Origin: Amoebophrya sp. A120
Taxonomy: Eukaryota > Protista > Dinoflagellata
Direction of reading: 5' to 3'
Assembly: GCA_905178155.1 (NCBI GenBank)
Contig: CAJINV010000005.1
Coordinates: 1,046,564-1,110,563 of the forward strand
DNA: 64,000 bases
Part shown: piece after piece, positions 1 through 64,000 of the stretch
How the letters are laid out: each line of letters begins with the position of its first letter
How positions within the stretch are numbered: the stretch's first letter is position 1
Made by a program: the position numbers and the translations under genes
Notes under the pieces: generated by a model
Databases searched by the model: none
Told to the model about the DNA's origin: nothing
What the model saw: only the letters and a program-made list of their open reading frames with translations

Positions 1-151
1 TTTTCCTTGTTCTCTTTACCCGCGCACTGTATTTCCCAAGACAAGAACGACAGCGAGAAACCCCTCTGGCTCAACAATCAAGCTACTTACTCTGCGCAGA
101 AGATCTCCCACGCCCCACGCCCAAAATAAAGATAAAACAAAAATCCACGCC

Positions 152-1930
152 ATGCCCCCCGACAAGCGATGGCGGAAAGAAGCGCACGAACTGTGGGCTT
201 CCAAGTCCATCTCTGCCTGTCGTGCGGTGGCCTTGGAGCTCCAGAGCGACGTCGTGCTGGATTTCAAGGACAGGAAAAACCTGTTTACCTTGATGGCCCT
301 CGATTTAAGAAGTCAAAACTTCCCAGTCGATACCGTCACGGCGGATGGAAATAAGTCGGGGTCAGCTGATGTCGACGCAGTGCGATTGAGCAACGCGATC
401 GCGAGCCCGAGTGTGACGCTGTCGGTGAAGCGGGACGAGGGGAACGAGAACCGGCTCTGGGTGCAGGCGAAAGGTGGTCGTGGGGACGAGGGCGGCCATG
501 GTGTAGTTCATGATCCAACTACGACGGGGAATCTTGCAAGCGTACCCAGCGCGACGCACGCCTACATGCTGGAATTTCTATTGGAGGAAGAGCACGACAT
601 TACGACCCATCCCTACGACAATTTCAGGTACGCCCTCCGCTTCATCGTCCCCTTCGCCTACCCGCACACCGCGCCGTTTGTGTGTTTCGTGAAGACAACG
701 TTTCTACTCGAGCGACCCCGCCCTGCTGTTCAAACGGTGATCCCCTACCACCCAAACATTTGCCCCTCCACCGGGTCGATTTGCATGGATCTGCTGAACG
801 CCGGCAGCCTGTGGTCGCCAGTGCTAACGCTGCTGACAACGAAATTGGCCATCACGTCGCTACTGCAGACGCCGAACGAGGATCACGGACTGAATGGCTA
901 CGCGATTCGATTATACCGGGAGCTGGTAGTGAACGCGGGGAAGAGGCAATTTTTCTCTCGTGACGGGATAGCGGGGAGAACAAGAACACCTGCTATAATA
1001 TCCACAGAACGGGAACAAGATAATTCCGAGCCTGTCACCCCTGGTGTCTATTTTGACCAGCAGCTTCACGACCAGCTACTCGAGCAAGATAAGGGCGAAA
1101 ACTTCGATTTTCCGGACGCGAAAAGCGTGGAGGCACGGCAGGAGGTGGAGAATCAGCTGCAGAAAGTGCACAACACGTTTTTGCGGTTCGAGAGGTTTGA
1201 CTGGAAAAGATGTGACTTGGAAACTTTGGCAAACTGGGGCCCGGTTCTCTACAGAGAGTGGGTGCGGGCGAAGATGCTGCAGGAAAACCCTCAAGCAACG
1301 CGGTCGAGAAAGGGCTTGAGTGCGGAATTTTTGACGCCCGAGGTGGATAGAGCAGGTGTTTTTGTCAGGTATGATGAAGCAGCTGCTGTCACACCGGCGG
1401 CACCAGCACGGGTGAATGCTGCTGGGTTTTCTGCAATCGGTGGGGCCTCTGGAGAGATACGCGCTGAGCCGCGTGACGTTGTTGCGGTGGAACAACCACA
1501 CCTAAGTCAGGGGTCCGTGCTGACGCAAAGACGAGGGGCAAGGCAGGGAGGTGCGGCGAATGAGAATAGCACAGGAGAAGTTCTTCAAGATGCTCGGCTC
1601 ACTGAGCAAGAAGGACTACAAAAATCACCCTCTGCTGCACCACCGAGGCCAAAACTCTTCGAAAAAACGTACTTCCAAGAATTCCAGCGCCAGAGCCGAA
1701 AATTCTATGCCAGCGTGCCGGCGCCTTTGAAGCTTGTCGCGGGGTTTTTGGTGTTTCTTATCGTGTATGGCCGGGTGGAGAAGATGCTTGCTCGGGTGAA
1801 TTTTTCCACTGAGGAGCCTTCGCCTTCGGCAAAACACCACCAGAAACACAGAGCCTCTTCGGCTGAACTTCTGAACCACCAGTTACGAGGGCTCGAACAA
1901 AACTCCTGGATGGTGAATTTGTTGCGTTGA
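152..1930 (+). CDS. Ubiquitin-conjugating enzyme (E2/UBC fold) with long extensions and a C-terminal hydrophobic segment; intronless
   Basis: Translated motifs YPHTAPFVCF...YHPNICPSTGSICMDLL...WSPVLTL...LLQTPNEDHGLN match the UBC core (HPN plus active-site Cys). LVAGFLVFLIVY near the C-terminus is a candidate TM segment. Confidence 0.85.
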   Translation: MPPDKRWRKEAHELWASKSISACRAVALELQSDVVLDFKDRKNLFTLMALDLRSQNFPVDTVTADGNKSGSADVDAVRLSNAIASPSVTLSVKRDEGNENRLWVQAKGGRGDEGGHGVVHDPTTTGNLASVPSATHAYMLEFLLEEEHDITTHPYDNFRYALRFIVPFAYPHTAPFVCFVKTTFLLERPRPAVQTVIPYHPNICPSTGSICMDLLNAGSLWSPVLTLLTTKLAITSLLQTPNEDHGLNGYAIRLYRELVVNAGKRQFFSRDGIAGRTRTPAIISTEREQDNSEPVTPGVYFDQQLHDQLLEQDKGENFDFPDAKSVEARQEVENQLQKVHNTFLRFERFDWKRCDLETLANWGPVLYREWVRAKMLQENPQATRSRKGLSAEFLTPEVDRAGVFVRYDEAAAVTPAAPARVNAAGFSAIGGASGEIRAEPRDVVAVEQPHLSQGSVLTQRRGARQGGAANENSTGEVLQDARLTEQEGLQKSPSAAPPRPKLFEKTYFQEFQRQSRKFYASVPAPLKLVAGFLVFLIVYGRVEKMLARVNFSTEEPSPSAKHHQKHRASSAELLNHQLRGLEQNSWMVNLLR

Positions 1931-3031
1931 TATGCAAGTACTCACCGCCATAAAGCAGGAGAGCGGGGCAGAACACTATGTATTCGTACTCAGTTCTACT
2001 CTGAGATATCTCGAGCGCGCGCAATTTCAATCATAACATAAAGTGGCATCTGGCTACACAATGCTAGCTTTGGCCAGCATGTTGAGTTGGGACCGGATGT
2101 TATGAATGCAATCTTGGTCTGTTAGTTTATAGAAACGTTTTTCGTCGGTACTCTGGGCGTCCGTGTTAATTCTCTGCCTGAGCGCTTGGCACCAATGCCG
2201 TTTTTCCTTCCACGGTGCTGATGCGCACCGCTTTCGGTTCCTGGTTAGGTTTTTTTTTGCTTATCACTCTCGGTATCTGAAGTGACGTAAATTCGTGATT
2301 GTGTCCGCAACAAAAGCTCTGGCTCAGTCCTTGTGCTAAGTGTGCATAAAAAGAATCACCTGTGGTACTTCGTGCAATTGTCTTTTCTCTCTTCATCGGT
2401 GTTGCATTTTCAACAGAGCACAACCTCGGTATTTCGATTGCATCGTTCTGTCGTGATCGTCCTTTTCTACCGTGCAAAAAGTCCGTGTCCGTCGCAAGCA
2501 GATGAGAATGGCGTAGTGCTTGCTTCGTCTTTCTCTTTTCCGCATTGTAACCATGGAGGCCTGAGCATAAAAGCCCTGCGATGCAGACAATTTGACGCAA
2601 GTTTTGACGCACTGCTCCAACATCAATCGCAGCAGCCCCATCTTTGCTTTGTGCCCGTCATTACGCAATCGGGGTTTGCCCACGTTTTTGTCCTAAAGAT
2701 TTTATGAAGACCCATCAAGTTTTTCAAGTTCAACCAAAGTACTAAACCTTTCAGCCCCGACTCACAAATTTGCAATTGACGACGACTGAACCTGTACTCT
2801 AACTAAGGATTTTTCTTTTGTCACGCTTTTCATTTGTTGTAACCATCACTGACTACGATTTCAGTTCCGTAAGTATAATTTTTTTGTTATTACAACTGAC
2901 GAGGCCGTTGTTTCTTTTGCCTCGACATCACATTACACAACAAAACCGCAGCGATCTAAGGTGTCGTCTATCGTCGCGGGAGAGAAAAACGTCGCGCCAT
3001 AAGCAGGAGCAGGAGCTACGTTCGTTTCCCC

Positions 3032-5713
3032 ATGAAAACCGACGCAAGGGCGCACAAGATGAGAGCAGTGAAGCGACGCTTCAGTAATAAAGCGGAGGGC
3101 TTCGTGGCGCTCTGCAGTACCAGAAACCTGGCCGTTGCCGTGCACGCGAATGGGAGTGACGTTGGTGTTTCCGGAGCACAACCTCCACTGGGCGTAGAGA
3201 TTGTTCTCCCGGAGCCAGCGAAGGATGCTACGGAGCAGCCAGTGCAAAATAGCACTCAGCCGGCGGCGGTTCTTTCGCGCCTGCAGGCAGCGAGGAATGT
3301 TACGGCTCCGCTGGCAGGGGGGAATGTGACGGAACATGGGCTAACGACGAATGTGACTGACCAGCGACATGAAGAAGAGGCTGGACATTTCGGTTTATCG
3401 GGCGGATTGTGGTTTCCGGATGTGTGGGCGGCGATGGCAAACGTCTTCCTGCCGTCTCGAGCCAGCGAGGCTTCGAGATCTCGTAGTGCTTCAGCCTCCC
3501 CGCGCAAGAAGTATTACCTTCGAGGGAGCGCACACAGGGAAGCAGCGAGCGGAAGAGTTGCGGGTCACGACCACGACGGCCGGACGACAGATCCATCCTT
3601 CCTTGCTATCACCGAGGATTCCGACAGGGTAGTGCATGTGCCGGCTCCTTTTACCAGCGGCCGTAACGCTTCCCGGGCCCCTTCGGCAGTTGAAATCGGA
3701 AGGCAAAGCCTCTTGCAGGAGAACACAATGTCTGCAAAGCGTCGGTCCCCTGACTATGCATTGCAAATATGTCTGGGTCTGGTACACTGGAACGTGGAAC
3801 TTGTCATGCTAATTCTGGATAGTGCAGAATCAGAAATCTGTGTTTTATGATCAGCAAAAGGGGTCCACTTTTGAGCAAATTGACCTCATGCGTCATGAAA
3901 AACCTGCGTGACAAGTCTTGTAACTTGCCAAACCCAGACATATTTGCGTTTGATGCTGACAATTTTGATTTGGCTGCAGAGTTTCTCGCCCACCTAGAGG
4001 CGAACACACAAACACATGCTGAGTTTGCTGCAAAGGCAATTAAAAATTATGTTGGCAAAAAGTATAAGGAAAAGCGAGCTGATTGGGAAAAGTGGAGACG
4101 GAAGGTTGACGTTCCAGCACACGTTGTCCAGTGGGAAAAACAGTACAAGCAGAGACTGAGAAAAAAGCTTGATGAAATGAAAAAAAAACATAAAACGGCT
4201 TACGATCGATTTTTCCGCGAGCCTACCGACCACTCAAAATGGATAGGGAAATACACCCACTTCGCGAGACGGACGAGTGGTTCCCAGGTAATCGGAACGC
4301 CCACAGATACACTGGAATTACTCGAGCAGCCGCAGCCGTACGACTCCAGCTTCTTCCCTTGGGGCAGCAAGAATGCTTACCGCTCCGATCCTACAGGCCG
4401 GACAATTTCGTATAAGCAGGAGCCCGACGCCGCGGGGAGTTTTGGAGCAGTTCACAAGAATTTTAAAAGCAAGGTCCTGCGCAAGCGCCAGACAGTCGAC
4501 CAGGGCAGCGGCGAAAAAGCAGAATCGGAAGTAGAAGAAGTTAAAAATTCGCGATTTGATGGCGACAAAGATCGGTTCGACCAGGTCATCAAAATTTCGA
4601 AGCCGGGCACTGATGCCATGGCGCTTGATGAAATTGTGATCAACCTGTTCCTGTCACACGGAGACGCCGGGGGTTTGGAGCCCTGTGTTGCGCAGGTGCC
4701 GCATGTCGTGTTCTTTTTTGACGAATCTGGATCTCATAGCGTCGGTCTTTTCGTCGAGAAGGTAGAGACCGACGTCACGAAGCTAATCCGCGACAGGGAA
4801 GTACACCCGAATGCATATTTGGCCAGCTTCCACTACTGTTTGGACCAACTGGATAAGGCGGGCGTTGTTTTGAATGATTTGAAGCCGGAGAACATGGGCT
4901 GGGGGATGAAAACCAAAAGCGTGAAGTTCTTTGACTTCGGTATATCGACAATTCTTCGCGATGACAAACGAGTCGCCCTCGGTCTCAATCCAACCCGGAC
5001 ATCTCTTTTCGGTTATTGGCAAAGCTTGAACAAGAGACAAAAAGCGGGAACGCCAGCGTATATGAGCCCAGCATTGATGCGAGGCTGGTTGCCTTTGGGA
5101 TATTTCTATGGCCCGAAGTCCGACTGGTTCGCCGCCGGTCTGACGATGTTGGTGCACCTTGGCATACCGGTACGGAAAGCGCCAGACGAGGTAATTCATA
5201 TATTGCACTGTAATCTTGTTTGATAATTTATACACACTGAAAACCATATTGTTCGAAGGAGAAAGGTCATGTTGGTCAGTAGAGAACAAACTGGACAACC
5301 AAGGAATTAATTTCTTGCTGAAGTGATATAGAAAATTCTATATCGCAATTTTCCAGTGGCGGAGAGGGAGAAGAATAATAAGAGTGGAGCGGCCGATTGC
5401 TCTTTGTGACCGGCCCTTCATTTGGGAGTGCCGAGAAGAAGTGTATCATTTCCCTTCGCAGACGCTCGTGTCAGGCTGGAAGAAAAGAGTGAAACGGTTT
5501 CTTGATGAACAATATCCTTTTGTAGAGGTCGCTTTTCGAAACGCGATCATCAACCACTTGAGCAGCGCGTGGCGGCCCACGGATGATAAGTCAGTGGAAA
5601 ATCTAAGAAACATGGGTAAAGTAGCCGCGAATCAAGAAGAATCGATGGAGGAGCCGCTAAGGCTGCGGCGATCCCTACCGACAATTCCCGAAAATGAGGC
5701 CGAAGACGTTTGA
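3032..5713 (+). CDS. Divergent Ser/Thr protein kinase with long N-terminal extension; predicted exons 3032-3754, 3961-5190, 5357-5713
   Basis: Kinase motifs GSFGAVHK, VIKISK, LNDLKPEN, VKFFDFG, AGTPAYMSP, KSDWFAAG. Removing element 3755-3955 plus one TSD (206 nt) joins ORF 3032 to ORF 3847 in frame. GT-AG intron 5191-5356 joins ORF 5384 in frame. Confidence 0.8.
3755..3955. mobile_element. Introner-like TIR element, family A; TSD CTGAC
   Basis: Left end tatgcattgcaaatatgtctgggtctgg; right end ccaaacccagacatatttgcgtttgatg. ctgac at 3750-3754 and 3956-3960. Removal gives SPD|NFDLAAEF. Confidence 0.85.
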
Positions 5714-6730
5714 GGTTTATCAAATTATATGTGCTGGCCCTGTTCTTTTATCGTTCCGTATCCGTTTCCGTTCTTTATTCGTTTTTTTGCCCTCTCTCAA
5801 TGGTTGTCGACACTTCGTTCGTTTTTTTTTTGAAATAAATGCTTTGCCAATAAATTTGACTCGGCTCATCTACGGCGTTGCTTGCTTGGTGAGCGCGGTG
5901 AATGTGTGATAAAGTACAACAACATAGAAGATGAGCAGATGACTGTCTGTTGCATGCTCGCCGAAGGCCAAGATGGTTGCAGCTCCAACTGTTTGCAGAA
6001 TCAACTTTAAATTCGTCCTCGACAGTGATGTCCGGGACATGTGCGGCAAACTATCTTTTGCCTGCCGTAGCTCATGTGTTCGATCCTGATTCAGTGAAGC
6101 AATTCAATTCCTCCTATTGGAAAACACTGGAGGTGCGGGAGTTGGTGCCTGTGAGATGGAGCAGATAACTGGATTTTAGCTCCCAGAGGGCCATGTGATA
6201 TTTTGTGCCGTCGAATGATAGCAATACGGGTAGACCAGTAGATGTTTGGAGGTCCGCAGGACGGACTGCTTCGCAGTATTCAAAATCTAGAACGGAAGCG
6301 AGGATACTGAATAGAAGTTTGCGTCTTGAATTATTGTTTTCTGCTGGGTCTTCTTTTTTGGTAATGCGCCGGAGTGAAGCTACAGCTACAGGGTTCATGT
6401 AATGGCCGCGAGTGAGTGCTTCTTTCTAACGTAATATTTCTTTGCCGGGTGTGGCTTCTCGTGATTTCGCAGTTTTTTAAAGGGGGAATGACGTACCTAG
6501 TTTTTTTGTCCTGCGAGGCTTAAGGTATTCTAATTCTTGAGAGTTGGTGTGAGGGCGGAGATGGGTAGTTTGATTTTTTGACTTTTATACCGTTGCGACG
6601 AGGACTCTTACGCCCTCAAAGGCGCTGTCCGCGTTGCTTGTCAGAATTGTAGGAAGCAGTTAGAGTCATGAGTCAGCCTCAGCCCATCGAGATGATAATT
6701 CACAAATAAAACACAACCTCCTGCGACAAG

Positions 6731-9700
6731 ATGGGCTCCGACGAGGAGGAGGACAAGAAAAAGAAGAAGAAGAAGGACAAAAAGGAAAAGTCCAACTCCT
6801 CCAGCGAGGACGCCAACAACAAGAGCAGCACGGACAACGAGGGCGCGGACGACAAGAAGAAGAAAAAAAAGAAGAAGTCCAAGGACAAGTCGGAGGACGC
6901 GGTTGCTATATGCTCGTGGACGATTCCCTTTTCTCATCCTCATTTCAATCGCATGCGCAGCGAACACAAGGAACGCCTTAAGTGTAGTATCCGCATGACA
7001 AATCCGCAGGGGCATGTTCGGGTGTTCCGGGCAGTGCATAGTGCACCCCTCGGACCCCGCACCCCCCCGGGCTTTAGTAGCGCAGTCTGTTAAGCATGAC
7101 AAATCCGCACACAATTTTTTTATTGTTTCTTGGGATTCATTCGAAATTCGTCATGCGCAGAGTGCTTAAACGCAAGACGTGAGTTTGGTACTTCGCATTA
7201 TACAAACAAGTTGGAGCTGCATGCCGGAGTTGTCCACTTGCATACGGCAAAGAGGGCGACCATAAAGCCGACGACGCGGAAGACGGGGCGGCGGCGGACG
7301 ACGCGACACCCGCGGCAGCAGGGGAGGATCAGGCGGGGGCAGCAGGGGAGAAGGAGGCAGCAGCGGATGCGGGAGAAGCGGAGAAGAACGAAGCAGCCGG
7401 GGAACTACAAGAAGGCGCCGCGAAAGAGGACGGTGGACCAGAGGAACCACCCGCTGACGGGGATGCTAAGGCGGAGGGAGCAGAAGATGGTAGTAAAGCA
7501 GGAGCAGATCAGGCTGGGGATGATGCCGCAGTGGCAGGAGCAGATTCCGCAGGGAAGAAAGAGGAAGGAGAAGCTGGGACCGCAGAAGCAAAGCCTGCAG
7601 ATGGTGGGGGAAACGATGCTGAGACCAACGACGACGACAAGCCGTGCGGGGAAAAGCCACCTGGATCGGACGACGAGAAAAAGAATGCAGAATCCAGCTC
7701 AGGAGCCGACGAGATGAAAAAAGACGACACAGAGGGACAAACCAATCCGGGCGACAAGGATGCTGAAGCGGCAAAAATAGAATCAGAAGCGCCGTTGAAC
7801 TCCACGAATGTAGTCGCTGAAGAGACGACGAAATCCGACGACGAGCCGATTCAGCGACGAGACAAATTCGGGAACGTTCTGCCCGACAATGTTAAGGAAG
7901 AAGACCTGGAAGAGAAGCCCTCCTTCAGCCCGCGGTCCCCGAAGCCGGTCGCTGTCGAGCGCGGGTCCCCGCGACCCATGTCACCCGGCCGCTACAGCCG
8001 CGACCCGGAAGCCGGTGGCGTTGGCTACCGGTCGAGGGTTGCCGCGATTACCGGCAAGGACCCGGATCTGGAAGACCCGATTCTCGGCGGGAGCACCACC
8101 CAAGACCCGGAGGTCGCGAAGTTCCTCGAGGGCGTCAGCGCCGAAATCAATTTCACCGACAAGACCGTGAACGTGGAGCCCAGCAGCGCCTTCATGGGCA
8201 GCGGCGGGGGGATAAACAGCAAGTCCAGCGGCGAGCCGCCGATGATGGACTTTTTGCGGAACAGCAACCCAGCACCAGCCGGGGCGCTCGTCCCTGGCTT
8301 TGTTCCAAACTATCTCGCTGCCGCCGGCGCGCAACCCGTGATCACGTCCGCGCGGTCAAACAAGTTCGCAGACGTCGAGGTCGCGATGCCGCACAATCTG
8401 GTTCCCGGACAGCGGTACGACCAGGTCGAGCCCCGGGTGTACGACCACGATTATTCGCCGCAGAAGCACGCTCCGGAGAAGGCGCACTGGTCCCAGCAAT
8501 TCGTGAACAACCTGCGAAAATCCGACGAGGACCTGCTGAAACCTATCGTATTTAAAAATGTCCCCACACCATAGTTGTAATGCAAATCTGCATGCTGAAA
8601 ATGTTTCTCATGCGGAGCCCTATGAGAAGCATTTTCCAGTCGTGTTTTGGAATTTGTCATGCTCCAAGCAGCATGATGTACTAGATCTGTGATGCTGCTG
8701 CGCTAGGTCAAACAGCACTACACTACGAGTCCAAATTTGTCATGCAAAACAGCCAAACCTTGTGGATTTGTCTAGCCGATTCCCCATCTTGACTTTGGGG
8801 TGGGGACGTTTTTACATAGGATAAAACCCCTTCCCACCGGCGTGGCGGGCGCAGCGGCTGCGTCCTCCAGTGCGATGCACCACGCGAAGTCGCCGACACA
8901 ACTTCTGCTCGCCCCGGGGGCCGCGAGCGGCGCCGAAGCCCCGACGAAGTACGTGCTGAACCCGGCGTTTTTGCCGCTGGGCGACATGATCGACAGTGTC
9001 ATCCGGCAGTTCAAAAACTGGCTGCGGTTGAACGACCAAAAGCTCACCCGCGCGGAGGAAAAAGTCGTCGAGTCGATCGTGAAAGGGTTGTCGATGAAGC
9101 TGACCCAGGTGGAGTTTGAACCAATCTCCGACAAGAAGGCCCAACTCAACCACGTGTCGGCGGTCATGGGTACGGTCGGCGGCGTCCCCGCCGGCATGGG
9201 CGTCGGCATCACGGCACCGACGGTCGCGGCGAACGGCAAGAAGTTGCTCCCGCCGCTGGGCACGAACAACGGGGAGATCGAGAAGCGGAAAGAGGAACTG
9301 TCGCAAAAAATCGCGTCCCGCGAAATCATCCAGTGCTTGCGAAAACCCATGAAAAGAATGGAACCGAAGATCTACGAGCGGATCCGAAGGGGGTTAACGG
9401 AAACCTTTTGCTACTTCGCAAGGTCTATCCTGTGCAAAATGAAGGATGTGGCAGTGGTAAGGAGTCGAAATTTGCAGTGCAACGGTCCTACCTGTATGAA
9501 TACTTATTCGGTCCTACCTGCTACAATTTTCAGTTTGGTTCGTCCTGAAATTGAAATTTTTGCTGCAAAAATTCTTACTAGTACGATGCTTTTTCTTCTG
9601 CACTGCATACCGTCAGACGTGAACTACGACCCGTATTCCCCGGCAAAGTGGATTTCCGCCCGGCAGTGGGTGATGTTTGTTCGCTGCTTCGAAGTCTCCG

Positions 9701-11765
9701 CGATCACCGGGATCTCGCACGAGGATTTGTGCGAGAAATTTGGGCCGCGGAAGGAGCCCATCGAATTCGTCGACTTCATGCAGATGGTCAGCGACATTGG
9801 ACGAAAAACCATGGAGTTGCTGCATCGGAAATCCTTTGACGAGTTGAACATCTACCATGAAGAGCCCAAGACCTGTGCACTGTACCGGTTCACGGAGGTA
9901 TTATTTGTTTTTTTTCGAGCGTTTTATTGCGGTGCATTTCCATTAAACTGTTCATGTTCTGCTTTTGTTTCTGTATGCGATGAATCCATGGTGCAGTACT
10001 AAAACAACTGCGCCCTCCTGTTTTCACGTAGTTATCACGCATATACAGACTCATCTTGTTAAAATACAAGGTTTTCGGTTTCCACGACGCGAAAAATTCG
10101 TTTCGGCAATTCCTCCGTGGCAGGGAGAAAATCCGGACGAAGAGCCGCACAAAGGGCAAATCCCCCGCGACGTCCGAGGGCCCGGTCCCGCCCGGCTCCC
10201 AAGTCCCCATTTCGGTCGCGAAGAAGAAGGCGTCCCCGCGGGACCCCAACGTCTTTCCGCCGACGTTGCCCCCAAGACCACCGGCGCAGGACACCCGGCC
10301 GAAGCACGCGCACAAGCACCTAGCGCAGCACAGAGGGCGGGCGTATCTAGCCGCCCGGGGGGATCAGTCTAACGCCAGTTCGGCTTTGGATCGAGATTTC
10401 GACGTCAGCAGCATCGGAACGTTCGTGCACCCGCCGCAGATGCCGATGCACCAGCCGGGCGCGCCGGCGGGAATGTCGCCGTCGATGATGCACCAGCGTA
10501 ATATGAACATGATGCAGCCCGCCCCGACGTCGCAACTACAGCAGCCACAAGTCCTCGTGAGCGGTTCTTCGAAAAAATCCAACTATTCGCACAACAATTT
10601 GAATTTTCCTCAGCAGCACCACAGCATGCTGCAGCAACCGTCGGTCGTGCAACAGCAGCAAACCTCGGCCTCGCCCGGCGCGGAGACCACCCTGCCGCCG
10701 ATCGTTTCTCCGCAGATGCAACAGCTGTATTCCCTGCAGCAGGAGCAAATCATGAACAACCTGATTCTCCAGCAACGGCAAATCGTCGCGCTGGCGCAGC
10801 AGCAGGCCGCTTCGTTGTCCCCCAAAGCGGCGAACGCGTTGTCCGGCGGCATTGTGAGCTTATCCAACCCGCTGTCCGCGGTACAAAGCAAAAACTCCGC
10901 GGTGCAGCTCGACCTTGATCCGAAAGCCACGAAGGAGGACGCGAGTTTTCTGATTCCCAAACCAACAGCCAGCGGAGTGAACATCCCATCATCAGGGACC
11001 ACAACGGCCGCCCCAGCGGGAATAAACGCCACGCCGAGTGTGGTCGTGAGTGCAGGAGCTGGTGCTCCGGTATCTGTAGTTGCGGAGAACAAGGCCGAAG
11101 AGCAAGTAGGACCTGGAACTGGAGCGGGAGTAGACGATGAAGCAGCGTATGACCCGGATGACGAGAATTACTTCGTAGGAGAAGACGGCTATTGGTACTA
11201 CTACGATGTGAATACCGGCGAGTCAGTGTACGTAGAAACGAGTGATGTGCCCGCAAGATTGCGCGGAGAGGAGGGGGACGCGGGTGATGCAGGTGCCAAA
11301 CGTATAGTGGGTCATACATAAGGAAGTTGCTGAAATTTGATGTATTCCATGAATTAGATGTATTGCTGCATCGAAAGCTAAACGAGGCGTGTGACGAACA
11401 TGATGCGTGTTAACATAAATAGCAGTGTTTCCAAAATTTTCCAATCAGTCGCGGAGGAGGATACCTGGGCGGAGCAAGGTGAGACTTGGGCGGAGCCAGG
11501 CGAGGAAGCAGAGTGGAACCCAGCCGACGGGGAGTGGGATGAAAACGCAGCCGCTGAAGGGGAATGGCCGGCGGACGAGAACTGGGAACAAAGTGCCGCC
11601 GGCGCGGGCGAGGACGACTGGGGCGGTGAAGCGGAACAAGCTGCGGCACCGGCAGTGCAGTATGACGAGGAAGGAGGGTACTACGATGCGGAGGGCGGGT
11701 ACTACGACGCCGCGGGGAACTACTACGACCCTGAGGGCAATATGTACGCCGCGGGAACGTATTAG
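6731..11765 (+). CDS. Large multi-exon hypothetical protein (Lys/acidic N-terminus, central globular region, Q/P-rich region, acidic W/Y-rich C-terminal repeats)
   Basis: Frames join across 6902-7254 (GT-AG), 8544-8828 (element plus TSD), 9426-9614 (element plus TSD, in frame), 9898-10070 and 11302-11448 (both GT-AG). Ends at TAG 11765. Confidence 0.7.
6903..7250. mobile_element. Decayed TIR element forming a GT-AG intron (6902-7254)
   Basis: Left ttgctatatgctcgtggacgattcc vs reverse complement of right end ttgccgtatgcaagtggacaactcc. Flanks cgcgg/agagg. Internal gcatgacaaatccgca occurs twice. Removing 353 nt restores frame (EDA|GDHKADD). Confidence 0.7.
8544..8823. mobile_element. Introner-like TIR element, family B; TSD AAACC
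   Basis: Left tatcgtatttaaaaatgtccccacaccatagt; right actttggggtggggacgtttttacataggata. aaacc at 8539-8543 and 8824-8828. Removing 285 nt gives LLKP|LPTG. Homologous to 31642 and 48523. Confidence 0.92.
9426..9609. mobile_element. Introner-like TIR element, family D; decayed TSD AGGTC/CCGTC
   Basis: Left end tatcctgtgcaaaa is identical to the left end of 34410. Right end ...tactagtacgatgctttttcttctgcactgcata resembles the right end of 34410. Removing 189 nt is in frame (FARS|DVNYD). Confidence 0.7.
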
Positions 11766-12706
11766 AGGATGGAAAGGAATTGATTTGAGCAATGATTTGA
11801 AAATGTGAGTAGAAATATTTTTAATGATGACTTTTCAACTTAAGCAGGTATCGTACTATCATTCAGGTCAATCAGACGCATGATGAACAGGATCGGTTTA
11901 TCACTTCAACTTGGAATAGAAATACAAGAACTTATGATCGTGGGTTTTAGATATTCTTCGCACAACACTGATTTGCAATCTTTACGCTGCTGTAGCTGTT
12001 GCCAAGAGAAGGGTTAATGCAAGAAAAATGCAGCTCGGAAACGGAAAAGTCGTTGAGCCAGGCGGTACTTCCCGCGGGGGAGCGTTGAGACAAAAAGTTG
12101 GCAAGCGGCAAATCGTAACAGTACCTTTTAGACCGTATTTCTAATTAGTGAGCACTCTCCTGGACTCTCTTTCCCTTTGTTTCTTCCATTTTTACCAGTT
12201 CGTATGGCAGTAGTACCGTCACAGAGTTTTACATCACCTTGTTTATAATACCATACTTGCGCATTGACGACGTTGTCACATTCCAAACCTGTACAGCTAA
12301 GAAAGTTCTCTGCAGTATTGTGAAACTTGATTCTGTTGCTTGTCCATCATCAAAAGGCTTAGCTGAGACGCAACCCTTAGGTTGTTGGCGGACACAAAGT
12401 GCACCTTTCGTTTGTGTTACTGTGCTGTCGAGCAGAGAGTGATTTTTACCCGCTTCTATTCTAGACGAACAAACACATGGAAGGGAAAGTGGAGAGACAA
12501 AATATGAGCGAAAATTCAGCTAAAAAGAAAAAGAAAAAAGCGCTTCAAGTCAAACCGGTTCATTTGCGTCAAACCGGGTTGTACAAGAAGACCCTTGATT
12601 TTCCTGCGTCTTTCGGTGCATAAGTCAATGGGTCTACTTACGCTTGCCGCCTTGTAAGTAGATTTCGTTTGTGAAGAAAATCTCATCTACTGTCTTGCAC
12701 AAAACT

Positions 12707-15330
12707 ATGGCCACAAAGAACGTGCAATTTGAGGTGACGGGGAGCAAGCCTCCCGCCCCGAAGCCGATGAAGAAGCAATTGTGGTCTCTGAATCCGGACC
12801 GCTACGACATCGATACGGTCATCGGGACGGGGTCCTATGGTAAGTGGAAGTTTATGGATCCTGGATGAAGATCGCAAGATAGAATTTCTATGCGAGACAT
12901 TCCTCTGTCGTACTACAGGACCGTGCACCAAGAACAGTGGATGGAAGTAAGCCACAGACCACTGCCAAGAGCATATTTTTTCCCACATCCACAACAGGTC
13001 AAGTGTACGGTGCACAGGACAAGTTTACGGGGAAGAAGGTCGCGATAAAGCGGTCGAAGGACGTGTTTGGTGAACTGACGGACTGCAAGCGAATGCTGAG
13101 GGAAATCGCCATACTGAACCGGATCGAGCACAAAAACGTCGTGCACCTGCACGAGCTGTATCTGCTGCCGAACCCTGCAAATTTCACAGAGATCGCCCTG
13201 GTCTTGGAGCAGTGTCAGTTTGATCTAAAGAAGCTGTACTTATTTTTTTGCTGCTATAATGATAATTCTGTTTCATGTATGCTTTTTTCGGTTCTTTCGC
13301 ATGCTGTGATTGTGCCATGTGCATGTCCACCTTCGGGAGCATCTTTCTTGATTAGAGAAACTGAAGCGTTACGAGCCTGTTTCACCAAAATGCACTGGAT
13401 TTTGAATCAGATTCAAATCGACGGAGCAGCTGAATGAAGCAGAATCAAGGACCTTGTTCTACCGGATTTGCTGCGGCGTCAACTACCTCCACTCACAGGG
13501 CGTCTGGCACCGCGACCTGAAACCAGCAAATGTATCATTGAACGATTTTTGCGTGACATATTCTGATTGCATCACACACTATCATTTTTATTTTCCGCTT
13601 GAAAAGGGTACTGTATCGTGCATAAAGATAAAACGCATGTCGAAAACCTACAGATCCTTCTCAACACGGACTGCACGGTGAAAGTGTGCTATCGCAAGAA
13701 AAAAACTGTCTTAGTCTCAACTTGTAATGCCGCGGACATTCTTTTTTCCTTGAGACCACAGGCTTTTGTCATAACATGCTCGACATGCAAGTGCAACCTA
13801 AGTCATCTTTCATTCGTGTTTTCTCTTGCTTCTGGCGCATCATTTCGTCCTGAGCGAATTTGTATTGCCGATTCTGCAAAGGTTTGAGACTGAGACAGTT
13901 TTTTCCTGGGATATGTGCGACTTCGGGCTGGCCCGCGCGGTTGGTCAGGACAACATGTCCCTGCAGATGCTGGAGCAGGGGGCTCAGGATGCACACGTGA
14001 AGCGCGACCTCACCGCCCACGTGGTCACCCGGTGGTACCGCGCGCCGGAGCTGATTCTGCTGCACGAAAACTACACGGAAGCGATTGACGTGTGGAGTCT
14101 CGGGTGCATCCTGTTCGAGGTGATGCTCATGGAAAAGAGATACTGCGAGAAGGCAGACATTCCGAAGAAGCGCGTGCCCCTGTTCCCGGGGGCCTGCTGC
14201 TACCCACTCAGTCCGCGGAAGGACAAGAACGACAATCCGATCGAGGTATAATGGAGATCAGGAGCGATTTTTGCAGTTGCTGCATTTAAACCGTTGTACA
14301 TTTATTTTTTGTTGTGCATAAAGTTAAAGTAGCATACGGAAAAATTCATCTCAGGTCGACCGCAAGCACGTGGACCAGCTGCGCGTGATTTTTGAGCACA
14401 CTGGGACGCCCAGCAAAGCCGACTACGAGTTTTTGAGCAATCCCGACGCTAAGCACTACTTGAAGAAGCACTTTCCCTCAGAGACGGCGAAGAAGCCGAT
14501 CTGGTTTTACCACCGCTTAAACGGCATTGAACCGAAGCTGCACGATCTGCTGTCCAGGTAGAAAGGATAGTAAGTTGTAATTGACGAATTATAGTTGTTA
14601 TACAAAGTTTGCCTACAGAAGTAGAATGAGGAACGAAACGAAATCTGGTGTAGCTGTTCATGCAGGAGTAGATCAAACACTTCTACTTCCAGAAAAACCC
14701 AATAACTCCGCCAGGTTGCTCGTGTTCAACCCGCAGAAACGCATGTCCCTGATGGATTGCATGCACCACGATTTTCTCGCGAAAACGGTCCGCGAAGAGG
14801 AGGCCCGAGGGAACTTTTTGCCGGGCCGGGGGCCGCACCGGGGGGAGGACGTCGATATGATGGACATGAACGGGAACTGCATCGTGGAAAGCATCAAGTT
14901 GCCGTTTCCGGACCACTATCAAATGCAAAAATGTCTGGGTCTGGAAGAATGAAAGATTTATCATGCTTGTCTGGCATGACTGTTAACTCTGTGATGCTTA
15001 GGCGTAAAAAGATCCTCTTGCGTGTCATGCAAAAATGGAGCCTGTCATGCGGAATACGCAACATACAGGAGCTCAAAAACTTGTCATGCTTGGTCACCTA
15101 TATCAGTGAGCTCATTACTGATACAGTCGCATCACAAGTTTCCAGACCCAGACATATTTGCATTTGATAACCACCTGGAGATGAATGAACCGGAGTTGCG
15201 CCAGTACTACGTGTACGGATTGGAAGTGAGACTAAATTTCGTGGAACGCACAGGAGGCAAGCATCGCAGTAAAGGATCCATATTTGCAGTGTTGGAACGC
15301 GGTGGATTTAACTTGTCATGCGAGCAGTGA
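12707..15330 (+). CDS. Atypical alveolate-type MAP kinase (T-A-H activation motif; Plasmodium MAP-2-like); 3' end uncertain
   Basis: Spliced protein IGTGSYG|[16 protein letters not shown]|[12 protein letters not shown]|[35 protein letters not shown] introns 12840-12997, 13236-13410, 13532-13653, 14246-14354, 14558-14714. TIR elements at 13690 and 14917. Confidence 0.9.
13690..13913. mobile_element. Introner-like TIR element, family C; TSD TGTGC; splits the kinase KVC|DFG
   Basis: Left tatcgcaagaaaaaaactgtcttagtctcaa; right ttgagactgagacagttttttcctgggata. tgtgc at 13685-13689 and 13914-13918. Confidence 0.95.
14917..15169. mobile_element. Introner-like TIR element, family A; TSD ACCAC
   Basis: Left tatcaaatgcaaaaatgtctgggtctggaa; right ttccagacccagacatatttgcatttgata. 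accac at 14912-14916 and 15170-15174. Removing 258 nt gives FPDH|[11 protein letters not shown]. Confidence 0.95.
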
Positions 15331-16492
15331 TTCAGAGCAGTTTAGTTACAGTAGGGGAGCTGCGTGCTCCTGCACTGGACCTGCAACAGGTTGTGCGTAC
15401 ACGATCTGTAGTTTATTTGCAAGTGATAACGGGCAGGAAGAGTCGATTAGCCGCGTGCGCGACCAGAATAACCGCCGCACCAGGAGCGTCAACATGCACC
15501 GGTGAGAAAGGTGGGTGAATCTTGTGTGCCAGGTGGGTTTCCGGAGAAGCATCCCTGCTATTTTTAGTTGTTGCGCGCCCACAATTTCGAAATTCTTTCA
15601 ATTTTTCAAAGAAAACCTTTAACCTAATCATGCACCGACTACGGATACATTGGAATTGGTCCAGAGATGACAAAAAGAAAGTTTTTCGATATGACATGCG
15701 CATATCACAAAGTCGAGAGATTACCTTTTACTAGCAAAGAGAGAGTACCTCTACCAGAGTCTACCATAACTGAAATTTTGGAAGAAAGATTACAAGCGAA
15801 GATTTTTCATGAAATGCCATGTAAAAAACAGGTTTTTGATTTACAAAATTATATTTCACCACATTGTCGTTTTGTCATGAAGTGTTTGTAGGATGGTTTC
15901 GCGTACTAGTAGCGGAAGGGCTACTTCAGATGCAAATGAATTTTGATGATTTAGTTTCAAGAAGGCGAGCACAGCACTTTTTCATGAACGAGCATGCCCT
16001 TGCAGAGGTATTAATTTACTTGGCACTAACTACAAAAATCGCAAACGGCGATGATGTGACCATGACACGCACAGGATTCCAAGCATGACCATACAACCCC
16101 TTTTGGCATCGAAAGTCAACATCAATTACCCTGCTATAATTGACGCTCATTTATTCGTCTTCAAGAGAATTTTTTGTGAACAGCAATCGGAACTAGCAAG
16201 AAAAAGTCTATTTGTTGCGACTTTTAGCTGTCGTCGTTTCAGCGTGTTTTTGTACCGCGGGGCGTGTTCATGCCTCCATCCCGAATACCCGGAGTCTTCA
16301 CCGACTGATGACTGGCTACTCAACGTAGCATCTAATGTCCGGTGGAGAAACTTCTGGCGTACTTAACAGCTTTCTCACAAATACGACGAGAGGCACGACT
16401 CTACTTCGGTTCTTCCAATAAAGGCGATTAGAATCCAAATCTCAGATCAACGTCTTCCTCGTGTAAATAAAAATCGAAAAGCAAAACCGAAG

Positions 16493-19171
16493 ATGACGTC
16501 CCCCGTGTCGTCCCCTACATCTTCCGGTCAGGGAAATGCCAGTAGCGGTGTGTTGGAAAAGAAAGCGCAAGGAGCTGCCTCGTCTTCCACGGACGTCGCT
16601 GCGGTATACTGTTCTTTAGACTTTTCTCACTTTGCTTGCCACGCTACCTAACATTCTATTCAATTTTCATATTGCATTGTCGATGTCTTGTTCAAGTGAA
16701 GGTGGTCGAATAAATCGTTTTCATCTCAAGTTTGGTCTTTCCATCGACATCGTTCCTTTCCAGGCGCCATCCGCTGCCGCAGCTCCGTCCGGGGGTTCAT
16801 CGAAGTCGGACAGCAAAGACTACTACGGGGCGTATGGTCAGGAGCAGGACTTTTACGACTACAACACGGGCGGAGATCATGATTACAACTACGACTATCA
16901 CGGACAAGCAGGAGCAGGGGCTGCTGGTCCGGCACACGACCAGCAGCACGACGAGGCCTACGACCCCAACTACGACTACAGCCAGGACTACAGCAACAGC
17001 AACGTGGCGTCTTCCACGTCCTACCACGACTACAACAATTACTACCCGCCGACCAGTGCTTCCGGGGAGCACAACTACTACGCGATCCCGATCGCAATGG
17101 AGCCCTACGCGATTTTGGAAGAAGCCTCGCAAAAAATCAGCTACAACACGGACTGGGCTGGGCGGGAAATCCGGAAGCAGATGGCGCAGTGCCGGGTTCG
17201 CCTGCAGGAACACGTGATCCACCGGAGGCGACAGGTGTCCGACGCGGACACGGACAGCGAGGACGATGAAAACGTATCGCAAGAAAAAAGTGTTACAGTT
17301 ACACATTGTGTTGCAGGCCACGCAAGACAGACAAGCTCTGTCATGCCGGATATGCATAGGAGCCTCGTTTCATAGGTGTTTTCCCGTAGGATTTCTGCAT
17401 TGCAAATTTTCTCTCTCATGCAAAGAAATTTGCGTTGCTGAATTCACTACAAATGTGTAACTGTAACACTTTTTTCGTGGGATAAAACGAGGCGTTTTAC
17501 GACTACCGCCAGCATTTGAACCAGCATTTGCAGGAGGCTTGGACGAAAAAGCAGCAGGAACAACTGGAAAAAGATTTGGTTCCCGTGTTTGAGTTCTTGG
17601 ATTCTTTCCACTTAGTGGGGCAGCAACTGGAGTTCATCGCGTCGCAAGTCTCGCAAACCTCCATGGCTCTCGCGGAAAACGTGACCAACTGGTGCGCGGC
17701 GGAGTACGGCTGGACCAAGCACGTGCAGACGTTGAACATGAAAAGCAGCGACTTGCGGCACAAACAGGCCATCGCCCAGGCGAACAACAATCGAGTCAAG
17801 TATAAATGAATGTAGTTTTTGTGCTTCCATGATGGTACACGTTCTTTGGATAAAAATGGCAGAATTTCGAAGTTGTAGAATAAGTTCTTCTCTGTAATTT
17901 TTACGAAGTAAAAATGCGTTGTAGTTCGTGCATGGCACAATAAAGCTGCCTATGAGACCACTTAAAACACCGACCTCCACGGCAATATCAGGCAGCAGAT
18001 GCTCCTTATCGGGGAGGAGCAGAAGCCGTCTTGGTTTTCGCGGAAGGGGAAGTCGCTTGAAAAGCTCGCTGAGGACCAGCATCGACACCAGCAGGCCATC
18101 GCGGATTTTGAGGAGCAGCAGGAGAGTCTGGAAACGGTGAAATCGAAGTTGATTCCGCAGGTCCATGAAGACCTGGAGAAGAAGCGGAAGGAGATTTTGC
18201 AGGCGGTGGACGACCTGTTTCTCAAAGCGAACTTCGTCGTCGGCTACAAGACGGACCCGAAGGAGTTCCGGAAAACCACGCTCGGGGAAGACAAAACCGC
18301 GGCCGGAGGAAGTGCCGGCACAGCAGGTTTTTCGGCGGATGAGTTGGGTCCGCCGCTGTCGTCCAAGCAGTCGCTCAGTGCTAGCGACGAAAAAGGTATG
18401 AACGTGAAGCAGGCGAGTAAAGTGACGCCGGTAGACAACGTGCGCATGGCGGATGAAGTGGCGGTTCCAGCTGAGCACCACGCGGAGAACGAAAATGATG
18501 TGTCTTCAAAGGAGCAAACCAGTAGAAAAGATGTGGATGGAAGTGCCAATAAGGGTGGAAAACCTCCTGGTTCTACCAGTATGTTGAAAGGCTTTGGAAA
18601 AGGAAAACCGGAGGCGCCCCCGAGTAGTTTTCATCCGAGCGCAGGAGCTGCGGATGCGGAAAGTGCGAAGCGCCCGGTGGCGTTTCCGAGCAGGACTGGT
18701 CCCGCTGCTGAGGCAGACAAACCCGCGGCTCCCCCGGTCGCAGCCGCGGCGAATGTGGAAACCCCAAAGCGGCCGGGCGCGCCACCACCGACGACCGAGA
18801 AAGAGATATCGAAAGAAGAAGGTGTAAGCGAAACCACGTCTGTCACACCCAGCGTAGCCGCGACCGTGAGCACCTCAACAGCGGCTACGTCCGCTGTGGT
18901 GTATGAACCCCCGGCACCGCCACCACCAGCACCAGCTGCTGTTGCGCAAGAGACGAAAAGTACTTCCGAAGAGGAGATTGTCGTCGCGGAACCGGAACGA
19001 GGCAGTGCTGCAGGGGGACAAGACCAATTGCCGGGCGCGGTGGTGACTGAAGCAACTACGGGAAAGAAGGCCTCGAAAGGGAAGAAGAAGAAAGGGAAAA
19101 ACGGAGGCTCAGCTGCGTCTTCCTCATCGTCGTCCAGGATTCTGGAGGCGGCAAACAATCCTTTGGCTTAG
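16493..19171 (+). CDS. Hypothetical protein (Tyr/Asp-rich N-terminal part, coiled-coil middle, Ala/Pro/Lys-rich tail); predicted exons 16493-16603, 16764-17274, 17490-17799, 17992-19171
   Basis: GT-AG introns 16604-16763 and 17800-17991, plus the element at 17275, join ORFs 16632, 17516 and 17999 in frame. Confidence 0.7.
17275..17484. mobile_element. Introner-like TIR element, family C-related; TSD AAACG
   Basis: Left tatcgcaagaaaaaagtgttacagttacacatt; right aatgtgtaactgtaacacttttttcgtgggata. aaacg at 17270-17274 and 17485-17489. Removing 215 nt gives DEN|EAFYDY. Confidence 0.93.
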
Positions 19172-19705
19172 CGGTTGCTCGGGAAGGGAAACGCTTTCTT
19201 TTTTCCGCCCTTGAAAACAAGCATGCTAGCGTAGTGCTTCGGTTTTTTTGAAACGAGCATCAATGGTAAGTTCTGCTTTTCTTGCAAAGATTGGAAGTTG
19301 GATTGAGCACCCATCATCAGTCGTATCCCGGTGAGCAGAAGGCTATCGCTGTGTAAGTAGGTAGATCAGAGGTGAACAGTTTAAAATTCGGCAGTTCTGC
19401 CTCCCTTGTTGTGGCCGGCTCGCTTGAAGATGCCAGTTACAAGGGCCGTGTTTTTGCGATAATGCGCTTACAAGGTCGAGAAGCCGCATGGAAGGTTAAA
19501 GTTATTGGAGAGAGCAGAGCAACATCAAAATCTCTCAACCCGAGATGGCTGCGTCAGAAAAAAATATCAATCAAGAGGGAAAACATTCGTATAAACAACG
19601 AGTTGAGAAGTCTCGATGAAGAATTATGAGGAAATGTTTCGCAATCTACTAAGTATTCGAAGGAACCAGTAAGTACCTTTCTGATATCAAACACCTTCGT
19701 CGAAG

Positions 19706-21204
19706 ATGATGCAGCAGTCTCCATCTCCGCACCGTTCGGCATCGGCGCCCTCCACGGCTCCCCGCAGCCGTGGCCGCTGCTCTACTGCAGCGTGGGTTTT
19801 TCTCGCAGCAAGCTTACGCGAACTTTATTTGCGTGGCCCGCAGCTGCAAGATCCTGAGTCGCATACTCTTGTTTCGGTGTGGGGCGTCGTCGCGGACGAG
19901 CACGGTGCGCAAGAACGCAAATCGGAATCCTCAATTTCTGACGCTGGGGAAACCAGTGTCTTGCTTCGAAGCGAGCATTTGCAAAACGGCAAGGATTTGC
20001 AGAGGAGAGAAACAGAAGACCGACATCATGACCATTCTGCGGGAAGAGTGTCAACATCTTCCTTTCGTTCCAGCCAGAACGAAGGAAAAGTCCATCCAAC
20101 GCAAAAGCCGAAGCCAGGGAAGCAGCTGAGGGACGAAGCAGCAGTAGCTGCAGCACAAGAAGAACCGCCGGAAGATAGGACGAAAAACCCAAACGCGATT
20201 CCGACACGGGACAAGAACTTGAAGATGCAGGACAAGCACGAGTTTTTGCTGAACAGTACTGCTAGCACTGCTTCGCTGGCACAAGAACATCAAGGCCAAC
20301 AAAGCGTCGCGAAGGTTGGCAGAGGAGCTGCGGGGAGAAATAAACGCGCTGGTCGTGCAAAGGGTGATACGATCAAGGCGCTGTGCGAAAAGTACGAGCG
20401 GCATAGCGATATTTCCGACGGGAGCCTGTGTGCGCTGACGACCGACACGCGATGCTCCATAAAAACGCCGGAAGCCGATGACGCAGAGCTTGAGGACCCG
20501 ATCGACGGCCAGTGCTGGGAGATCGGGTCCACCGACTGCCCCTTCGGCACGGAGGGGACCAAGTGCGAAACGATAGACGACTGCGCGGCGGCGGCCGACC
20601 GGGGCAAGGCCAAGTTTTTCGCCTACGGGACCGGCGCAAACGACTACTGGTGCAAAATCTACGACGTTTGCCCTAGGACAGCGGAATAAATACGGGGAAA
20701 CTAAGTTGTCAACTGATCGACCGCCTTTTTTACGAACTGCAATAAAGTGTCTCTGTTGTGGCATGTTATTTTTTGCACCGTTCGTGCTGTGAGGTGGCCT
20801 CGATTTATTTCTTTCGGAGAACCTTTTTTTCAGGGCAGTTTCCTTCATTTTTGCAGAAGAGAAAATATAAGGTGAAAGTGAAACATATTGCAGCAGGAGA
20901 AAATATCAGTGCACGGGTTTTCTTCATCTTCACTGTCATATCCTCCGCGGCGTACAAGGAGAGCTGGACCACAGCCCACGAGTACAAGACCTACAAGTGC
21001 ATCGAAACCGAGAAGGTAGACGGAGGCAAAAACGCGACCGAAAACGACACCTCTACAGAAGACTCCGGGAAAGGTCAAGACGATGGTACAGCAGAAGCGG
21101 AGACTGCGGAAGATCACATGATGCTGATAGCTGCCGGTGGGGCGGGTGCAGCGGTTGTCGGGGGACTGCTGTACTACCACATAAATGTGAAGCCACTGTT
21201 TTAG
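19706..21204 (+). CDS. Putative type I membrane/surface protein with Cys-rich (PAN/apple-like) domain; paralog 1
   Basis: N-terminal hydrophobic stretch (AAWVFLAASL), Cys-rich domain (CETIDDCAAAADRGKAKFFAY..YWCKIYDVCP), C-terminal hydrophobic segment MMLIAAGGAGAAVVGGLLYY. Frame restored by removing 20674-20945. Confidence 0.65.
20674..20940. mobile_element. Decayed TIR intron element; TSD TGCCC/TCCTC
   Basis: Left taggacagcgga vs reverse complement of right end tatgacagtgaa. Removing 272 nt gives DVCP|AAYKESW and keeps the Cys-Pro seen in the paralog (DACPT). Confidence 0.65.
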
Positions 21205-21980
21205 CGTTTTCACATGAGCAGTTCGTAGAGGAAGCACATCATCTCTCCTTCATTGTTGCGGAGTAGTGGCTGGTTGTAAGAAGCTATGTCAGACATATGT
21301 CAACCTCAACACGTAGAGCAGGAGGTGTAATAAAAAACGCTTTGTTTCCTACTTTTTTGATTCGAGATTGCGGTCTTGTGCATTATAGTGCCGATGAACA
21401 TAGATGAAGTGATGCGGTCGTAAGGACCACACGCATGATTTTCATGGGACGCATTCGTGAATAATAACGGAGAATTCATCGGGCTGGTTGAACACGATGT
21501 TGCATTTGAAACGGAGTCAAGCGCACATGTGCCGTCTTCACTAACGAGCACTGGCAAAACGATCATTCGCATGTGATCTGCGAGTCTTGGCGTCAGCATG
21601 TGTGCGACGGCGCCGAGCTTTGAGTACCTCTTGCGCGGTGGTTGAAGAAGACGTGCGTGGAGCGGCAGTCTGTCAAGCAAGGGAAAACAACAATGAGGAG
21701 GATACTACTGACGAGACGAGTTGGACTTTTTACATCATAGTTAGAAGTTTTCCTTGCCCTTGGTATGACAGAGTGATGGACCAGAGTAGAATTTGTATAA
21801 GTAATTTGAAATTGGTTATTTCTTTGTTTTGCGACCATGTTCCGTGTCCTTTCAATAGCAGGGCGTAATTCAGGGCGTGTCAGGGCGTGATTCGCTGCCA
21901 GCGGATCATGCGAGACTTGAAGAGCAACAGCAAGTGCACAACATGATGCAACGACAGCGGGGCCACGAAAAACAAACCGA

Positions 21981-23843
21981 ATGCAGTTAGGTCTTGGAAA
22001 AACGTCTTCCCGTAGTTCGGCATCTCTGCGATCCGGCCGCCCGGCACTCGCGCGCCACGAGCGGATACGCTTCGCAGCGTGGGTTTATGCCTGTGCTGCA
22101 ACGAGGATCCAGGGCGTTGCAGTCGACCCGAGTCAACACTTGTTGGTAGACCAGCACAACGAGAAGCAGGAGCAGCCTGCCCAGAGCATAATTTCCGACA
22201 CGGGGGAGACCGATGAACTACCAGCGAGCGGCCTTTTGCTCAGAAGCGAGCACGTGGAGAATCGACCGGAACGAGGGCAGCAGGAAAGTGTACTAGAGGT
22301 CGACGTCACGGCAGCTTCACCGTCCAGTGCTGATACGAAAAATGTAGTTTCTGAGAAAAGTAGTAGTGCACGAGGTAAAGAAGACGTGCAAGAAGCATTA
22401 GCACCGACAGACCAGCAACGGGACCGCGGCGAAGAAGTAGCTGTAGATGAAGCGCACCGTCTTGCAGCTCGCGTAGAAGCTCAAACGTTGTTCAGAAACG
22501 AAACTTCAGCGGTGCTGCGTCCACAAACAGAACAGCATACGCAAGGGCGGGAGTTTTTGAATGCTAGTGCCAAGGATCGAGCAGGCATAGGAATCATCCG
22601 AACTACGGGGGGAATCGTGAAGAATAATTACACGACCTCCGGAGTAGAAGATGAAGGAGTGTGGCGCCCAGGAAGTGCAAGTGCGCTGCTTGATGAAGGT
22701 AGTAGTATACAGGGATCTGCGAGTGGTGGTCGTGTAGTAGCAATCCACACAACATCAAGGGAAGATGAACATGAACAAAAAGGTGAGCAGTTTAAATTTG
22801 CGACCCGTGCCGGACAGGGGTTCTGTGACGCTGGATATGATGTCTACGACGCGGTTCCCTCCGGTAAAATATGTGGACGAGCGGACGGTGAAGAGTGCAC
22901 CTGGAGAGTCTGGTGCGGAGACTACACGAGCATTTTGCATTGCAGGGAGTCCGGAGGTTCGTATGTGCACAAACCGGGTATGGTTTTTTTTGCCGTTCGA
23001 CCCGCCGGTCTCGGGCACGTGCAAGCTGATGTGGGGGAAAAAATGCCCATTTGACGTGAACAAAACCAGTCCCACGTTTGACGACGATTTCTGTACCTCG
23101 ACGGACGTCTGCGCCGCGGAGGCCGACCGTGCGCACGCAGCCTTCTTCTCGTGGAAGAAAACTCCAAAGGAAGGAGGCGGTTATGTTTATTGGTGCAGGG
23201 TATTTGACGCTTGCCCCACCGCCAGGTCGGACTCAGCTGGCTTTGTGACCTATTAGCAAATGCAAATATGTCTGGGTCTGGAAACTTGTAATGCTTGCTA
23301 GGGAAGAGTGAATGCCCTGCCACTGTAATGCGCCGCCTTGCATGAGAAAGGTCTGCGCTGCTTAGTGTTGCGTTTTCCGCATGACATTTGCATGACACCA
23401 CAAACACCGTGAGGACGACCACAGGGGGCCCGTCTCAATGATGATGATGATGATGATGACGACAGGCAAGAGGCCCTTTTCCGGCTAGTCATACCAGACA
23501 AGCATGACAAACGCGCATTCTTCCAGACCCAGACATATTTGCATTCCATACCTATCGCTGCAAGACAACGACGACAACCACCACCTCCACGACCACCACT
23601 ACCTCGACGACGACCACGACGACATCCACCACAACCAGCATTTCCGTGAACGAAACTGCCCAAGACAACGCGACCGCCGAAGAGAAGGGCGGAGGCAACG
23701 GTGCGGACGAGAAAGCAGCGGCCGCCGGAACGGGAGGCGGCACCACCAACATTATGCTACTAGGCGGCGGAGCTCTGGCCTTTGGGGGAGGATTGTACTT
23801 CTACCTCGGCCAAGAAGCCGACGGAGGTGCAGGGGCGTTCTGA
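21981..23843 (+). CDS. Putative type I membrane/surface protein with Cys-rich domain and Thr-rich stalk; paralog 2; unresolved frame change near 22900-22990
   Basis: Shares ISDxGET..LLRSEH and CxxxDxCAAxADRxxAxFF..YWCxxxDxCP with paralog 1. After removing element 23254: FVTY|RCKTTTTTTTS...; TM-like IMLLGGGALAFGGGLYFYL. Confidence 0.6.
23254..23550. mobile_element. Introner-like TIR element, family A (opposite orientation to 14917); TSD CCTAT; internal (GAT)n microsatellite
   Basis: Left tagcaaatgcaaatatgtctgggtctggaa; right ttccagacccagacatatttgcattccata. cctat at 23249-23253 and 23551-23555. Removing 302 nt restores frame. Confidence 0.93.
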
Positions 23844-24581
23844 GGTGGAGGAACAAAACAACATCCGTTTTGGTATAGAATTACCGCACCACAACCAGGT
23901 AGAACAAAGAACTCTGTACTGTGATTCTTGTTTTTATTACGCTTAGCGTACTGAGTTAGGCATTTCCATTTGAGAAAGAGTTTGCCGGGCAGCTCCGGAA
24001 ATGTTCACTACTGCTCAACTGCAACGCCCGAGACAGTGGAATAATTGATCTGAGGCAGTGTAGTGGCCTTTGCCTTGTTTCTGGAGCGCAAGTAGTTCTG
24101 CTTCCAGGAATGAGATGCCATAGGAAAAACGCTACGGGTGTAATATTATATTTATTCGCACTGGTCGTGGGTTTCGGTTTTCGTGGAGGAGATATCTTGA
24201 AACTCGCTAGGTCGAAGGGGGTTTTTGCGTGTTTGCTTCTCTTGCAGGGATCGGTTGTTGGCGAAGAAGGATACTGCGACTGCCATCCCGGGGAATGAGA
24301 AAAGACCTTGCTTTAGTACTTGTTTGTGAACTCTAGGAACCCGAACTGTCTGATATTTTTGCTCAAGCCGCAGATGTATTCTTACTTACGAAGGGAGAAT
24401 GAAGTGCCAGTACATTTGCTTCGTTTATCTTCCGGCATGCGGTTGTTTTGCTAGCGAAACTTGCGTCGAGGAATAGTTCTGATGAAATTTAGTTTAGTAG
24501 TACCAATTAAAAGCAGAACTGTTGACACTGTCGTATTTTTTTCCCTTTGGAACATGCATCATTGAGGTTCGCATTGGTAAA

Positions 24582-25499
24582 ATGCCTGACTCTACCGGGC
24601 GACCTACTTACATTGAGCTCCTGAAGCGGGTGCTGGATCCGATCGAGGATGAGATGTTGGAGACAGCGACCACCTTACTGAAGGGCGATCTCGGGGCGCC
24701 CTCCCTCGATAACTACGACGAGGTGCTAGACAAGATTGTCAAGCTTGGCGACAAAGTTCGGACCCAGATTGAAGAGTCCATTGTCGAAAACAGGCTGGCA
24801 GACCTTGTTGGTGAACCGGGTTCGACGGAGGCGGTGGAGTCGACGCAGGCGGTGAAGTCCGAGCTGGATTTGGACGTGGAGGATGAGATGGAGGACTACT
24901 TCCTCCATCTAGTACAGAGGCCCTCTGTAAAGCGGTTTGACGCCGCTTCGGCCCCCATCTACTTCAAGCTGCTGCACGGATTCAGTGCCGAAAGCATGGG
25001 TTCCTTTGCCGACTCCGTGTTTGGCTGGACAATCGAGAAATTCACCCTCGAAGAATTTTTGGAAATAACTTCCAAATGGCACCCGTTTTCGCGGTTTGAC
25101 GACAACGGGACGAGCATCGCCGCGGTAGAAGAGCGAGCAATCCCGCAGTGGTTTGGGCAGCTCGTGTCGAGTGCGGTTCGCCCGTCGAATGGCTGGATGG
25201 GGGATCGGAAGCAACCACTCCCGGAAGAAATTGTCTCGCAAATCATGGACGCCGGGATGCGACCACTCCGCTTCGCAGTGCTGATTTTCTGCGACGAAGC
25301 AACGGAGTTGGGCGAACTAGAGGGGCTACCACTGTCCGACGTTTTGAGTGCTGTCGTTCGACACCGACGGGAAAACGATGGCGTATTTCCTTCAAGTGAA
25401 GACCACGCCATCGAACTCCGGTTGGTTTTTCACGAGATTCCGCCCAAAAGGTATGCCCACGGGGTTTTTCCGCGGCGACTGCGGGAAGAAGCATCGTAA
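24582..25499 (+). CDS. Hypothetical protein, intronless
   Basis: GC-rich ORF of about 305 codons from ATG 24582 (MPDSTGRPTY...) with AT-richer flanks. No motif recognised. Confidence 0.6.
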   Translation: MPDSTGRPTYIELLKRVLDPIEDEMLETATTLLKGDLGAPSLDNYDEVLDKIVKLGDKVRTQIEESIVENRLADLVGEPGSTEAVESTQAVKSELDLDVEDEMEDYFLHLVQRPSVKRFDAASAPIYFKLLHGFSAESMGSFADSVFGWTIEKFTLEEFLEITSKWHPFSRFDDNGTSIAAVEERAIPQWFGQLVSSAVRPSNGWMGDRKQPLPEEIVSQIMDAGMRPLRFAVLIFCDEATELGELEGLPLSDVLSAVVRHRRENDGVFPSSEDHAIELRLVFHEIPPKRYAHGVFPRRLREEAS

Positions 25500-26121
25500 A
25501 CCTGCGGATTGTGTGGGCTTTGCACCAGTTTTGGGTCGCAAATCGAATCACCTGGTCAATTGAAGCTCTTTCTGTGTATCTATTTTTTGTCCACCGTTTT
25601 GATTGAATTTGAACTGCTTCAACGATGCTATCGGATGAAGATTGATGTGTTTGTGCCAGCGCACCGTCTTTAGCACGAACATTGCAACTGAGCACGAACA
25701 TTGTACTTCTACCTCGTTCAACAGGGCGGCAGAGGTGCAGGGGCGTTTTGAGATGGACGAAGGCACCATCCGCTTTGGCAGACGAGATGAAGTGCCACAG
25801 GAAGACGAGCTCTGTACTGCGCTTCTTGTTGTCGCATATTTCGTTTTACTTGAGAATAAGTAGGCGATTGAGATGAAAGCTACGATAAATACAGAAATGC
25901 ATGTCAATGTGTAACTTTATCGTGCCGTGGAAAATGCTGTTCTACATCCATGATCAATCATCTGTGGTCATCAGTTCACAGTTGTTACATCTCGAAAAGG
26001 TTAGTACTACTAAGGAAGCTTTTGGTCCAAAGAGTCAGATCACAGTGGCTACAAGTTCTTGAAATCATAATACGAACGTGAGCGCCGAGAAAGACGTGGC
26101 AGATCCTCCCAGTTCTGTGTC

Positions 26122-29100
26122 ATGTCAGAACTCCAACGCCCGCGTGTTTTTTGGCGTGATTTTTACTACGTAGATTTGCCGGACGGCAAGAGATGCTGGT
26201 GGAGCGCGCTTCTACGCCTTGCCAGTACAAGAAGAAGTAGAGAGGGTAGTACGACGGAAGCCACGGAAGAAATAAGCGAATCGATCATGTTGAAGATTGC
26301 GGAGCGGTACTGGTGCGCGAACCGCCGTGGTTTTCTTGTCTTCAACTTTCTAAGCTGTCTGTTCTTCCACTTGTCACTGCGAGAACACTGCGCGACTTTC
26401 ACCTTGACTTCCGCGGCAACAGCGCCACTGCTTCCGGATAGAAACATAGGAAGCCACCAGGACGTCGCTTTCCACCCAGCTCCAGGCCGGCGCGGAACGG
26501 CCCCCCCTACAATCTCGAAATCGTGGCGGAGATTCTTTCTTCGGCCGTTCCAGTGCGCGCGTCGCAATGGAGGCCAGTCTGGAGCAAGTGGGGAGACAGT
26601 AGCCCGCGCGGATGGAACACCCTCGGAGGACGAACAACGCAAAACCGAAAGGGCCTCAGAAGCTCTTCTGCAGCGACACGCAGCTGAGGATTGGATCGCA
26701 CGAGCGGAAACCGCTCTTGCCGAAAATCGTGGTTTTGAGTGGACCGGCAGTGTGTACTCGAAAAACAGCCTGCCAGCGGACTTCTGGACGCGAATAGCGG
26801 GAGGTGGTGGTTGGGCGGTGGAAGACGAAAACCTTACTGTTGTAGACCACGCGCCGCCGTGTTCGAGTTTATTTCCGACGCACGACAATGCTGACGACGT
26901 CATCCTTCGTCGAAGCATTCTGTGTGACAAGCGTCGTTCTTCCCGAAGCAGGCACTTGGGTGGAGAACAAGTTGAACCGCAAGAGGACTCGACGTCCAGC
27001 AGACCGATGCCGCCGCCGCCAATGCAGAAGATGCGGAGAGTAGATAACAGACAGGACCAAGTTCAGGAGACAGAAGTGCAGCCAGTCCACCGTATTGTGG
27101 CAGGAGACTACTGCTCTCGCCTGCAGGTAACGAACACGATCTACCACAACAGCTGCAAGCGGGCCGCCCCTGCGGAGACCATTGGCACACGAACTCGTTT
27201 TGTTGATGCCCCGAGGAAGGAAGTTCTAAACCTGTTGCAAAGTAGACGAAGCATAGAAACTGACAAGAATAATTCATCTCATGACCATGTTGATCTGGTG
27301 GATTTCTACGGAAGCACGGCAAGCGGAAAAATGGCTCAACATTTCCGTCCACTACAGAATGGCTTCCTGCGGGTAGTGACGGGCAACGTAAAAAAGCTGT
27401 ATGGCGGAGTCCTGCCCACGTACACCGACTTCGAGGATCGCCATGCGCTCGTGCGCGGCGCGGAAAACGGCAGTCGCAAATTGGTGGAACTACGATCGTA
27501 CCTCGACGTCCGAGTCCTCGGCTGCAGCTTGTTTCCCGGCGCCGCGTCGACGCCAAAGAGTTGCAAGAAAGGAAGCGTCGTCCCCTCGACGACAAAGTCT
27601 GCCACTTCTGCGTCGTCCAGTTGTTCTACTGTTCCTAATTTTGGTTGTTCTACATCTCCCGGCTCGACGACCCCGGGCTCGACTCCCGGCTCGTCGGTAG
27701 ACATGAGCTGCACATCTGACTCTGCTTTTTGTGCCCCTTCATTCGGTGGTGGAGAGGAACCACAGCACTGCGTCGGCTCTCCCAGCGTAGCGGGGAAAGA
27801 AAATCCTCACCCAAACCTCGACGCCGGCAGTGTTCCTGAATTTGTCGGCGCAGACTTTTTGGAACCTCCAAAGCACGCCGCGTGGCGCTCTTTGCGAATC
27901 TACGAGAACAGCGGCGTGGGAGTGCAACAGCCGGAGGAACCTCTGGGTCTCGGCCGCCAGCAACCACATCTGCGCCGCCGACCCCCGGTGACACGGGTTT
28001 GGATCCGCTATCTTGTGTTCTGGGAGCCGACGGACACCGGAATTCCGAAGGCACTGCACGCACTGGCGCAAGACGCGGAGCAGCTGGAATTCGAAGCGCT
28101 GCAAAGCCACGTGGCGGCCGAAGTGGGGAGAGCGGCCTCCGCGGAGCAGCATTTGCGCTCAGGAGCGCAGGAGAAGTTGAAAGGTACAGGAACATCTTCA
28201 CTTCCGCCCAAATCGGGCACCGGCTCCGACAGACTCATGCTTCCAGAAGGCTGGAAGAAAGATGATCTTCCGCCACCAGATTCCGCGTTTTGGTTTTCCA
28301 CAGGCAGCAGTGTTCCGCCAGATCATAATTCCGCCGCTGATTTAGGCCGGAAGAAAGTGGAGTGGTATCTCTTCCACGCGAAGCTGGACACGCCGTCGGG
28401 GAAGGGCCGCCGGGGCAGCACCTCCAGCAGCAAGCACAGCCTGTCCTACCCGGAGCGCGTAGACTTCCGGAATGGGGTGCGGTGGCAGGCGGTTTTTGAC
28501 CTGTCAAAGATGTCCGCAGAACAAGTTGCGCAGGACTTGCAGACTTTGGTAAGTCCTCTCCTCAGCGGGCAGCAAGAAGGAGAGGATGATTACATCTACA
28601 AAAGAAAAACACACGAGCTTCTGCATTCGCAAACCGCGAAGTTGAAATCGCCTTTGTGGTTGCTGGGGCGGAGCACGTTGATCAGTTCGGAAGTTGTGTC
28701 CTCCACCCCGGAGCAGCGGCACGTGCGCGGCCGCGGACGTGCGCCGGTGGACTTTAAGGGCTTGCCGCCGGTGGAAGCAGAGTTCGAGGACCTCCACCGG
28801 TACGGCGCGAAGGAGCATCAGTTTCTTCCCTACTCGGTGTCGCGCTACAACCCCTGGGTGCAGCCCACGATGGGGGCTCCGAAAGACATGTCTGGGCTCT
28901 GGACCGTGCGTAAGTCTCTGACATGGAAGGACGAGCCGCGGCGCTTCGTCGAGTTTTCCTACGAAATGATTTGGGCTGAGCACGAGGACGGCCGGCCGGG
29001 CTGGCGCATGGACGACCGCATGAGCGCCTTCGTCAAGTTCGCTCTGAAGCCTCCCACGGAACTGGGGCACCGGAAGGAGTTTGAGGCGATAAAGAAGCAG

Positions 29101-29166
29101 TTGCAGGAGCAAGCTCACTGGACGGAAGTCGTAACCGAAGAAGGCGGGAGGAAGGGAGGGACATAG
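26122..29166 (+). CDS. Hypothetical 1014-aa protein, apparently intronless
   Basis: 3 kb ORF with globular W/F/Y-rich blocks separated by Ser-rich linkers. No family recognised. Confidence 0.7.
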   Translation: MSELQRPRVFWRDFYYVDLPDGKRCWWSALLRLASTRRSREGSTTEATEEISESIMLKIAERYWCANRRGFLVFNFLSCLFFHLSLREHCATFTLTSAATAPLLPDRNIGSHQDVAFHPAPGRRGTAPPTISKSWRRFFLRPFQCARRNGGQSGASGETVARADGTPSEDEQRKTERASEALLQRHAAEDWIARAETALAENRGFEWTGSVYSKNSLPADFWTRIAGGGGWAVEDENLTVVDHAPPCSSLFPTHDNADDVILRRSILCDKRRSSRSRHLGGEQVEPQEDSTSSRPMPPPPMQKMRRVDNRQDQVQETEVQPVHRIVAGDYCSRLQVTNTIYHNSCKRAAPAETIGTRTRFVDAPRKEVLNLLQSRRSIETDKNNSSHDHVDLVDFYGSTASGKMAQHFRPLQNGFLRVVTGNVKKLYGGVLPTYTDFEDRHALVRGAENGSRKLVELRSYLDVRVLGCSLFPGAASTPKSCKKGSVVPSTTKSATSASSSCSTVPNFGCSTSPGSTTPGSTPGSSVDMSCTSDSAFCAPSFGGGEEPQHCVGSPSVAGKENPHPNLDAGSVPEFVGADFLEPPKHAAWRSLRIYENSGVGVQQPEEPLGLGRQQPHLRRRPPVTRVWIRYLVFWEPTDTGIPKALHALAQDAEQLEFEALQSHVAAEVGRAASAEQHLRSGAQEKLKGTGTSSLPPKSGTGSDRLMLPEGWKKDDLPPPDSAFWFSTGSSVPPDHNSAADLGRKKVEWYLFHAKLDTPSGKGRRGSTSSSKHSLSYPERVDFRNGVRWQAVFDLSKMSAEQVAQDLQTLVSPLLSGQQEGEDDYIYKRKTHELLHSQTAKLKSPLWLLGRSTLISSEVVSSTPEQRHVRGRGRAPVDFKGLPPVEAEFEDLHRYGAKEHQFLPYSVSRYNPWVQPTMGAPKDMSGLWTVRKSLTWKDEPRRFVEFSYEMIWAEHEDGRPGWRMDDRMSAFVKFALKPPTELGHRKEFEAIKKQLQEQAHWTEVVTEEGGRKGGT

Positions 29167-30274
29167 GTTCTAAAAGCCCTTGCGCAGTGCATCTCTCCCT
29201 TTTTTTCCTCAACTGATCACCAGCTTTGTCTCTTTTAGAGACACAGAGACAGTGGGTCCACCGACTTGTCTGTGCTGCATTGATGTGTTGCTCCATTGCT
29301 ATTCCGAATGCCATGCCACGCATTTTGTGAGGATCATTTTGCACGAGAATACTGTAGTTGAAATGAAAGAAGGCACAGCACATGGTCGTCGCGTTTCTGC
29401 GTGTCGTCGTGTGTCTTGCCGTAGTCAGGTCGTCACAGTCACATAAATCTCATTCATTGTAGTTTGCAAATCGCCAAGAAAAAATGCACTGAAATACAGT
29501 TTTGTTTGATAAACGCAAAGAGTTGACGGAAGAGAAGGACGAGACCAAAATTGCATGGCGATGCCAGTGCGGCTGGCTCTTTTACTTCTCTGTATGGAAA
29601 GGCCGGCAATAACAATATCCTGCAAAGTGTAAAAAAAATGCTGTCCTCGCTGCGCATCGGTCTTTGCGGTTCTACTACTTTGTTTCATGCCGTCGAGTCG
29701 TGTTCCGACTTCCAACCGTATCATAGATACACCCTTTTTGAGAACCCAATTGACTAGCCGGACACGTCAGCCTAAGGTGGTACTCGTGTGTACATCGGTC
29801 TAAGTAACGAGAAGCACATGTAGGTCTTCGACATTTGTTAAGAGCGCTTCTTCTGCGACACTTAGTCTCTCACGTGTGTATCTAGCACGCAACTAGCTTC
29901 TGACGTGGACCGATTCGAATCAGGTTCAATAAGGAGGAAAAGTTTCACTTTCACGGAGTGGGAAAGAAGTATTGACATACACGTAGGCGGAAAAAGCACT
30001 TACTGCACTTACTTGCAGGTCCTCATTATCAAAACATATGGATATATACTCTAACTACTAACCCTCCAGAGATCCTTTACTCGTTCCATTGTTCCTAGTA
30101 CTGTATACAATTATGGACAGCTGCTCCTCGCCCCAGCCTCTCTGCCGTCTGTCTTAACCCCATCCCCTCACCAGCCCCCCGAGGTCGCTTTCGCAGTGAA
30201 CAACCTACTGCGAACAACCACTTCCCTCCCCCCCACCCCACACTTCTCCCTCCCCCCCTTAGTATCGAAGCAAG

Positions 30275-33200
30275 ATGGAGTTGAATCTGGTGAAAGCGCA
30301 ACCCTTGCGGTCGGTGTACGTGCGGGCGGATGTGTATGGAAGCGTCAGGTTTGAAATCGACAAAGTTGAAATGATTTGTCATGCATACAATGGATACCAG
30401 TTGGAAGCCCAATTTCCAAGCGGCGCATGACAAATTTTCGGAGCTCTGGAATCCAATTTGTCATGCTGTTTGGGCACAGAAGACTGCTTTTGTCATGCTC
30501 CTCTAGCAGCTCTATCCCAAACCCTAAATAGGCTCACAATCTGCCTCATTTGCCATCCCGGCAAGACAGGCATTCCATGCCTTGCATTTTAGGCATGAGA
30601 AAGCATTTCAACTTTGACGATTTCAATCCTGACAGGTCCATAATGTGAATGCGTTCGAGGCGGTGATCGACCCCAGCATCCGCGAGGTGTACAGCGACAA
30701 CAAGTTTCACACCTCCACAAACGCGAAGATGGTGGAACAATACATTCTGCAGTCGGGGTATCCAAGAAAAAAACGTTGTTAGTGTAAATTTGTGATGCGC
30801 AACATGCAAAGTAATTGCGTCTGTCATGCTTGGCATGCATCGTAGGGTCCATTAAAGGGCGTTTTCACGTACTATCTGCGCATGACAGGTTTTTGCTGTC
30901 ATGCCAGACAAATTTGTAATGCTGTTCCTCCAAAGAAGTTACACCTACAATGTTTTTTTCTTGGATACGGGGGAGCAGAAGGGGTTCCAGACCCGGGACA
31001 AGGAAATCCTGTGGAACATGGAGATCAACACGTTTCAAGTGCGCCACGAGGTGGCCAAGGAGTGGTCCTTTTTCGTCAGCGTCATGGGCCTGTCGCACTC
31101 GCAGAAGGTGGCGGCCGACCACCTGCAGTTGGTCAACAGGTGGAGCGGCCGGAAAATCATAGTGATAATCGCCGACCACGGGTTCCGGGGTCATGGGTAC
31201 AGCAGAGTACCTGTTTTTTCATGCACTTTGACTTTCTCTCGCATAGGGTTAGGGATCCGATTGCATGGATCCGTGACTCCTTTTTCTCCAAATGGCGCGG
31301 TGTCATTTTTCCTGCCTCTTTTAACATTTTCGCTTCGTTTCCTAAAGACAAAAATTCACTTCACCGCAGCGCCCACGAGTTTTTCCAGATAGCGATTGCG
31401 TTGCATACGCAGCTGGGCGCCAACGTGCTGATGTTCGAATCTCCACCGGAATTCGAGCGGAATGTGCGGGACTACGTGGAGATTATGCCCTCCATCATCC
31501 TGAAGATCCTGGATTTCTACCGCATCCACAAATTTGCCGCGTTCGGCCTCGGGTACGGGGGCGCAGTGGCGTTTCGGCTGTACATGCTGGCCCCGGTTCG
31601 GTTTTCCTCCCAGGCACACGTGATGATCAACCCCAGGTTCCTATCTTGAGTAAAAACGTACCCACACCAGAGTCAGGATGGGGATTTTGCAACACAAAAC
31701 TAGGAGTTTTGTGAGTCACGCATGACAAGTTTCAGTCCGTAAGGTAGTGCAAGTTAGCAAGGAAAGCCGCATCACAAATCGACCTGCTGATCCTGTTTAC
31801 AGCATTACAAGTTCCCAAACACGATTGAAAATGCCTGTCATGGGGTTGCGCATCACAAATGTTCCTGTCATGGCAAATCTGCATGACAACTATGGTGTGG
31901 GGACGTTTTTACACAGGATAGTTCCCAGAGGGCGTGGAGCTCCCGGAGCGGTTCGACATCGTGAAAACGATGAAGCGGGTCGGGTTCGAACCCAGCCAGT
32001 TTTGGCTGATCCGGTTGCAGCGGAAACTCGATCAGGACGGGCTACCGATAAAATCCACCAGAATAACGCACGAAAAAAGAAAGATATCGGACAAGGTGAG
32101 AAAGAGCCGTAGTATCTATGGATAAGTAGCTACGGACTAGTCAACATACAGGTGAACGTGGACATCACTATGATTTGCATTAGTTTCCACCATGGCAGCT
32201 CGTTTGTCTTACACTTGCTTTTGATGATCTCTAGTACTGCTTTCAGCAGTGGAAAAATTCGAAGGACCACAAAAACGTCGTCAATTGATTCAAACAACAG
32301 ATTCTCGAAGACAGTTTCCAGAGCCTGCTTCAGCGCGTTATGCAGGAGATCAAGGGGTTGAAGAAGCGCTCCCCCGACGAGGTGAGGACGAAAAATGGAG
32401 CTTTTTTCGACGAGGTAATTTTTTCCCAGGACATCCACTACAAAAACATGCACTGGTTCCGGATGTTCCCCCACGACCCCCAGACGTTGTTGATCCTCTT
32501 TTCCCGAAAAATGACCAAGTGCCTGATCACCTACTTTGTCGCGCAACGGTTTCCCTTCCAGCACGAGGTGATCCCCATGCCGGGGTCGGAGCTCGCGGCG
32601 GTGCAGGACAAGAAGGCACAGGAGGCGGAGGAGGAGGAGGACAGCCCCGGACAAAAGAAGGGAAAGAAGAAGCGCAAAAACGCGAACGCATCCTTGCGAG
32701 AGATGGGGATCGGGGTCGGGGCGGCCGGCACGACCAGTGCGGGGTACTGTCGTGGCTTTTTTTTGGTGCCCTTAATGTCACTGTGAATCAGAATCTGGTG
32801 GATCATGATCTGCATGGCAAGTAGAATTCTTTCTGATGCTCACAATTTCAAACAGCTCACCGTCCGTCTCTTCCCCCGCAATGAGTCTTGTCAAGGGTCA
32901 GGATGGACAAAACATAACCGCCAGCAGCGGTTCGGGTTTTGAAAATAATCTGAAAAAGGAGATAAAAGCTGGTGAGGCCGCAACATCCAATGCCGCGGGG
33001 GACGCACAAGCGGCGGGTGAAAATAGCAAAGCCGCGGAAGGTAGTACCAGTTTAACAGAGGCGCAACAGCCAACCCAGCCAGCAGAGGGAGACCCAGCTG
33101 CATCCGCACCGGCCAAGGAAACCCTGCTCCCGCCCGTGGGGGAGTCACCAAAAGTTAAAGAAGCAACACCCGCGGGGGGCTTGGGTTTGATAGACGAGGG

Positions 33201-35735
33201 CAGTGAGTTGATACCTCTGGAGGGCGGGGGGACGATTTCGTTGGCGGAGTTGCAGAGCCAGCAAGCGGCGGCTGCCGGGGAGGCGGATACGCTGATGTCC
33301 CTGTTTGGCGGGGAGCCAGGATTGTCTCAGCAGTCGGATGACGTTCCGAACAAGCTGCAGGTACTGATTTAGGTTTTTCGTGATCGGTCATAGTACCATT
33401 TCCTCTCCAGTGTGTACATCAACTTGTTGAACAAGAGCGAGTTTCATTTGTTCCAACACGACGTAAGTATATCATTACATCACTTCAGTCCTCCCTTCCC
33501 GCGATCGGAGAAAATTCCCCAGGCCACCAGCGACCCGGTAGTTCCCAATCCCAGCAGCGTCCCGGCAGTTCTCAATCCCAGCAAAGACCGGGCAGTGCAC
33601 AATCACAAAAGGACCGCCCGGGGTCCTCCCAGTCGCAAACCGCGAAGAACACGACGTCGACAATAATGCCCACCGCGGCGGAGGAGGAGCAGTCGAAGAA
33701 GGAGTTTGAAGCAAAGGCCGAGGAGGCGAAGGCCGAATTGCGAAGGCTCGCGGCGGAGGACGCCCGGAAACAGGAGTCCACGGTGAACTTCGGGTTGATC
33801 CGCGAAATGGACGCGATCGTGAACCGGCCCGAGGAACTGGGGTACAACTGCTTTGGCGAACTGGCCAGTCTCGCGAAAATGCGGAAGGCGCAGGTGGGCC
33901 TGCCCGACCCGAACAAGCGGCCGGTGTTGATCGGGAAGGAGATCAACCCGCTGCGCAAGCTCCGGATGGAGGAACGGCAGAACGAGATCATGCGGAAAAT
34001 GGCCGTGGGCGGGCTGGACGCCGAGGCGGAGGAGAAAAAGGAGCGGCAACGCGCGGTGAAGTACTCCGTGGACTTGTCGGCGAAGAACCTGGCGATCTTG
34101 GAACGGGAAAACGTATCAAATGCAAATATGTCTGGGTCTGGAAAGTTGGAACTTGTAATGCTGGCGTTACATTCCTGCGAAATCTGTATTGCGTGACCAA
34201 CAAAAGTGGCAGCCTCTCACGTCATACAAAAACGCAGTCTCTCATGCGGAGTTCGTATGAGAAAGCGTTCTGTACACTTGTCATGCGTTCTAGCATAAAG
34301 GTGTCTTTTCATCATGCACATTTTAGCATCACAAAGTTCCAGACCCAGACATTTTTGCAATCCATAAAACGAAGATCTGTACAACAAGAAGCTGTTGGAG
34401 ATCGCGCAATATCCTGTGCAAAAGTATCGTACTCGTAGTAATTGCATTTATGCATTACAAGTCTTTGTTTCAAGGTAAGTCAGCATTACAAATGCAATTC
34501 TTGTAATGCTGGGCGAGTCTGTAATGCAATTTATACTAGTGCGATGCTTTTGCATTGCATACGCAACAGGAGGAGGCACAGCTGGAAAAGGTCCGGAGAC
34601 ACGACCGCCGCGCGATGGCCAGCTCCTTCACCGCGGGGCCGGGGCGGTCAATCGCGATGTCCTCCACGGTAAAAGGGGCGAGCCGGTTCGGCACGACGAC
34701 CGCCGCGGATCAAGGCAAGAAGATGCAGGCCCTGAAGGACCTGCTCGCGCAGCCCGCCGTGGCGCCGGCCGAGGTGCTCGTCGGCCCGGAGGGCGCGGCG
34801 CCGGCCATCGCGGGGATCATACCGGGGGGAAGGCAGCGGGTGGAGTTGGCGGCCCAGGTGCCGGTCAACGTGGATTCGTTCGAAGACGAGAACGCGCTGG
34901 CGGAGGTGTACCGCAGTCGGTTGGCGGACGCGCAGCGAGCCACGGACAAGGAGGAGACGGACAAGGCAAAAAAGATACGGCACGAGCAACAACACACGAC
35001 AAGGTATCTATTAACGTCAGAATCGCTTTTTTTTTCGTTCTGTCGTGGTCCAGAAGCAGATGTCATGACATGAGAGCGTACGGATCCGAAATAACATATT
35101 TTGAATAAATTTGAATCGCCCGCCGCCACTATGCATCAACAGCAGCAGTCGCTATGTCTACGATCAGAACCTCCTTTGATCCAAATTTCTACGCGCCATT
35201 TGCAAGAGCGGGGCGCGTGTCCGCACATTCTTGTGAGGATTTCTTTTCAAAAAATACGCCCTGGCTCATCTAGTGGACGCAAAAGCGAAACAATTCTGAC
35301 CCTGTACTCAGCGGGTGCTTCTTCGATCCAATTTGTGGAGCACTCGTTCTCTTTGGGGTCAACAGCATACAATACACATTCATCTTTCTGCTTCTGCACT
35401 AAATCACAGCGAAGGCGCTCAATGAGTGCTCATGTTCTGGAATGTAATACCGAAAGACAAAGAAACAACAAAAGAAGTAGGTCGTGCGCAAGATAGAAAT
35501 CCAAATCCCTGAAGATCATGCTACTATACCAAATAACAGGGAAATGCGTCTGGTCGCGCTGATGCAGCAGCGGAAGGAGATGGAGGGGGTGAAGAAACTC
35601 TACGACGAGCAGCAGCGCGCAGTCAAGTACGGCGACCCAGAAACCCGGAAGATGGAGGCGGTGCTGCAAATGTCGCGGGAGGAATTCGAAAACGACCAGG
35701 CAAAGCTGGAAGCGAGCTTGACGCGGCGACGGTAA
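30275..35735 (+). CDS. Multi-exon protein with N-terminal alpha/beta-hydrolase-like domain (GLGYGG elbow), RPGSSQSQ repeats and coiled-coil C-terminus
   Basis: Frame continuous after removing elements 30335, 30759, 31642, 34114, 34410 (each with one TSD) and GT-AG introns 31197-31246, 32096-32300, 32744-32855, 33361-33488, 35004-35539. KFAAFGLGYGGAVAF..HVMINP resembles the hydrolase nucleophile-elbow region. Confidence 0.7.
30335..30642. mobile_element. Introner-like TIR element, family E; TSD ATGTG
   Basis: Left tatggaagcgtcaggtttgaaatcgacaaagttgaaatg; reverse complement of right end tatggacctgtcaggattgaaatcgtcaaagttgaaatg. atgtg at 30330-30334 and 30643-30647. Removal gives RADV|NAFEAV. 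Confidence 0.93.
30759..30967. mobile_element. Introner-like TIR element, family C-related; TSD CGGGG
   Basis: Left tatccaagaaaaaacgttgttagtgtaa; right ttacacctacaatgtttttttcttggata. cgggg at 30754-30758 and 30968-30972. Removal gives ILQSG|EQKGF. Confidence 0.92.
31642..31920. mobile_element. Introner-like TIR element, family B (opposite orientation to 8544 and 48523); TSD GTTCC
   Basis: Left tatcttgagtaaaaacgtacccacaccagagtc; right tatggtgtggggacgtttttacacaggata. gttcc at 31637-31641 and 31921-31925. Removal gives NPRF|PEGVELP. Confidence 0.95.
33531..33636 (+). repeat. Coding tandem repeat (about 27-nt unit) encoding RPGS(S/A)QSQ four times
   Basis: cgacccggtagttcccaatcccagcag / cgtcccggcagttctcaatcccagcaa / agaccgggcagtgcacaatcacaaaag / cgcccggggtcctcccagtcg. 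Confidence 0.8.
34114..34366. mobile_element. Introner-like TIR element, family A; TSD AAACG
   Basis: Left tatcaaatgcaaatatgtctgggtctggaa; right ttccagacccagacatttttgcaatccata. aaacg at 34109-34113 and 34367-34371. Removal gives EREN|EDLYNK. Confidence 0.94.
34410..34561. mobile_element. Introner-like TIR element, family D; TSD CGCAA
   Basis: Left tatcctgtgcaaaagtatcgtactcgtagtaattgcatt; reverse complement of right end tatgcaatgcaaaagcatcgcactagtataaattgcatt. cgcaa at 34405-34409 and 34562-34566. Removal gives LEIAQ|QEEAQ. Confidence 0.9.
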
Positions 35736-36411
35736 GGACGCGGGGTTGAAGCGACGACCGATGGCTCGATGTACAAACAAACAATGCAGGCATGGTTACT
35801 GATGGTCAACGCAATTTTAGTACGCAGCTATGACACTGTGAAAATGGTTATGGTAGAATATGGTTTCGAATTCGATACGATATAGATGAAATATGGTAAA
35901 ACTGTGAATCGCAGACAGCGTTGCCCTGTCGCAGAGAACGGTTTCGATATGAATCAAAAAGGTATACATGAACTTCTGAAATGTACATGTAAGATTGACT
36001 TTGACTACTACCCAGTGACTGTATCTGTACCCTGAAGAACCCTAGTACCCCTGAATTGGCCTGATCCTGAATGTACGTGAGCAATTTGCAGCCACTGCGC
36101 TTGTACGATAAAATGCGAAAAGAAAATACGTCACTCACCACGGAAACGGACCCTGTACTGGAAAAAAATGGGTTGCAGTTCGACGGTGCTGGAGTCTTAC
36201 TCTTGCAAACAGTTGATGTTCCTGAGCTTGTTGGTGTTCTTCTTCTGGAGCGTGTAACGCGATAGCGCGTCTTGAAAGGTTTGGACCACGACGTAGGACG
36301 TTAAGGTTGAGTAGCATTCCGCGTCGTGAAAGCCCGTTGCATGAGTTTTGTTTGCGTCTCCGGGTCCGAAAGTTACCCAAGAAAAACAGTGCGTGAGTTA
36401 GTTAGCAGAAC

Positions 36412-37257
36412 ATGCTCTCCGTGTCAGACACACTTCGTTCGGCGTTGGTTGTGTTTGCGCTACCGAGATCCCCGCGTTCTTGTTCTGCTTCGCAGCAGGA
36501 CCGGGGTTCCGTGAAGCCGCGCGTCAGACCGACCTGGAACGTGGAAAGAGTACGGGCGGCGACGATTTTCTGTGAAGAGAAGCGCGACGCTGGTTTTGGT
36601 GGTCTCTATCTTCGTAAAGAGGATGGAAAAAAATTTGGAAGCCACCAACTCCGATCCATAAATCCCACAGCGCAGGACGGAGTCTCATCAGCCTGCAGTT
36701 CCTCGACGGCAGCGGGTAATAAATTTTGCAGAACTAACGATAATGTGGCTAGTGCGGCTGCCGCAGACGGTGCTCCGGAGGACGGGCTCTGTTACGACCC
36801 GGACTTCCAGTCTGCCGACGATTTCATTCACAGCGGCCACGTTGTTGTTTTCCTGAAAGGCACGCTGGAAAAGCCGCAGTGTCACTTCAGTGCGCAATTC
36901 GTGAAAATTTTGAAGCAGGTCTCACCCGGTCTTTCGACGCAGCACAAGGGCACTAAAACGAACAAAAGTGATTCCGTAGCCGATGACTTTGAACTACTGC
37001 ACAGAGAAGGAGTTCCCACGACGGTATACAATATCCTCCTTCCTGACCTTCAGTGGCTTCGGTCGGAGTTGAAGACACGGGAGGACGGCTGGCCGACGTT
37101 TCCGGTCCTGTTTGTTGACGGGTTTTGTGTCGGTGGGCTGGACGTGGTAAAGGACTTGGCTCGTTCAAACAGGCTAGAGGCAATTTTGAAAGATTCGACC
37201 GCGTTGCAAATGTTTCTGGAAGAGAGAGAATTGAAAAAGGCTTTGGAGATCATGTAG
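36412..37257 (+). CDS. Monothiol glutaredoxin (Grx5/GrxD-like) with N-terminal extension and CHFS active-site variant
   Basis: VVVFLKGTLEKPQCHFS..VKIL, LRSELK..WPTFPVLFVDGFCVGGLDVV are signature motifs of CGFS-type glutaredoxins. Confidence 0.85.
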   Translation: MLSVSDTLRSALVVFALPRSPRSCSASQQDRGSVKPRVRPTWNVERVRAATIFCEEKRDAGFGGLYLRKEDGKKFGSHQLRSINPTAQDGVSSACSSSTAAGNKFCRTNDNVASAAAADGAPEDGLCYDPDFQSADDFIHSGHVVVFLKGTLEKPQCHFSAQFVKILKQVSPGLSTQHKGTKTNKSDSVADDFELLHREGVPTTVYNILLPDLQWLRSELKTREDGWPTFPVLFVDGFCVGGLDVVKDLARSNRLEAILKDSTALQMFLEERELKKALEIM

Positions 37258-38107
37258 TTGTGAAAAATGCGAGAGGAAAGAACTGAGTAGAAACTCGAGC
37301 TCGTCGTGGCAATGGAATAGGACTGATGTATGAGAATGAAGTTGTAGTGTGGAATCGAAAGACAGTGACAAGCTTTATCTTCGTTCTCGTGGTCGAATTA
37401 TCCACTCTCATCGTCGTGTTAGTACAGACAAAGAGTGTTCCTGTTCCAGAGCGCAAAAAGCCAGCTATTCGTCATTATTCACACTGTGAATTTACAGAGA
37501 CGCAGAAGTCTTGCAAAATCCCGTACTAGTTCGAGCTCGTAGAAAGCGTCTATTCAGTAACTTTTGCTTCTTTAACTTTAGCTTTTGCTTTGTCGTCGAC
37601 AGGTAGACCGAAGAAATCCGTAGAACTTGAAGGTTAAAAAGATCCGTTTCGTGGCACGGCAAACATAAGAGAAACAGAAGAAAAACCTCTTCACGTGGGT
37701 CGTCGTAATCCTGTTTCTGTTAGTCAACCTGGTCCTGTTTTCTCCTGCTTGCTTATAGAAGTCCATAGATTTTCATTTTTCAAAATTTGAATGTAGTACG
37801 TTTCCACTCTCACGAATAGCTTTGGCCACAACTTTTCGTCGACCTAGCTTTATTACAGGGAGCATTTTAAGGACGAAAGTACGTTAGCCTGCTCGACCAT
37901 TGTCCGTAAAAACGACTAATTGTTTAAGAATGAGAGCAAGTTACTAACGCTCTTCTAGGTCATGCTCGTCTAGCCCAAAGAAAACCAATCCGATTTTTTC
38001 CTTGATTTCCAAAAAAATAATAGCAAGAGGAAGTACGAAAAAGTACTCGCCGAGAGGGAGAGAGAAAAGGAAGTTTCAACGTATTCACAACGCACCAACA
38101 ATCCAAA

Positions 38108-40437
38108 ATGCCGAAGACTAAGGCTCAGGCGATGAAGGTCGTGGCCATGAAGAAGGCCGAGAAGCCGGCCCCGGCGAAGAAATCCTCCGGCAAGGGAAAG
38201 GGAAAGAAGGTACTTCGTGCTTTTACATTGTAAGGAAATGTGATGCAAGGCGCCCGCAATTTTTGGAGTTGTCATGCCTGTTCTGCATGTAGTCCTAGAC
38301 GCGAGACGATAATAAGTTTATGCCGTGATTTCTGGACACGAACCCGCCTGTGAAATTGTGGCTCAACAGGTTGTTTCCGTGGAGAAGAAGAAGAAGGAGG
38401 CGAAGGTCGCTGTGATCGACCCCTGGGTGGAAAAAATCACGAAAGTGGAGGAGGCGTTGCTGACCAAGTGCGAACTGCCCCCAAACGCGACGGATATTTT
38501 GGTGCGCTGCTGCACCCCGGCTTTTTCTGACAATGTCGAGGACCGCCATGAGTGCCAGACCGGTATTGAAATGTTCTTTGATCAGCAGTGTGATGTCGAC
38601 GTCGTGCATCAAAATTGCTTGCGTACAGGTACCTTCATCTTCAACATTCATCATATGTTTCATCAAAAAAATGTTCTTGACATCAAAACCACAACAGCCG
38701 CTACGGAGCAAATCGGAAAGGCTTTGGAGGAAATCGAGTCCCGGTTGAAGAGCGCTACTGCGGAATTCGAAAACATCACCGCCTCTGCGGACGATGTACT
38801 TACTTGATTTTTTTGAGAGTAGATAATGAATTTGCAGATTGATTTTGAGCGCACGAAAAACAAAAATGGATATGATGTTCTCCCTTCAGGTGCGCTCCGG
38901 GTTAGCTGCGGACCTCGAGAAGACCGAGGCTGACATCACGGCAAAGACCGAGGCGAAGGAGGCATTGGAAGGCGAGGAGGAGAAAGCTTCGGTCGCGTTT
39001 TCCGACGCGGAAAAAGCCGTTGCGGCCTGGAAGAAGGAGCTGAAGGGGTTCGAGAAGGAAAAGTCGGCCAAGACCGACGCCCTGGGGAAGGTGACGACTG
39101 GCAAGACGGACATCTTCGACAAGTTGGTGAGCGAGAAACCCGCCTCGGGTAAAGAGGGAAAGCGCGACATCGAGAAGCTGAAGGGGTTCTTGAAGCAGGC
39201 GGGAATTGTCGGAGCCTTCGAGACGTCCGTGGTGCAGGTCATCATCTCGCCGGAAGACGATGCGGAGTTCACCACCATGATGCTGACCCGTGCGGGCGAC
39301 TTCTTCACGAAGTTCACGACCACGACGGAAGAGGAAATTGCGAGTTTCGATGCCAAGATCTCGGAAGTCACCGAAAGCCTCGTCGGAGTACAGTTCTATG
39401 ACTTCTATATGGTTGAAAGCGTGCATCAAGATACACGTAGGTTTTTAATGTGTGCTAAGAATTTTGTCTTTTTCATCCGGGACGTGAATAATCACCAAAA
39501 AAATACGCAATTTCAGCTCGAGGAGACCGTCAGCTCCGCCAAAGCGGCCATGGACGAGGCCATGAAGAGTGTCGAGGATGCGACCGCGGCTATCGCGGAG
39601 TTGAAGAAGGCCAAGAAGACTTGCACGGTGAGAAAATGCTGTTGTCAACACAGACGAGCAATTTATATGTGATGTCTTTCGCACCCATGCCAAGATTAAA
39701 GACTTCTGCATTTTGATGTCATTATTTCCAATTCGAAAATCACTAATAACCTGCTGCAGGCCGCGTTGAAGACCCACGACACCAAGGTGGAGAATGCTGC
39801 TGAGGCGAAGAAGGAGGCTCTGGCCGCGGAGGAGGAGTTTGCCACCGTGTTGGGCGTGTTCGGCGAATTGAAGGCCCGCACGGCCGTGGTCGACACGGAC
39901 ACCATGGAGAGCGGTATCGAGGCGGAGGCCGTGGTGGACTCCAGTGCCACCGGTGCGGAGGATGTCGAGATGGAAGATGCTGGTGAGGAGGAGGCCGCCC
40001 CGGCCGAGGAAGAGGCCCCGATGGAGGAGGAGGAGGTACTTAGTACCATTGCGTAAAAATGAAAAAGGGCTCATGACCGCATTTCTATGGGTTTCACCGG
40101 CTGGATATGCATTTTTCCGATTTTGAATTTCAATAGCTCGTTAAGTACGCAATCCTCTTCAACTGCCTCGGGCCAACGTCAAAAAATAACGCAAAAACAG
40201 GCCGCTGAGGCTGCGCCAGCGGAGGTGGAGATGGAAGAGGCTCCGGTCGTTGAGGAACCCGCTGCCCCGGTCGTGGAGGAACCCGCGGCTGCCCCGGTCG
40301 TGGAGGAACCCGTGGTCCCGGAGGCCCCGGCCGCCCCGGCGGCGGTCCCGCAGTACGAGCAGCAGTACCAGGGCTACCAGCAGTACGACCAGGGTGCCTG
40401 GAACCAGCAGCAGTATGACAACCAGTACTGGCAGTAA
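38108..40437 (+). CDS. Coiled-coil protein with basic AMK-containing N-terminus and acidic, YQQ-rich C-terminus; 7 predicted exons
   Basis: Approximate GT-AG introns 38210-38369, 38563-38697, 38797-38889, 39388-39516, 39628-39759, 40036-40200 join the ORF blocks. N-terminus MPKTKAQAMKVVAMKKAEKPAPAKK. Confidence 0.75.
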
Positions 40438-41865
40438 GCGGTCGTGGATCGGAACTCCAGGTTTTCAAAAAAATCACTCGATTTTGCCGATGGCAATGGA
40501 AAAATAAATGTGAAGAAGTCACATGAAGAACAACAGCGATTCTAGAACACCGAAAAAAAAACACAACTGAATTAGACTAGCTAAGACAACGTACAACATC
40601 GACGTCGACGACAGGACAAATTCATGCTAGTTCTACGATTTTGACTTCCGAATTTCCACTTTCAAAAACCAACGATGCAAGCTGCAACAGCAACTTGAGC
40701 TTCCTCCTCAAACTAATATAAAACAATAGCACAGAAACAGATGAACAGGGATTTAAGAGAAAAAAATAAGCAACGAAAATGACGCTAATGAATTCCCTAG
40801 TACCAAAAACCTCCTCTCAACGGAAATTTCCTCAAGTAACTATCTTTGACTTTTCGCTGTAACTTTGAGCTACCCATTTAAGATTCCGATGTGCCTGATA
40901 CAAACATCAACTTTACTCAATTGCAAGCATCGTCGTCTTCGCGATTATGAGGCGGGTGTCGCAGGACTGATTTATGTGCAACAGGAAATACGATTACGAA
41001 AATTTTGTCAACACTGATTACACTATTGTACGAACCACCCGTTTACTAACTTCAACTTTAGGTTTACAAGAAACTCAACTTTAACTTCAATTGTAATACT
41101 GATACTTCACTCGTCACACTCCAGCACCGTCCCGGTAGCTGGTTTGAGCTCGATTCAACTGTTTCGGACTACTATTTGCTTAACAGACCGTTTTAGCGAT
41201 TTCAACTCAACAAAAAATTGTTTCGATTCAAAATTAATTTCTTGACGTCCAGTTTGTGCTCGCACAAAGAGGTGATGTCAATTGCACAGAATCAGAGATG
41301 GTTGGTCTTTTTAGAACCAAAATTTTATTCAAGTAAGATTACAGATCGTGTTTCCAAAAACTTTATCTCTAGTTAATGCAACGAAATCTTAATACTTTAG
41401 GAAGCAGAGGGGCTTAATAGATGCTTTCGAACCAAGCTAGACTTGACATTATGGACAGAATCTATGGTTGCGAAAAATCCACTTGTCCTTTTACGCTTCG
41501 GATCTCCCGACGGAGAGCAAAAATTTACCTCATCACATGTTCCAGCGGCGGTGTCGTTTTTCTTTTTGCTCGCTTGGTTTTTTTTGTCTTTTTCAGCAGC
41601 TGCACACTTTTTTTCGTCGAGGTCGGCGGTTCGGAGAGAAGTTGAGGGGGAGCCATCGTCTGAACGGAGTGCAGGTGCAGCACATGAGCGTCGTCCTTGG
41701 TTGCCGATCGCTCGACATTCAGAACTTTATACTACTGCGATCGATTTGATCGCCTTGCTTGTGCTTCTTGTGATCCACTTTTTCCTTTTCCACAAGCACT
41801 AGTTTCGCTTTCTGTTTTCGAAATGTAACATCCTGGTTGATGAAAGATCGTCCTACGCGACTACC

Positions 41866-44800
41866 ATGTCAGCCGGCGCGTCGAATGTGTCTTCGCTGTC
41901 CCGCAAGCAAGCCCAGTTTATCCTGGGGTTCCCCGCGGAAGACGACGTCACGGAAAACAGCGTCCAGAAAGCCTTCAAACGTCTCGCGTTAGTCTTCCAC
42001 CCGGACAAGAGCAAGGATGAGAACAGCAAGTCCAAATTCCAGCAAATCGTCGCCGCGCGCGACCTGCTCGTCGACTGGTGCCGCAGCAGCAAATCCGTTC
42101 TGCACCGGGTGGTTTACGAAGCGACGACCGGGAGGGCGGAGAAGAAACAAGCCGAGCAGCAGAGGACCGCTAGTGCCGCGACCGGGGCGCCGCAGAGTGC
42201 GAGACACGCGTACAGTGGAAATCCGAACGGGACGAACCCCCGCGCCCCCTGGACCGCGTTTTCCGATATCCACCCGCCGAACGGGAGTGCTTCTTCGCAG
42301 ATGCCCGGAGGAGCCGCAGGTCCAGCGTCGCAGAGCAAGTTCTCCACAAGACCGAGCCACCACCCGGACCGGCCGCGACCGGGGTCCGCGGTGCCGGCGG
42401 GCGGGACGTGGTCGGGTAGAAAGGAATTTTTTCCGGAGGGGACGAGGTTTTCGGAGTATTCCACAACCGCATCTAGCACAACCAGGGGGACGACGACGTG
42501 GTCTGAAGCGCCAGGGGCATCGGCAGCATCGGCTTCCTCCGCTACTGGTCATTCATCCTCAAGGTCCGAAAACCTCACGAAGCACAAAGTCTATTGGGAG
42601 TGCTCGGCGTGCAAGGTGAACGAGATGGCGGGACTATCCTACCGGGTGAAGAAGCACTGCATCGAAATTAACCACGCTCACATCTGCGCCTGCGGGTACC
42701 CGTTTTCGTCGCACCGATTGACAACGGGGCAGGATTCGAAGCGGTATAGTTCTTCTGTTAGCTAAAAGTTTGTCATGTAAATGCAATGTGTTGATAGCAT
42801 AGAGTCAGAGTGAGTGATGTGTCTTTCTAGAATGAAAGCCAACCTCAAAAGCTATACACCAAACACCAACCAGAACCAAACGTTACACCTGTGCGGACAG
42901 TGGCTGCGAAAACTTCGAATACGTCTTACCGAATTCCACCGACCTAACTCCATGTCCGACCTGCGGTCACGCGCAGGCGTGCCACTCCACCGTGATCGAG
43001 ACCAAAGAGGTCACCGTCGAGGAGGCGGGTGGAGGCAAAGCAACGTACAGTGCGGCGGGGACTACAGCATCGTCAAAAAGGACCAGTACAGCCAATTCGT
43101 CATCCAATGCAGCGACGCAGAGAATGAAAACGGCCTCTACCGGCCCTGGAGCGCCGGGAGAACAAGATGTGAAGAGGCCGCAGTCCGCAGCAGCTTCTTT
43201 CCTTAAGGAGCACTACGGCACGGCGAAAAAAACGGTTGGCGCGCCGAGGACTGCGGCAGACAAAGTCGTGGATGACTTTGAAGATTTGTTCGCCGCGCCG
43301 GAGGACAGTACGCTTCGGTCTGCCCGCACGCGGCAAGACCCCGAGACGTCGGAACTGTTTCAGAGCTTTCTGAAGGAAACGCTAGGGGAGTGGACCGAGC
43401 CGAACCGCGCGGCCGGCCGGGACCCGACGACGGGCGGGAAGGCCGCGGTGCCGCGGGTATGGAGACCAAAAACGGCGGGCGCGAGGCTGTACAAGGACCA
43501 AACGCCAAGGACGGGGAACAATAAAGAGTCGAATTCGTACCTATTTTGGATTTGATTTTCGGCAGAAAATGAAAAACGCGATAGAAGAGAGCTAATCATT
43601 TTTCTTGCTGTTCCTCCTGTAACCGTAGTATAGTTAAAGGTACTGGTACGTGCTTCCCAAACAAAACTGCACAGCCCCGCTGACTTCCCGGGTTACAACC
43701 GCTGGAGCAACGCGGAGCGCCCGGTTTCTGCCGCGGGTCCCCGGCCGGACCACCGCCCGCTCTCGGCGGTACCCCGACCCGCCAGCGCGGGGAGGATGCG
43801 GCCGGCGAGTGCGCGCAGCACACGGCCGATGAGGGCAAGACCGATGCAGCAGCAGCCAGGCGCCTCTTCAAATGATGCCAAATCGTCTAGTGCAGCGCCG
43901 AAGATCCCCGAGGAATCACCCGAAAAGAGTTCCGCGGAGCCACCTACTCCGACCGGCGGAGGTGAAAATACGAGTAACCCGCCAGACCCGACCCCGGATC
44001 TGGATATCATCGAGGATGACGATGTCACGAGTAGTGACGCCAGTCCGAAAAAATCCTATTCCAACACGACGGTCACTAAGGATTTCAACTTTAGCAACCG
44101 AAAGCGGGAACGGACGCCGTCTGCGACAACCTCGACATCGCAGCAACTACCGCAGACCGGGTTGAACTCGCGGGCGACGCCGTGGCTGAAGGCAGCGGAG
44201 GCTTTGAAAATGGACATCCAGCGGGAGTTGAAAATGCGGCCGAAGGTCATGACGGTGGACCAGTTCAACGACTTCAAAGCGGCGCGGGAAGCGGAAGAAG
44301 GCGGTACGAGTACGACTAGTGCTGGTGGTGGTGCCCCCTCAGCCTCTAAGGAGCAGTCTATTCCGTCGGTGCAGTCGTCTCCCCAAAGACCACAAGTGCC
44401 CATGTCGGCAAGGCAGCATACTTCGCCGGTGCGGAAGAACGCGGGTGGCAGTGGTATGCGATCTTCAAGAGCGTATTCTACTACGGAGGACTACACATCC
44501 GCGGAGCAGATTTCGCCACCGCAGCGGCGACACAGTTTCAGTTCTCTGCGGCCGATGTCTGCGCCGGCCAGTCGCGGGGTTGCCGCGCAAAGACGAATGA
44601 GCGATGGAGAAGTTGTTCTTGAGACTGCAGCACAGGACAGCCAGCCTGCAGACGGGAAAGCAACCGGTCTAAGCCGTGGGGGTGCTACTCCGTTAGACCG
44701 TTACATTGACGGACTCGAGATCAAGGCCGGGGCTGCAAACAAACACTCTAGGAGCAGACTGCGCAAGTTCGCATCGAAGAGCGGTGGAGCAGAACAGAAG

Positions 44801-47800
44801 GACGTCGGTAGAGCGAAGGCAGTGCCGTCCGCAAGCAATACGAAGCTTCAAGGCAGGACTACGACTCCTAGCGGGCAAGAGCAAGAACCAGCAGCCGAGC
44901 CACTTGGAAAAAAGGGAAAAGAAGAAGCGCAACCCACCCGGAACAACTCTCCACTTCTTCGGAACATCGACAGTGACCAGGATGATCTGCTCGATTACAA
45001 CGACGAAAGTGACGGTGAAGTCGACTACATTTTTACCGAGGAAGCGGCAGCGCCGGTGCCCTCTGCCTCACCGTTGAGAAACGCCCGCGAGATGGCAGAA
45101 CAGCAGCAGATTGGCGGATTTGCTAGTACGAAGAGTTCGGGTAGTTTTGCTGCAAGTTGTACAACCGCTGGTCGAGGCGGAGCCTCCGTGAACAAAGTCG
45201 CAGCACGCCAGCCGGACGATTCGCCGATATCGATCTTGGAAGATGAACAAGGGGGAGATCAAGATCAGGATCCGTTTGCGGAGGAGAAAACCTCCGCTGT
45301 TCTCATGGCGGATATTGCGTCGTCCTTCAACGAGCTGAAGGAACATTTGTCGAAAAGTTCTGTTTCATCTTCTTCAAAACAGTCACAAGAACGGTCGAAG
45401 TCGAAGGAAAGCGTCACGTACTCGCAGAATGATTTTCACGCACCCGAGTCTAGCGTGGGCAATGCGTCGGTGGTGCGGGACAGTGAAGAACCACCGCAGG
45501 AGCCTCCTGAGTCTTCCGACACCGACTCAGATGCGGATGTGATTTCGAGACAGAGAGGAATGAAGAAATCCGGCTCACGACTCGAAATGAGTCCGCCACC
45601 TTTCCCGTTCGCGCATGACGAGCCGTTTGAAGTAGGGGGCGAGAAAATAAAGCCAGTGAGCTTGCTCCCTGGCAACACAAGCACTTTTCCCGCTACTTTC
45701 ACATCGCACACAGCATCCAGTGGCTCGATTCATCCCGCTGGTACGATACCTGCAACCGGAACGAACACGGTAGAGACAACAGCCAACCGCTACAAGCAGG
45801 CGGACACGCCGCTTTTCGGCCGGAGCGTGCAGGAGCCAGACTCTGTCGAATTGAACAGTGTCGACTCTGATTCAGACGGGGAGGACGTCGAGCAGGAGCT
45901 TTTGCGAGCAGGAGAAGATGATGGTCGTGAAAACAGTGAAGATGAAGATGTAAAAGTACACGCAGATGAGCCGGACCCAGTTTTGTACTCGGAGGCGACG
46001 CTGATTGCGGGTCTAGAAGAAGAGTTGAAATCCGAAACCAGCATCACGGACCAGAAACACCACCAAAACGCGAATTTTCCCAGCACAAATTTACTTCACC
46101 GTGGGGCTTTCACCACCGGTGGGAGTACGAGCAGCAGTAGTGGTAGTAGTACAACTGCTGCTGCTGCTGTTGCTGGTGCTACCACCTCTTCCCAAACGCA
46201 GACCGCGCGGTCAGCCGCCGCGAAAGCGAGACCGCGACGACCCGCAAGTGCGGCGAGGAGAAACAGTACGCCGCGAGCGACAGGAAGTAGTGGCGCAACC
46301 AGGGACCACCGCCGACGATCAGGAAGACCGAATGCGAGTCCGACTGCAGGAGGAGCTGCTGCGCGTGGTACAACTAGGACAGGTGCAGGGACGAGCTCTG
46401 CTTCCAGTACAGTAGCGAGCAGTGGTACAAGTACTGCGACGACATCAAGGAACCACCCTGGTCGCAGTAGGGCCGCGCGGCCCGTCAGCTCGCGCGGGAC
46501 TAGATCTTCGACAGGAGAACAAGGAGGTTCGTCCTCCTCCACAGGAAAAGCCGGGACTCCGCGCGGGGCGTCCGGTGCTTCGAGCGCGAAGTTGAAGTTT
46601 CACTCGGACCAGCGAGTGGAACAACGGAAGGAATACAACACGGAAGCTGATGCGAAACGCGCGCAGCAAACGCCACGGGAGCAGGCCGGGCAGTGGGCCG
46701 CGCCGAAGGACGGGCCGACGGTGCACTGTGGGGGTTTGGGTCCGTGGGAGAACGGGCTCCGGAGCAGCAGCTCGCCGGTGCCAGCAGCGAAAGCGAAAGT
46801 TGAGGAGCCGAAGACCGAGGATGTAGCTGTTGATGGAAATGACGTTGATAATGGTATCGCGAAGAAGACCGCGAGTAAGGAACCTGCGGATCATGCACCA
46901 CAAGCAGGTGAAAGCGTAAAACCTCCTTTAACCCTGCCGCTCCCGAAAGAAGACAAGGGTCCCCCCAGTGGCCACGTTTTCGTGATGGACGATTCTCCTC
47001 CAGTTTACAGCGAAACTGCAAGCTACAAGACCGTAAAATCCGCAACCACAACAGCACCCCCAGCCCCTCCGCCGCGACCGACTTCCGCGATGAGCGGCAG
47101 CATGACGGCGAGACAGATAAATCCGCCAAGAGCCAAACCCTTTTACCACCTTTTCGGTGTTGGGAGCAACACCGCGCGACCGCAATCCGCGAGGCCTGGC
47201 GGATCTTCCACCAACGACGACGATGACGGCGACTTTATCACCGTGCCTTGGTGGCAACGGATGCACGGTAAGCAGACGCAGCAGCGCGCCGCGGCGCAGG
47301 CGGCGAATGCGGAAAAGATCAAGATCATGAAGGCATGGCAGAAGGAGAAGAAGCAGTTACTCGCGGAGACGGAAACGGCGTTGGTTTTTACCGATCCGTT
47401 CGCGCAGACGGTGTTCCGGGTGCGGAACAGTTTCAATCAGCAGGAAGCAGGCGTGATTGATGAAAGCTCGGAACCGGCGTCGTCGCCCGGGAAGCAGATG
47501 CCTGTGGTAGCAGATTCTGAGCGGAAGGAGGGCATGGAAAAGCAAAACACGCAAAGGATTCCACTTCAACAGCACCAAAGCCAACCAGGTGCACCGCGAC
47601 CGGGATCTGCGGCGGGATTTCACAGTTACAGCAGCAATTGGAACACAACCGCGACCTCTACCTCGCGTCCGAGTTCCGCGGCGGGCGTCCGAAGAGAGGC
47701 ACGTCCGTTTAACGAGGAGCTCAGTACCTCTCCCTCTGCGAAGCAGTGCAAGTTTGTGCCGCAGTCTGCGGCGAGACGCTTTGACGCCCCTCCATTTGGG

Positions 47801-49260
47801 CAGGAAACCAGGCCGCGCGAGCGACCAGGGTCCGCCGGAAGCAATATGCGAGCGAAATTGCGATACACCCACCGGCAAATCCGGGATGAGCTGATGCAGC
47901 AGTACGAAAAGGAGAAGGAGGAGAAGGAAAGACAGAACCATGCGAAAGCCGCTGCGGGCAGCAATGTAGTAGAACAGGCACATCAAACGCCCGGAAATCC
48001 GTACGCGCCGATTTCCGGGGCGAGGGCGAATGCGAACCTGAATCCGAACCCCTCTACAACCGGTAGCAGTACCCCACACGCGACTCGACCACGGCCGCAG
48101 TCCGCCTTCGGAAACCGAAACTTCATCCGGGAGAACCGGGAGATCGGGACAATTTTGAAGAACGCGAGACGGCGAATTCAGGGGGAAATGGAAGACGAAG
48201 AAAACGTCGAGTCGCACTTTTTCGTCAACGATGAGCTGCAGAGACGCTGGTTTGGAACTGGATCCGGTGGAGCGGGAGGAGTAGATCAAGACTACGATCA
48301 TGTCGTTGGAGCTGCTGCTGCTGCAGCAGGACCTTCTGCCGCAACCGTGAAAGCACAGCACGTGGCTTCAAAGCCGAGCTTCGTAGCACCACCGGCGACC
48401 ACATCCCGGCCGCAGGGGAACAAGAATGTGAAAGTTCAGTTAACAACAGAGCAGATCCACGCCGATTTTGAGGCGCAGTTTGCGAAGTCCACGTTTGTCG
48501 AGGGAGAACACTCGCTATCGCCTATCCTGAGTAAAAACGTACCCGCACCAGAGTTGTAATGTAGATTTGCAAAGACAGGAAGACTTGTAATGCGCATCAC
48601 CATGAGAGCCATTTTCAATCGTGTTTTGGAATTTGTGATGCTGTGAACAGGATGAGCCGATGAATCTGTGATGCGGCTGCACTTGCTAACCTGCACTACA
48701 CTGCAGAGTGCAACTTGTCATGCGTGACTCACAAAACTCCTAGGTTTGTGCTGCAAAATCCCCATCCTGACTCTGGTGTGGGTACGTTTTTACTCAGGAT
48801 ATCGCCGGAAAAGGAAAGCCGAGCTGTACGCAATCATGGAGCGGATTTTGGAAGGGAGCTGATCGAGATGACTTCGGTCGACGACAAGGAGGAATTTTCA
48901 CCTCAGGACAAATCGGTTGTGGAACAGGAAGATAGGGCTTGGGCGGCTATCAAATGTAAAAACGTCTGGGTCTGGAAGAATGCAACTTGTGATGCTGCAT
49001 TTGGATTCCAAAAAAATCTGTATTACATGAGTACCAAAGGGAATGCAATTTTTGCTACGCTGAGAAGGCATCTGTCATGCGGAATAGGCATCCAGAAGCG
49101 TTCAAAAAATCTGTATTACTAGGGTATGCATCGCAGAGACAGACATCATGGCTCATGCAAAACGTGCATGACAAACCTCGCATTCATCCAGACCCAGACA
49201 TTTTTACATTTGATAGCGGCCGGACTGCTGCAAAAGTTTTATCGGGAACAGCACCAGTAA
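41866..49260 (+). CDS. J-domain (DnaJ) protein with Cys/His cluster (FAM221-like) and a very long low-complexity RPxSA-rich tail
   Basis: J-domain ILGF..VQKAFKRLALVFHPDK..FQQIVAARDLL. Cys/His cluster WECSAC..HICACGY..SH..CADSGCENFEY..CPTCGHAQACH. GT-AG introns 42744-42873 and 43537-43674. Elements 48523 and 48948. Stop TAA 49258-49260. Confidence 0.8.
48523..48801. mobile_element. Introner-like TIR element, family B; TSD TCGCC
   Basis: Left tatcctgagtaaaaacgtacccgcaccagagt; right actctggtgtgggtacgtttttactcaggata. tcgcc at 48518-48522 and 48802-48806. Removal gives HSLSP|EKESR. Confidence 0.95.
48948..49215. mobile_element. Introner-like TIR element, family A; TSD GCGGC
   Basis: Left tatcaaatgtaaaaacgtctgggtctgga; right tccagacccagacatttttacatttgata. 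gcggc at 48943-48947 and 49216-49220. Removal gives RAWAA|GLLQKFYREQHQ*. Confidence 0.94.
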
Positions 49261-49977
49261 CGAGATTCACTAGAGATTCTTGTTGTCTGTGCATGACGAC
49301 GGGGACGGAATGCGGTGGGAATTAAAAAGTAGGTTTACACCACAATGCTGCGCTTTTTCACGTTTCTTTGTTTCTATCTTGTACAATTGATGAAATCTAC
49401 TTTGAGTTGTCGTGAATGTTGAAATTACGCAGTCGACCCTTAATATTTATCATGATGAGCTTCAATGAACTTCTTTGCTCGACTGCTATTGTCAAATAGA
49501 GTCAGTTTTTATCTCAATCATTCCAGTATGATCACAAATGCGAATGCATCTAACGTGCTGCTTCAGACAGAGTGAACAGTAACCGAAAGCGAGCGTTGTG
49601 TACTAAAAATGTTTTTTTCGTAAGGCTAAGGAAAAGAGTAAACGTGCTTTTGATATTTATGAGTCAAGAAATCTTCTAACGCCATGCTCATTGCAGTGTC
49701 GTTATCGCCATCGGACAAAGGCCAACGACTTTTGCGTTCCCACCCATGTTCACACGATTAGATACAATTTGTGTCAGTGCTAGAAGCACAAGGAGAAAAA
49801 GAGGCAAAACGGAGCTGCGCGCACGGCATGAGAGCTACCTACACAAAACGCAATCGAGGTGACGAAAGAATATCCACCAACTTCAAAAAGGCGCGGCCAG
49901 TTGTACTAGATTCCCTCCGACGAGCGAGTCAGGCCCACACTAGCGGGCCGTGAAGCTCGTTTCCACATCGTTCACGT

Positions 49978-52900
49978 ATGGCGCCAATTCTGCCTCAAAA
50001 GCGGCAGGTGCGCTCGGCCAATGGAAGGTTTTTTTCTTCTGATAATCCACGTCCGTTAAAAATGAGTCCGAGCAGCACATCGCTGGAACGAGATCTTTCC
50101 TCTTCTCTAAACATGCTGTGGCCGTGGAAGTGGCTACCAAGCGCAGCGGACGCGACGCGGCAAAGGTGGGCCAAGGTCACAGCTACTGCTTTGAACGGGA
50201 CGAGCAAGCCGACCGTGTTCACCGCGGTTTCTCTGCTTGTCGTCCTCTTTCTCTTCTCGCTCCCCTTCATCCTCCGAGTGTCAAAGGGGACCTTGAGCCG
50301 CGAAAACCCCGACGGGCTCTTCGTCTTTTTCGGTTTCGAACTGTACGATCGGCCGGACGCGTTCTATTCTCACTACACTTCGGAGAAAACTTACCTGCTG
50401 GAGGAGCAGCGGGATGCGTACGAGCAATCGTTCCAGAACGAAACCTACCAGGGTGCTCTACGACGTGATGGTGTGGAGTTTAACGAGTGCAAGACTGTGG
50501 CGGGGAGTGCGAGTGCCTCAGCCGCAAGCTCTACTTCACACAGAAGTAGCACACCAACGGTAAAGACCGCCCGCGCGCTGCGGAAGCGGTCGTCTATCAA
50601 GCTGGCGTACCGCACCACCGTCGCCACATCCTCCGCACAGGCGACAACATCAAGTTCTGCGTCGTCTGGTGCCAGCAGTTCGGCGTCGAGTGCAACAGTT
50701 CAAAACGAACCTGCGTCGCTTTGTAGCGACGCTGCGCTAGAGGAGATCTGGCGGTTCGACGACTGGCTGCGGAATTGGCGGTCGTCGAAGAATTTTCAGT
50801 GGAACCCGGATTTCTGTCCGACAGCAACAGATGCGAAATTTAAGCGCGAATCTTGCCTCGCCGACTACAAACAAACCTGTGGCGCGTACAAACCGGGAAC
50901 GGATAAAACGGTGGCGCACGAAGTCTGCAAAAGCGGCTTCACGACGCACCAGTGTCACTGCAAAGCGGCGACGAGCACAGCAGCAAACACTTGCAGGTCT
51001 GTCGATACGATCTTGTCAGCGGATGTAGGTTCTTCAAGTACGTCGATTGGCGCAACGTCGCAGAGCACGACTACAGGCACTGCTTCCCGCACTGATACCA
51101 AAGACCTCGAGATGCTCCGGAACGCGTTCCTCCCAAGCCGGCAATACTGCGAAATCGACCCGACCGCCATCGCGAATCTGGAGTGCACGGATCGCGTCAG
51201 GGATCCGCGGGACGGGAAACTCTATTCATCCCTTCCCTGTAGCCCGGCCGTTGGAGCGAAGCAAGGGGAGCCGGTGGACCAAGTCGGACCAGGGTACTGG
51301 TGCGGTAAAAGGGCGTTCATTTCGCCGGTCGCGTTCCACAAGCGGCCCTTGATCGAATTAGACGCAACGTCGGACTACTGGAGCACCTACAGGTCCGTGA
51401 TCGACAGCGCAGCGTACTCGCAAGTGCTAGATCGGGGGTTGCCATCCTCGAGCCCGCCTGCCATGGTGCAGTACGCGGAAGCGAAGGTGTTTGTTTCGCA
51501 GCTCGTGCCCGACATCATGCTGAAGGCGGACCGAGTGGACGAAAGGCCAAGTTGCTTCAAGGACAAAGCGTGTCTCAAACACGCGAACCAGTGTCCAACT
51601 GCAGCGCTGGTTTTGCGGAAATTTCCGAACGCAACTGGGGAAATTACTGTGAATGGCTTCGGGGCTGCCGCTGCAAAGTGTCCTGCTAGTGCTACTGCGG
51701 CGACGTCGAGCAGGCGGCAATTATCATCTTCCGACAGTTGCACCATCGCGGCTTCAGGCAGCGCGGTCTCTGTGGCGGATCTGGGCGTGCACGGGATCAG
51801 TTCCTGCGCAAACGTCACGGTGGAACATTGTCTACGCAACACGGGAACCAGTTGTGATTTTGTCTCAAGTTCCTGCAGGAAGCACTGCGACGATCTGCTC
51901 GCGCAAACCTGTTCTGCTGCGCCGGATTCCTTCTGCGGCCAATTTTCGAACGAAGCTGACCCGGGAAGCCAGGACAAAACACTTTGTGAATCGCTGACAA
52001 ACCAGCAATCCTGTTCGGCCAGCGGCTGCCAGTGGGTCTCAACGCAGATGCTGACGGAGATCGGCCGTGCAGGGACGGAGCAAGCAAAGTGCGTTGCCTG
52101 TAAGAATCACAACAACTACTTTCAGATCGTCGCTAGCCTCTTACCGGCACCTGCCTCGTCCTGCGCCGCGCACGCCGACCCCTGTGCGTGCGTTGCGTCT
52201 CTCCCAGGTGTGGATTTCTGTGGCATGCCTTACGCTGCGGTGGACTTCTGTCCGCAACTCTGCGCTGCTCGTCCAAACTCCTGTGCCAACGTCGCTGCTT
52301 CTGGGTTCGTCGAGGTGGCGAAGGAGCAGGAGCTCGCTGGGAATCAGCACAAGAAGACCTGCGATCTGTACCACGCGAGCGAAACGAATTGTAAGAAAGC
52401 GGGCTGTTCGTGGCAGTCGACCTGGGACCGCGGGAATCTAGACGCCGGCGGACACGATTTCGCTGCTTCCGGTGCCACGAAGCGGTGCTTTCCCTGCGAA
52501 AACTTGCAGAAAGAACCTTATCTAAAAGACTTCGCAGGCCTCGCTGTCACTCCCTGCGCAACGAGTCCCGACCCGTGTGCGTGTCTCGCGCCGCTCGCGA
52601 GTAGCGTGTGCGCCATGACGCAAGTACAGTCCTGGTGGATGTGTCCACATTTGTGTCCGCAACACGCGACGTCGTGTGCGAACGTGCAAAGTACGGGTTT
52701 TGAAGAGCTACCGAGGCCGGAACTTGCGGTCCCCGGATCGCAATCGCCCGTCCACTGCGGCAACGTCCTGTCTGCCACCACGTCCGCCGCGGCTGCCGCT
52801 CTCGCCGGGCCACTGACCGACATGACCATGATTCAGAACGCGATCGGACTTTGCCTGCTCAATGGGTGCACCTACGTCGCTGCGCCGGAAATTGGGCAGT

Positions 52901-55900
52901 TCACAGCCCTCGGTCTGGACAACACCCGTGGTGGGCATTTGACTGGGAAGTGCAGCACCTGTATGGACCGCGGCGACCTCGCGCAGATAGCGGCGAAAGG
53001 CATGGGCTTCGACTGCGCTGCGAGCGCCTGCTGTGCAATGCTGCAGCAAAACGGCGGCTGCACGAGCAGCACCACCGGGCCACGACTCTGCCCGGTAACC
53101 TGCGCTGCAAGTCCGTTGAGTTGCGCGAACCAAGCAGCGACAACGGCGTATGTTGAACCGAATTTCAGTACAACGTCATTGCTACAGCGGTCGCTGCAGA
53201 CGCACGAAGCGGGATCCTCTTCAAAGCGAGAGCCAGCAGCGAGTCGCATCTCTTTGCAACTCGCCCGTACACGGTTACTCGGACCGCGACGGGCCGAGAA
53301 TGCAGGTTCGGTTTTTGAAGCACGAGAAAAAAATCTCGTCCGCAAGACATCTACAACCACGAGCACCTCCAACGTTTGCGACTGCTGTACGCTAAACATG
53401 CAGAACCCGACGAACCAGGCCGACACTCTTGGCCGCAAAACGCACATCATGGCCGCGAAAAAGGCGTACGCCGTGAAGAACTGCAGCTTCTGGCTCGGGT
53501 GGATGCAGCTACGGTCTAAATGCGAGGCCAATTCCGTGGACTTTCAAAAGATCACGAACAACACGATAACTTTGAAGGAAAAGGACGAAGCGGAATGGCT
53601 GGAGGAGTTGAGCGACTTGTATGAAAAGGAGGAAACCCGGGACCAGCATTTCCGCCTGCAAATTCAAAACGGGAAGTACGACGTGGAAGTTTTGATGACG
53701 AACACTGACTTGCAGAAACGGGATTTGCAAACCGCGTTACTTGGCGATCTAGCCTCGTGGCGGATCGCCGTGGAAATCTGCATCGTGTGGCTGTTGACGA
53801 GTGTGCTCCTCTGGGTCTACGCCAACCCGAACGGCGCCGCTTCGTGCTGGGCGGCGTGTGAGAATGGTGAAGCAGGCCACCAGCAAGAGCAATCGCAAAG
53901 AGCGCCACTCGGACCGACGCTCGTTGGCCCGGTTTTAGTTCCGTTTTTCGCGTACGTAACCTCTGCAGGTGTGTTTCTCGCGATGTTGGGTGTTTCCGCG
54001 ATCCCGATGTTCGAGTTCGACGATTTGTCCCCTATCGGAATACTCGACGGGGACGTCGACGGGGAGGCGGAGACGATGTTGCCCTTGACTTTTCTGACGT
54101 TGATGCTGGTCCGCCTCGTGCTCGTTGTGAACCTACTCTGGAGCGGGCAGATCTACCTCGCAGCGGTTAACGAAAGCAGAAGGACGATCGAAGTGAAGAA
54201 AGGCACCATTGTGAAGGTGCCGAGTAACAGCAAAATGCTCGTTGATGCTGTTCCGAAGCCGTCTTTGTTGCGGTACGCGAGGACTTTTCTTGCGTTCGTT
54301 TCTTGCTCTATCGGAGTCAGCCTGCACACCGAATTGCCACTGATCCTGCGTTTTGCCGCGTTGCAAACTGTGTTCCTGATCTTGTTCCAGACAACGCTTG
54401 CCGCTGCTTTTCTTCACATCACCGCCAATCTGCTTGCGCGGTATCTCGCGAGCTGCAGTTCAGGGTCATCTGAGAATTCGAATAGAGGAGGCAAACAAAG
54501 TACTGCTGCAGACGAACTCGAGGACCAGTACGACTTGCCGACATTTGGTTCAATCGAAGAACAGCAACAAGGGACGAACCAGCAGCACCAGCCACAGCGA
54601 GCTGACTTGCTGGAAAGTCGACCGGGCGGAACGCCGGCCGTGAAGAAGGGCGTTAACAAAACAACTGCTGCGATCAGTAGCCGCTCTGCTTGCTCGCCGA
54701 AGCAGGCTTGGGGTGCAGGAGAGGTTTCCAATGGTAGAAACCCGGCTCCTTCCTCGTCTTCCGTTGATGTCGAGTACAACACGAAGCTGATGAACGTGAA
54801 GAGTTCGTTGTCCATGTTCCCGAACGCGCTGCTCGACGACGACAACGAATCGACGATCGGGACTTCGAGCACGAAGAAACTCGGGTTCACCTGCGCGATC
54901 GTCGCGAGGATCGTGCTCCTCTCCGTCTTCCTCCCCTTCGCGGCCGACTGCCCCGCGGAAATGTTGCGGCTAGACCTGGTGGACGGCACCACTCGCCGGT
55001 TTTTGCGGGCCGCGTCCGAGGGATTGGCGGTTGACGTAGGTCGTGGTACAAGTACTAGTGCTCAGCGCGTCAGTGGTATTCCGTCGAAGCTGACGCTGTA
55101 CCTTCCCCCTTCCTCCATCGGTGCGTACCACAAGCAAGCCAATCGCGAGTATTTTATGAACTTCGTGAGGGAGAAGCTGCTGAAACACGAGAAGGTCTCC
55201 CGGTGGTTCTCTCAAACGCAAATCCACTCGTGGCTGTTTGATTTCGAGGCAATGCAGCGAGGAAGGGACTTCAGTCCCAATGACTGGTCCAGCGCGGCGC
55301 AGGCGTACCCCATTTCGACCTGTCCGCTGATTCTGGAAAAGACGAATGAGTTTCAGGAAGTGTTGATCACGTCAGGGTCCAACGCCGGGAAGTTGGCGGC
55401 GTTGCGGACACGGCTGCAGTCAGTTTTGGTGCTAGAAAATTTGGGGAAGGTTTCCAGCAATAGGGGAGCATTAACTTCATCGTCTTCTGCCGCTAACACC
55501 AACGCCACAACTTCCTCCTCCCAGTTGATTGGGTTGAAGATGGAAATTCCGACTTCAGAAGAGCAAGCGGTTTTCGGCGCCGCAGTCAACACGGCTTCTC
55601 CCCCAGCGGAAGACCCGGCTAACCCTTTCCGGAGCGCGTACTGCAAAAACAAGGTAGCAAAACAGTTGTCTTCCTGGAATCTGTTCGAAGTTGTTCTTAA
55701 ACGGAAGACGGCTAATCCGCTTTTACCGACGGAAAAAGTTCTCTTTTCCCAACTACCAAAATCACAATCCGAAGAATTTCGCGATAAAACCACCGTCGAT
55801 GAGTTCCTCCAAGCAGTCGCGCAAACTTGGCCAGAAACCGAATTCGACGTTTCCTTCCGGTTTTTGGAAAAAACCACCCCTAGAATCAAAGGCGGTAGCT

Positions 55901-57141
55901 TGCTGTCGCAAACGCTGCGGGATAACTTTTTGAAGCAGCAGAGACAAACTTGCGAGTTGCAACCCAATCTCTACCAGGAACGCGTCGAGTATTTTGACAC
56001 CAGTGACCCGTTTTTCTTCTATGACTACCTTCACACGGTGTTTGAGGAGTTTAAAGGCGGCGTTTGCGCGGACAACTCTGAAACGATTCCGGATTCGTTA
56101 ATAGATCGCCGCGTCGACAACGAGCCGGTCGGGAAGCTACGGCTGCTTAGTGAACGGCGGGAGGAAGTGTTCTACGATGTGCTTGGCAGTGAGGGTGCTA
56201 CTGCCACTACTCAAGGTAGTACCAACGGTACTTCAGCGTCAGTAGTAACAGCTGATTCCGCGTCCGCATCTCCGATCATCCGGGGCGTGACACAAATCCC
56301 GGTGCACCTCTACCTCCGCGTCGACATGCTAAACCCGCAGAACCGAGTCGAGTTGAAAAACGACATCGAGTGGATTCTCGAAGCAGAACGACGTGCTTAC
56401 CCGAATCACTGGGGACGGAGCAGTCAGGATTCGTTTTTCCACGCTGATTTCCTTATCGACGCAGAAAGGGATCTCGGGCTGAAACACTCCGCCGACGACG
56501 CATTTCTCGTCGCTTCCCTGGTGCTCGGAATCACGCTTTTTTTCTTCCTCCACCCGGCTTTCGGGGCGATTCTCGGCTGCGTCATCGCCATGTCCATGGC
56601 AGAACTTGTCGGGTTGATGGAGTTGTTGGACTTGCAGATCAACATGGTCACTCTCGCAGCGCTGTTTTTAAGTTTTGGAATTCAGTTGATCTACTGTTTG
56701 CCCATTGCGGAAAGTTTCGTGAATGAAGAAGCTGGCTGTGGCGGAGAAACAACGTCCAACCGGAATGGTGGTGATAATGACGCCCGAAGCCCGGCGAAGA
56801 AAGAGAACACGACGGCGTCACTGCCGCTGTTTTCTGTAAAACGCCTTCCGTTGGACTGCAGATTGTGTTTTCAGTTTGGGAATGCCGCGTCGTTTCCGGT
56901 GGCGATTCTGGTAGTCACCGTTTTATCTTTTCTCATCTTCCTCGGCGTGGCGAACAGCGAGGTGATCCGGGGGTTCTACCTGGTTCTGACATGCAACGCG
57001 GTTTTGACAGCGTTGAACGCGTTTGTCTTCCTACCGACGTGCTTTATGCTCGCAAAGGCGGGTATGGACAAGGCTTTGAGCAGCAGTACGGGGAGTAAAG
57101 TGAAACCGGTTATGTCGGGCGTGGTCCCGGGCGAAGCGTAA
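49978..57141 (+). CDS. Patched/NPC1-like (RND superfamily) multi-pass membrane protein with large Cys-rich ectodomain; intronless; start uncertain
   Basis: Layout of one N-terminal TM, large loop, TM cluster, second large loop, and C-terminal TM cluster. The last cluster (VIAMSMAELVGLMELLDLQINMVTLAALFLSFGIQLIYCLPIAESF..SEVIRGFY..NAFVFLP) resembles the Patched family C-terminal bundle. Confidence 0.75.
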   Translation: MAPILPQKRQVRSANGRFFSSDNPRPLKMSPSSTSLERDLSSSLNMLWPWKWLPSAADATRQRWAKVTATALNGTSKPTVFTAVSLLVVLFLFSLPFILRVSKGTLSRENPDGLFVFFGFELYDRPDAFYSHYTSEKTYLLEEQRDAYEQSFQNETYQGALRRDGVEFNECKTVAGSASASAASSTSHRSSTPTVKTARALRKRSSIKLAYRTTVATSSAQATTSSSASSGASSSASSATVQNEPASLCSDAALEEIWRFDDWLRNWRSSKNFQWNPDFCPTATDAKFKRESCLADYKQTCGAYKPGTDKTVAHEVCKSGFTTHQCHCKAATSTAANTCRSVDTILSADVGSSSTSIGATSQSTTTGTASRTDTKDLEMLRNAFLPSRQYCEIDPTAIANLECTDRVRDPRDGKLYSSLPCSPAVGAKQGEPVDQVGPGYWCGKRAFISPVAFHKRPLIELDATSDYWSTYRSVIDSAAYSQVLDRGLPSSSPPAMVQYAEAKVFVSQLVPDIMLKADRVDERPSCFKDKACLKHANQCPTAALVLRKFPNATGEITVNGFGAAAAKCPASATAATSSRRQLSSSDSCTIAASGSAVSVADLGVHGISSCANVTVEHCLRNTGTSCDFVSSSCRKHCDDLLAQTCSAAPDSFCGQFSNEADPGSQDKTLCESLTNQQSCSASGCQWVSTQMLTEIGRAGTEQAKCVACKNHNNYFQIVASLLPAPASSCAAHADPCACVASLPGVDFCGMPYAAVDFCPQLCAARPNSCANVAASGFVEVAKEQELAGNQHKKTCDLYHASETNCKKAGCSWQSTWDRGNLDAGGHDFAASGATKRCFPCENLQKEPYLKDFAGLAVTPCATSPDPCACLAPLASSVCAMTQVQSWWMCPHLCPQHATSCANVQSTGFEELPRPELAVPGSQSPVHCGNVLSATTSAAAAALAGPLTDMTMIQNAIGLCLLNGCTYVAAPEIGQFTALGLDNTRGGHLTGKCSTCMDRGDLAQIAAKGMGFDCAASACCAMLQQNGGCTSSTTGPRLCPVTCAASPLSCANQAATTAYVEPNFSTTSLLQRSLQTHEAGSSSKREPAASRISLQLARTRLLGPRRAENAGSVFEAREKNLVRKTSTTTSTSNVCDCCTLNMQNPTNQADTLGRKTHIMAAKKAYAVKNCSFWLGWMQLRSKCEANSVDFQKITNNTITLKEKDEAEWLEELSDLYEKEETRDQHFRLQIQNGKYDVEVLMTNTDLQKRDLQTALLGDLASWRIAVEICIVWLLTSVLLWVYANPNGAASCWAACENGEAGHQQEQSQRAPLGPTLVGPVLVPFFAYVTSAGVFLAMLGVSAIPMFEFDDLSPIGILDGDVDGEAETMLPLTFLTLMLVRLVLVVNLLWSGQIYLAAVNESRRTIEVKKGTIVKVPSNSKMLVDAVPKPSLLRYARTFLAFVSCSIGVSLHTELPLILRFAALQTVFLILFQTTLAAAFLHITANLLARYLASCSSGSSENSNRGGKQSTAADELEDQYDLPTFGSIEEQQQGTNQQHQPQRADLLESRPGGTPAVKKGVNKTTAAISSRSACSPKQAWGAGEVSNGRNPAPSSSSVDVEYNTKLMNVKSSLSMFPNALLDDDNESTIGTSSTKKLGFTCAIVARIVLLSVFLPFAADCPAEMLRLDLVDGTTRRFLRAASEGLAVDVGRGTSTSAQRVSGIPSKLTLYLPPSSIGAYHKQANREYFMNFVREKLLKHEKVSRWFSQTQIHSWLFDFEAMQRGRDFSPNDWSSAAQAYPISTCPLILEKTNEFQEVLITSGSNAGKLAALRTRLQSVLVLENLGKVSSNRGALTSSSSAANTNATTSSSQLIGLKMEIPTSEEQAVFGAAVNTASPPAEDPANPFRSAYCKNKVAKQLSSWNLFEVVLKRKTANPLLPTEKVLFSQLPKSQSEEFRDKTTVDEFLQAVAQTWPETEFDVSFRFLEKTTPRIKGGSLLSQTLRDNFLKQQRQTCELQPNLYQERVEYFDTSDPFFFYDYLHTVFEEFKGGVCADNSETIPDSLIDRRVDNEPVGKLRLLSERREEVFYDVLGSEGATATTQGSTNGTSASVVTADSASASPIIRGVTQIPVHLYLRVDMLNPQNRVELKNDIEWILEAERRAYPNHWGRSSQDSFFHADFLIDAERDLGLKHSADDAFLVASLVLGITLFFFLHPAFGAILGCVIAMSMAELVGLMELLDLQINMVTLAALFLSFGIQLIYCLPIAESFVNEEAGCGGETTSNRNGGDNDARSPAKKENTTASLPLFSVKRLPLDCRLCFQFGNAASFPVAILVVTVLSFLIFLGVANSEVIRGFYLVLTCNAVLTALNAFVFLPTCFMLAKAGMDKALSSSTGSKVKPVMSGVVPGEA

Positions 57142-58081
57142 AGCACAATTGTTTTTAATATGAAGTTGAGATTCATTTTCATACAACTATCACCCGAGCC
57201 TGTGGATTACAATTACAGACAGATTTCCAAGAAGAACGACGTCTAAATGCATTATCACCAAGAAACAAAGTAAAAGTATCCGTTGAAGCCACCTGCAAAA
57301 ACTCGGCTAGAACTACCGCAAGAGCTGAGCGATTCTTTCGTTAAATTTTGCTTATTGTGATTTAAGAAACCAGCTCGTCCAAAGTTTGATCTTCTCAGGA
57401 AAGCTTCCATATCCATCGCGTTTTGACATGACGTATCGCGTTTCTGTCCTGCAACTGGGCAATAGTTTCATGTTTTCCACACATCAATTCAACAGTTCTG
57501 CCGTTGCGCCAACGCGCTACAAACATGGATAAATTTCTACGTTGCATAGAAGACGTACTTACCACATCTAATTTGGTTTCACGATGTCTACCAACCGTCG
57601 ATAGACATCAGCATCGAGCACAGAGATGCATCAACGTAACTGTACAGGGTGAATGCAAAAAATTGGATAAAACTGCGTACACTACATACTGTTTTTCGTC
57701 GAGAAAGAAACTAGAGCTTGTTGTATTGCTTCGGTTATCACAATCACCGTCACCTGGTCTTTGTGTTTCCTCGGCTTAACAGCCGTTTCCGGTCAACAAC
57801 TCAAAAGTCTTTTTGTGATCTGAGCATGGATGTCGCTCCGCATTCTGATGATCCGAAGAGCAAGATCAATTTGCCCGGAACGGTTGATCAAGTTTTGTTC
57901 CTGTGTTGCGATTTGTTCGGCTGCTGCGCGGGAAAGCGATCATGATGTCGTTTTTTGTGTTGCTTGTATGTTTTCCGTCCCTAATTTAGGGCCCGACGAG
58001 ACATGTCGTGGTACTAACCCACGTGGTCTTCTCCACGATAGAACAGCTTTGAACTTATGTAGCAGCCACAGCGCGACAAAC

Positions 58082-61000
58082 ATGAACCATTCCGACTCCA
58101 CCTCCTCTTCGTCGAGCAGCTGCTCGTCAGCCGCCACGACCCCCCGTGAGCGTCTGTTCTCCACCTCCCAATTAAAGGTTCGCATCCCCGCCGACGCGGA
58201 AGAGCTGTTGAAGCAGCTGAATCTGCCGCATCTTTACTACGTGGAGCCGATCTGCGACAAGGTTTTGGCGTGGGAATTTGATCAGTTAGATCATCATGCC
58301 AAAAGTTCTCCGACGGATTTGCATGAGCCAGCCGGTGGGCTTGGGCTCACTGCGGTTTCGGGCGGGAGTTCATCTTCAAGCAGCTCCTCTCGTGCGAGAG
58401 CCACGGCAGCTACATCGTCATCCTCCAAAGCGATTCTGAAGCTTTCCGACCACCAGCTGAAATCTCTGGAAGACCGGATCACGCACTACGAGCAGTCGGG
58501 CGCGATTCTCGCGGAGACGCTGTCCGAACGGGTTTTGAAGAACTACAACGCCTTCGCGACTGGGATGTCACTCGTGCACCAGATTTCCACGGAGATGGAT
58601 CTGGTGCAGATTTTGGTGAAAAATGGGCGCAGGAAACTCCATCTCGCCAGGGAAGACCTGAACGAATTCCAGGAGAAGATCGTCCGGAAGCAGAAGAAAC
58701 GGCAGCGGTTAGCGTGGTTGCAGGACACGCTGGAGCAGTTTTCGCTCTTCATGAAGTGGAACAAGGAAGTGCAGAAGTGCCTGGAAAACGTGGATTACAT
58801 ATCCGCGGTCGGGGCTTTACGGAAGTTGGAAACGGCTTTGCAGAAGTTCACGGTAGAGGATGTGACAAAACGGTATGTAACGTTGAATCAGGGCGGTGGT
58901 GGTAGAAACGGTGCTCCTGCGGATGATGTCGATGAGGATGAAGATTCTCCGAGAAGACCGAGATCGAGCTCCACGACGATGCAGGGAACGAGGCGAAAAG
59001 ACCAGCAGCTGCTCTGCGTGGAGGACGCGAGAAAGCGGTTTTCGGACAAGCAGCAGATCGTCAGACACAGCATCCACGAGGGATTGCGGGCGGTGGTTTT
59101 GGCCGTAGCATTTGATGAAGAGAAGTACGAAGAGATACTGCTCGCTGCTGCTGATATATCTGGGATGTACGGAACAGCGGCGTCATCGTCTGCCGGTGGA
59201 GCAATGGCTGCGTCAAGTTCCTCCTCCACTTCCTGTGCAAGCAGCCAGCAGCAGAATTTCCGAGGAGGTCTGACTTCGGCGCAGTCCTCCACAGCGTCCT
59301 CCACCGCGAGCAGTGCCAGGGGCTACAACAGCAATCCACCCGGTGCGTCGAGTGCAGTGTCGCAGCAGAACCAGCTTGCGAACAACCCGGGGAATCTGGT
59401 TGTAGAGTTTTTCCTCGATGCGGTGGTGTCCCTGGCGAACGAAACGCAGAGGAGGTTCAAGCGCGACGGCGAAAACGAGGTGGATCCGAGCTGCTACGCG
59501 ATATGTTTGTCGCACCTGCTGGAGAAGCTGCTGTTTGTGCTGTACAGGTTTGACACACTGTGCAGATATCATTCAGATCACAAGCTGCTGCAGGCGAGTG
59601 AGAGTGATGTTGCCGAAGCTGTAACAGCAAATGGAAGGACTCCATTGGAAGCAGGTAAAGGAGCAGAAGAAGAGGTGGCTGGAGATGCAGTTACAGCAAC
59701 AGAAACCGCGACGTCAACGCAGAACAAGGCCCGCCTAATCCACGACGTCCTTCAGGAGTTGAAGGACGCGCAACGGTCATTGTGGGACAAGATGCAGTAC
59801 CAGGTTTCGCTCCTCGTTTTGTCCTGGCGGGTGGACGATGTCACGGATAACGAGTTTTACCACTGTGTTTTCCTCGTCCTGCTTTTCATCACAGAGGGGG
59901 ACTACCTCTTCTCCCAGTTCCTCTCCAGAGTGAAGCTTGCGGAGAGCGCTACCGGCAGACCCAGCACTTCCACTGCAGCGAATAATGTCAACACTGCGAA
60001 CGTCTCCCGGTCTTTGCGGAACACGGTGAAAACGATCTGCCATCAGTACCTCGAAGGTGTCCACCGGAACGCTTGGAGTGTGATGCACAGTTTTCTGCTC
60101 CAAGACTCTTGGCAAAGAGTTCCGGTCGTGAGCTCCGCGGTTTCCATCCCGGGGTTGGCGAAACGGTTTCAGATTCTGAAGACCGCATGTAGTGACTCAG
60201 GTCTATCCTTCGCACAGATGAAACGGATGCTCTACTTCGAATTAAACAACACCAACTCTAGTACAACAAGTCGATCCTCCCCACTCAGCTCCGCTACGAC
60301 GCCCTCCTTCGCCCAAGCTGCTCTCCCCGCCTCGGGCGACGACTGGGCCTGGGTGAACCTCTTCGCAAAGTACGACACGGGCGCGAACTTGCTGGTAACG
60401 AAAAAGGTCTTGATGACGCCAGGACCGAACGACGCAGTTGTTACCGGTACGACGACAACGACCGGGACGCCACTGGATCCACCGGGAACTACCAGTCAGG
60501 TGGACCCTATTCTCTCGACCGCGTCATTCGCCAGCGGGTTCACGACGAGGACAAATTCCTCCTCCAACCTAGATGGCGACGACAGCCTGGAGGAAGACAA
60601 CCCGACGCCGGAAAAGATCGCCGCCTTGTTGGAAACCAGTCCGGTTCTGGCCGCCGCGACGATGCAAGTGTCGCAACACGTCCTTCACCGGCTATTGCGG
60701 CTGTTGAAGCTGGAAGATACGGCGTTAGCAAGCGAAGTTTTCCTGTCTCTCGCGCAGCTTTTCGAGTATTACGCTTACGGGGTTTGCTGCATCGCCCTGT
60801 CGAAAGCGGATCTGAAAAACTTCCTTGCGAACCTTCGGATCATTGAAAGTGTCAAGCCTGACGGGAGCAGCGACCACAGCGCGGGAGCGACGGAAAATAA
60901 CGGCGCGTCCACCGGCGTTTCGGTCCCCTGGCCCAAAGTTTTCGCCCGGTACCGGAGTTTCCTACTGCAACGGCACGGGTTGGAGCTGAGGCAGCGAATG

Positions 61001-62002
61001 CTGCATGTGCAAGATTACATCATCGAGAACGAAAATTTTGGCCAAGTCGACGTGAATCTACTTGACGTGAGTAACAACACAACATCAATGGCAGCCAAGC
61101 AAAAGCAGACCGCCAGCCCGGTCACCCTCCTCGCGGAGAAGTGCGTCGCGGTGGAGAGCTGCATCGGCCTCCTCCGCACCCTCTCCGCGCAACCGGAAAT
61201 GCACGCGGCGGAGCCGCAGCGGCAGTTCTTGGAACAGGCAGACCGGTGCGTGCAGGAATTACGGACGATCGTATACTACTGCGCAGCCCGGGATCTGCTC
61301 TACGTGACGGACGAAATGCCGTTGGATTCGTTTTGCCAGGAGCTGGCGCAGCTGGATTCGAGTGCGACGACGACGATCTTCTTCGACCAAATGCGGGCGC
61401 AGTTCCAGGATTTTGGAAGGAGGATTCCGTGTTGCGGGGGCGGAAGTTTGCCGCAGTTCGTACAATCGGCGGTCTGGACCTGGGTGTACTACCATTTTTT
61501 GCTCGCGTGCACCGACGTACTGGCGCGGGAGGAGGACGCGAAGAAGAGAAACTGGCTGACGAACGGGTAGTGAGTTTGCTTGTTTTGGTGCATCGTCACA
61601 ACTCTTTGCGTATGTTTAGACATCATGACCTGCATAGAAATCGAGAGTTTAACGTCATTTTCATTGCATTCTGTCACCAGGTTCACCAACCTCGTGACCG
61701 TCCTCGACGAGGTTCGTAGCGGCCCGCAGCAGAAGTTGGAATTGCTTCTTCCCACCGCCGCGATCACACTTAGAAAAGAGCAACAGTCCTCCTCTGCCGG
61801 GCAGGAGGAGGGTAGCCATTTGCTCGTCGTCTGGGAGCAGCTCCGGTCCGGCGCGGTCGACTGGCAGGAGTGGTGCAGGAAACACTCGGAATATCCCCTA
61901 GAACTGCACGTGAACCTGCTGAAGCCAAAGACAGACGCGATCAGGATTCAAAATCTCCTGACGGAAATATGCACCATGGCACAAAGTCAAATCGAGAAAT
62001 AG
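58082..62002 (+). CDS. VPS50: Syndetin/VPS50 (EARP complex subunit); one GT-AG intron at about 61567-61680
   Basis: Vps54_N-like segment LSERVLKNYNAFATGMSLVHQI..KNGRRKL..KRQRL, YLEGVHR..FLLQDSWQRVPV and C-terminal LAEKCVAVES..HSEY match conserved VPS50 blocks. Confidence 0.75.
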
Positions 62003-62540
62003 ATGGCGCGATGCTGTACTGCACCCGTGGAACAAGGGAAAAAGTTGAAACGCGAGGTCAGAAAACAAGCATACAATTGCTCCGAAAGAACTCGCGAGAG
62101 TCTGTGTTTCGAAACAGAGTCCAAGTATGAACTAGATCTGATCCACCCTTAAGGTCAGTGACGTGTGCGAATTTGGATATGTCTATGCGAAACTATGGGG
62201 ATCACGGAAAAAACAATCATCTCATAGCAGCAGGCTTGCGTGATCCAATTATTTCTTCTGAGACGAAACAGTTGCGATCCAACACTTGGATCAAAACATT
62301 CCAGTCGGAAATGGTGCTTGTTGAAAGATCTGAACTCGCTGATCTTCCAAATCGAAAGTCATACTGCATGAAGCAATTTTATTGGCGATCGAATATCTTC
62401 ACTCTCACGCTCGACAGGAGTCAGATTTTACGAACGCAAGCGACAAACGATGGATTCATAGTAGCGCTACGGCAATACCTGATTTCTTGAAAGACACTTC
62501 TTGTTCTCCGATTATCCCCACTCAAACGACCGACAACGAC

Positions 62541-64000
62541 ATGTCAATCTTTGGTGGCGGCGGCAACAGCGCACCAGCCGGTGGCGGCTCTTTGTTCGGC
62601 GGCGGCGACAACAAACCAGCAGGCTCTATTTTCGGTGGTGCGGCACCTGCAGCCGGTGCCACCGCCGGTGGTTCCTCCCTTTTCGGTGGCGGTGGCGCGG
62701 CGGCTGCTCCGGCGCCGGCCGCGGGCGGCTTGTTCGGCGGTGGAGCGAGTGCAACTCCCGCTGCGCCAGCGGCTGGTGGATCGAGTCTTTTCGGAGGCGG
62801 CGCAGCGCAAACCCCGGCACCGGCCGCTTCAGGTTCATCGCTTTTCGGCACTGCTGCACCAGCACCCGCGGCAGCAGCGGAATCGAAGGCCGGGTCAATT
62901 TTCGGCGCGGCAGCACCAGCAGCAGCTCCGGATGCGAAGGCAGCAGCACCAGCAGGCGGATCTTTGTTCGGCGCACCTGCCGCTGCTCCTGCAGCGGCGC
63001 CCGCCGCGGACAACAAAGCTAGTTCGGTATTCGGAGCCAGCGCAGCACCGGCAGGAGACCAGAGTAAACCCGCGGAAAGCAAAGCAGGATCAATTTTCGG
63101 CGGTGCAGCAGCAGCTGCACCAGCAGCGGGTGGGGATAACAAAGCAGGGGGGTTGTTCGGAGGTGGCGGTGCAACAGCAGCTCCGGCAAATGACGCGGAT
63201 AAGAACGCACTCGCAACTGTCGGCGGAGCAAAGAAGGAGCCAGACCAGAATGCGCTAAGGATGTCGGTATCTATACATAGAACGGAAGACTTTTTTCGAA
63301 AAGTGAGAGTTTGAAATTGAATTTGAGTGTAGTCGTACGACTGATTCTGCTTCTACTTGTTACTGCCTGTCAAATAGATCAAAAGCAATTCGTCAACATA
63401 GCGACTCACTGTCACTTCTTCTTCTCTCTACTCAGGTCAACGAGCACCGGAAAGTTGGCGAACTTCTGCGACAATACGAAGAACGAATTTTCAAGCAAGC
63501 CGCAACGTTCCAGCAAGCCGCCGCACAGTGCGTCGAGATGGACACGGCACTGATTTCAAACAGTCTAAAGGTCCGAGAAATAAACCTGGAGTACGAAACT
63601 TTGCGAACAAAGCAGAACACCGTTGCCGAGTGCCTGAAGCACATTGCTGAACAGCAGGTACAAATTTTTTCGCAATACGGCACCCACGCGAGTTTGTGTG
63701 TTAGTTAATCAAAGCGCTGGCGCTTTTCTTCTCTCTGTAAGAAAGTACTCTGGATCGAAAATCTGCAATGCAAAAATCAATAAACAGGAATCTCTCTCCC
63801 GCCTAATGGGTGCCCTGCAAGCGAGTCTCCAGTCCGCCCCGGCTGCGAGTACGAAGTGTCACCAAAAAGCGAACACGCTCGCTCTGCATCTCGACGATTT
63901 GGAACGACAAGTGAACGACCTGACGTCGGAAATCGACAACGTGCACGAAAAACAGTATTGAAATGATTTTTGCTATTGCTTTTGCTTGGCAACGTGTATT
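62541..64000 (+). CDS. NUP62: FG-repeat nucleoporin, Nup62/Nsp1-like; 3' partial
   Basis: About 12 (S/G)(L/I/V)FG repeats in Ala/Pro/Gly spacers. After GT-AG introns 63267-63435 and 63658-63787 comes a coiled coil YEERIFKQAATFQQAAAQCVEMDTALISNSLKV..QQESL, like the Nsp1_C region. Confidence 0.75.

Follow-up and report, generated by a model that had tools for sequence, protein, structure and literature searches.

A 64,000-nucleotide stretch of the Amoebophrya sp. A120 genome (contig CAJINV010000005.1; hereafter, the window) contains, within exons, 16 short elements with terminal inverted repeats (TIRs). They are probably noncoding Amoebophrya introners that are lost from spliced RNA together with one copy of their target site duplication (TSD); the likely agent is the parasite's own spliceosome in a relaxed form, with the element ends fixing where it would cut. 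A first-pass annotation of this DNA had read them as nonautonomous TIR transposons that are removed as noncanonical introns, and had suspected that the phenomenon was already known. The first view is supported by RNA joints, constant TSD length, frame continuity, and agreement with Farhat et al. 2021 (PMC7789003); the second is borne out by the available text of that paper, whose A120 introners the window elements match. The window thus brings no novel class of element, but it offers a handle on how introners are cut: where the two TSD copies have diverged, the RNA shows where the cut really lies, and the three copies of this sort are consistent with one another.

All 13 elements of the first pass, 152 to 308 bp long, lie at the starts given for them, and each is flanked by an exact 5-bp TSD. 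No register in any of them yields GT-AG, GC-AG, or AT-AC borders. The lengths removed include every one of the three phases, and the reading frame stays open over all 13 junctions once the element and one TSD are taken out (at the 34114 junction, this requires removal of the element at 34410 too). The count was nevertheless incomplete: three older copies, whose two TSDs no longer match (6909 to 7244, 9426 to 9609, and 15214 to 15428), had been overlooked. TAT..ATA ends, attributed to the whole set, are found in 11 of the 13; the element at 3755 ends in ATG and that at 23254 starts with TAG. Counted singly, 24 of 26 ends begin with TAT, and an A-run is then present except at both ends of the element at 30335. 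Ungapped TIRs measure 28 to 58 bp instead of 28 to 40 bp, and 15 bp in the element at 13690. The interiors, described as largely unrelated, are so only in part: the motif TGT(C/A/G)ATG occurs 51 times in the 3,948 bp that the elements occupy, versus 18 in the remaining 60 kb. The 16 copies (152 to 336 bp) contain no ORF, and, as first reported, none of the window's 135 stop-to-stop frames of at least 130 amino acids belongs to a transposase family.

A blind scan of the window for TIRs with TSDs, scored as matched TIR positions out of 22, recovered 12 of the 13 elements with 17 to 22 positions matched; the exception, at 13690, escaped detection through a 1-nt offset in its TIR. Three weak GC-rich pairs also appeared, with 15 to 16 positions matched; shuffled sequence reaches the same level, with 4, 1, and 1 hits.

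None of the listed runs is registered as RNA; X1 to X4 were treated as such on the criterion that their contigs skip GT-AG introns; run X5 is DNA-like. All RNA joints come from cDNA-derived assembled contigs of a single study. These contigs skip 10 GT-AG introns and, of the 16 elements, at least six at the joints listed and one more by arithmetic. The RNA comparison covers six of the 13 young copies; four of these are skipped exactly, and for a fifth the skip follows from the contig coordinates. The exact skips (all coordinates are on the plus strand) are those of a family A-like element with TSD CTGAC in a kinase-domain gene (3755 to 3955; joint 3749>3956, 206 nt skipped, five ambiguous letters, X1 only), a family B element with TSD AAACC (8544 to 8823; joint 8538>8824, 285 nt, X4), an element with family C-like ends and TSD TGTGC (13690 to 13913; joint 13684>13914, 229 nt, four of four runs), and a family A element with TSD ACCAC (14917 to 15169; joint 14911>15170, 258 nt, four of four runs). 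For the family C element at 17275 to 17484 (TSD AAACG), a 215-nt removal fits the coordinates of an X1 contig exactly.

The remaining young copies were placed from sequence. At 23254 to 23550 lies an element whose ends are of family A and whose interior carries an (ATG)n-ended insert, with TSD CCTAT; an X1 contig piece there ends at 23247, directly before the TSD. The others are a family F element (30335 to 30642, TSD ATGTG), a family C element (30759 to 30967, TSD CGGGG), two family A elements (34114 to 34366, TSD AAACG; 48948 to 49215, TSD GCGGC), a family D element (34410 to 34561, TSD CGCAA), and two family B elements (48523 to 48801, TSD TCGCC; 31642 to 31920, TSD GTTCC), the latter inverted relative to those at 8544 and 48523. 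A raw RNA run, X9, covers element ends only and no exons of the host genes.

The host MAP-kinase gene (12707 to 15505; Pfam Pkinase) carries three elements and five GT-AG introns, and RNA contig coordinates match its spliced model. The element at 13690 interrupts the MAP-kinase motif KVCDFG, which is whole only after removal of the element, and in all four runs the principal contig of this gene is the one with the skip.

The older copies locate the cut. At 6909 to 7244 (TSD TGCTA/CGGCA, two of five positions matching), joint 6907>7249 skips 341 nt with one ambiguous letter and keeps left TSD positions 1 to 4, in a single X4 contig of depth 9.7. At 9426 to 9609 (family D-like ends, TSD AGGTC/CCGTC), joint 9422>9612 skips 189 nt with three ambiguous letters in X4 and X1, keeping left positions 1 and 2. 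The copy at 15214 to 15428 (decayed family A-like ends, TSD ACGTG/ACGGG), which is readable as a GT..GG intron, is skipped by joint 15212>15433 (220 nt, one ambiguous letter, four of four runs), again with left positions 1 to 4 kept. The left TSD copy is retained in all three cases. In two of the copies, the cut falls either right at the first base of the element or 1 nt ahead of it, and 4 to 5 nt past its end; all three match at TSD position 5, and a cut at N|TAT is indistinguishable from one at |TAT. These three copies, seen in contigs of one study and at 6909 in one contig, suggest that the splicing position is likely fixed and defined by the element. The copies at 9426 and 15214 are removed exactly despite weak hairpins (z −0.5 and −1.4), so removal does not depend on a strong hairpin. 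The cut geometry further suggests a donor N|TAT, similar to the GTA with which ordinary introns begin in this DNA: among GT-AG introns with RNA support, 9 of 10 start with GTA and 4 of 10 with GTAT.

In 600 kb of a second, closely related assembly, an exact 5-bp TSD flanks 256 of 379 short TIR pairs, versus one pair with 4 bp and seven with 3 bp, and no exact 6-bp TSD occurs among 544 TIR pairs. Retaining a single TSD brings the frame back in 102 of 112 cases, with frames called separately on each side and one 5-nt spacer needed. Frame continuity holds in both orientations (26 of 28 and 34 of 38). Neither AG nor G is in excess in 154 TSDs of this assembly; the TSD carries no sequence requirement. 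A C/G bias at TSD position 5 in the window (11 of 13) was not repeated in the 154 TSDs, which show no preference for G at that position (0.33 of 154). There is a phase bias, with TSD position 5 at codon position 1 in 74 of 154 cases and in 47 of 102 of a stricter set; it plays no part in the interpretation below. Mismatches between genomic TSD copies were too few to give a direction, with no clear trend toward a register.

For ten of the window's 16 elements, the related assembly contains matches that are full-length or long, at up to 95% identity, and no window orthologue was found among its 166 loci. Its 600 kb also hold five long copies (457 to 1,104 bp) with no evident transposase frame on inspection. 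The idea that the second assembly is a distant species sharing the elements by transfer was considered and dropped; one of its proteins is 97% identical to an A120 protein. A homologue search returned no longer homologues of one protein, the TIR patterns gave no matches in viral contigs, and their sole match in prokaryote genomes, lone and without a TAT end, was attributed to chance.

We propose that an integrase-like DDE transposase, supplied in trans, would act on the TA..TA ends to insert the elements, with TGTVATG motifs as its putative binding sites. By analogy, TA..TA ends together with a 5-bp TSD suggest an integrase-like enzyme of the IS3EU/GingerRoot kind. The donor would lie at N|TAT, composed of the last TSD base and the element's first bases, and the acceptor 4 nt beyond the terminal ATA, with its sequence free. 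Removal would fall to the parasite's own spliceosome, putatively relaxed and measuring positions from the element ends, and either orientation would give the same signals because both ends read TAT inward. In families A, B, and D, conservation of TIR positions 1 to 11 does not differ between the 5′ and 3′ ends, with no donor-specific selection visible. An acceptor without AG is hard to reconcile with standard second-step splicing chemistry. In the available part of Table S4 of PMC7789003, all nine predominant A120 noncanonical motifs start with NT, and all nine motifs of strain A25 start with TT, with a repeat that starts TTA, giving N-T-A in both strains. The NT pattern may be the aligner's choice among equivalent registers, and Fig. 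3 and S19 to S25 of the same paper, as far as available, may already show part of the register.

The same elements and cut geometry could be served by a dedicated endonuclease/ligase, or a domesticated transposase-derived protein, that reads paired TAT/ATA ends. We regard this as unlikely. It accommodates the freedom from any dinucleotide requirement at either end, the use of both orientations, the symmetrical conservation of the ends, and the paired ends with which the 13 young copies fold (z −3.1 to −12.3), and the available text of PMC7789003 reports that U1 snRNA was not detected in A120. However, that text also reports most spliceosome proteins as present, leaving the spliceosome otherwise nearly complete; the 5′ N-T-A looks like an ordinary donor in A120 and A25 alike; the two cuts lie at unequal distances from the stem (0 to 1 nt before versus 4 to 5 nt after); and the copies at 9426 and 15214 are cut exactly with weak hairpins. 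Nonspliceosomal removal is likewise suspected for euglenid nonconventional introns.

Removing an element with one TSD precisely reverses its insertion, and RNA could mirror a genome from which elements are excised in expressing cells, as are ciliate IESs; excision of transposon-derived IESs is a precedent in alveolates. This is highly improbable, since run X5 enters or traverses elements with no precise skips among the joints listed, decayed ends and mismatched TSDs are skipped precisely too, and cut-and-paste excision normally leaves both TSDs. Least probable of all is that the joints are reverse-transcriptase template switches across the hairpin between direct repeats, a setting in which false introns arise and to which RNA evidence drawn entirely from cDNA is exposed: the mismatched-TSD joints keep the left copy and therefore argue against it, the copy at 6909 is skipped with two of five TSD matches and one letter of overlap and that at 15214 with one letter, weak hairpins are skipped as well, the skipped MAP-kinase form with its intact motif predominates in every run, and the frame continuity of 102 of 112 genomic cases is independent of cDNA.

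Beyond introners removed by a relaxed spliceosome, the reading that we prefer for the window, a wider claim is a tentative possibility: all of the highly variable A120 noncanonical introns, which number in the tens of thousands, might belong to one transposon superfamily with TA..TA ends and 5-bp TSDs, excised 0 to 1 nt before and 4 to 5 nt after the ends, blind to the acceptor and free in orientation, by a U1-less spliceosome without AG proofreading or by a new endonuclease/ligase pathway. If this is true, the organism neutralizes any exonic insertion of one transposon superfamily, whatever the sequence at the insertion site and in either orientation, and would be useful for modeling how introns are gained and how splice sites are recognized in the absence of U1 or AG. 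A genome-wide test on existing RNA-seq would replace "variable splice sites" by one rule and guide a search for lariats.

Among known systems, major (U2) introns, with a GT or GC donor and an AG acceptor, differ from all 13 young elements, and the 154 TSDs show no AG excess. Euglenid nonconventional introns share TIRs, TSDs, and non-GT-AG ends with the Amoebophrya elements, but the pyrimidine/purine junction consensus and CAG/CTG pairing given for them in the available text of PMC11282704 are not seen in the window; the MITE-derived introns of Fritillaria borealis, in the same text, share TIRs and TSDs but prefer AG-AC/AG-AT ends, which are not seen here. Introner-like class 12 of Polarella glacialis (bioRxiv 10.1101/2020.10.14.339549) has a 5-nt TSD and, in one register, forms its donor from the last TSD base and the element's first base and its acceptor from TSD positions 3 and 4, the geometry proposed here; class 12 needs a TSD of NNAGG or NAGGH (G-donor, AG acceptor) and one orientation, whereas the Amoebophrya elements need neither.

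As DNA transposons, the window elements resemble MITEs in having TIRs and a fixed-length TSD, in being short, and in lacking coding capacity. IS3EU/GingerRoot elements (PMC10045372, PMC6839031) have TIRs, a fixed-length TSD without strong sequence preference, and TA..TA termini, the last being their hallmark; the window elements share all three. Their own features are an encoded transposase, TIRs of 100 to 150 bp in GingerRoot, and a 6-bp TSD, absent in exact form from the 544 pairs above; those papers do not report them as introns. Ginger1/Ginger2 have TGT termini and a 4-bp TSD (5 bp in TDD-4/5), whereas the termini of the window elements are TAT. That the mobilizing enzyme is not established, as annotated, still holds, but a printed lead exists in A120 family 38 (Gozashti et al. 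2025, PMC12130899), described in the available text as about 810 bp long with a 5-bp TSD, TA/TA termini, and integrase-like ORF fragments. By that description, it shares the TSD length, the termini, and the nature of an intron-making TIR DNA element with the window copies, which are shorter and have no ORF.

The closest relatives are the A120 introners themselves. The available text of Farhat et al. 2021 (PMC7789003) gives their ends as TAT, about 7 nt, and AAA, in many families of about 240 nt, with direct repeats of 3 to 5 nt and splice positions that are variable and unresolved; it rules out mobilization by a transposase and reports that none was found in A120. The window elements share the TAT/AAA TIRs, border repeats (5 bp in 13 of 13), noncanonical, non-GT-AG junctions, and repeated families, with no difference in kind. 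Compared with the introners as published, the TSD in the window has a constant length of 5 bp, and the cut geometry is a single fixed one as far as three copies indicate.

All 13 elements described in the first-pass annotation (starting at window positions 3755, 8544, 13690, 14917, 17275, 23254, 30335, 30759, 31642, 34114, 34410, 48523, and 48948) are present as described, with lengths of 152 to 308 bp and an exact 5-bp target-site duplication (TSD) each. Its further statements also hold: an open frame runs through every junction, the lengths removed fall in all phases, none of the 13 offers a GT-AG, GC-AG, or AT-AC register, and Pfam finds no transposase among 135 window frames of ≥130 amino acids. 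A blind scan of the window for inverted termini flanked by 5-bp repeats recovered 12 of the 13 at 17 to 22 of 22 matches, along with three weak pairs, the same level as in shuffles (4, 1, and 1); no pairs with 6- to 9-bp repeats appeared. Reading the window sequence added three older copies whose TSDs have diverged (6909-7244, TGCTA/CGGCA; 9426-9609, AGGTC/CCGTC; 15214-15428, ACGTG/ACGGG). The interiors, described as largely unrelated, are so only in part: similarity between families goes beyond the first bases, because the motif TGT(C/A/G)ATG is enriched in the elements (51 occurrences across the 16 copies, 3,948 bp in total, versus 18 elsewhere in the window).

The spread along the window looks clustered, with seven elements within 30335-34561 and 48523-49215; three very long exons (43634-48522, 49978-57141, and 57830-61570; 3.7 to 7.2 kb) lack an element.

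That the phenomenon was probably known, as the annotation supposed, is borne out by the available text of Farhat et al. 2021 (PMC7789003), where the A120 introners have the same repeat signature (TAT start, seven variable bases, and an end of at least three A's), with direct repeats of 3 to 5 nt and 29,850 copies in 1,954 families. The accessible part of a 2024 review (PMC11282704) still describes Amoebophrya TSDs as variable, at 3 to 5 nt, and treats the mechanism as open. Another Amoebophrya strain, in the available part of its report, has U1 and ordinary introns (PMC12005148). The phenomenon is already published, and nothing is new in the existence of these introners; what is added is a modest refinement, namely a fixed register, a constant TSD, and independence of orientation, which make the mechanism testable. 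Judged by titles and abstract openings, no literature that we found on Amoebophrya introns fixes the cut position, although subscription papers and figures may.

Removal was followed in contigs of sequencing runs X1 to X4 (two samples, one study), which cover the elements starting at 3755 to 23254. These runs carry no RNA label on record; we take them as spliced RNA because their contigs skip ten GT-AG introns. Junctions lacking the element and keeping one TSD, as the annotation anticipated, were found for 3755 (206 nt; run X1), 8544 (285 nt; run X4), 13690 (229 nt; four of four runs), and 14917 (258 nt; four of four runs), with exactly five ambiguous letters. At 17275, contig coordinates match removal to the base (arithmetic, the joint being inferred from coordinates), and at 23254 the preceding contig piece ends at the TSD. 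Several joints carry the flag "between: not known," yet the record coordinates allow no extra letters (6909 provides a coordinate example: 230 + 58 = 288 nt). The DNA-like run X5 enters or traverses the elements.

A family A copy at another genomic location, compared at window positions 3797-3817 and 14917-14948, is kept in an abundant RNA contig (X1 and X4), and 83 raw reads from run X9 contain it too, so some copies are transcribed yet not removed. Across 12622-19669, single RNA contigs (X1, 5,053 nt; X2, 10,926 nt) span the MAP-kinase gene, an intergenic stretch, and the next co-oriented gene; these are read-through or overlapping transcripts and need not be a single molecule.

A perfect TSD leaves six equivalent registers, a tie that diverged TSDs break. 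The joints there are 6907>7249 (one ambiguous letter), 15212>15433 (one), and 9422>9612 (three). The left TSD copy is kept in all three; in two of them, the 5' cut falls at the first base of the element or one base ahead of it, and the 3' cut falls 4 to 5 nt beyond the terminal ATA. Both registers remain because all three copies match at TSD position 5. The one-before register reads N|TAT and resembles ordinary donors in the window genes (GTA in 9 of 10, GTAT in 4 of 10). This register also fits Table S4 of PMC7789003 as available, where all nine leading A120 motifs begin NT and all nine A25 motifs begin TT, with repeats beginning TTA, although the table may reflect aligner choice.

Hairpin z scores are −0.5 for 9426 and −1.4 for 15214, whereas the 13 young copies lie between −3.1 and −12.3 (each scored against 12 shuffles). 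Skipping at 2/5 TSD identity and with weak hairpins argues against template switching as the source of the joints, and likewise against a strict stem requirement. Both element ends are equally conserved in families A, B, and D, which speaks against a donor-specific signal.

A pattern search of metagenome records with the family A end yielded at least 166 loci (600 kb) of one record set from a close relative, JACKZZ01; family counts there are biased, since the loci listed were picked by that end. The loci listed hold the window's families at up to 95% identity, and one of their proteins has 97% identity (541/560) with an A120 protein, against 42% with A25. The window thus probably belongs to Amoebophrya A120 or a very near strain. 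Among these loci, a search without a TSD requirement gave 544 pairs of terminal inverted repeats (TIRs); among the 379 no longer than 450 bp, the 5-bp TSD is exact in 256 and matches at 4/5 in a further 45, while 7 have a 3-bp repeat and 1 has a 4-bp repeat. From 186 perfect copies in clearly oriented loci, 112 had frames callable separately on both sides, and 102 of these required one 5-nt spacer, as did 20 of 25 imperfect copies among the loci listed. By orientation to the transcript, the fractions there were 26/28 and 34/38; in the window, where host genes are all on the + strand, 31642 lies in the opposite orientation to 8544 and 48523. In 154 oriented JACKZZ01 TSDs, neither G nor AG is favored at any position above the coding background. 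Insertion phase is uneven there (TSD position 5 is codon position 1 in 74 of 154 and, under stricter selection, in 47 of 102), and no clear sequence preference explains it. One locus (L019:1-12000) is very element-dense: its 12 kb carry 14 or more copies, some of them apparently nested (near 1857-2640).

One type of DDE enzyme would be expected to produce a constant TSD across families. No transposase frame is evident in five long copies (457 to 1104 bp) among the JACKZZ01 loci listed, and pattern scans of viral contigs and prokaryote genomes gave nothing usable as a mobilizer. Longer copies carry internal inserts ending in (ATG)n or (ATC)n (window 23438-23460; JACKZZ01 L033:1276-1293 and L037:6535-6552), which may be the 3' stubs left by a non-LTR retroelement for which introners are safe landing sites. 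In its available text, PMC7789003 finds no transposase in A120 and rules that route out. In the consulted portion of Gozashti et al. 2025 (PMC12130899), the majority of A120 families are entered as TIR elements of unclassified type whose TSDs were called automatically at 2 to 6 bp, and one is given a 5-bp TSD by manual inspection; its family 38 has a 5-bp TSD, TA/TA termini, and integrase-like fragments.

As far as the available texts go, IS3EU/GingerRoot elements are marked by TA..TA ends and a 6-bp TSD, and the IS2 subgroup of IS3 has a 5-bp TSD (PMC10045372, PMC6839031); the termini of Ginger elements are TGT (PMC2836005). In the way they work, the elements here resemble IS3EU/GingerRoot MITEs, yet they differ in the TSD that would mark membership (5 bp versus 6 bp). 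Polarella class 12, in the part of its preprint available (bioRxiv 10.1101/2020.10.14.339549), has the same geometry, but there the TSD supplies a real G and AG.

Follow-up and report, generated by a model that had tools for sequence, protein, structure and literature searches.

The window analysed here, a stretch of 64,000 nucleotides from Amoebophrya sp. A120, carries all of its coding segments in one orientation (36 of 36 on the plus strand). It also contains short non-coding elements bounded by terminal inverted repeats (TIRs) and by duplications of the target site (TSDs), 5 bp long. In run X5, summed contig depth over element bins exceeds that of the flanks by factors of hundreds to thousands, a figure that does not represent copy number. 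The elements and introns that bear on a recurrent internal motif, TGTVATGC, are collected in Table 1.

Table 1. Elements, introns and isolated motif sites in the window (positions are those of the whole stretch)
Feature	Position	Strand	Remarks
Decayed family-A introner	3755..3955		TSD CTGAC; right terminal ATA changed; motif 3802
Decayed element, related to cluster 7	6907..7245		motifs 6993, 7094 (minus strand)
Family-B introner	8544..8823	+	TSD AAACC; 4 forward exact motifs; 8655/8688 pair, 33 bp; lengths of contig pieces suggest that it is removed from RNA
Old D-like element	9426..9609	+	exact motif absent; RNA apparently lacks 189 nt (element + 5)
RNA-supported GT-AG intron	13532..13653	+	one exact motif, 13569, minus strand
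C-group introner in protein-kinase gene	13690..13913		TSD TGTGC; spliced, joint 13684>13914; motif 13723
Family-A introner	14917..15169	+	TSD ACCAC; 5 exact motifs; 14990/15023 pair, 33 bp
Lone motif in unique non-element DNA	15314..15321	+
Family-C introner	17275..17484	-	TSD AAACG; motif 17339
Family-A introner, reverse orientation	23254..23550	-	TSD CCTAT; 5 exact motifs; (ATG)n run
Family-E introner	30335..30642	-	TSD ATGTG; 4 exact motifs; 30459/30491 pair, 32 bp
Family-C introner	30759..30967	-	TSD CGGGG; spliced, joint 30753>30968; 5 motifs; 30791/30822 pair, 31 bp
Family-B introner, reverse orientation	31642..31920	-	TSD GTTCC; spliced, joint 31636>31921; 5 motifs, all antisense on RNA; pairs 33 and 31 bp
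Family-A introner	34114..34366	+	TSD AAACG; 3 exact motifs
Family-D introner	34410..34561	+	TSD CGCAA; 4 motifs; 34452/34483 pair, 31 bp
RNA-supported GT-AG intron	38210..38369	+	direct pair 31 bp (38239/38270); TIR and element homology not detected
Family-B introner	48523..48801	+	TSD TCGCC; 4 forward motifs; 48634/48667 pair, 33 bp
Family-A introner	48948..49215	+	TSD GCGGC; 3 exact motifs

The motif occurs 52 times in the window against a mean of 5.49 (maximum 12) in 100 dinucleotide shuffles, and 47 of these sites lie within TAT...ATA elements or their remnants. Twelve intact elements (3,012 bp) hold 44 sites (14.6/kb), the remnants (479 bp) hold three and the remaining 60.5 kb of the window hold five (0.08/kb). 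The sequence-only reading that drew attention to the motif was accurate in its details: all the 9-mers it named are present where it placed them, in the elements at 14917 (A, five sites), 8544 (B, four), 30759 (C, five), 34410 (D, four), 30335 (E, four) and 6903, here 6907 (two), and in the intron at 38210-38369 (two). Coding-like DNA of the window and loci (202.6 kb) shows no enrichment, with 11 sites where about 10 are expected.

The full site, RYYTGTVWTGC, is wider and more degenerate than TGTVATGC, includes TCTCATGC as a common variant and is not palindromic. The finding is replicated in an independent assembly, sampled as 167 loci (about 460 kb with 335 element copies; L147 was dropped as a different record), where 324 of the 335 elements contain the motif and 81.5 kb of intact elements hold 1,017 sites. 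The genome-wide tests use the window plus these loci, a biased sample picked around family-A matches; outside this locus-fetching family the motif is found in 151 of 159 elements. In the window and loci combined, an exact copy is present in 336 elements out of 347, and the motif derived for each family is identical across the nine largest clusters. CpG decay was rejected as its source, with CG-containing variants being rare (14 and 16 vs 573) and no sign of CpG hypermutability. The motif did not turn up in the literature searched. It may resemble paired-domain and RBFOX-like sites.

The elements match the published introners of Amoebophrya A120, likewise non-canonical introns that carry both inverted and direct repeats (Farhat et al. 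2021, PMC7789003). The A120 inverted repeat begins with TAT, seven less-conserved nucleotides and at least AAA (PMC7789003), as in the elements found here, and A120 dataset rows with lengths near 107, 149, 209, 234, 252-260, 278, 305 and 320 bp correspond to clusters found here (PMC12130899, PMC7789003). A TAT-start inverted repeat, a boundary direct repeat, removal from transcripts and high copy number are all found in the present elements. One A120 introner family has been noted with a 5-bp TSD and TA/TA termini (Gozashti et al. 2025, PMC12130899). The parts of PMC7789003 and PMC12130899 drawn on here do not describe the internal motif, its pairing at 31-33 bp or a TSD that is uniformly 5 bp across families.

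TAT[C/G] ends and 5-bp TSDs are common to all families, with TAT..ATA termini in 342 of 355 elements found by a detector that accepted TAT, TAC or TAG ends and included the 5-bp duplication among its criteria. The TSD, which is mildly GC-rich, is also perfect in 275 of 363 copies located by profile without using it. Element positions 11-14 are A in 75-85% of cases, and five long elements are short ones with inserts. The families had been called otherwise unrelated, and this is largely true of the interiors of the main ones: with the motif masked, blastn between the nine largest TIR families gives at most 37 bits, compared with up to 272 within a family, the cross-family matches covering 40-60 nt motif-spacer-motif stretches. 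It is not true of their ends, and the stretches separating paired sites show a slight likeness from one family to another (0.371 vs 0.313 shuffled). Because of the shared ends, TSDs and spacer likeness, all families may descend from a remote common ancestor. Such ancestry is compatible with a shared mobiliser.

The main unit of the motif is a direct pair of sites 31-33 bp apart, present in 293 of 345 elements. This spacing is preferred in 17 of 28 clusters, as against at most four for each of 22 other 3-bp windows, and occurs in 10 of 11 end-groups defined by eye, a result reached in none of 10^6 null draws; in end-group G the pair is nearly absent (1/12). Sites are also placed relative to the ends: of the 39 modal inward sites that fall less than or up to 60 bp from an end, 25 lie at 31-34 or 42-43 bp. 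These distance clusters are not mutually independent, and the Rayleigh period is bounded only to about 9.5-12 bp. The terminal TAT+7+AAA box itself resembles a degenerate copy of the motif. Read outward at offset 3 it scores -5.3 against an interior background of -16.7, a score matched by one of 200 column shuffles. The A-run alone may supply part of this score. Spacing is fixed across end-groups. Orientation relative to the ends is not, with the B sites all in one direction and the D sites pointing outward.

Along element lineages the motif is conserved, and more strongly than the TIRs. Internal branches give a ratio of motif to other substitutions of 0.17 and the shortest tips one of 0.51; in the youngest copies the ratio is 0.50, i.e., below neutrality. 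These rates bear on the explanation by simple homology, in which a single ancestor carried a two-site module of about 45 bp that was duplicated and reshuffled and that nothing binds today. The common ends and TSDs, the extent of the cross-family matches and the slight spacer likeness speak for it. However, a core cannot stay intact without selection while its flanks become unalignable, and here its rate of change is 0.17-0.5 of that seen elsewhere in the interior and lower than that of the TIRs, with a spacer whose length is constant while its sequence varies. Slow substitution weakens the objection, raised by the sequence-only reading against itself, that the motif could be homology and nothing else, and we regard this explanation as improbable.

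Decay of the motif after insertion is compatible with neutrality. When TSD mismatches are used as a clock, the extra divergence of 76 TSD-mismatched over 252 perfect copies gives a motif/other ratio of 0.68, with a wide interval (95% CI 0.31-1.58), and private motif divergence is 0.036 against a per-site TSD mismatch of 0.055 over two copies. The 32 copies with a broken terminal TAT or ATA show no extra motif divergence, with an uninformative interval.

Introners are spliced out at the three joints listed in Table 1, each of which has five ambiguous bases matching the 5-bp TSD. The joints come from contigs of a single sample that is only presumed to be RNA, yet these contigs skip GT-AG introns; the raw RNA runs X8-X10 do not cover the region, and the stretch was found in no run registered as RNA. 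Removal from RNA, together with the report that U1 was not detected in A120 (in the part of PMC7789003 drawn on here), could suggest that a splicing factor reads the motif in the transcript and so removes non-canonical introns. A slight sense excess points the same way: 314 sense against 271 antisense motifs in those elements (193 of 345) whose gene direction could be deduced, and nine against three at residual noncoding sites (29 more have no assigned direction). The motif strand is nevertheless not biased in any family at p<0.05, and 26 elements have antisense sites only, against 34 with sense sites only. The motif is non-palindromic. Of the B copies, the one at 31642 is spliced with only antisense sites and the one at 8544, with only sense sites, is inferred to be spliced as well. 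The terminal TIR stem folds in both B orientations (z -6.1 and -5.4), sites set three helical turns apart are well suited to duplex DNA, and the old element at 9426-9609, which lacks an exact motif, is apparently removed too, judging by length arithmetic. An RNA signal is therefore a poor fit and very improbable. An Rfam search of 29500-39000 gave one sub-threshold chance match.

The motif is also found outside elements. Among 8-mers in 188 kb of noncoding DNA without elements, none is more strongly over-represented than TTGTCATG and TGTCATGC (42 vs 10.9 and 33 vs 7.2 expected), and nine of 24 direct pairs are spaced 30-35 bp apart, where Markov simulations yield none or one. Several of these pairs sit in putative GT-AG introns that have no detectable TIR or homology. 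Pairs number about 0.11 per excess match, in comparison with 0.027 for simulated neutral decay at 30% divergence. A host role for the pairs in a few unique GT-AG introns is thus possible. That motif-bearing canonical introns are old elements, as had been proposed, is plausible, but no reliable residual element homology was found in 13 motif-bearing stretches. The end of one intron (L033) looked like family A by eye, and alignment gave no support for this.

These residual pairs, their excess over simulated decay and the ratio of 0.50 in the youngest copies could be explained by a host protein that binds the paired site in double-stranded DNA, e.g., a chromatin or transcription factor of the AP2 type, to the benefit of the host or of the copy. 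Binding might flag the intron for co-transcriptional removal, and selection on the motif would continue after insertion. As a lead only, there is a loose similarity to TGCATGCA, the site of apicomplexan AP2-EXP, whose AP2 domain dimerises (PMC6631176). Yet just two of the 15 RNA-supported GT-AG introns of the window have an exact motif, the element at 9426-9609, which has no exact motif, seems to be removed all the same, and the TSD clock fits neutral decay. Simulated decayed elements reproduce the single-site excess (0.24-0.6 per kb), the residual pairs include spacings of 34-35 bp, as indel drift would give, and clustering at fixed distances from the ends is not needed by a host factor. We consider such a protein unlikely. 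More doubtful still is a combined role, in which the paired site would be a genome-wide DNA tag for one protein that mobilises all TAT...ATA families and has also been domesticated to mark introns, at the DNA level, for removal in an organism in which U1 snRNA is reported to be missing; if true, it would account for the survival of intact pairs in unique GT-AG introns without element ends.

On balance we favor, somewhat more than we doubt, RYYTGTVWTGC as a putative double-stranded DNA binding site of one shared mobilising protein, either a transposase or a DNA-binding helper. One trans-acting factor had been suggested for all families, and a DNA-level, transposition-side factor is the form of that proposal that agrees best with the identical motif in the nine largest clusters, its fixed spacing and its conservation beyond that of the TIRs; a splicing factor acting on RNA is not. 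Paired sites three helical turns apart would lie on the same face of the helix, where cooperative binding would be expected. Together with the motif-like terminal box, sites lying 31-34 or 42-43 bp (three or four turns) inside the terminus would help to assemble the complex at the ends, which would cut at TAT...ATA and make insertions staggered by 5 bp. TIR bodies and interiors would be free to drift between families with the motif kept as the common key, new copies being founded only by copies with intact sites and the sites, once inserted, decaying in a roughly neutral way. What matters for removal from RNA would be the TIR hairpin or the boundaries, and not the motif. Counting against this reading are the variable orientation of the sites relative to the ends, the scarcity of the pair in end-group G, the ratio of 0.50 in the youngest copies and the residual pairs in non-element DNA.

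A Pfam scan of 228 open reading frames from about 0.5 Mb (203 from the loci, 24 of the 30 in the window and one kinase exon) found no transposase or integrase domain. No transposase-like frame was seen by eye in the five long elements, three of whose frames were in the Pfam scan, and no autonomous partner with the same ends was found among these elements or the 228 frames. The family-A TIR pattern had no match in viral contigs. The paired-motif pattern matched 120 viral loci, which were rejected as introners, being coding repeats or other arrays (three family-profile matches, all <15 bits). In A120, Farhat et al. likewise did not find a transposase; they report direct repeats of 3-5 nt and argue against general transposase-mediated mobilisation, in the part of their paper drawn on here (PMC7789003).

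Several known systems share features with the proposed site. The Emigrant elements of Arabidopsis are also non-autonomous TIR elements with repeated internal motifs, and Lemi1 proteins bind their TIRs and, cooperatively, subterminal motifs (PMC1636448). Emigrant, however, is one pogo-like family with a known partner, whereas here a single motif extends across many TIR families, with fixed three-turn spacing, 5-bp TSDs and spliced elements (PMC1636448). IS3EU/GingerRoot elements have the same TA..TA termini, and Ginger2 has TSDs of 4-5 bp, but the IS3EU/GingerRoot TSD is usually 6 bp (PMC10045372) and no element coding for an integrase-type DDE transposase of this kind was found among the frames scanned. 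Transib, ProtoRAG and the RSS offer an analogy only: 5-bp GC-biased TSDs and a terminal element followed, after a length-critical spacer, by an inner binding element (PMC8289069). Their termini are the heptamer-like CAC instead of TAT, and the present sites are, unlike theirs, repeated through the element in either orientation (PMC8289069).

The papers drawn on here leave open how tens of thousands of introners move in a genome in which a transposase was not found and how the non-canonical introns of A120 are removed. A family-independent site of fixed geometry is a concrete bait for the protein, and the motif is a sequence signature for locating autonomous elements and very old insertions. 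It suggests that many of the families defined by their TIRs depend on a single mobilising system.

The motif TGTVATGC occurs 52 times on the two strands of the window, against a mean of 5.49 and a maximum of 12 in 100 shuffles, an enrichment over background in keeping with the sequence-only reading, whose 9-mers are all present where it placed them. Twelve intact elements hold 44 of these sites (14.6 per kb), remnants hold three and the other 60.5 kb five. The elements, mostly 100–350 bp long, start with TAT and end with ATA, and carry terminal inverted repeats (TIRs) of about 25–30 bp and target-site duplications (TSDs) of 5 bp. They resemble the A120 introners that start with TAT, seven nucleotides and AAA in the accessible part of Farhat et al. 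(PMC7789003), and their lengths agree with the 50 of 58 A120 rows compared from Gozashti et al. (PMC12130899), where one A120 family is noted with a 5-bp TSD and TA/TA termini. The window is eukaryotic; its genes are co-oriented (36/36 coding segments on the + strand) and encode E2 ubiquitin-conjugating, kinase, DnaJ, Vps54 and FG-nucleoporin domains. At least 168 loci were fetched with the family-A TIR pattern, of which 167 form one assembly series and one (L147) was excluded; the window and the 167 loci have 36 of 6,397 sampled 31-mers in common, every one within elements. A detector using ends and TSD, with the motif unused, gave 355 candidates and, after removal of three overlaps and five elements longer than 400 bp, 347. 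The exact motif is present in 336 of these from the window and fetched loci, and in 151/159 non-A elements from the fetched loci. The arrangement of the motif is a real cis-architecture, apparently unreported, in an already known element class. Among the papers listed by the literature searches, none mentions in its title or abstract a motif internal to these introners; a keyword search of 12 of the 14 supplementary files of PMC12130899 gave zero motif matches, and the motif strings as whole words retrieve unrelated papers.

EM refinement extends the motif to RYYTGTVWTGC, similar across the nine largest clusters. Spacing between direct copies peaks at 31–33 bp, and a pair at this distance is found in 293/345 elements and in 17 of 28 clusters, compared with at most four clusters for any other 3-bp window in the range 13–81. 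By-eye grouping of the ends places the pair in 10 of 11 end-groups (group G lacks it), a count reached in none of 10^6 null draws. Relative to the ends, sites show phasing that depends on orientation: of the modal inward-pointing sites no more than 60 bp from an end, 39 in all, 14 sit at 31–34 bp and 11 at 42–43 bp, although these clusters are non-independent and bound the period only to about 9.5–12 bp, whereas outward-pointing sites are barely phased. Scored against the motif, TIR positions 4–14 resemble a degenerate outward copy (mean −5.3 versus −16.7; above zero in 27% versus 4%), a score reached by 1/200 column shuffles and to which the A-run alone may contribute. This terminal copy is separated by 30–33 bp from the next outward site in family D, in the relatives of D and in cluster 12. 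Because of this resemblance, the TAT-N7-AAA box described in the literature may represent TAT followed by a worn GCATBACAAA. Families A and B have in common a palindromic stretch of about 25 nt on the TCTCATGC variant, which folds into a strong internal hairpin in B.

The families had been described as otherwise unrelated, which holds for the interiors better than for the ends. Among the nine largest TIR families, interior blastn scores reach 344 bits within a family and at most 46 across families, where the matches cover motif-spacer-motif stretches; masking the motif leaves three family pairs at no more than 37 bits, and shuffled interior queries give zero cross-family matches. Several singleton TIR families merged into larger ones, giving the 28 interior clusters (345 elements), whose paired-site spacers show a cross-cluster identity of 0.371 versus 0.313 shuffled. 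Full independence is weakened since ends and TSD length are common to all and the spacers are slightly alike. That the motif is inert homology is nevertheless unlikely. The same motif in the nine largest clusters and its fixed pairing suit the earlier proposal of one trans-acting factor for all families, on balance probably as a mobilising protein that binds duplex DNA cooperatively at a pair of sites separated by three turns, in register with the terminus. Such a protein would recognise RYYTGTVWTGC on double-stranded DNA, the two sites would be bound together, and end assembly would use pairs in register with the element terminus. Lemi1 proteins, which bind subterminal motifs of Emigrant (PMC1636448, as far as accessible), provide an analogue. 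No mobilising protein is found among 228 ORFs scanned with Pfam, and none is reported for A120 in the accessible part of PMC7789003.

A splicing factor, also suggested earlier, loses ground to the absence of strand bias, and an RNA splicing signal is very improbable. Gene direction can be inferred for 193/345 elements, with 314 sense and 271 antisense motifs, 34 sense-only and 26 antisense-only elements, and no family off 50:50 at p<0.05 (lowest p 0.064). Splicing evidence comes from contigs of one sample whose RNA status is guessed and which skip 15 listed GT-AG introns; they also skip elements 30759 (family C), 13690 (C-group) and 31642, a B copy spliced despite five antisense sites. Between window 8538 and 10069, two contigs of one sample have 883 nt; the genomic distance is 1,530 nt, and subtracting 285 (B copy 8544 plus TSD), 189 (a D-like element plus 5) and 173 (a GT-AG intron) gives the same figure. 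From this arithmetic, in one case, both the all-sense B copy and the D-like element, which is old, has zero exact motifs and does not end in GT-AG, appear removed from RNA; leaving the latter unspliced also keeps the frame open. The B element folds a terminal TIR stem in either orientation. TSDs yield both GT and AG in 17/193 elements, and G ahead of TAT...ATA gives GTAT, which may offer introners a path to becoming canonical introns.

Across six families the ratio of motif to other interior substitutions is 0.17 for internal branches, 0.33–0.39 for the longer tips and 0.51 for the shortest ones, tip ratios being lowered under either model by unsampled parent lineages. Trinucleotide-matched ratios run from young to old as 0.50, 0.31, 0.30 and 0.29 (TIRs 0.80 to 0.33), and a separate estimate shows a similar trend. 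TSD mismatches arise after insertion only and serve as a clock: 76 copies with one or two mismatches exceed 252 perfect ones in divergence by 0.023 at the motif and 0.033 elsewhere, a ratio of 0.68 (bootstrap 0.31–1.58). This fits neutral decay after insertion, lies above the internal-branch value and is compatible with moderate host selection too; 32 broken-terminus copies are uninformative. Binding by a DNA factor of the host that acts after insertion, against which this agreement counts, is rather unlikely, but draws support from residual DNA, where pairs per excess match are about 0.11, above the 0.027 of neutral decay simulated at 30% divergence without extinct families or end deletions.

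In this residual DNA (all profile matches at E<=1e-3 masked, coding labels from our own Markov classifier), noncoding-like sequence holds 48 motifs versus about 20 expected and coding-like sequence has no excess (11 versus about 10). TTGTCATG ranks first and TGTCATGC second among noncoding-like 8-mers, and 9 of 24 direct pairs fall at 30–35 bp, five of them at 31–33 (p=0.001). Simulated neutral decay matches the single-site excess. An origin of motif-bearing unique introns from old elements, as suggested for canonical introns, is plausible; yet with the motif masked 3/13 motif-bearing stretches exceed the best of 12 shuffles, two by at most one point, and motif-free control introns score equally high. 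The motif is not a general intron signal, since only 2/15 RNA-supported GT-AG introns of the window carry an exact copy.

Coordinates of features in the window and in fetched loci
Feature	Location	Remark
B copy 8544	window 8544-8823 (+)	
B copy 31642	window 31642-31920 (-)	
D-like element	window 9426-9609	
TCTCATGC palindrome	window 8605-8635, 34230-34257	
RNA-supported GT-AG introns	window 12840-40200	11/15 start GTA(C/T)
Intron-free open frame	window 49954-57138	2,395 codons
Intron-free open frame	window 43634-48556	1,641 codons
Intron-free open frame	window 26071-29163	1,031 codons
62-bp duplication, 84% identical	window 23792-23853, 25700-25761	gene's 3' end; copy in intergenic DNA
C-5 cytosine DNA methylase domain	L022:1-1083	
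Family-E element, 1,104 bp	L025:505-1608	
Nested insert	L034:632-1465	
Nested insert	L038:5307-5763	
Nested insert	window 23438	

The three very long open frames have neither a Pfam match nor an introner, though the surrounding region is introner-dense. One fetched locus encodes a cytosine methylase domain, yet the elements show no CpG hypermutability. Three viral contigs matched by the paired-motif pattern (L207, L238, L244) carry TGTGATGC/TGTAATGC arrays in steps of 11–13 bp that are not introners and may resemble integrase arm-type sites; ARAGORN finds zero tRNA in them. In the long family-E element a GC-rich insert with internal repeats takes the place of the right part, and the two frames scanned have zero Pfam matches. 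The nested inserts lie within introners and finish in (ATC)n/(ATG)n runs, possibly marking a retroposon with a trinucleotide tail, and those of L034 and L038 have a short internal word in common.

Follow-up and report, generated by a model that had tools for sequence, protein, structure and literature searches.

The whole 64-kb stretch of Amoebophrya A120 DNA analysed here (the window) holds 13 transposon-like elements, each running from TAT to ATA within an exact 5-bp target duplication; a fourteenth candidate, at 38654–38825, lacked a duplication and was dropped. Family B has three copies, at 8544–8823 (+, the majority orientation in the window; duplication AAACC; precise removal of 285 nt, with 453 and 391 open codons flanking), 31642–31920 (-, inverted; duplication GTTCC; fold z -5.2) and 48523–48801 (+, majority orientation; TCGCC; precise removal of 284 nt; fold z -7.4). 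Family A is found at 14917–15169 (+; ACCAC), 23254–23550 (-, inverted; CCTAT; left end TAG rather than TAT), 34114–34366 (+; AAACG) and 48948–49215 (+; GCGGC), with a shortened copy at 3755–3955 (+; CTGAC; right end ATG). The remaining elements, given without strand, are a C-type copy at 13690–13913 (TGTGC), family C at 17275–17484 (AAACG) and 30759–30967 (CGGGG), family D at 30335–30642 (ATGTG) and family E at 34410–34561 (CGCAA). The copies are 57–86% alike and therefore old. They are short repeats with terminal inverted repeats (TIRs), likely non-autonomous DNA transposons. Neither the 19 ORF pieces from the window nor the 102 pieces of flanking sequence gave a transposase hit in Pfam, Rfam gave 0 matches, and the longest duplication-bearing family A copy measures 834 nt.

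Coding scores in the neighbourhood favour the + strand for all 13 elements, in agreement with the preliminary description, which had placed the host genes there. The inverted family B copy lies in a + strand gene at 30275–35735, which is 1,026 codons long once five elements and five GT..AG introns are taken out; four GT..AG introns on the + strand are found within the same contig, and the spliced product is 1,026 aa in length, against 224 aa if the element is retained, and none of the four exon pieces tested had a Pfam match. The host frame of the inverted family A copy (22741–23843, +) has 266 open codons after removal, and its product, read from sequence, consists of a cysteine-rich part, a Thr-rich stalk and a hydrophobic tail. 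Upstream of the element this host also contains an unexplained frame change. A homologue search with window positions 2–1927 returned only the window's own protein.

The preliminary description had claimed that members of one family lie in opposite directions within genes of the same strand, and the alignments bear this out. Positions 31642–31921 and 48522–48801 form a 280-nt ungapped inverted pair that is 86% complementary, and B8544, the reverse complement of B31642 and B48523 align collinearly over 291 columns. We also computed local scores on the interiors only, with 35 nt trimmed off each end, and compared them with shuffles, whose maxima for family B were 26–30. B31642 scores 288 in opposite orientation and 26 in the same orientation against B48523, and 139 and 32 against B8544, while B48523 runs the same way as B8544 (150 same, 36 opposite). 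A23254 is likewise inverted relative to A14917 (66 opposite, 24 same, shuffle maximum 26), and both end strings formerly quoted for this pair are present in their alignment.

All six elements in 22700–34750 are skipped precisely in each of four runs, with the two inverted copies B31642 (284 nt; 31636 joined to 31921) and A23254 (302 nt; 23247 joined to 23550) skipped alongside A34114 (258 nt), C30759 (214 nt), D30335 (313 nt) and E34410 (157 nt). Every joint in the spliced contigs removes the element plus exactly one 5-bp duplication, joining open frames as had been proposed, and none of these six introns, known from contigs, has a GT-AG or GC-AG register. The contigs are assembled, unstranded and reverse-transcribed, with RNA status guessed by a tool, and come from four runs on two samples in one study. 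Five of the skipped elements share one contig with four GT..AG introns, and the exon lengths sum to the contig coordinates with no letters in between (2349 = 2349). For B48523 the evidence is indirect: a piece of an X6 contig ends at 48515, where the leftmost precise cut would fall, with 605 nt remaining. Depth in the bin over B31642 is 17.3 in X6, with 17.0 expected from exons alone, and 41–176 in X3–X5, with 30–33 expected, the latter not separated from other copies; the raw RNA reads of X9 and X10 place just 17 and 35 reads on 30000–49600. Removal is thus not confined to one orientation, nor the inverted B copy to a dead gene, since it sits in a long transcribed ORF.

The same pattern was followed in a second public assembly, reached through the TIR pattern, which biases the sampling toward family A. 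Among at least 268 scan matches listed, 17 were dropped for their ends or length and two missed window copies were added by hand, giving 253. Host strand was called with a codon model trained on the window for 144 of 240 listed copies, leaving 96 without a call. Orientation relative to the host strand among the listed copies is 49:35 in family A (p 0.16), 3:3 in B, 10:6 in C and 6:5 in E, and flank-only calls give 41:31 and 20:20; the lack of strong bias expected from the preliminary description is therefore seen here too, none of these ratios being significant. With precise removal the host frame is regained at 80 of the 85 scorable listed copies, drawn from all families, and at 27 of 28 and 21 of 24 listed family A copies of the two orientation classes. 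Among 81 core-defined listed A copies, 67 have a 5-bp duplication and none has one of 3, 4 or 6–9 bp, and 74 have TAT...ATA at both ends. In the listed copies no base preference was found at empty sites or in and around the duplication.

On the host strand the end logos are mirror images of one another, without end polarity. In 157 listed copies TAT stands at 97–100% and A at 87–95% at positions 11–13, values that were partly selected for; the A run at 11–15, which is a U tract at the RNA 3' end, is present in most families and lacking in D and two small families. TIR symmetry is required for transposition anyway. No fixed splice dinucleotide was found at the joints. None of the 13 window copies offers GT-AG or GC-AG in a precise register, and 12 of the 157 listed copies overall do so: GT-AG in 11 (3.2% expected; p 0.018 in one of six tests, a slight excess) and GC-AG in 1 (2.8% expected). 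These counts, like GA-AG in 9, are near chance. Duplications of the form xxAGG number 8 of 157, with AGG reaching up to 7 at other offsets, and G occupies the first and last duplication base in 43 and 56 of 157, showing no clear preference.

Earlier it had been suggested that a TIR might act as donor in one direction and as acceptor in the other, an idea that the data do not support, as the joints observed ignore such sites and that cut would leave a protein of 224 aa. GT(AAAA) and (TTTTTAC)TCAG within the family B TIRs were accordingly rejected as splice sites, being in the wrong frame and not observed as joints. Likewise rejected was a likeness of N-TATC to the U12 donor consensus, with C at position 4 in only 60–69% of cases and position 5 mostly A. 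In the available text of Farhat et al. 2021 (PMC7789003), U11/U12 were not found and U1 snRNA was undetected.

Folding of 70 sampled copies predicts a hairpin in these repeated element families, with mean probabilities of 0.70–0.84 for the terminal pairs and 0.9–0.95 for pairs 9–20 in both orientation classes. Compensatory change between the two TIRs of a copy, another expectation of the preliminary description, did not appear: within-copy pairing is 0.877 against 0.869 when shuffled, G-U is not favoured over A-C (108 and 117 in 149 copies, p 0.59), and positions 4, 5 and 7 of the family A TIRs are paired in 51, 53 and 33% of 140 copies, which is no more than shuffling gives. Pairing in family C is 0.851 against 0.703, a difference that subfamily mixing would also give. 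The energy of sense relative to antisense folding tracks element orientation rather than host strand; nothing strand-specific points to selection for an RNA stem, which counts against a stem model.

The elements, the hairpin idea and two-way introners in other organisms are already published. Non-canonical introner elements of Amoebophrya A120 were described by Farhat et al. 2021 (PMC7789003), in the available text of which the inverted repeats begin with TAT, seven variable bases and then As, the mean length is about 240 nt, the direct repeats are 3–5 nt (5 bp in Fig. S19) and a hairpin is proposed to join the exons. The window elements match these in kind, sharing non-GT-AG ends, TAT followed by about seven variable bases and an A run, a 5-bp repeat within the 3–5 range, repeated families and a predicted hairpin. 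The duplication is strictly 5 bp here, however, whereas repeat length and splice position are treated as variable in that text, where orientation refers to genes, reported as co-oriented, and no analysis of element orientation appears; here both element orientations are about equally frequent. Two-way TIR introners are known from Polarella glacialis (classes 1–3, 6–8, 10) and Aureococcus (Roy et al. 10.1101/2020.10.14.339549; Huff 2016 via PMC10228655), so that two-way removal is less surprising in itself than intron polarity had made it seem. Those elements are, like the present ones, non-autonomous, flanked by target duplications and spliced in either orientation, but as far as those sources were available they carry GT/GC/GA and AG or co-opt them from duplications of constrained sequence, and one orientation predominates, while targets here are unconstrained, most copies lack such sites and no bias is significant.

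A second likeness is to nonconventional introns known from euglenids and diplonemids (PMC6221363, PMC11282704), which in the accessible parts of these accounts also lack GT-AG, have a terminal stem and duplication-like repeats, are of likely MITE origin and are reported to leave as full-length circles by unknown machinery. The weak Y/R junction consensus and the CAG/CTG pairing at +4-6/-8-6 described for the euglenid introns are absent here, where the ends are TAT/ATA and there is no junction consensus; the paper searched on those introns makes no mention of orientation. The TA..TA termini recall the IS3EU/GingerRoot transposons (PMC10045372), in which DDE chemistry of the integrase type would leave short duplications of constant length, although the usual length given in the available text is 6 bp, against 5 bp here (0 of 81 listed A copies at 6 bp).

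Because both orientations are removed without strong bias and the ends are mirror-symmetric, the removal signal most likely lies in the TIRs; this much of the earlier proposal stands, while ordinary donor and acceptor use and compensatory change find no support. The cell likely reads the mirror-image ends rather than the usual one-way intron signals. We consider it probable that TIR elements in either orientation are removed with one duplication through recognition of these ends by an RNA-processing machine. Insertion, as anatomy and counts show, occurs without sequence preference, by a 5-bp staggered cut, in either orientation; the TIR arms are predicted by folding to pair, equally in both orientations, into a stem of about 25–35 bp that would bring the duplications together; and the RNA would then be cut at set distances from the terminal UAU/AUA, the offsets totalling 5 nt, before the exons are joined. 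The joined product is what is observed, six possible cut registers being indistinguishable in mRNA. Since every register places one or both cuts in random target sequence, we infer that the cut is defined by position and not by dinucleotide. That these steps together constitute an RNA event in vivo we hold to be highly probable. For the catalyst our tentative preference, short of even confidence, is a structure-reading cut-and-ligate route without a lariat, by analogy with that suspected for the euglenid introns.

The chief competitor, somewhat less favoured, is a relaxed U2/U5/U6 spliceosome that keeps its polar chemistry and finds all its signals inside a TIR reading the same either way, for example an N/UAU(C/G) donor with a free first base, or a U-tract...UAN/ acceptor whose last base is free, with the stem setting the other cut. 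Orientation does not exclude this, because both ends read alike either way, and GT..AG introns are spliced from the same contigs. Nearly all spliceosomal proteins and U2/U4/U6 are reported, and this route proposed, in the available text of Farhat et al. 2021 (PMC7789003), and tunicate spliceosomes are reported to handle non-GT/AG introns. The A run would supply a U tract, and the slight GT-AG excess and the xxAGG duplications are a weak hint in the same direction, but the dinucleotide is random at one or both intron ends, the duplication shows no clear G preference, and D30335 is removed although family D lacks the A run; the orientation bias of published spliceosomal two-way introners also has no significant counterpart here. 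Ordinary GT..AG splicing of the kind seen in Polarella and Aureococcus, at sites within the TIRs or supplied by the duplication, is very improbable: in 134 of 157 listed copies some in-frame GT..AG pair lies in the duplication or no more than 25 nt from the ends, yet the six observed joints, all precise and without a GT-AG or GC-AG register, contradict it for these six copies.

Two further accounts would dispense with splicing of the elements, and we regard both as improbable. Reverse-transcriptase template switching between the 5-nt repeats at the hairpin foot is orientation-blind and would remove the element plus one repeat from cDNA while the elements stayed in the mRNA (in dead genes or through ribosome hopping). 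The data here are all reverse-transcribed, and for yeast IGS1 R, where a hairpin has short flanking repeats, about 30% of cDNAs showed a spurious 117-nt intron. Against this, the contigs mainly follow the joined form at all six elements, the X6 depth over B31642 matches exons alone, old elements have host frames on either side that are still open over hundreds of codons, and 13 elements lie in 64 kb, five of them in one gene. Excision from DNA before expression, as for ciliate IESs, is orientation-blind by nature and, to us, marginally less probable still; it would fit the TA...TA ends and precise removal, contigs drop rare variants, and the joint list of the likely-DNA run has 571 rows beyond those considered, but likely-DNA contigs extend into elements at a single-copy depth of 43–45, the X1 contigs 30943–31671, 31896–34139 and 34533–48551 crossing the junctions without difference. 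These organisms, moreover, are not known to have a separate somatic nucleus.

A structure-reading route could be a second, non-spliceosomal nuclear mRNA splicing system, in which a two-fold symmetric endonuclease-ligase would act on a UAU/AUA-capped stem, stagger its cuts by exactly the 5 nt duplicated by the transposase and ligate the exons; we entertain this with less than even confidence. If true, any TIR element of such a class would serve as a perfect intron wherever it inserted and whichever way round, and an alveolate would have a convergent counterpart of euglenid nonconventional splicing. The removal of tens of thousands of non-GT-AG introns in Amoebophrya is treated as an open question in the available text of Farhat et al. 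2021 (PMC7789003), and we found no published case of introns removed in both orientations, without bias, and with one or both cuts in random sequence. What is gained is a limit on the mechanism; it would amount to a new system only if the non-spliceosomal reading were demonstrated. Element interior, element direction and target sequence are irrelevant and the product is always the element plus 5 nt, and therefore one or both cuts are positioned by their distance from a symmetric end. Naturally occurring inverted pairs, B31642 and B48523 among them, are ready substrates for end mapping of excised introns, and for annotation the rule is to take out TAT...ATA plus one 5-bp duplication on either strand. 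Among 51 flank pairs searched with Pfam, most were without a match and both sides were matched in two (L167 and L013, second assembly); in L167 a family A copy in the minority orientation splits an ABC nucleotide-binding domain in frame.

Scans of the window gave 14 candidate elements, 13 of which are directly flanked by an exact 5-bp target duplication. These 13 are 152–308 nt long and fall into five families by their terminal inverted repeats (TIRs): five copies in A, three each in B and C and one each in D and E, named here by family letter and window start coordinate. All start with TAT save one TAG (23254–23256) and end with ATA save one ATG (3953–3955), and since the TAG copy, A23254, is still precisely removed, the third terminal base is not essential. 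Removal of an element with one duplication joins open frames, for instance of 453 and 391 codons at 8544 and of 1,629 and 60 codons at 48523, so that restoration of the host frame, as claimed in the preliminary description, is confirmed. Each element leaves at least six registers open to the cut, and GT-AG or GC-AG was found in no precise register of the 13. The motif YTGT(A/C/G)ATG, repeated within all five families (in B48523 at element positions 32, 63, 111, 144 and 193), indicates element orientation and is possibly a subterminal repeat bound by transposase; outside the elements four more copies on the + strand and three on the - strand (e.g. 15313, 7001, 7102) are perhaps decayed elements.

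Copies of both orientations occur in genes of the same strand. The stretches 31642–31921 and 48522–48801 form an inverted pair of 280 nt (86%), and B8544, the reverse complement of B31642 and B48523 align end to end. With TIRs trimmed, the interiors of B31642 and B48523 score 288 when compared in opposite sense, against 26 for the same sense and a maximum of 26 among shuffles. A23254 scores 66 opposite and 24 same against A14917, and clustering of 148 family A copies (0 of 3,824 edges inconsistent) also sets it opposite to the copies at 3755, 34114 and 48948. The remaining long frames, like the codon model, place the host strand as + for all 13. Both inversions noted previously, and the + strand of all three family B hosts, therefore stand.

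Transcript evidence comes from contigs of four likely-RNA runs (X3–X6; two samples of one study, with RNA status guessed by the tool). All four have joints at all six elements of 22700–34750, each skipping the element plus 5 nt: 302 nt at A23254 and 284 nt at B31642, both inverted, 258 nt at A34114, and 313, 214 and 157 nt at the other three. Five of the six fall in a single contig that also has joints at four GT..AG introns of + polarity, so this contig is spliced RNA of the + strand; the A23254 contig shows no GT..AG joint, and its strand is taken from the neighbourhood. Several joints were flagged "between: not known"; exon lengths total exactly the contig coordinates (2,349). At B48523 a contig piece stops at 48515, the leftmost precise cut. 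After splicing, the B31642 host gene has 1,026 codons; retention of the element, or a cut at GT..AG within its TIRs, brings a stop at 224, which does not support the earlier suggestion that a TIR might act as donor one way and acceptor the other. Both orientations are precisely lost from spliced contigs, as had been proposed.

A TIR-pattern scan of a second public assembly, JACKZZ01, yielded at least 170 loci (423 kb with overlaps), whose blastn matches to the window are confined to element positions (identity up to 95%); 240 non-redundant copies were retained among the matches listed. A codon model with window ORFs as its training set called the host strand for 144 of the 240, in agreement with flank-only calls in 97 of 98 cases. 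Among the copies listed, orientation relative to the host was 49:35 for A (p 0.16), 10:6 for C, 6:5 for E and 3:3 for B; the strong bias named beforehand as evidence against two-way removal can thus be excluded for family A, and a mild bias is possible. Phases determined independently on the two sides of the junction agree with precise removal for 27 of 28 and 21 of 24 family A copies of the two orientation classes, and for 80 of 85 copies of all families, against one third expected by chance. Removal lengths are spread across the three frames (54/45/58). An ABC nucleotide-binding domain is interrupted by one copy in minority orientation (locus L167), and a DNA ligase contains one in majority orientation (L013); Pfam matches were absent for most of the 51 flank pairs. 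Of 81 family A copies identified solely by their TIR cores, 67 carry a 5-bp duplication, 8 a 2-bp match (near chance) and none a duplication of 3, 4 or 6–9 bp. No base preference was seen at empty sites, and 5' and 3' end logos are mirror images: insertion targets are random and element ends symmetric. Two family A copies of greater length (L070:571, 481 nt; L034:632, 834 nt), both with their 5-bp duplications intact, are possibly nested insertions.

We consider it likely that the elements are removed as RNA in vivo. False introns can arise in reverse transcription, as published for yeast IGS1 R cDNAs, but joints of this origin seem quite improbable here. Excision from the DNA is very unlikely given that the likely-DNA run X1, among the joints listed, continues past the junctions and into the elements at the depth of single-copy sequence; in likely DNA the elements are retained. 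The signal for removal would lie within the terminal ~30 nt. Whatever the register, random target sequence forms one end of the intron, so at least one cut is presumably set by distance. The ends of a TIR element being alike in either direction, orientation rules out interior signals only; the proposal of a signal in symmetric TIRs is upheld to that extent, while the spliceosome stays compatible with it.

For the route, our tentative candidate is cutting and ligation without a lariat. Folding predicts a long terminal stem in the transcribed strands of both orientations (z -5.2 at 31642, -7.4 at 48523, -3.2 at 23254), but the compensatory change expected between TIRs did not appear. On the host strand G-U mismatches (108) are as frequent as A-C mismatches (117), and within-copy TIR match is 0.877 against 0.869 shuffled in family A (p 0.02), an excess due to positions 10 and 14, with positions 4, 5 and 7 paired in a third to half of copies; for family B it is 0.853 against 0.836 (p 0.13, n=12). 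The mismatch parity and the match barely above shuffled argue against selection of the stem as RNA. A relaxed spliceosome, which could read donor-like N|UAU(C/G) or acceptor-like UAN| within the TIR in either orientation, is a somewhat less likely agent; GT-AG registers, at 11 of 157, are slightly commoner than expected (p 0.018 without correction), GC-AG registers rarer.

The elements are a real feature of an already known kind, their anatomy being that of the A120 introners of Farhat 2021 (PMC7789003), which makes an Amoebophrya of this type the likely source. Two-way introners of Polarella and Aureococcus have normal splice sites and orientation bias (10.1101/2020.10.14.339549), unlike the window elements, with no GT-AG/GC-AG register (0/13), and family A of the second assembly, with no strong bias. 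Opposite-orientation copies are allowed for in one published pipeline. The closest working analogue is the euglenid nonconventional introns (PMC6221363, PMC11282704), and the TA..TA ends resemble IS3EU/GingerRoot (PMC10045372), whose duplication is usually 6 bp rather than 5 bp. Searches of the freely accessible literature, and of passages in PMC7789003 (supplement text included), PMC12130899, PMC11282704, PMC9860276, PMC11453091, PMC12787238 and PMC13326754, found no orientation analysis of A120-type elements; removal in both orientations, a property not found in print within this scope, constrains the mechanism.

Around A23254, a 377-codon + frame (21921–23054) overlaps the host frame (from 22741) in a different phase, both weakly coding in appearance, with a T8 run near 22983–22990. 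Contigs of four runs match 22700–23247 without gaps, so the overlap is not an assembly slip, and 21921–23256 holds either one gene with a frameshift, a pair of overlapping genes or a case of recoding. The 3' end of the host gene is repeated 1.9 kb downstream, as a 62-nt direct repeat (84%) at 23792–23853 and 25700–25761. Over 22700–25882 single contigs of 4–11 kb span several co-oriented genes and their spacers, through either read-through or merging of neighbours. Elsewhere, Pfam matches mark a ubiquitin-conjugating enzyme (2–1927), Vps54_N with a weak Syndetin_C (57824–61567) and nucleoporin FG repeats (62343–63311). At 36091–36146, the raw-read run X10 has 25 reads whose loose end before 36091 resembles an adaptor and 19 whose loose end behind 36146 is poly(A); these are nearly all its cover of the stretch examined, X9/X10 cover being otherwise sparse.

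Follow-up and report, generated by a model that had tools for sequence, protein, structure and literature searches.

Introner elements in a 64-kb window of Amoebophrya sp. A120: probable splicing at a fixed distance from the element ends and no drift toward GT-AG

Elements of the window and their families

The window, i.e., the whole 64-kb stretch of DNA analyzed here, which an exact protein match assigns to Amoebophrya sp. A120, carries inserts that correspond to the published introner elements of this organism, small transposons with TAT...ATA ends and a 5-bp duplication (TSD), located within coding sequence in both orientations and at unbiased targets. In the list below, a flank pair comprises the 5-nt stretches left and right of an element. 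Two registers of excision are referred to throughout: in 4|1, four bases of the left copy are exonic and the intron extends from left position 5 to right position 4, while in 5|0 the T of the element is the first intron base and the right copy is intronic in full.

3755..3955, + strand: young element, perfect 5-bp TSD CTGAC, 3' terminal A changed to G
8544..8823, + strand: young element, TSD AAACC; element and one repeat copy removed in the annotated protein
13690..13913, + strand: young element, TSD TGTGC
14917..15169, + strand: young element, TSD ACCAC
17275..17484, + strand: young element, TSD AAACG
23254..23550, + strand: young element, TSD CCTAT, TAG start; host gene is a paralog of the gene at 20674
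30335..30642, + strand: young element, TSD ATGTG
30759..30967, + strand: young element, TSD CGGGG
31642..31920, + strand: young element, TSD GTTCC
34114..34366, + strand: young element, TSD AAACG
34410..34561, + strand: young element, TSD CGCAA
48523..48801, + strand: young element, TSD TCGCC
48948..49215, + strand: young element, TSD GCGGC
6909..7244, + strand: decayed element, TAT...ATA, TIR 15/20, flanks TGCTA (6904-6908) / CGGCA (7245-7249)
9426..9609, + strand: decayed element, flanks AGGTC (9421) / CCGTC (9610)
15214..15428, + strand: likely decayed element, flanks ACGTG / ACGGG, TAC start, TIR 9/20
20674..20940, + strand: decayed element, TAG start, flanks TGCCC (20669) / TCCTC (20941)
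17800..17991, + strand: canonical GT..AG intron, flanks TCAAG (17796) / TCAGG (17988), with TAT...ATA only
31197..31369, + strand: ordinary GT..AG intron (173 nt) with neither repeat nor TIR, in place of the 50-nt intron 31197-31246 of the first-pass annotation
9898..10070, + strand: canonical intron, TAT at +2..+4, ATA at -7..-5, AG already in the left flank
35004..35539, + strand: canonical intron, TAT/ATA triplets placed as in the 9898 intron, AG already in the left flank
6902..7254, + strand: in-frame GT..AG alternative of 353 nt proposed in the first-pass annotation; the genome annotation uses another intron

Among the 13 young copies, position 5 of the duplication is C in seven, G in four, T in one and A in one, exactly as tallied in the first-pass annotation. 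Annotated proteins lack the element at eight of nine sites in three mapped genes, the exception being 9426, where it is retained.

The wider catalogue is limited to copies with recognisable ends (TIR 9-20 of 20). A 5-nt duplication is exact in 299 of 417 catalogued elements, while one element each has 4 nt and 6 nt, in keeping with the boundary direct repeat of 3-5 nt described for A120 introner elements. The terminal inverted repeat of these elements (TAT, then a run of A downstream) is likewise present: in a catalogue seeded on TAT ends, 321 of 332 oriented copies have TAT at the 5' end and 314 at the 3' end. Best matches between elements of the window and those of the other loci reach 80-95% identity, so that repeated families are evident, the largest five of which comprise 102, 51, 44, 25 and 23 copies. 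The two orientations are found at 47:55, 23:28, 22:22 and 12:13 in the four largest families. With TIR, constant TSD, short length and occurrence in both orientations, the elements resemble MITE-type TIR transposons; Farhat et al. (2021; PMC7789003) report no transposase for them in A120. The composition of the duplication is unbiased, with G at position 5 in 64/201 and AG at positions 3-4 in 12/201.

Decayed copies and the origin of GT-AG boundaries

The first-pass annotation had proposed that old elements are converted into GT-AG introns, based on five flank pairs, all of which are present (CGCGG/AGAGG at 6898/7251, AGGTC/CCGTC, TCAAG/TCAGG, TGCCC/TCCTC and ATGGG/ATAGG at 31193/31243). The three intervals derived from them, 6902-7254, 17800-17991 and 31197-31246, do begin with GT and end with AG; two of the three, however, were mis-called as introns, and the third resembles an ordinary intron.

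At the first of these sites the element had been taken to begin at 6903. Two of three alignments to related copies end exactly at 7244 and the third at 7247, which places the element at 6909-7244, with true flanks (TGCTA/CGGCA) that match at two of five positions. The annotated protein P0005 and our own gene model both choose an intron of 341 nt (6908-7248, AT..GC in 4|1) instead of the 353-nt GT-AG version. Among 22 curated canonical introns, not one has the donor GTT or the acceptor GAG of the latter. The predicted RNA stem of the element reaches 6903/7250, and minor use of the 353-nt intron may occur. The interval 31197-31246 is not an intron in its own right: proteins of three strains cross the GT..AG intron 31197-31369, whose flanks match at 1/5 positions, whose TIR scores 3/20 and which yields no BLAST matches. 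For 17800-17991, a BLAST search for element homology returned 0 hits, the TIR is only 5/20 and an end-to-end stem was not found (z -0.38); gene B encodes Lys or Arg here, depending on the flank copy. This intron is not distinguishable from an ordinary one, and an element origin is at most possible. The introns at 9898-10070 and 35004-35539 were at most born canonical, as AG is already in their left flanks.

The remaining decayed elements have kept non-canonical ends in 4|1. At 9426-9609, 189 nt are in frame and are kept in the annotated A120 protein; in the ortholog from strain A25 these 63 residues are missing and the protein reads Arg-Ser, for which the first two bases of the left copy are needed. 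The element at 15214-15428, overlooked in the first-pass annotation, lies in the last intron of a MAP-kinase gene and leads to Val or Gly according to register. At 20674, Cys-Pro requires the left TSD copy, as had been stated, and the annotated protein indeed contains Cys-Pro. In 4|1 the four decayed elements are bounded by AT..GC (6909), CT..GT (9426), GT..GG (15214) and CT..CT (20674; intron 20673-20944).

A regression of canonical ends on TIR decay, suggested in the first-pass annotation, is flat (rho -0.017, p 0.78, n=263; most of these oriented copies come from a related assembly rather than from the window), and changes lead toward canonical ends in 10 cases and away from them in 15. GT..AG ends are found in only 6/263 elements in 4|1 and in 9/201 in the best register, so that the elements as a group lack the GT..AG ends of canonical U2 introns. 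Of the six GT-AG copies five have perfect NNAGG duplications, and five of 201 perfect copies are GT-AG; we propose that the few GT-AG copies were born so by landing in NNAGG targets. Non-canonical copies thus stay non-canonical with age within the range sampled (TIR 9-20 of 20); very late conversion lies outside it, since an element whose ends had decayed beyond recognition would be missing from the catalogue.

The canonical introns of the host provide the complementary view. GTA is the donor in 20 of the 22 curated window introns, and among 143 predicted canonical introns 65 carry T and 37 carry C at +4. Flanks match at four or more of five positions in 9/142 predicted introns vs. 7.8 by chance, and neither repeat similarity (73 vs. 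71) nor TIR similarity (630 vs. 637) is in excess in this set. Three window introns have TAT...ATA in register, corresponding to 3/52 GTAT introns vs. 1/90 others (p 0.14); outside the window, ATA at -7..-5 occurs in 0/44 GTAT introns. No conserved A at -7 and no branch motif at a fixed place were found in canonical introns. Farhat et al. (PMC7789003) give inverted and direct repeats for 15% of A120 canonical introns, which exceeds what our counts suggest.

Two explanations would nevertheless derive GT-AG introns from old elements. Conversion, by which the intronic TSD copy is selected toward AG and G at +1 as the TIR decays, could draw on AG being confined to the right copy at 17800 (TCAAG/TCAGG) and at the catalogued copy L051:1063 (GAAAG/GAAGG), on the three canonical window introns with triplets in register, on the 15% of Farhat et al. 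and on boundary changes with age that are reported in Symbiodinium and suggested in Euglena agilis. The flat regression, the count of 10 vs. 15, a copy that differs in the opposite direction (L051:400), the lack of ATA in the 44 introns outside the window, the persistence of non-canonical ends in all four decayed window elements and the mis-calling of two of the three examples together make it highly improbable. A boundary shift, in which chance GT and AG sites just outside old elements take over at the cost of a few codons, is also very unlikely. For 6902-7254, it agrees with an interval that is in frame, only 12 nt longer than the annotated intron and situated in a low-complexity region, with the stem to 6903/7250, which yields a 1-and-4 geometry for this interval, and with an annotation that favours the longer ORF. 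Against it, the annotated protein and the gene model chose 341 nt, the GTT and GAG ends have no counterpart among the curated introns, and a single site is concerned.

Register of the cut and preservation of terminal bases

A fixed splice register within the TSD, as originally claimed, is partly supported: at four sites left-copy bases are exonic (at minimum three at 6909, two at 9426, four at 20674 and four at the catalogued copy L008:9539). 4|1 and 5|0 are not separated by these sites, as position 5 either agrees between the copies or differs silently wherever a site is informative. At L008:9539 the left copy is identical to the empty site of the paralog, and position 4 of the right copy is altered, turning Gly into Val. 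Two of the four sites are based on the organism's own annotation and are weakened by a pipeline that keeps the longest ORF. Among copies with independently called frames, 160/168 return to frame once the element and 5 nt (mod 3) are taken out, as do 12/13 of those with three or fewer flank matches. Registers 0|5 and 1|4 each produce one stop, at one site among 67.

Further attempts to place the cut were less informative. Mismatches had been said to be confined to TSD positions 1-4; in 62 oriented imperfect pairs they number 15, 18, 12, 15 and 15 over the five positions, which fits a uniform spread (p 0.88), and five pairs without a mismatch at position 5 have a chance probability of 0.25, i.e., the earlier pattern was a small-sample effect. 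Codon likelihood favoured the left over the right copy in 28/57 and 7/13 cases, in a test without power. Pfam searches of 61 flanking frames gave hits for four and settled the register of no site, and in PDB searches at L042, L043 and 15214 the matches fell short of the residues in question. An apparent counter-example, L008:9902, where the empty site equals the right copy, was due to a wrong frame call and the change is silent in the true frame; some frame calls in the dataset must consequently be wrong.

At ambiguous junctions, BLAT slides alignments toward GT..AG. When 201 perfect-repeat copies were slid to the best GT..AG fit, T occupied +2 in 137 of 192 non-canonical cases, and eight of the nine published A120 motifs were within the top 16. 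All nine frequent A120 splice motifs have T at +2 as given in Table S4 of PMC7789003; since sliding yields similar motifs, we discarded them as independent support for 4|1, and the published list may reflect aligner placement rather than biology.

The element ends themselves are more telling. Among 332 oriented copies, changes at T1, A2 and T3 of the transcript 5' end number 1, 2 and 8, while at the mirror 3' end, from the last base inward, they number 13, 3 and 2; the neutral expectation per site is 11.6 from internal sites and 13.8 from duplications. Poisson p values for the four depleted sites are 0.0001, 0.0007, 0.003 and 0.0007, and a strand bias of A>G vs. T>C is absent (231 vs. 219). 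The first T and the mirror last base contrast at 1 vs. 13 (binomial p 0.002), while the contrast of the third bases alone (8 vs. 2) is not significant (p 0.11); the contrasts were picked post hoc. When the copies are split by context, the 1-vs.-13 asymmetry is 1 vs. 1 in the 207 with the best orientation calls and 0 vs. 12 in the other 125 (Fisher p 5e-5 for the difference), so that the signal stems from the less clearly coding contexts, which counts against the model. Tolerated 5' variants are TAC (5) and TAG (3); preserved at the 3' end are A-T three and two bases from the end, equivalent to -7/-6 in 4|1. Positions 4-9 show no end-type preference for either side. Since T1 is kept opposite a freer partner and the 3' A opposite a free one, what is preserved appears to be the identity of the base and not its pairing. 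Judged from these sequence comparisons, direction-dependent preservation of end bases likely fixes the cut position. The preserved T-A would fit U+2/A+3, as in the GTA donors of the host. The suggestion that the element supplies +2/+3 (TA) therefore gains from the preservation of its first two bases at the transcript 5' end, with the qualification that the register itself is deduced.

A candidate splicing rule and its relation to known systems

We consider it probable that both cuts are set by their distance from the element ends, one base upstream of the first T and four bases downstream of the last A, and that the elements do not drift toward GT-AG as they age. A host spliceosome relaxed at G+1 and at the terminal AG would read the element's T-A as U+2/A+3, similar to host canonical donors, which consist of GTA followed mostly by T or C. 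The 3' cut would be set by the distance from A-T at -7/-6, and the ends could be held together by the TIR stem; more speculatively, A at -7 might be the branch point. The context of the 3' end is frequently unlike a branch motif.

A cut that is fixed at 5|0, or the use of both registers, is unlikely, even though every informative site permits 5|0 and the mainly TT donors of strain A25, where the inverted repeat starts with TTA, might reflect introns that begin with the first base of the element. T-A as +1/+2 would be unlike any host donor while at +2/+3 it matches GTA, and dual use is opposed by position 5, which mismatches as often as the others and is hence unprotected. A variable cut within the duplication, directed by the hairpin and repeat and conceivably made by a non-spliceosomal enzyme (a mechanism suggested for euglenid nonconventional introns), is rather improbable. 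In its favour, Farhat et al. (PMC7789003) describe splice sites whose position varies with respect to the hairpin and report that U1 snRNA was not found, the 5' A2 is preserved along with its pairing partner, and 34/70 duplication mismatches are synonymous, more than the 35-43% expected with one free copy, though the difference is not clear. On the other hand, T1 and the 3' A are preserved while their partners are freer, the frame holds where the repeat has decayed and the four informative sites all lean to one side.

Splicing at a fixed distance has partial precedents. The A120 introner elements of PMC7789003 share the inverted repeat (TAT and a run of A), the 5-bp direct repeat, families, a length of ~260 nt and non-canonical ends, but according to the legend of Fig. 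3 their border varies or is not known. The 4|1 geometry may already be implicit in the Fig. S23 legend ("1-5" nt) and in the direct-repeat positions of section 11; transcript-polarised preservation of terminal bases was found neither in the available text of that paper nor by literature search. Nonconventional introns of Euglena likewise have arbitrary boundary dinucleotides; their cuts lie at set distances from paired motifs, with spacers of 3 nt on the donor and 5-6 nt on the acceptor side as shown by knock-in (Milanowski et al., 2016, PMC4770533; Nomura et al., 2025, PMC12501133). They differ in the motif (CAG/CTG vs. TA.../...AT) and in the spacers (vs. 1 and 4 proposed here, the total of 5 nt (mod 3) holding in the 160 frame-restored copies and the split being bounded at four sites). 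CAG at +4..+6 pairing with CTG is absent from A120, where the ends are TAT/ATA and the 5' signal agrees at +2..+4 with the canonical donors of the host. In the TSD-recruiting introners of Micromonas, Aureococcus, Symbiodinium and Polarella (Roy et al., preprint 10.1101/2020.10.14.339549; Gozashti et al., PMC9860276), TIR elements also become introns with boundaries inside the duplication, and in Polarella class 12 (5-nt TSD) the donor consists of the last TSD base and the element's first base, a split as in 4|1. These introners, however, have G-initiated donors and AG acceptors and require particular targets, whereas A120 lacks the biased targets of the Micromonas/Aureococcus type and only 5/201 perfect copies are GT-AG. 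According to a review (PMC11282704), MITE-derived introns of Fritillaria borealis share TIR and TSD and species-specific positions and are handled by an adapted U2 spliceosome, but have mainly AG-AC/AG-AT ends and an exonic TAC target, while A120 has neither dominant dinucleotides nor target bias. Trichomonas, Giardia and Yarrowia offer a precedent for a fixed spacing of only a few bases between branch point and acceptor (Irimia and Roy, 2008, PMC2483917); they retain a strong branch motif and AG, in contrast to A120, which preserves A-T at -7/-6 only, in a role that is conjectural.

Tens of thousands of Amoebophrya introns have arbitrary ends, and their mode of removal was left open in 2021. 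Also of note is the negative result that copies are not canonicalised within the sampled age range. More tentatively, and at somewhat less than even confidence, the A120 spliceosome may need neither G+1 nor AG and may take U+2/A+3 and A-U at -7/-6 (perhaps the branch point) from the symmetric ends, cutting by distance, such that an element of this kind with a 5-bp duplication would form an exact intron wherever, and in whichever orientation, it inserts. Under this rule N+1 and the last four bases are free, whereas U+2/A+3 and A-U at -7/-6 are fixed; if true, it would explain insertion without target or orientation bias and show which contacts of the spliceosome are dispensable.

Introner elements and the five cited sites in the window

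The first-pass annotation had proposed a fixed splice register inside the target-site duplication (TSD) of inserted elements and a possible conversion of old elements into GT-AG introns, citing five sites. Overall, the observation is partly confirmed, the register is likely and conversion is not supported. The + strand carries every called gene, and these genes are broken up by inserts of higher AT content, which have inverted TAT...ATA ends and lie between direct repeats of 5 bp. The inserts match the introner elements described in the accessible part of Farhat et al., 2021 (PMC7789003). Two window exon queries matched Amoebophrya sp. A120 proteins at 100% identity, and the protein collection contains four single-exon window products (4 of 9 start variants tried).

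The flank pairs at all five sites are present in the sequence, and mapping of the annotated A120 proteins P0005, P0007 and P0010 altered two calls. For the 6903 site, the annotation has, in place of the proposed GT-AG intron, one of 341 nt (6907-7247, 6908-7248 or 6909-7249), which our gene model also picked, its penalty on non-canonical ends notwithstanding. The middle solution comprises one base, TATGC...GCATA and four bases and has AT..GC ends; homology of the 6909 element to related copies ends at 7244. Since the proposed 353-nt GT-AG intron (6902-7254) preserves the frame and the stem is predicted to extend to 6903/7250, this junction may see minor use. The intron at 31197 is a GT..AG one of 173 nt with its 3' end at 31369 and not one of 50 nt, as the proteins of three strains are continuous over it; the shorter version would insert 41 residues absent from all three. 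The A120 and MMETSP proteins of this gene (30275-35735) have ~1020 residues, and the model from strain A25 ends at 524. The longest contig given for its A25 ortholog has the same length as that given for the A25 ortholog of the 6731 gene, which suggests synteny.

The intron at 17800-17991 has canonical ends and is without element homology, terminal inverted repeat (TIR) or stem; flank matches as good as its 4/5 are about as frequent as expected by chance (9 of 142 predicted canonical introns vs. 7.8 expected). At 20674, Cys-Pro depends on the left repeat copy, in agreement with the first-pass annotation, and four left bases are needed; with four left-copy bases exonic and the intron running from left position 5 to right position 4 (register 4|1), the ends are CT..CT. 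In a paralog of this gene (22960-23050), the frame shifts near a T-run at ~22984-22991 with no evident intron, reflecting an assembly indel or a pseudogene. The 9426 element is in frame and kept in the annotated protein; the A25 ortholog lacks it and requires the first two bases of the left copy. Decayed element plus repeat (9426-9613) form 189 stop-free nt, i.e., 63 extra residues missing from the A25 ortholog, which represent either real retention or a longest-ORF artefact. One further element was noted:

15214-15428, + strand, further likely decayed element

Splice register in a larger sample

A motif scan gave at least 152 loci (at least 497 kb merged), all those listed being from one related assembly with the same element families and with no stretch orthologous to the window. 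Element ends were located by comparison with a set of known termini, leaving the candidate's own repeat unused. At least 417 copies were catalogued, at least 404 in the listed loci and 13 in the window; an exact 5-bp duplication flanks 299 of 417 among those listed. A codon model applied to the flanks gave confident strand and frame for 272 listed copies, adjacent ones being concordant in 128 of 132 pairs. Tests excluded copies with two or fewer flank matches (9 of 272, leaving 263; 29 of 417). Neighbour-based strands increased the oriented copies to 332, with 56 of those listed remaining unoriented. In loci L001-L152, a 23-copy family starting TATCGCAA/TATGCAAG is biased 19:4 in orientation to transcription, unlike four larger families. 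Tandem duplicate genes at L008 660-10200 differ in element insertions, so that at least five sites are represented both with and without an element.

Among the copies listed, the frame is recovered on loss of the element plus 5 nt (modulo 3) in 160 of 168 with independently called frames, including 12 of the 13 whose repeats are badly decayed. The exonic left-copy bases number at least 3 at 6909, 2 at 9426, and 4 at both 20674 and L008:9539. At the last of these, a tandem paralog has an empty site identical to the left copy, and the right copy differs at position 4, changing Gly to Val. These four sites place the cut towards the 3' end of the left copy, which is informative because, the ends being palindromic, the mirror register 1|4 is just as plausible a priori. 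They are compatible with both 4|1 and 5|0, and the proposed register is partly supported; a fixed register relative to the element ends is likely. The published motif table was rejected as independent support: a slide maximising GT..AG reproduces 8 of 9 A120 motifs among the copies listed.

Proposed conversion of old elements into GT-AG introns

Perfect duplications among the copies listed are compositionally unbiased: position 5 is G in 64 of 201 (the flanks contain 30% G) and positions 3-4 are AG in 12 of 201, so that canonical ends are not selected at insertion. Mismatches, described earlier as confined to positions 1-4, are spread evenly over positions 1-5 (15, 18, 12, 15, 15; copies listed). 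In L001-L152, synonymous changes make up 34 of 70 mismatches between duplication copies, slightly more than the 35-43% expected with one copy free. TIR identity correlates with repeat identity (rho 0.17, p 0.006; copies listed) and is therefore a usable though weak clock. The regression suggested for conversion relates it to the canonical-end score and gave rho -0.017, p 0.78 for the copies listed; the score does not follow TIR decay. Likewise among listed copies, none of the 34 most decayed is GT-AG, end changes run 10 towards and 15 away from canonical, and 5 of 6 GT-AG copies carry perfect NNAGG repeats, AG being restricted to the right copy in one GT-AG copy and to the left in one other.

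The 142 predicted canonical introns, a noisy set because the gene model miscalled some window introns, revealed no excess similarity of repeat or TIR. ATA at -7 to -5 occurs in 3 of 52 GTAT introns, all three within the window (0 of 44 outside). The element catalogue spans copies that are still recognisable, which sets the age range of these results. The 15% of canonical introns reported with IR and DR in the accessible part of PMC7789003 is more than the present counts suggest. As far as the accessible texts go, boundary conversion with age and donors split between TSD and element have been reported for other dinoflagellates (10.1101/2020.10.14.339549), and conversion was raised as a possibility for euglenids (PMC4770533).

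Polarised terminal bases and a proposed mechanism

Large families insert in either orientation (copies listed), and differences between 5' and 3' ends must therefore arise from transcription or splicing. Among the 332 oriented copies listed, the three terminal bases changed 1, 2 and 8 times at the 5' end of the transcript, compared with 13, 3 and 2 times at the mirror 3' end, contrasts picked after inspection of the data. For a free site, the expectation is ~11.6 if derived from private changes at internal sites (3.5% for each site, without strand bias) or 13.8 if derived from duplications (copies listed in either case). Thus, changes are fewer than expected at the first two 5' bases, T1 and A2, and at the A and T that stand third and second from the 3' end (p 0.0001-0.003; copies listed); the third 5' and last 3' bases show no such deficit. 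The 13 terminal-A changes stem almost wholly from 125 less clearly coding contexts; the best 207 copies show 1, 1, 7 (5') vs. 1, 1, 1 (3'), the third 5' base alone being free (copies listed). T1 and the 3' A are preserved even though the bases with which they pair vary, an indication that base identity is what is recognised.

In the 4|1 register, itself likely, the preserved bases are U+2, A+3, A-7 and U-6. Donors are GTA in 20 of 22 curated canonical window introns, mostly followed by T or C, and the tolerated 5' variants TAC and TAG parallel GTAC and GTAG. GTAC or GTAT occur in 17 of the 22, and G is not preferred at +5 in the predicted canonical set. Most likely, a relaxed U2-type spliceosome would take the element's T-A as +2/+3 and position the 3' cut by its distance to the A-T close to the opposite end, the TIR stem drawing both ends together; one copy of the duplication would be rebuilt precisely. 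A-7 as branch point is speculative. Short fixed branch distances have precedent in the accessible part of PMC2483917. According to the portions available, U1 snRNA and snRNP27 were not detected by Farhat et al. (PMC7789003), snRNP27 being listed as undetected in both strains, and SNRNP27K loss accompanies +4 U donors in yeasts (PMC10581693); by analogy, snRNP27 non-detection would be consistent with GTAT donors.

The elements themselves are already known, and fixed spacers between paired motif and cut have been demonstrated in Euglena (PMC12501133, accessible part). In the accessible parts of the open literature searched (also including PMC12130899, PMC9860276, PMC11282704, PMC13326754), the splicing rule proposed here was not found stated for Amoebophrya; Figures 3, 4, S19 and S23 of PMC7789003 may show the geometry. 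The young element at L068 5095-5374, whose frame call is not confident, has an exact 8-bp duplication, and removal of the element plus 5 nt would keep the frame and leave one additional codon. What is new and testable in these results is the polarised terminal signal, and this 8-bp duplication constitutes a natural test of fixed geometry.
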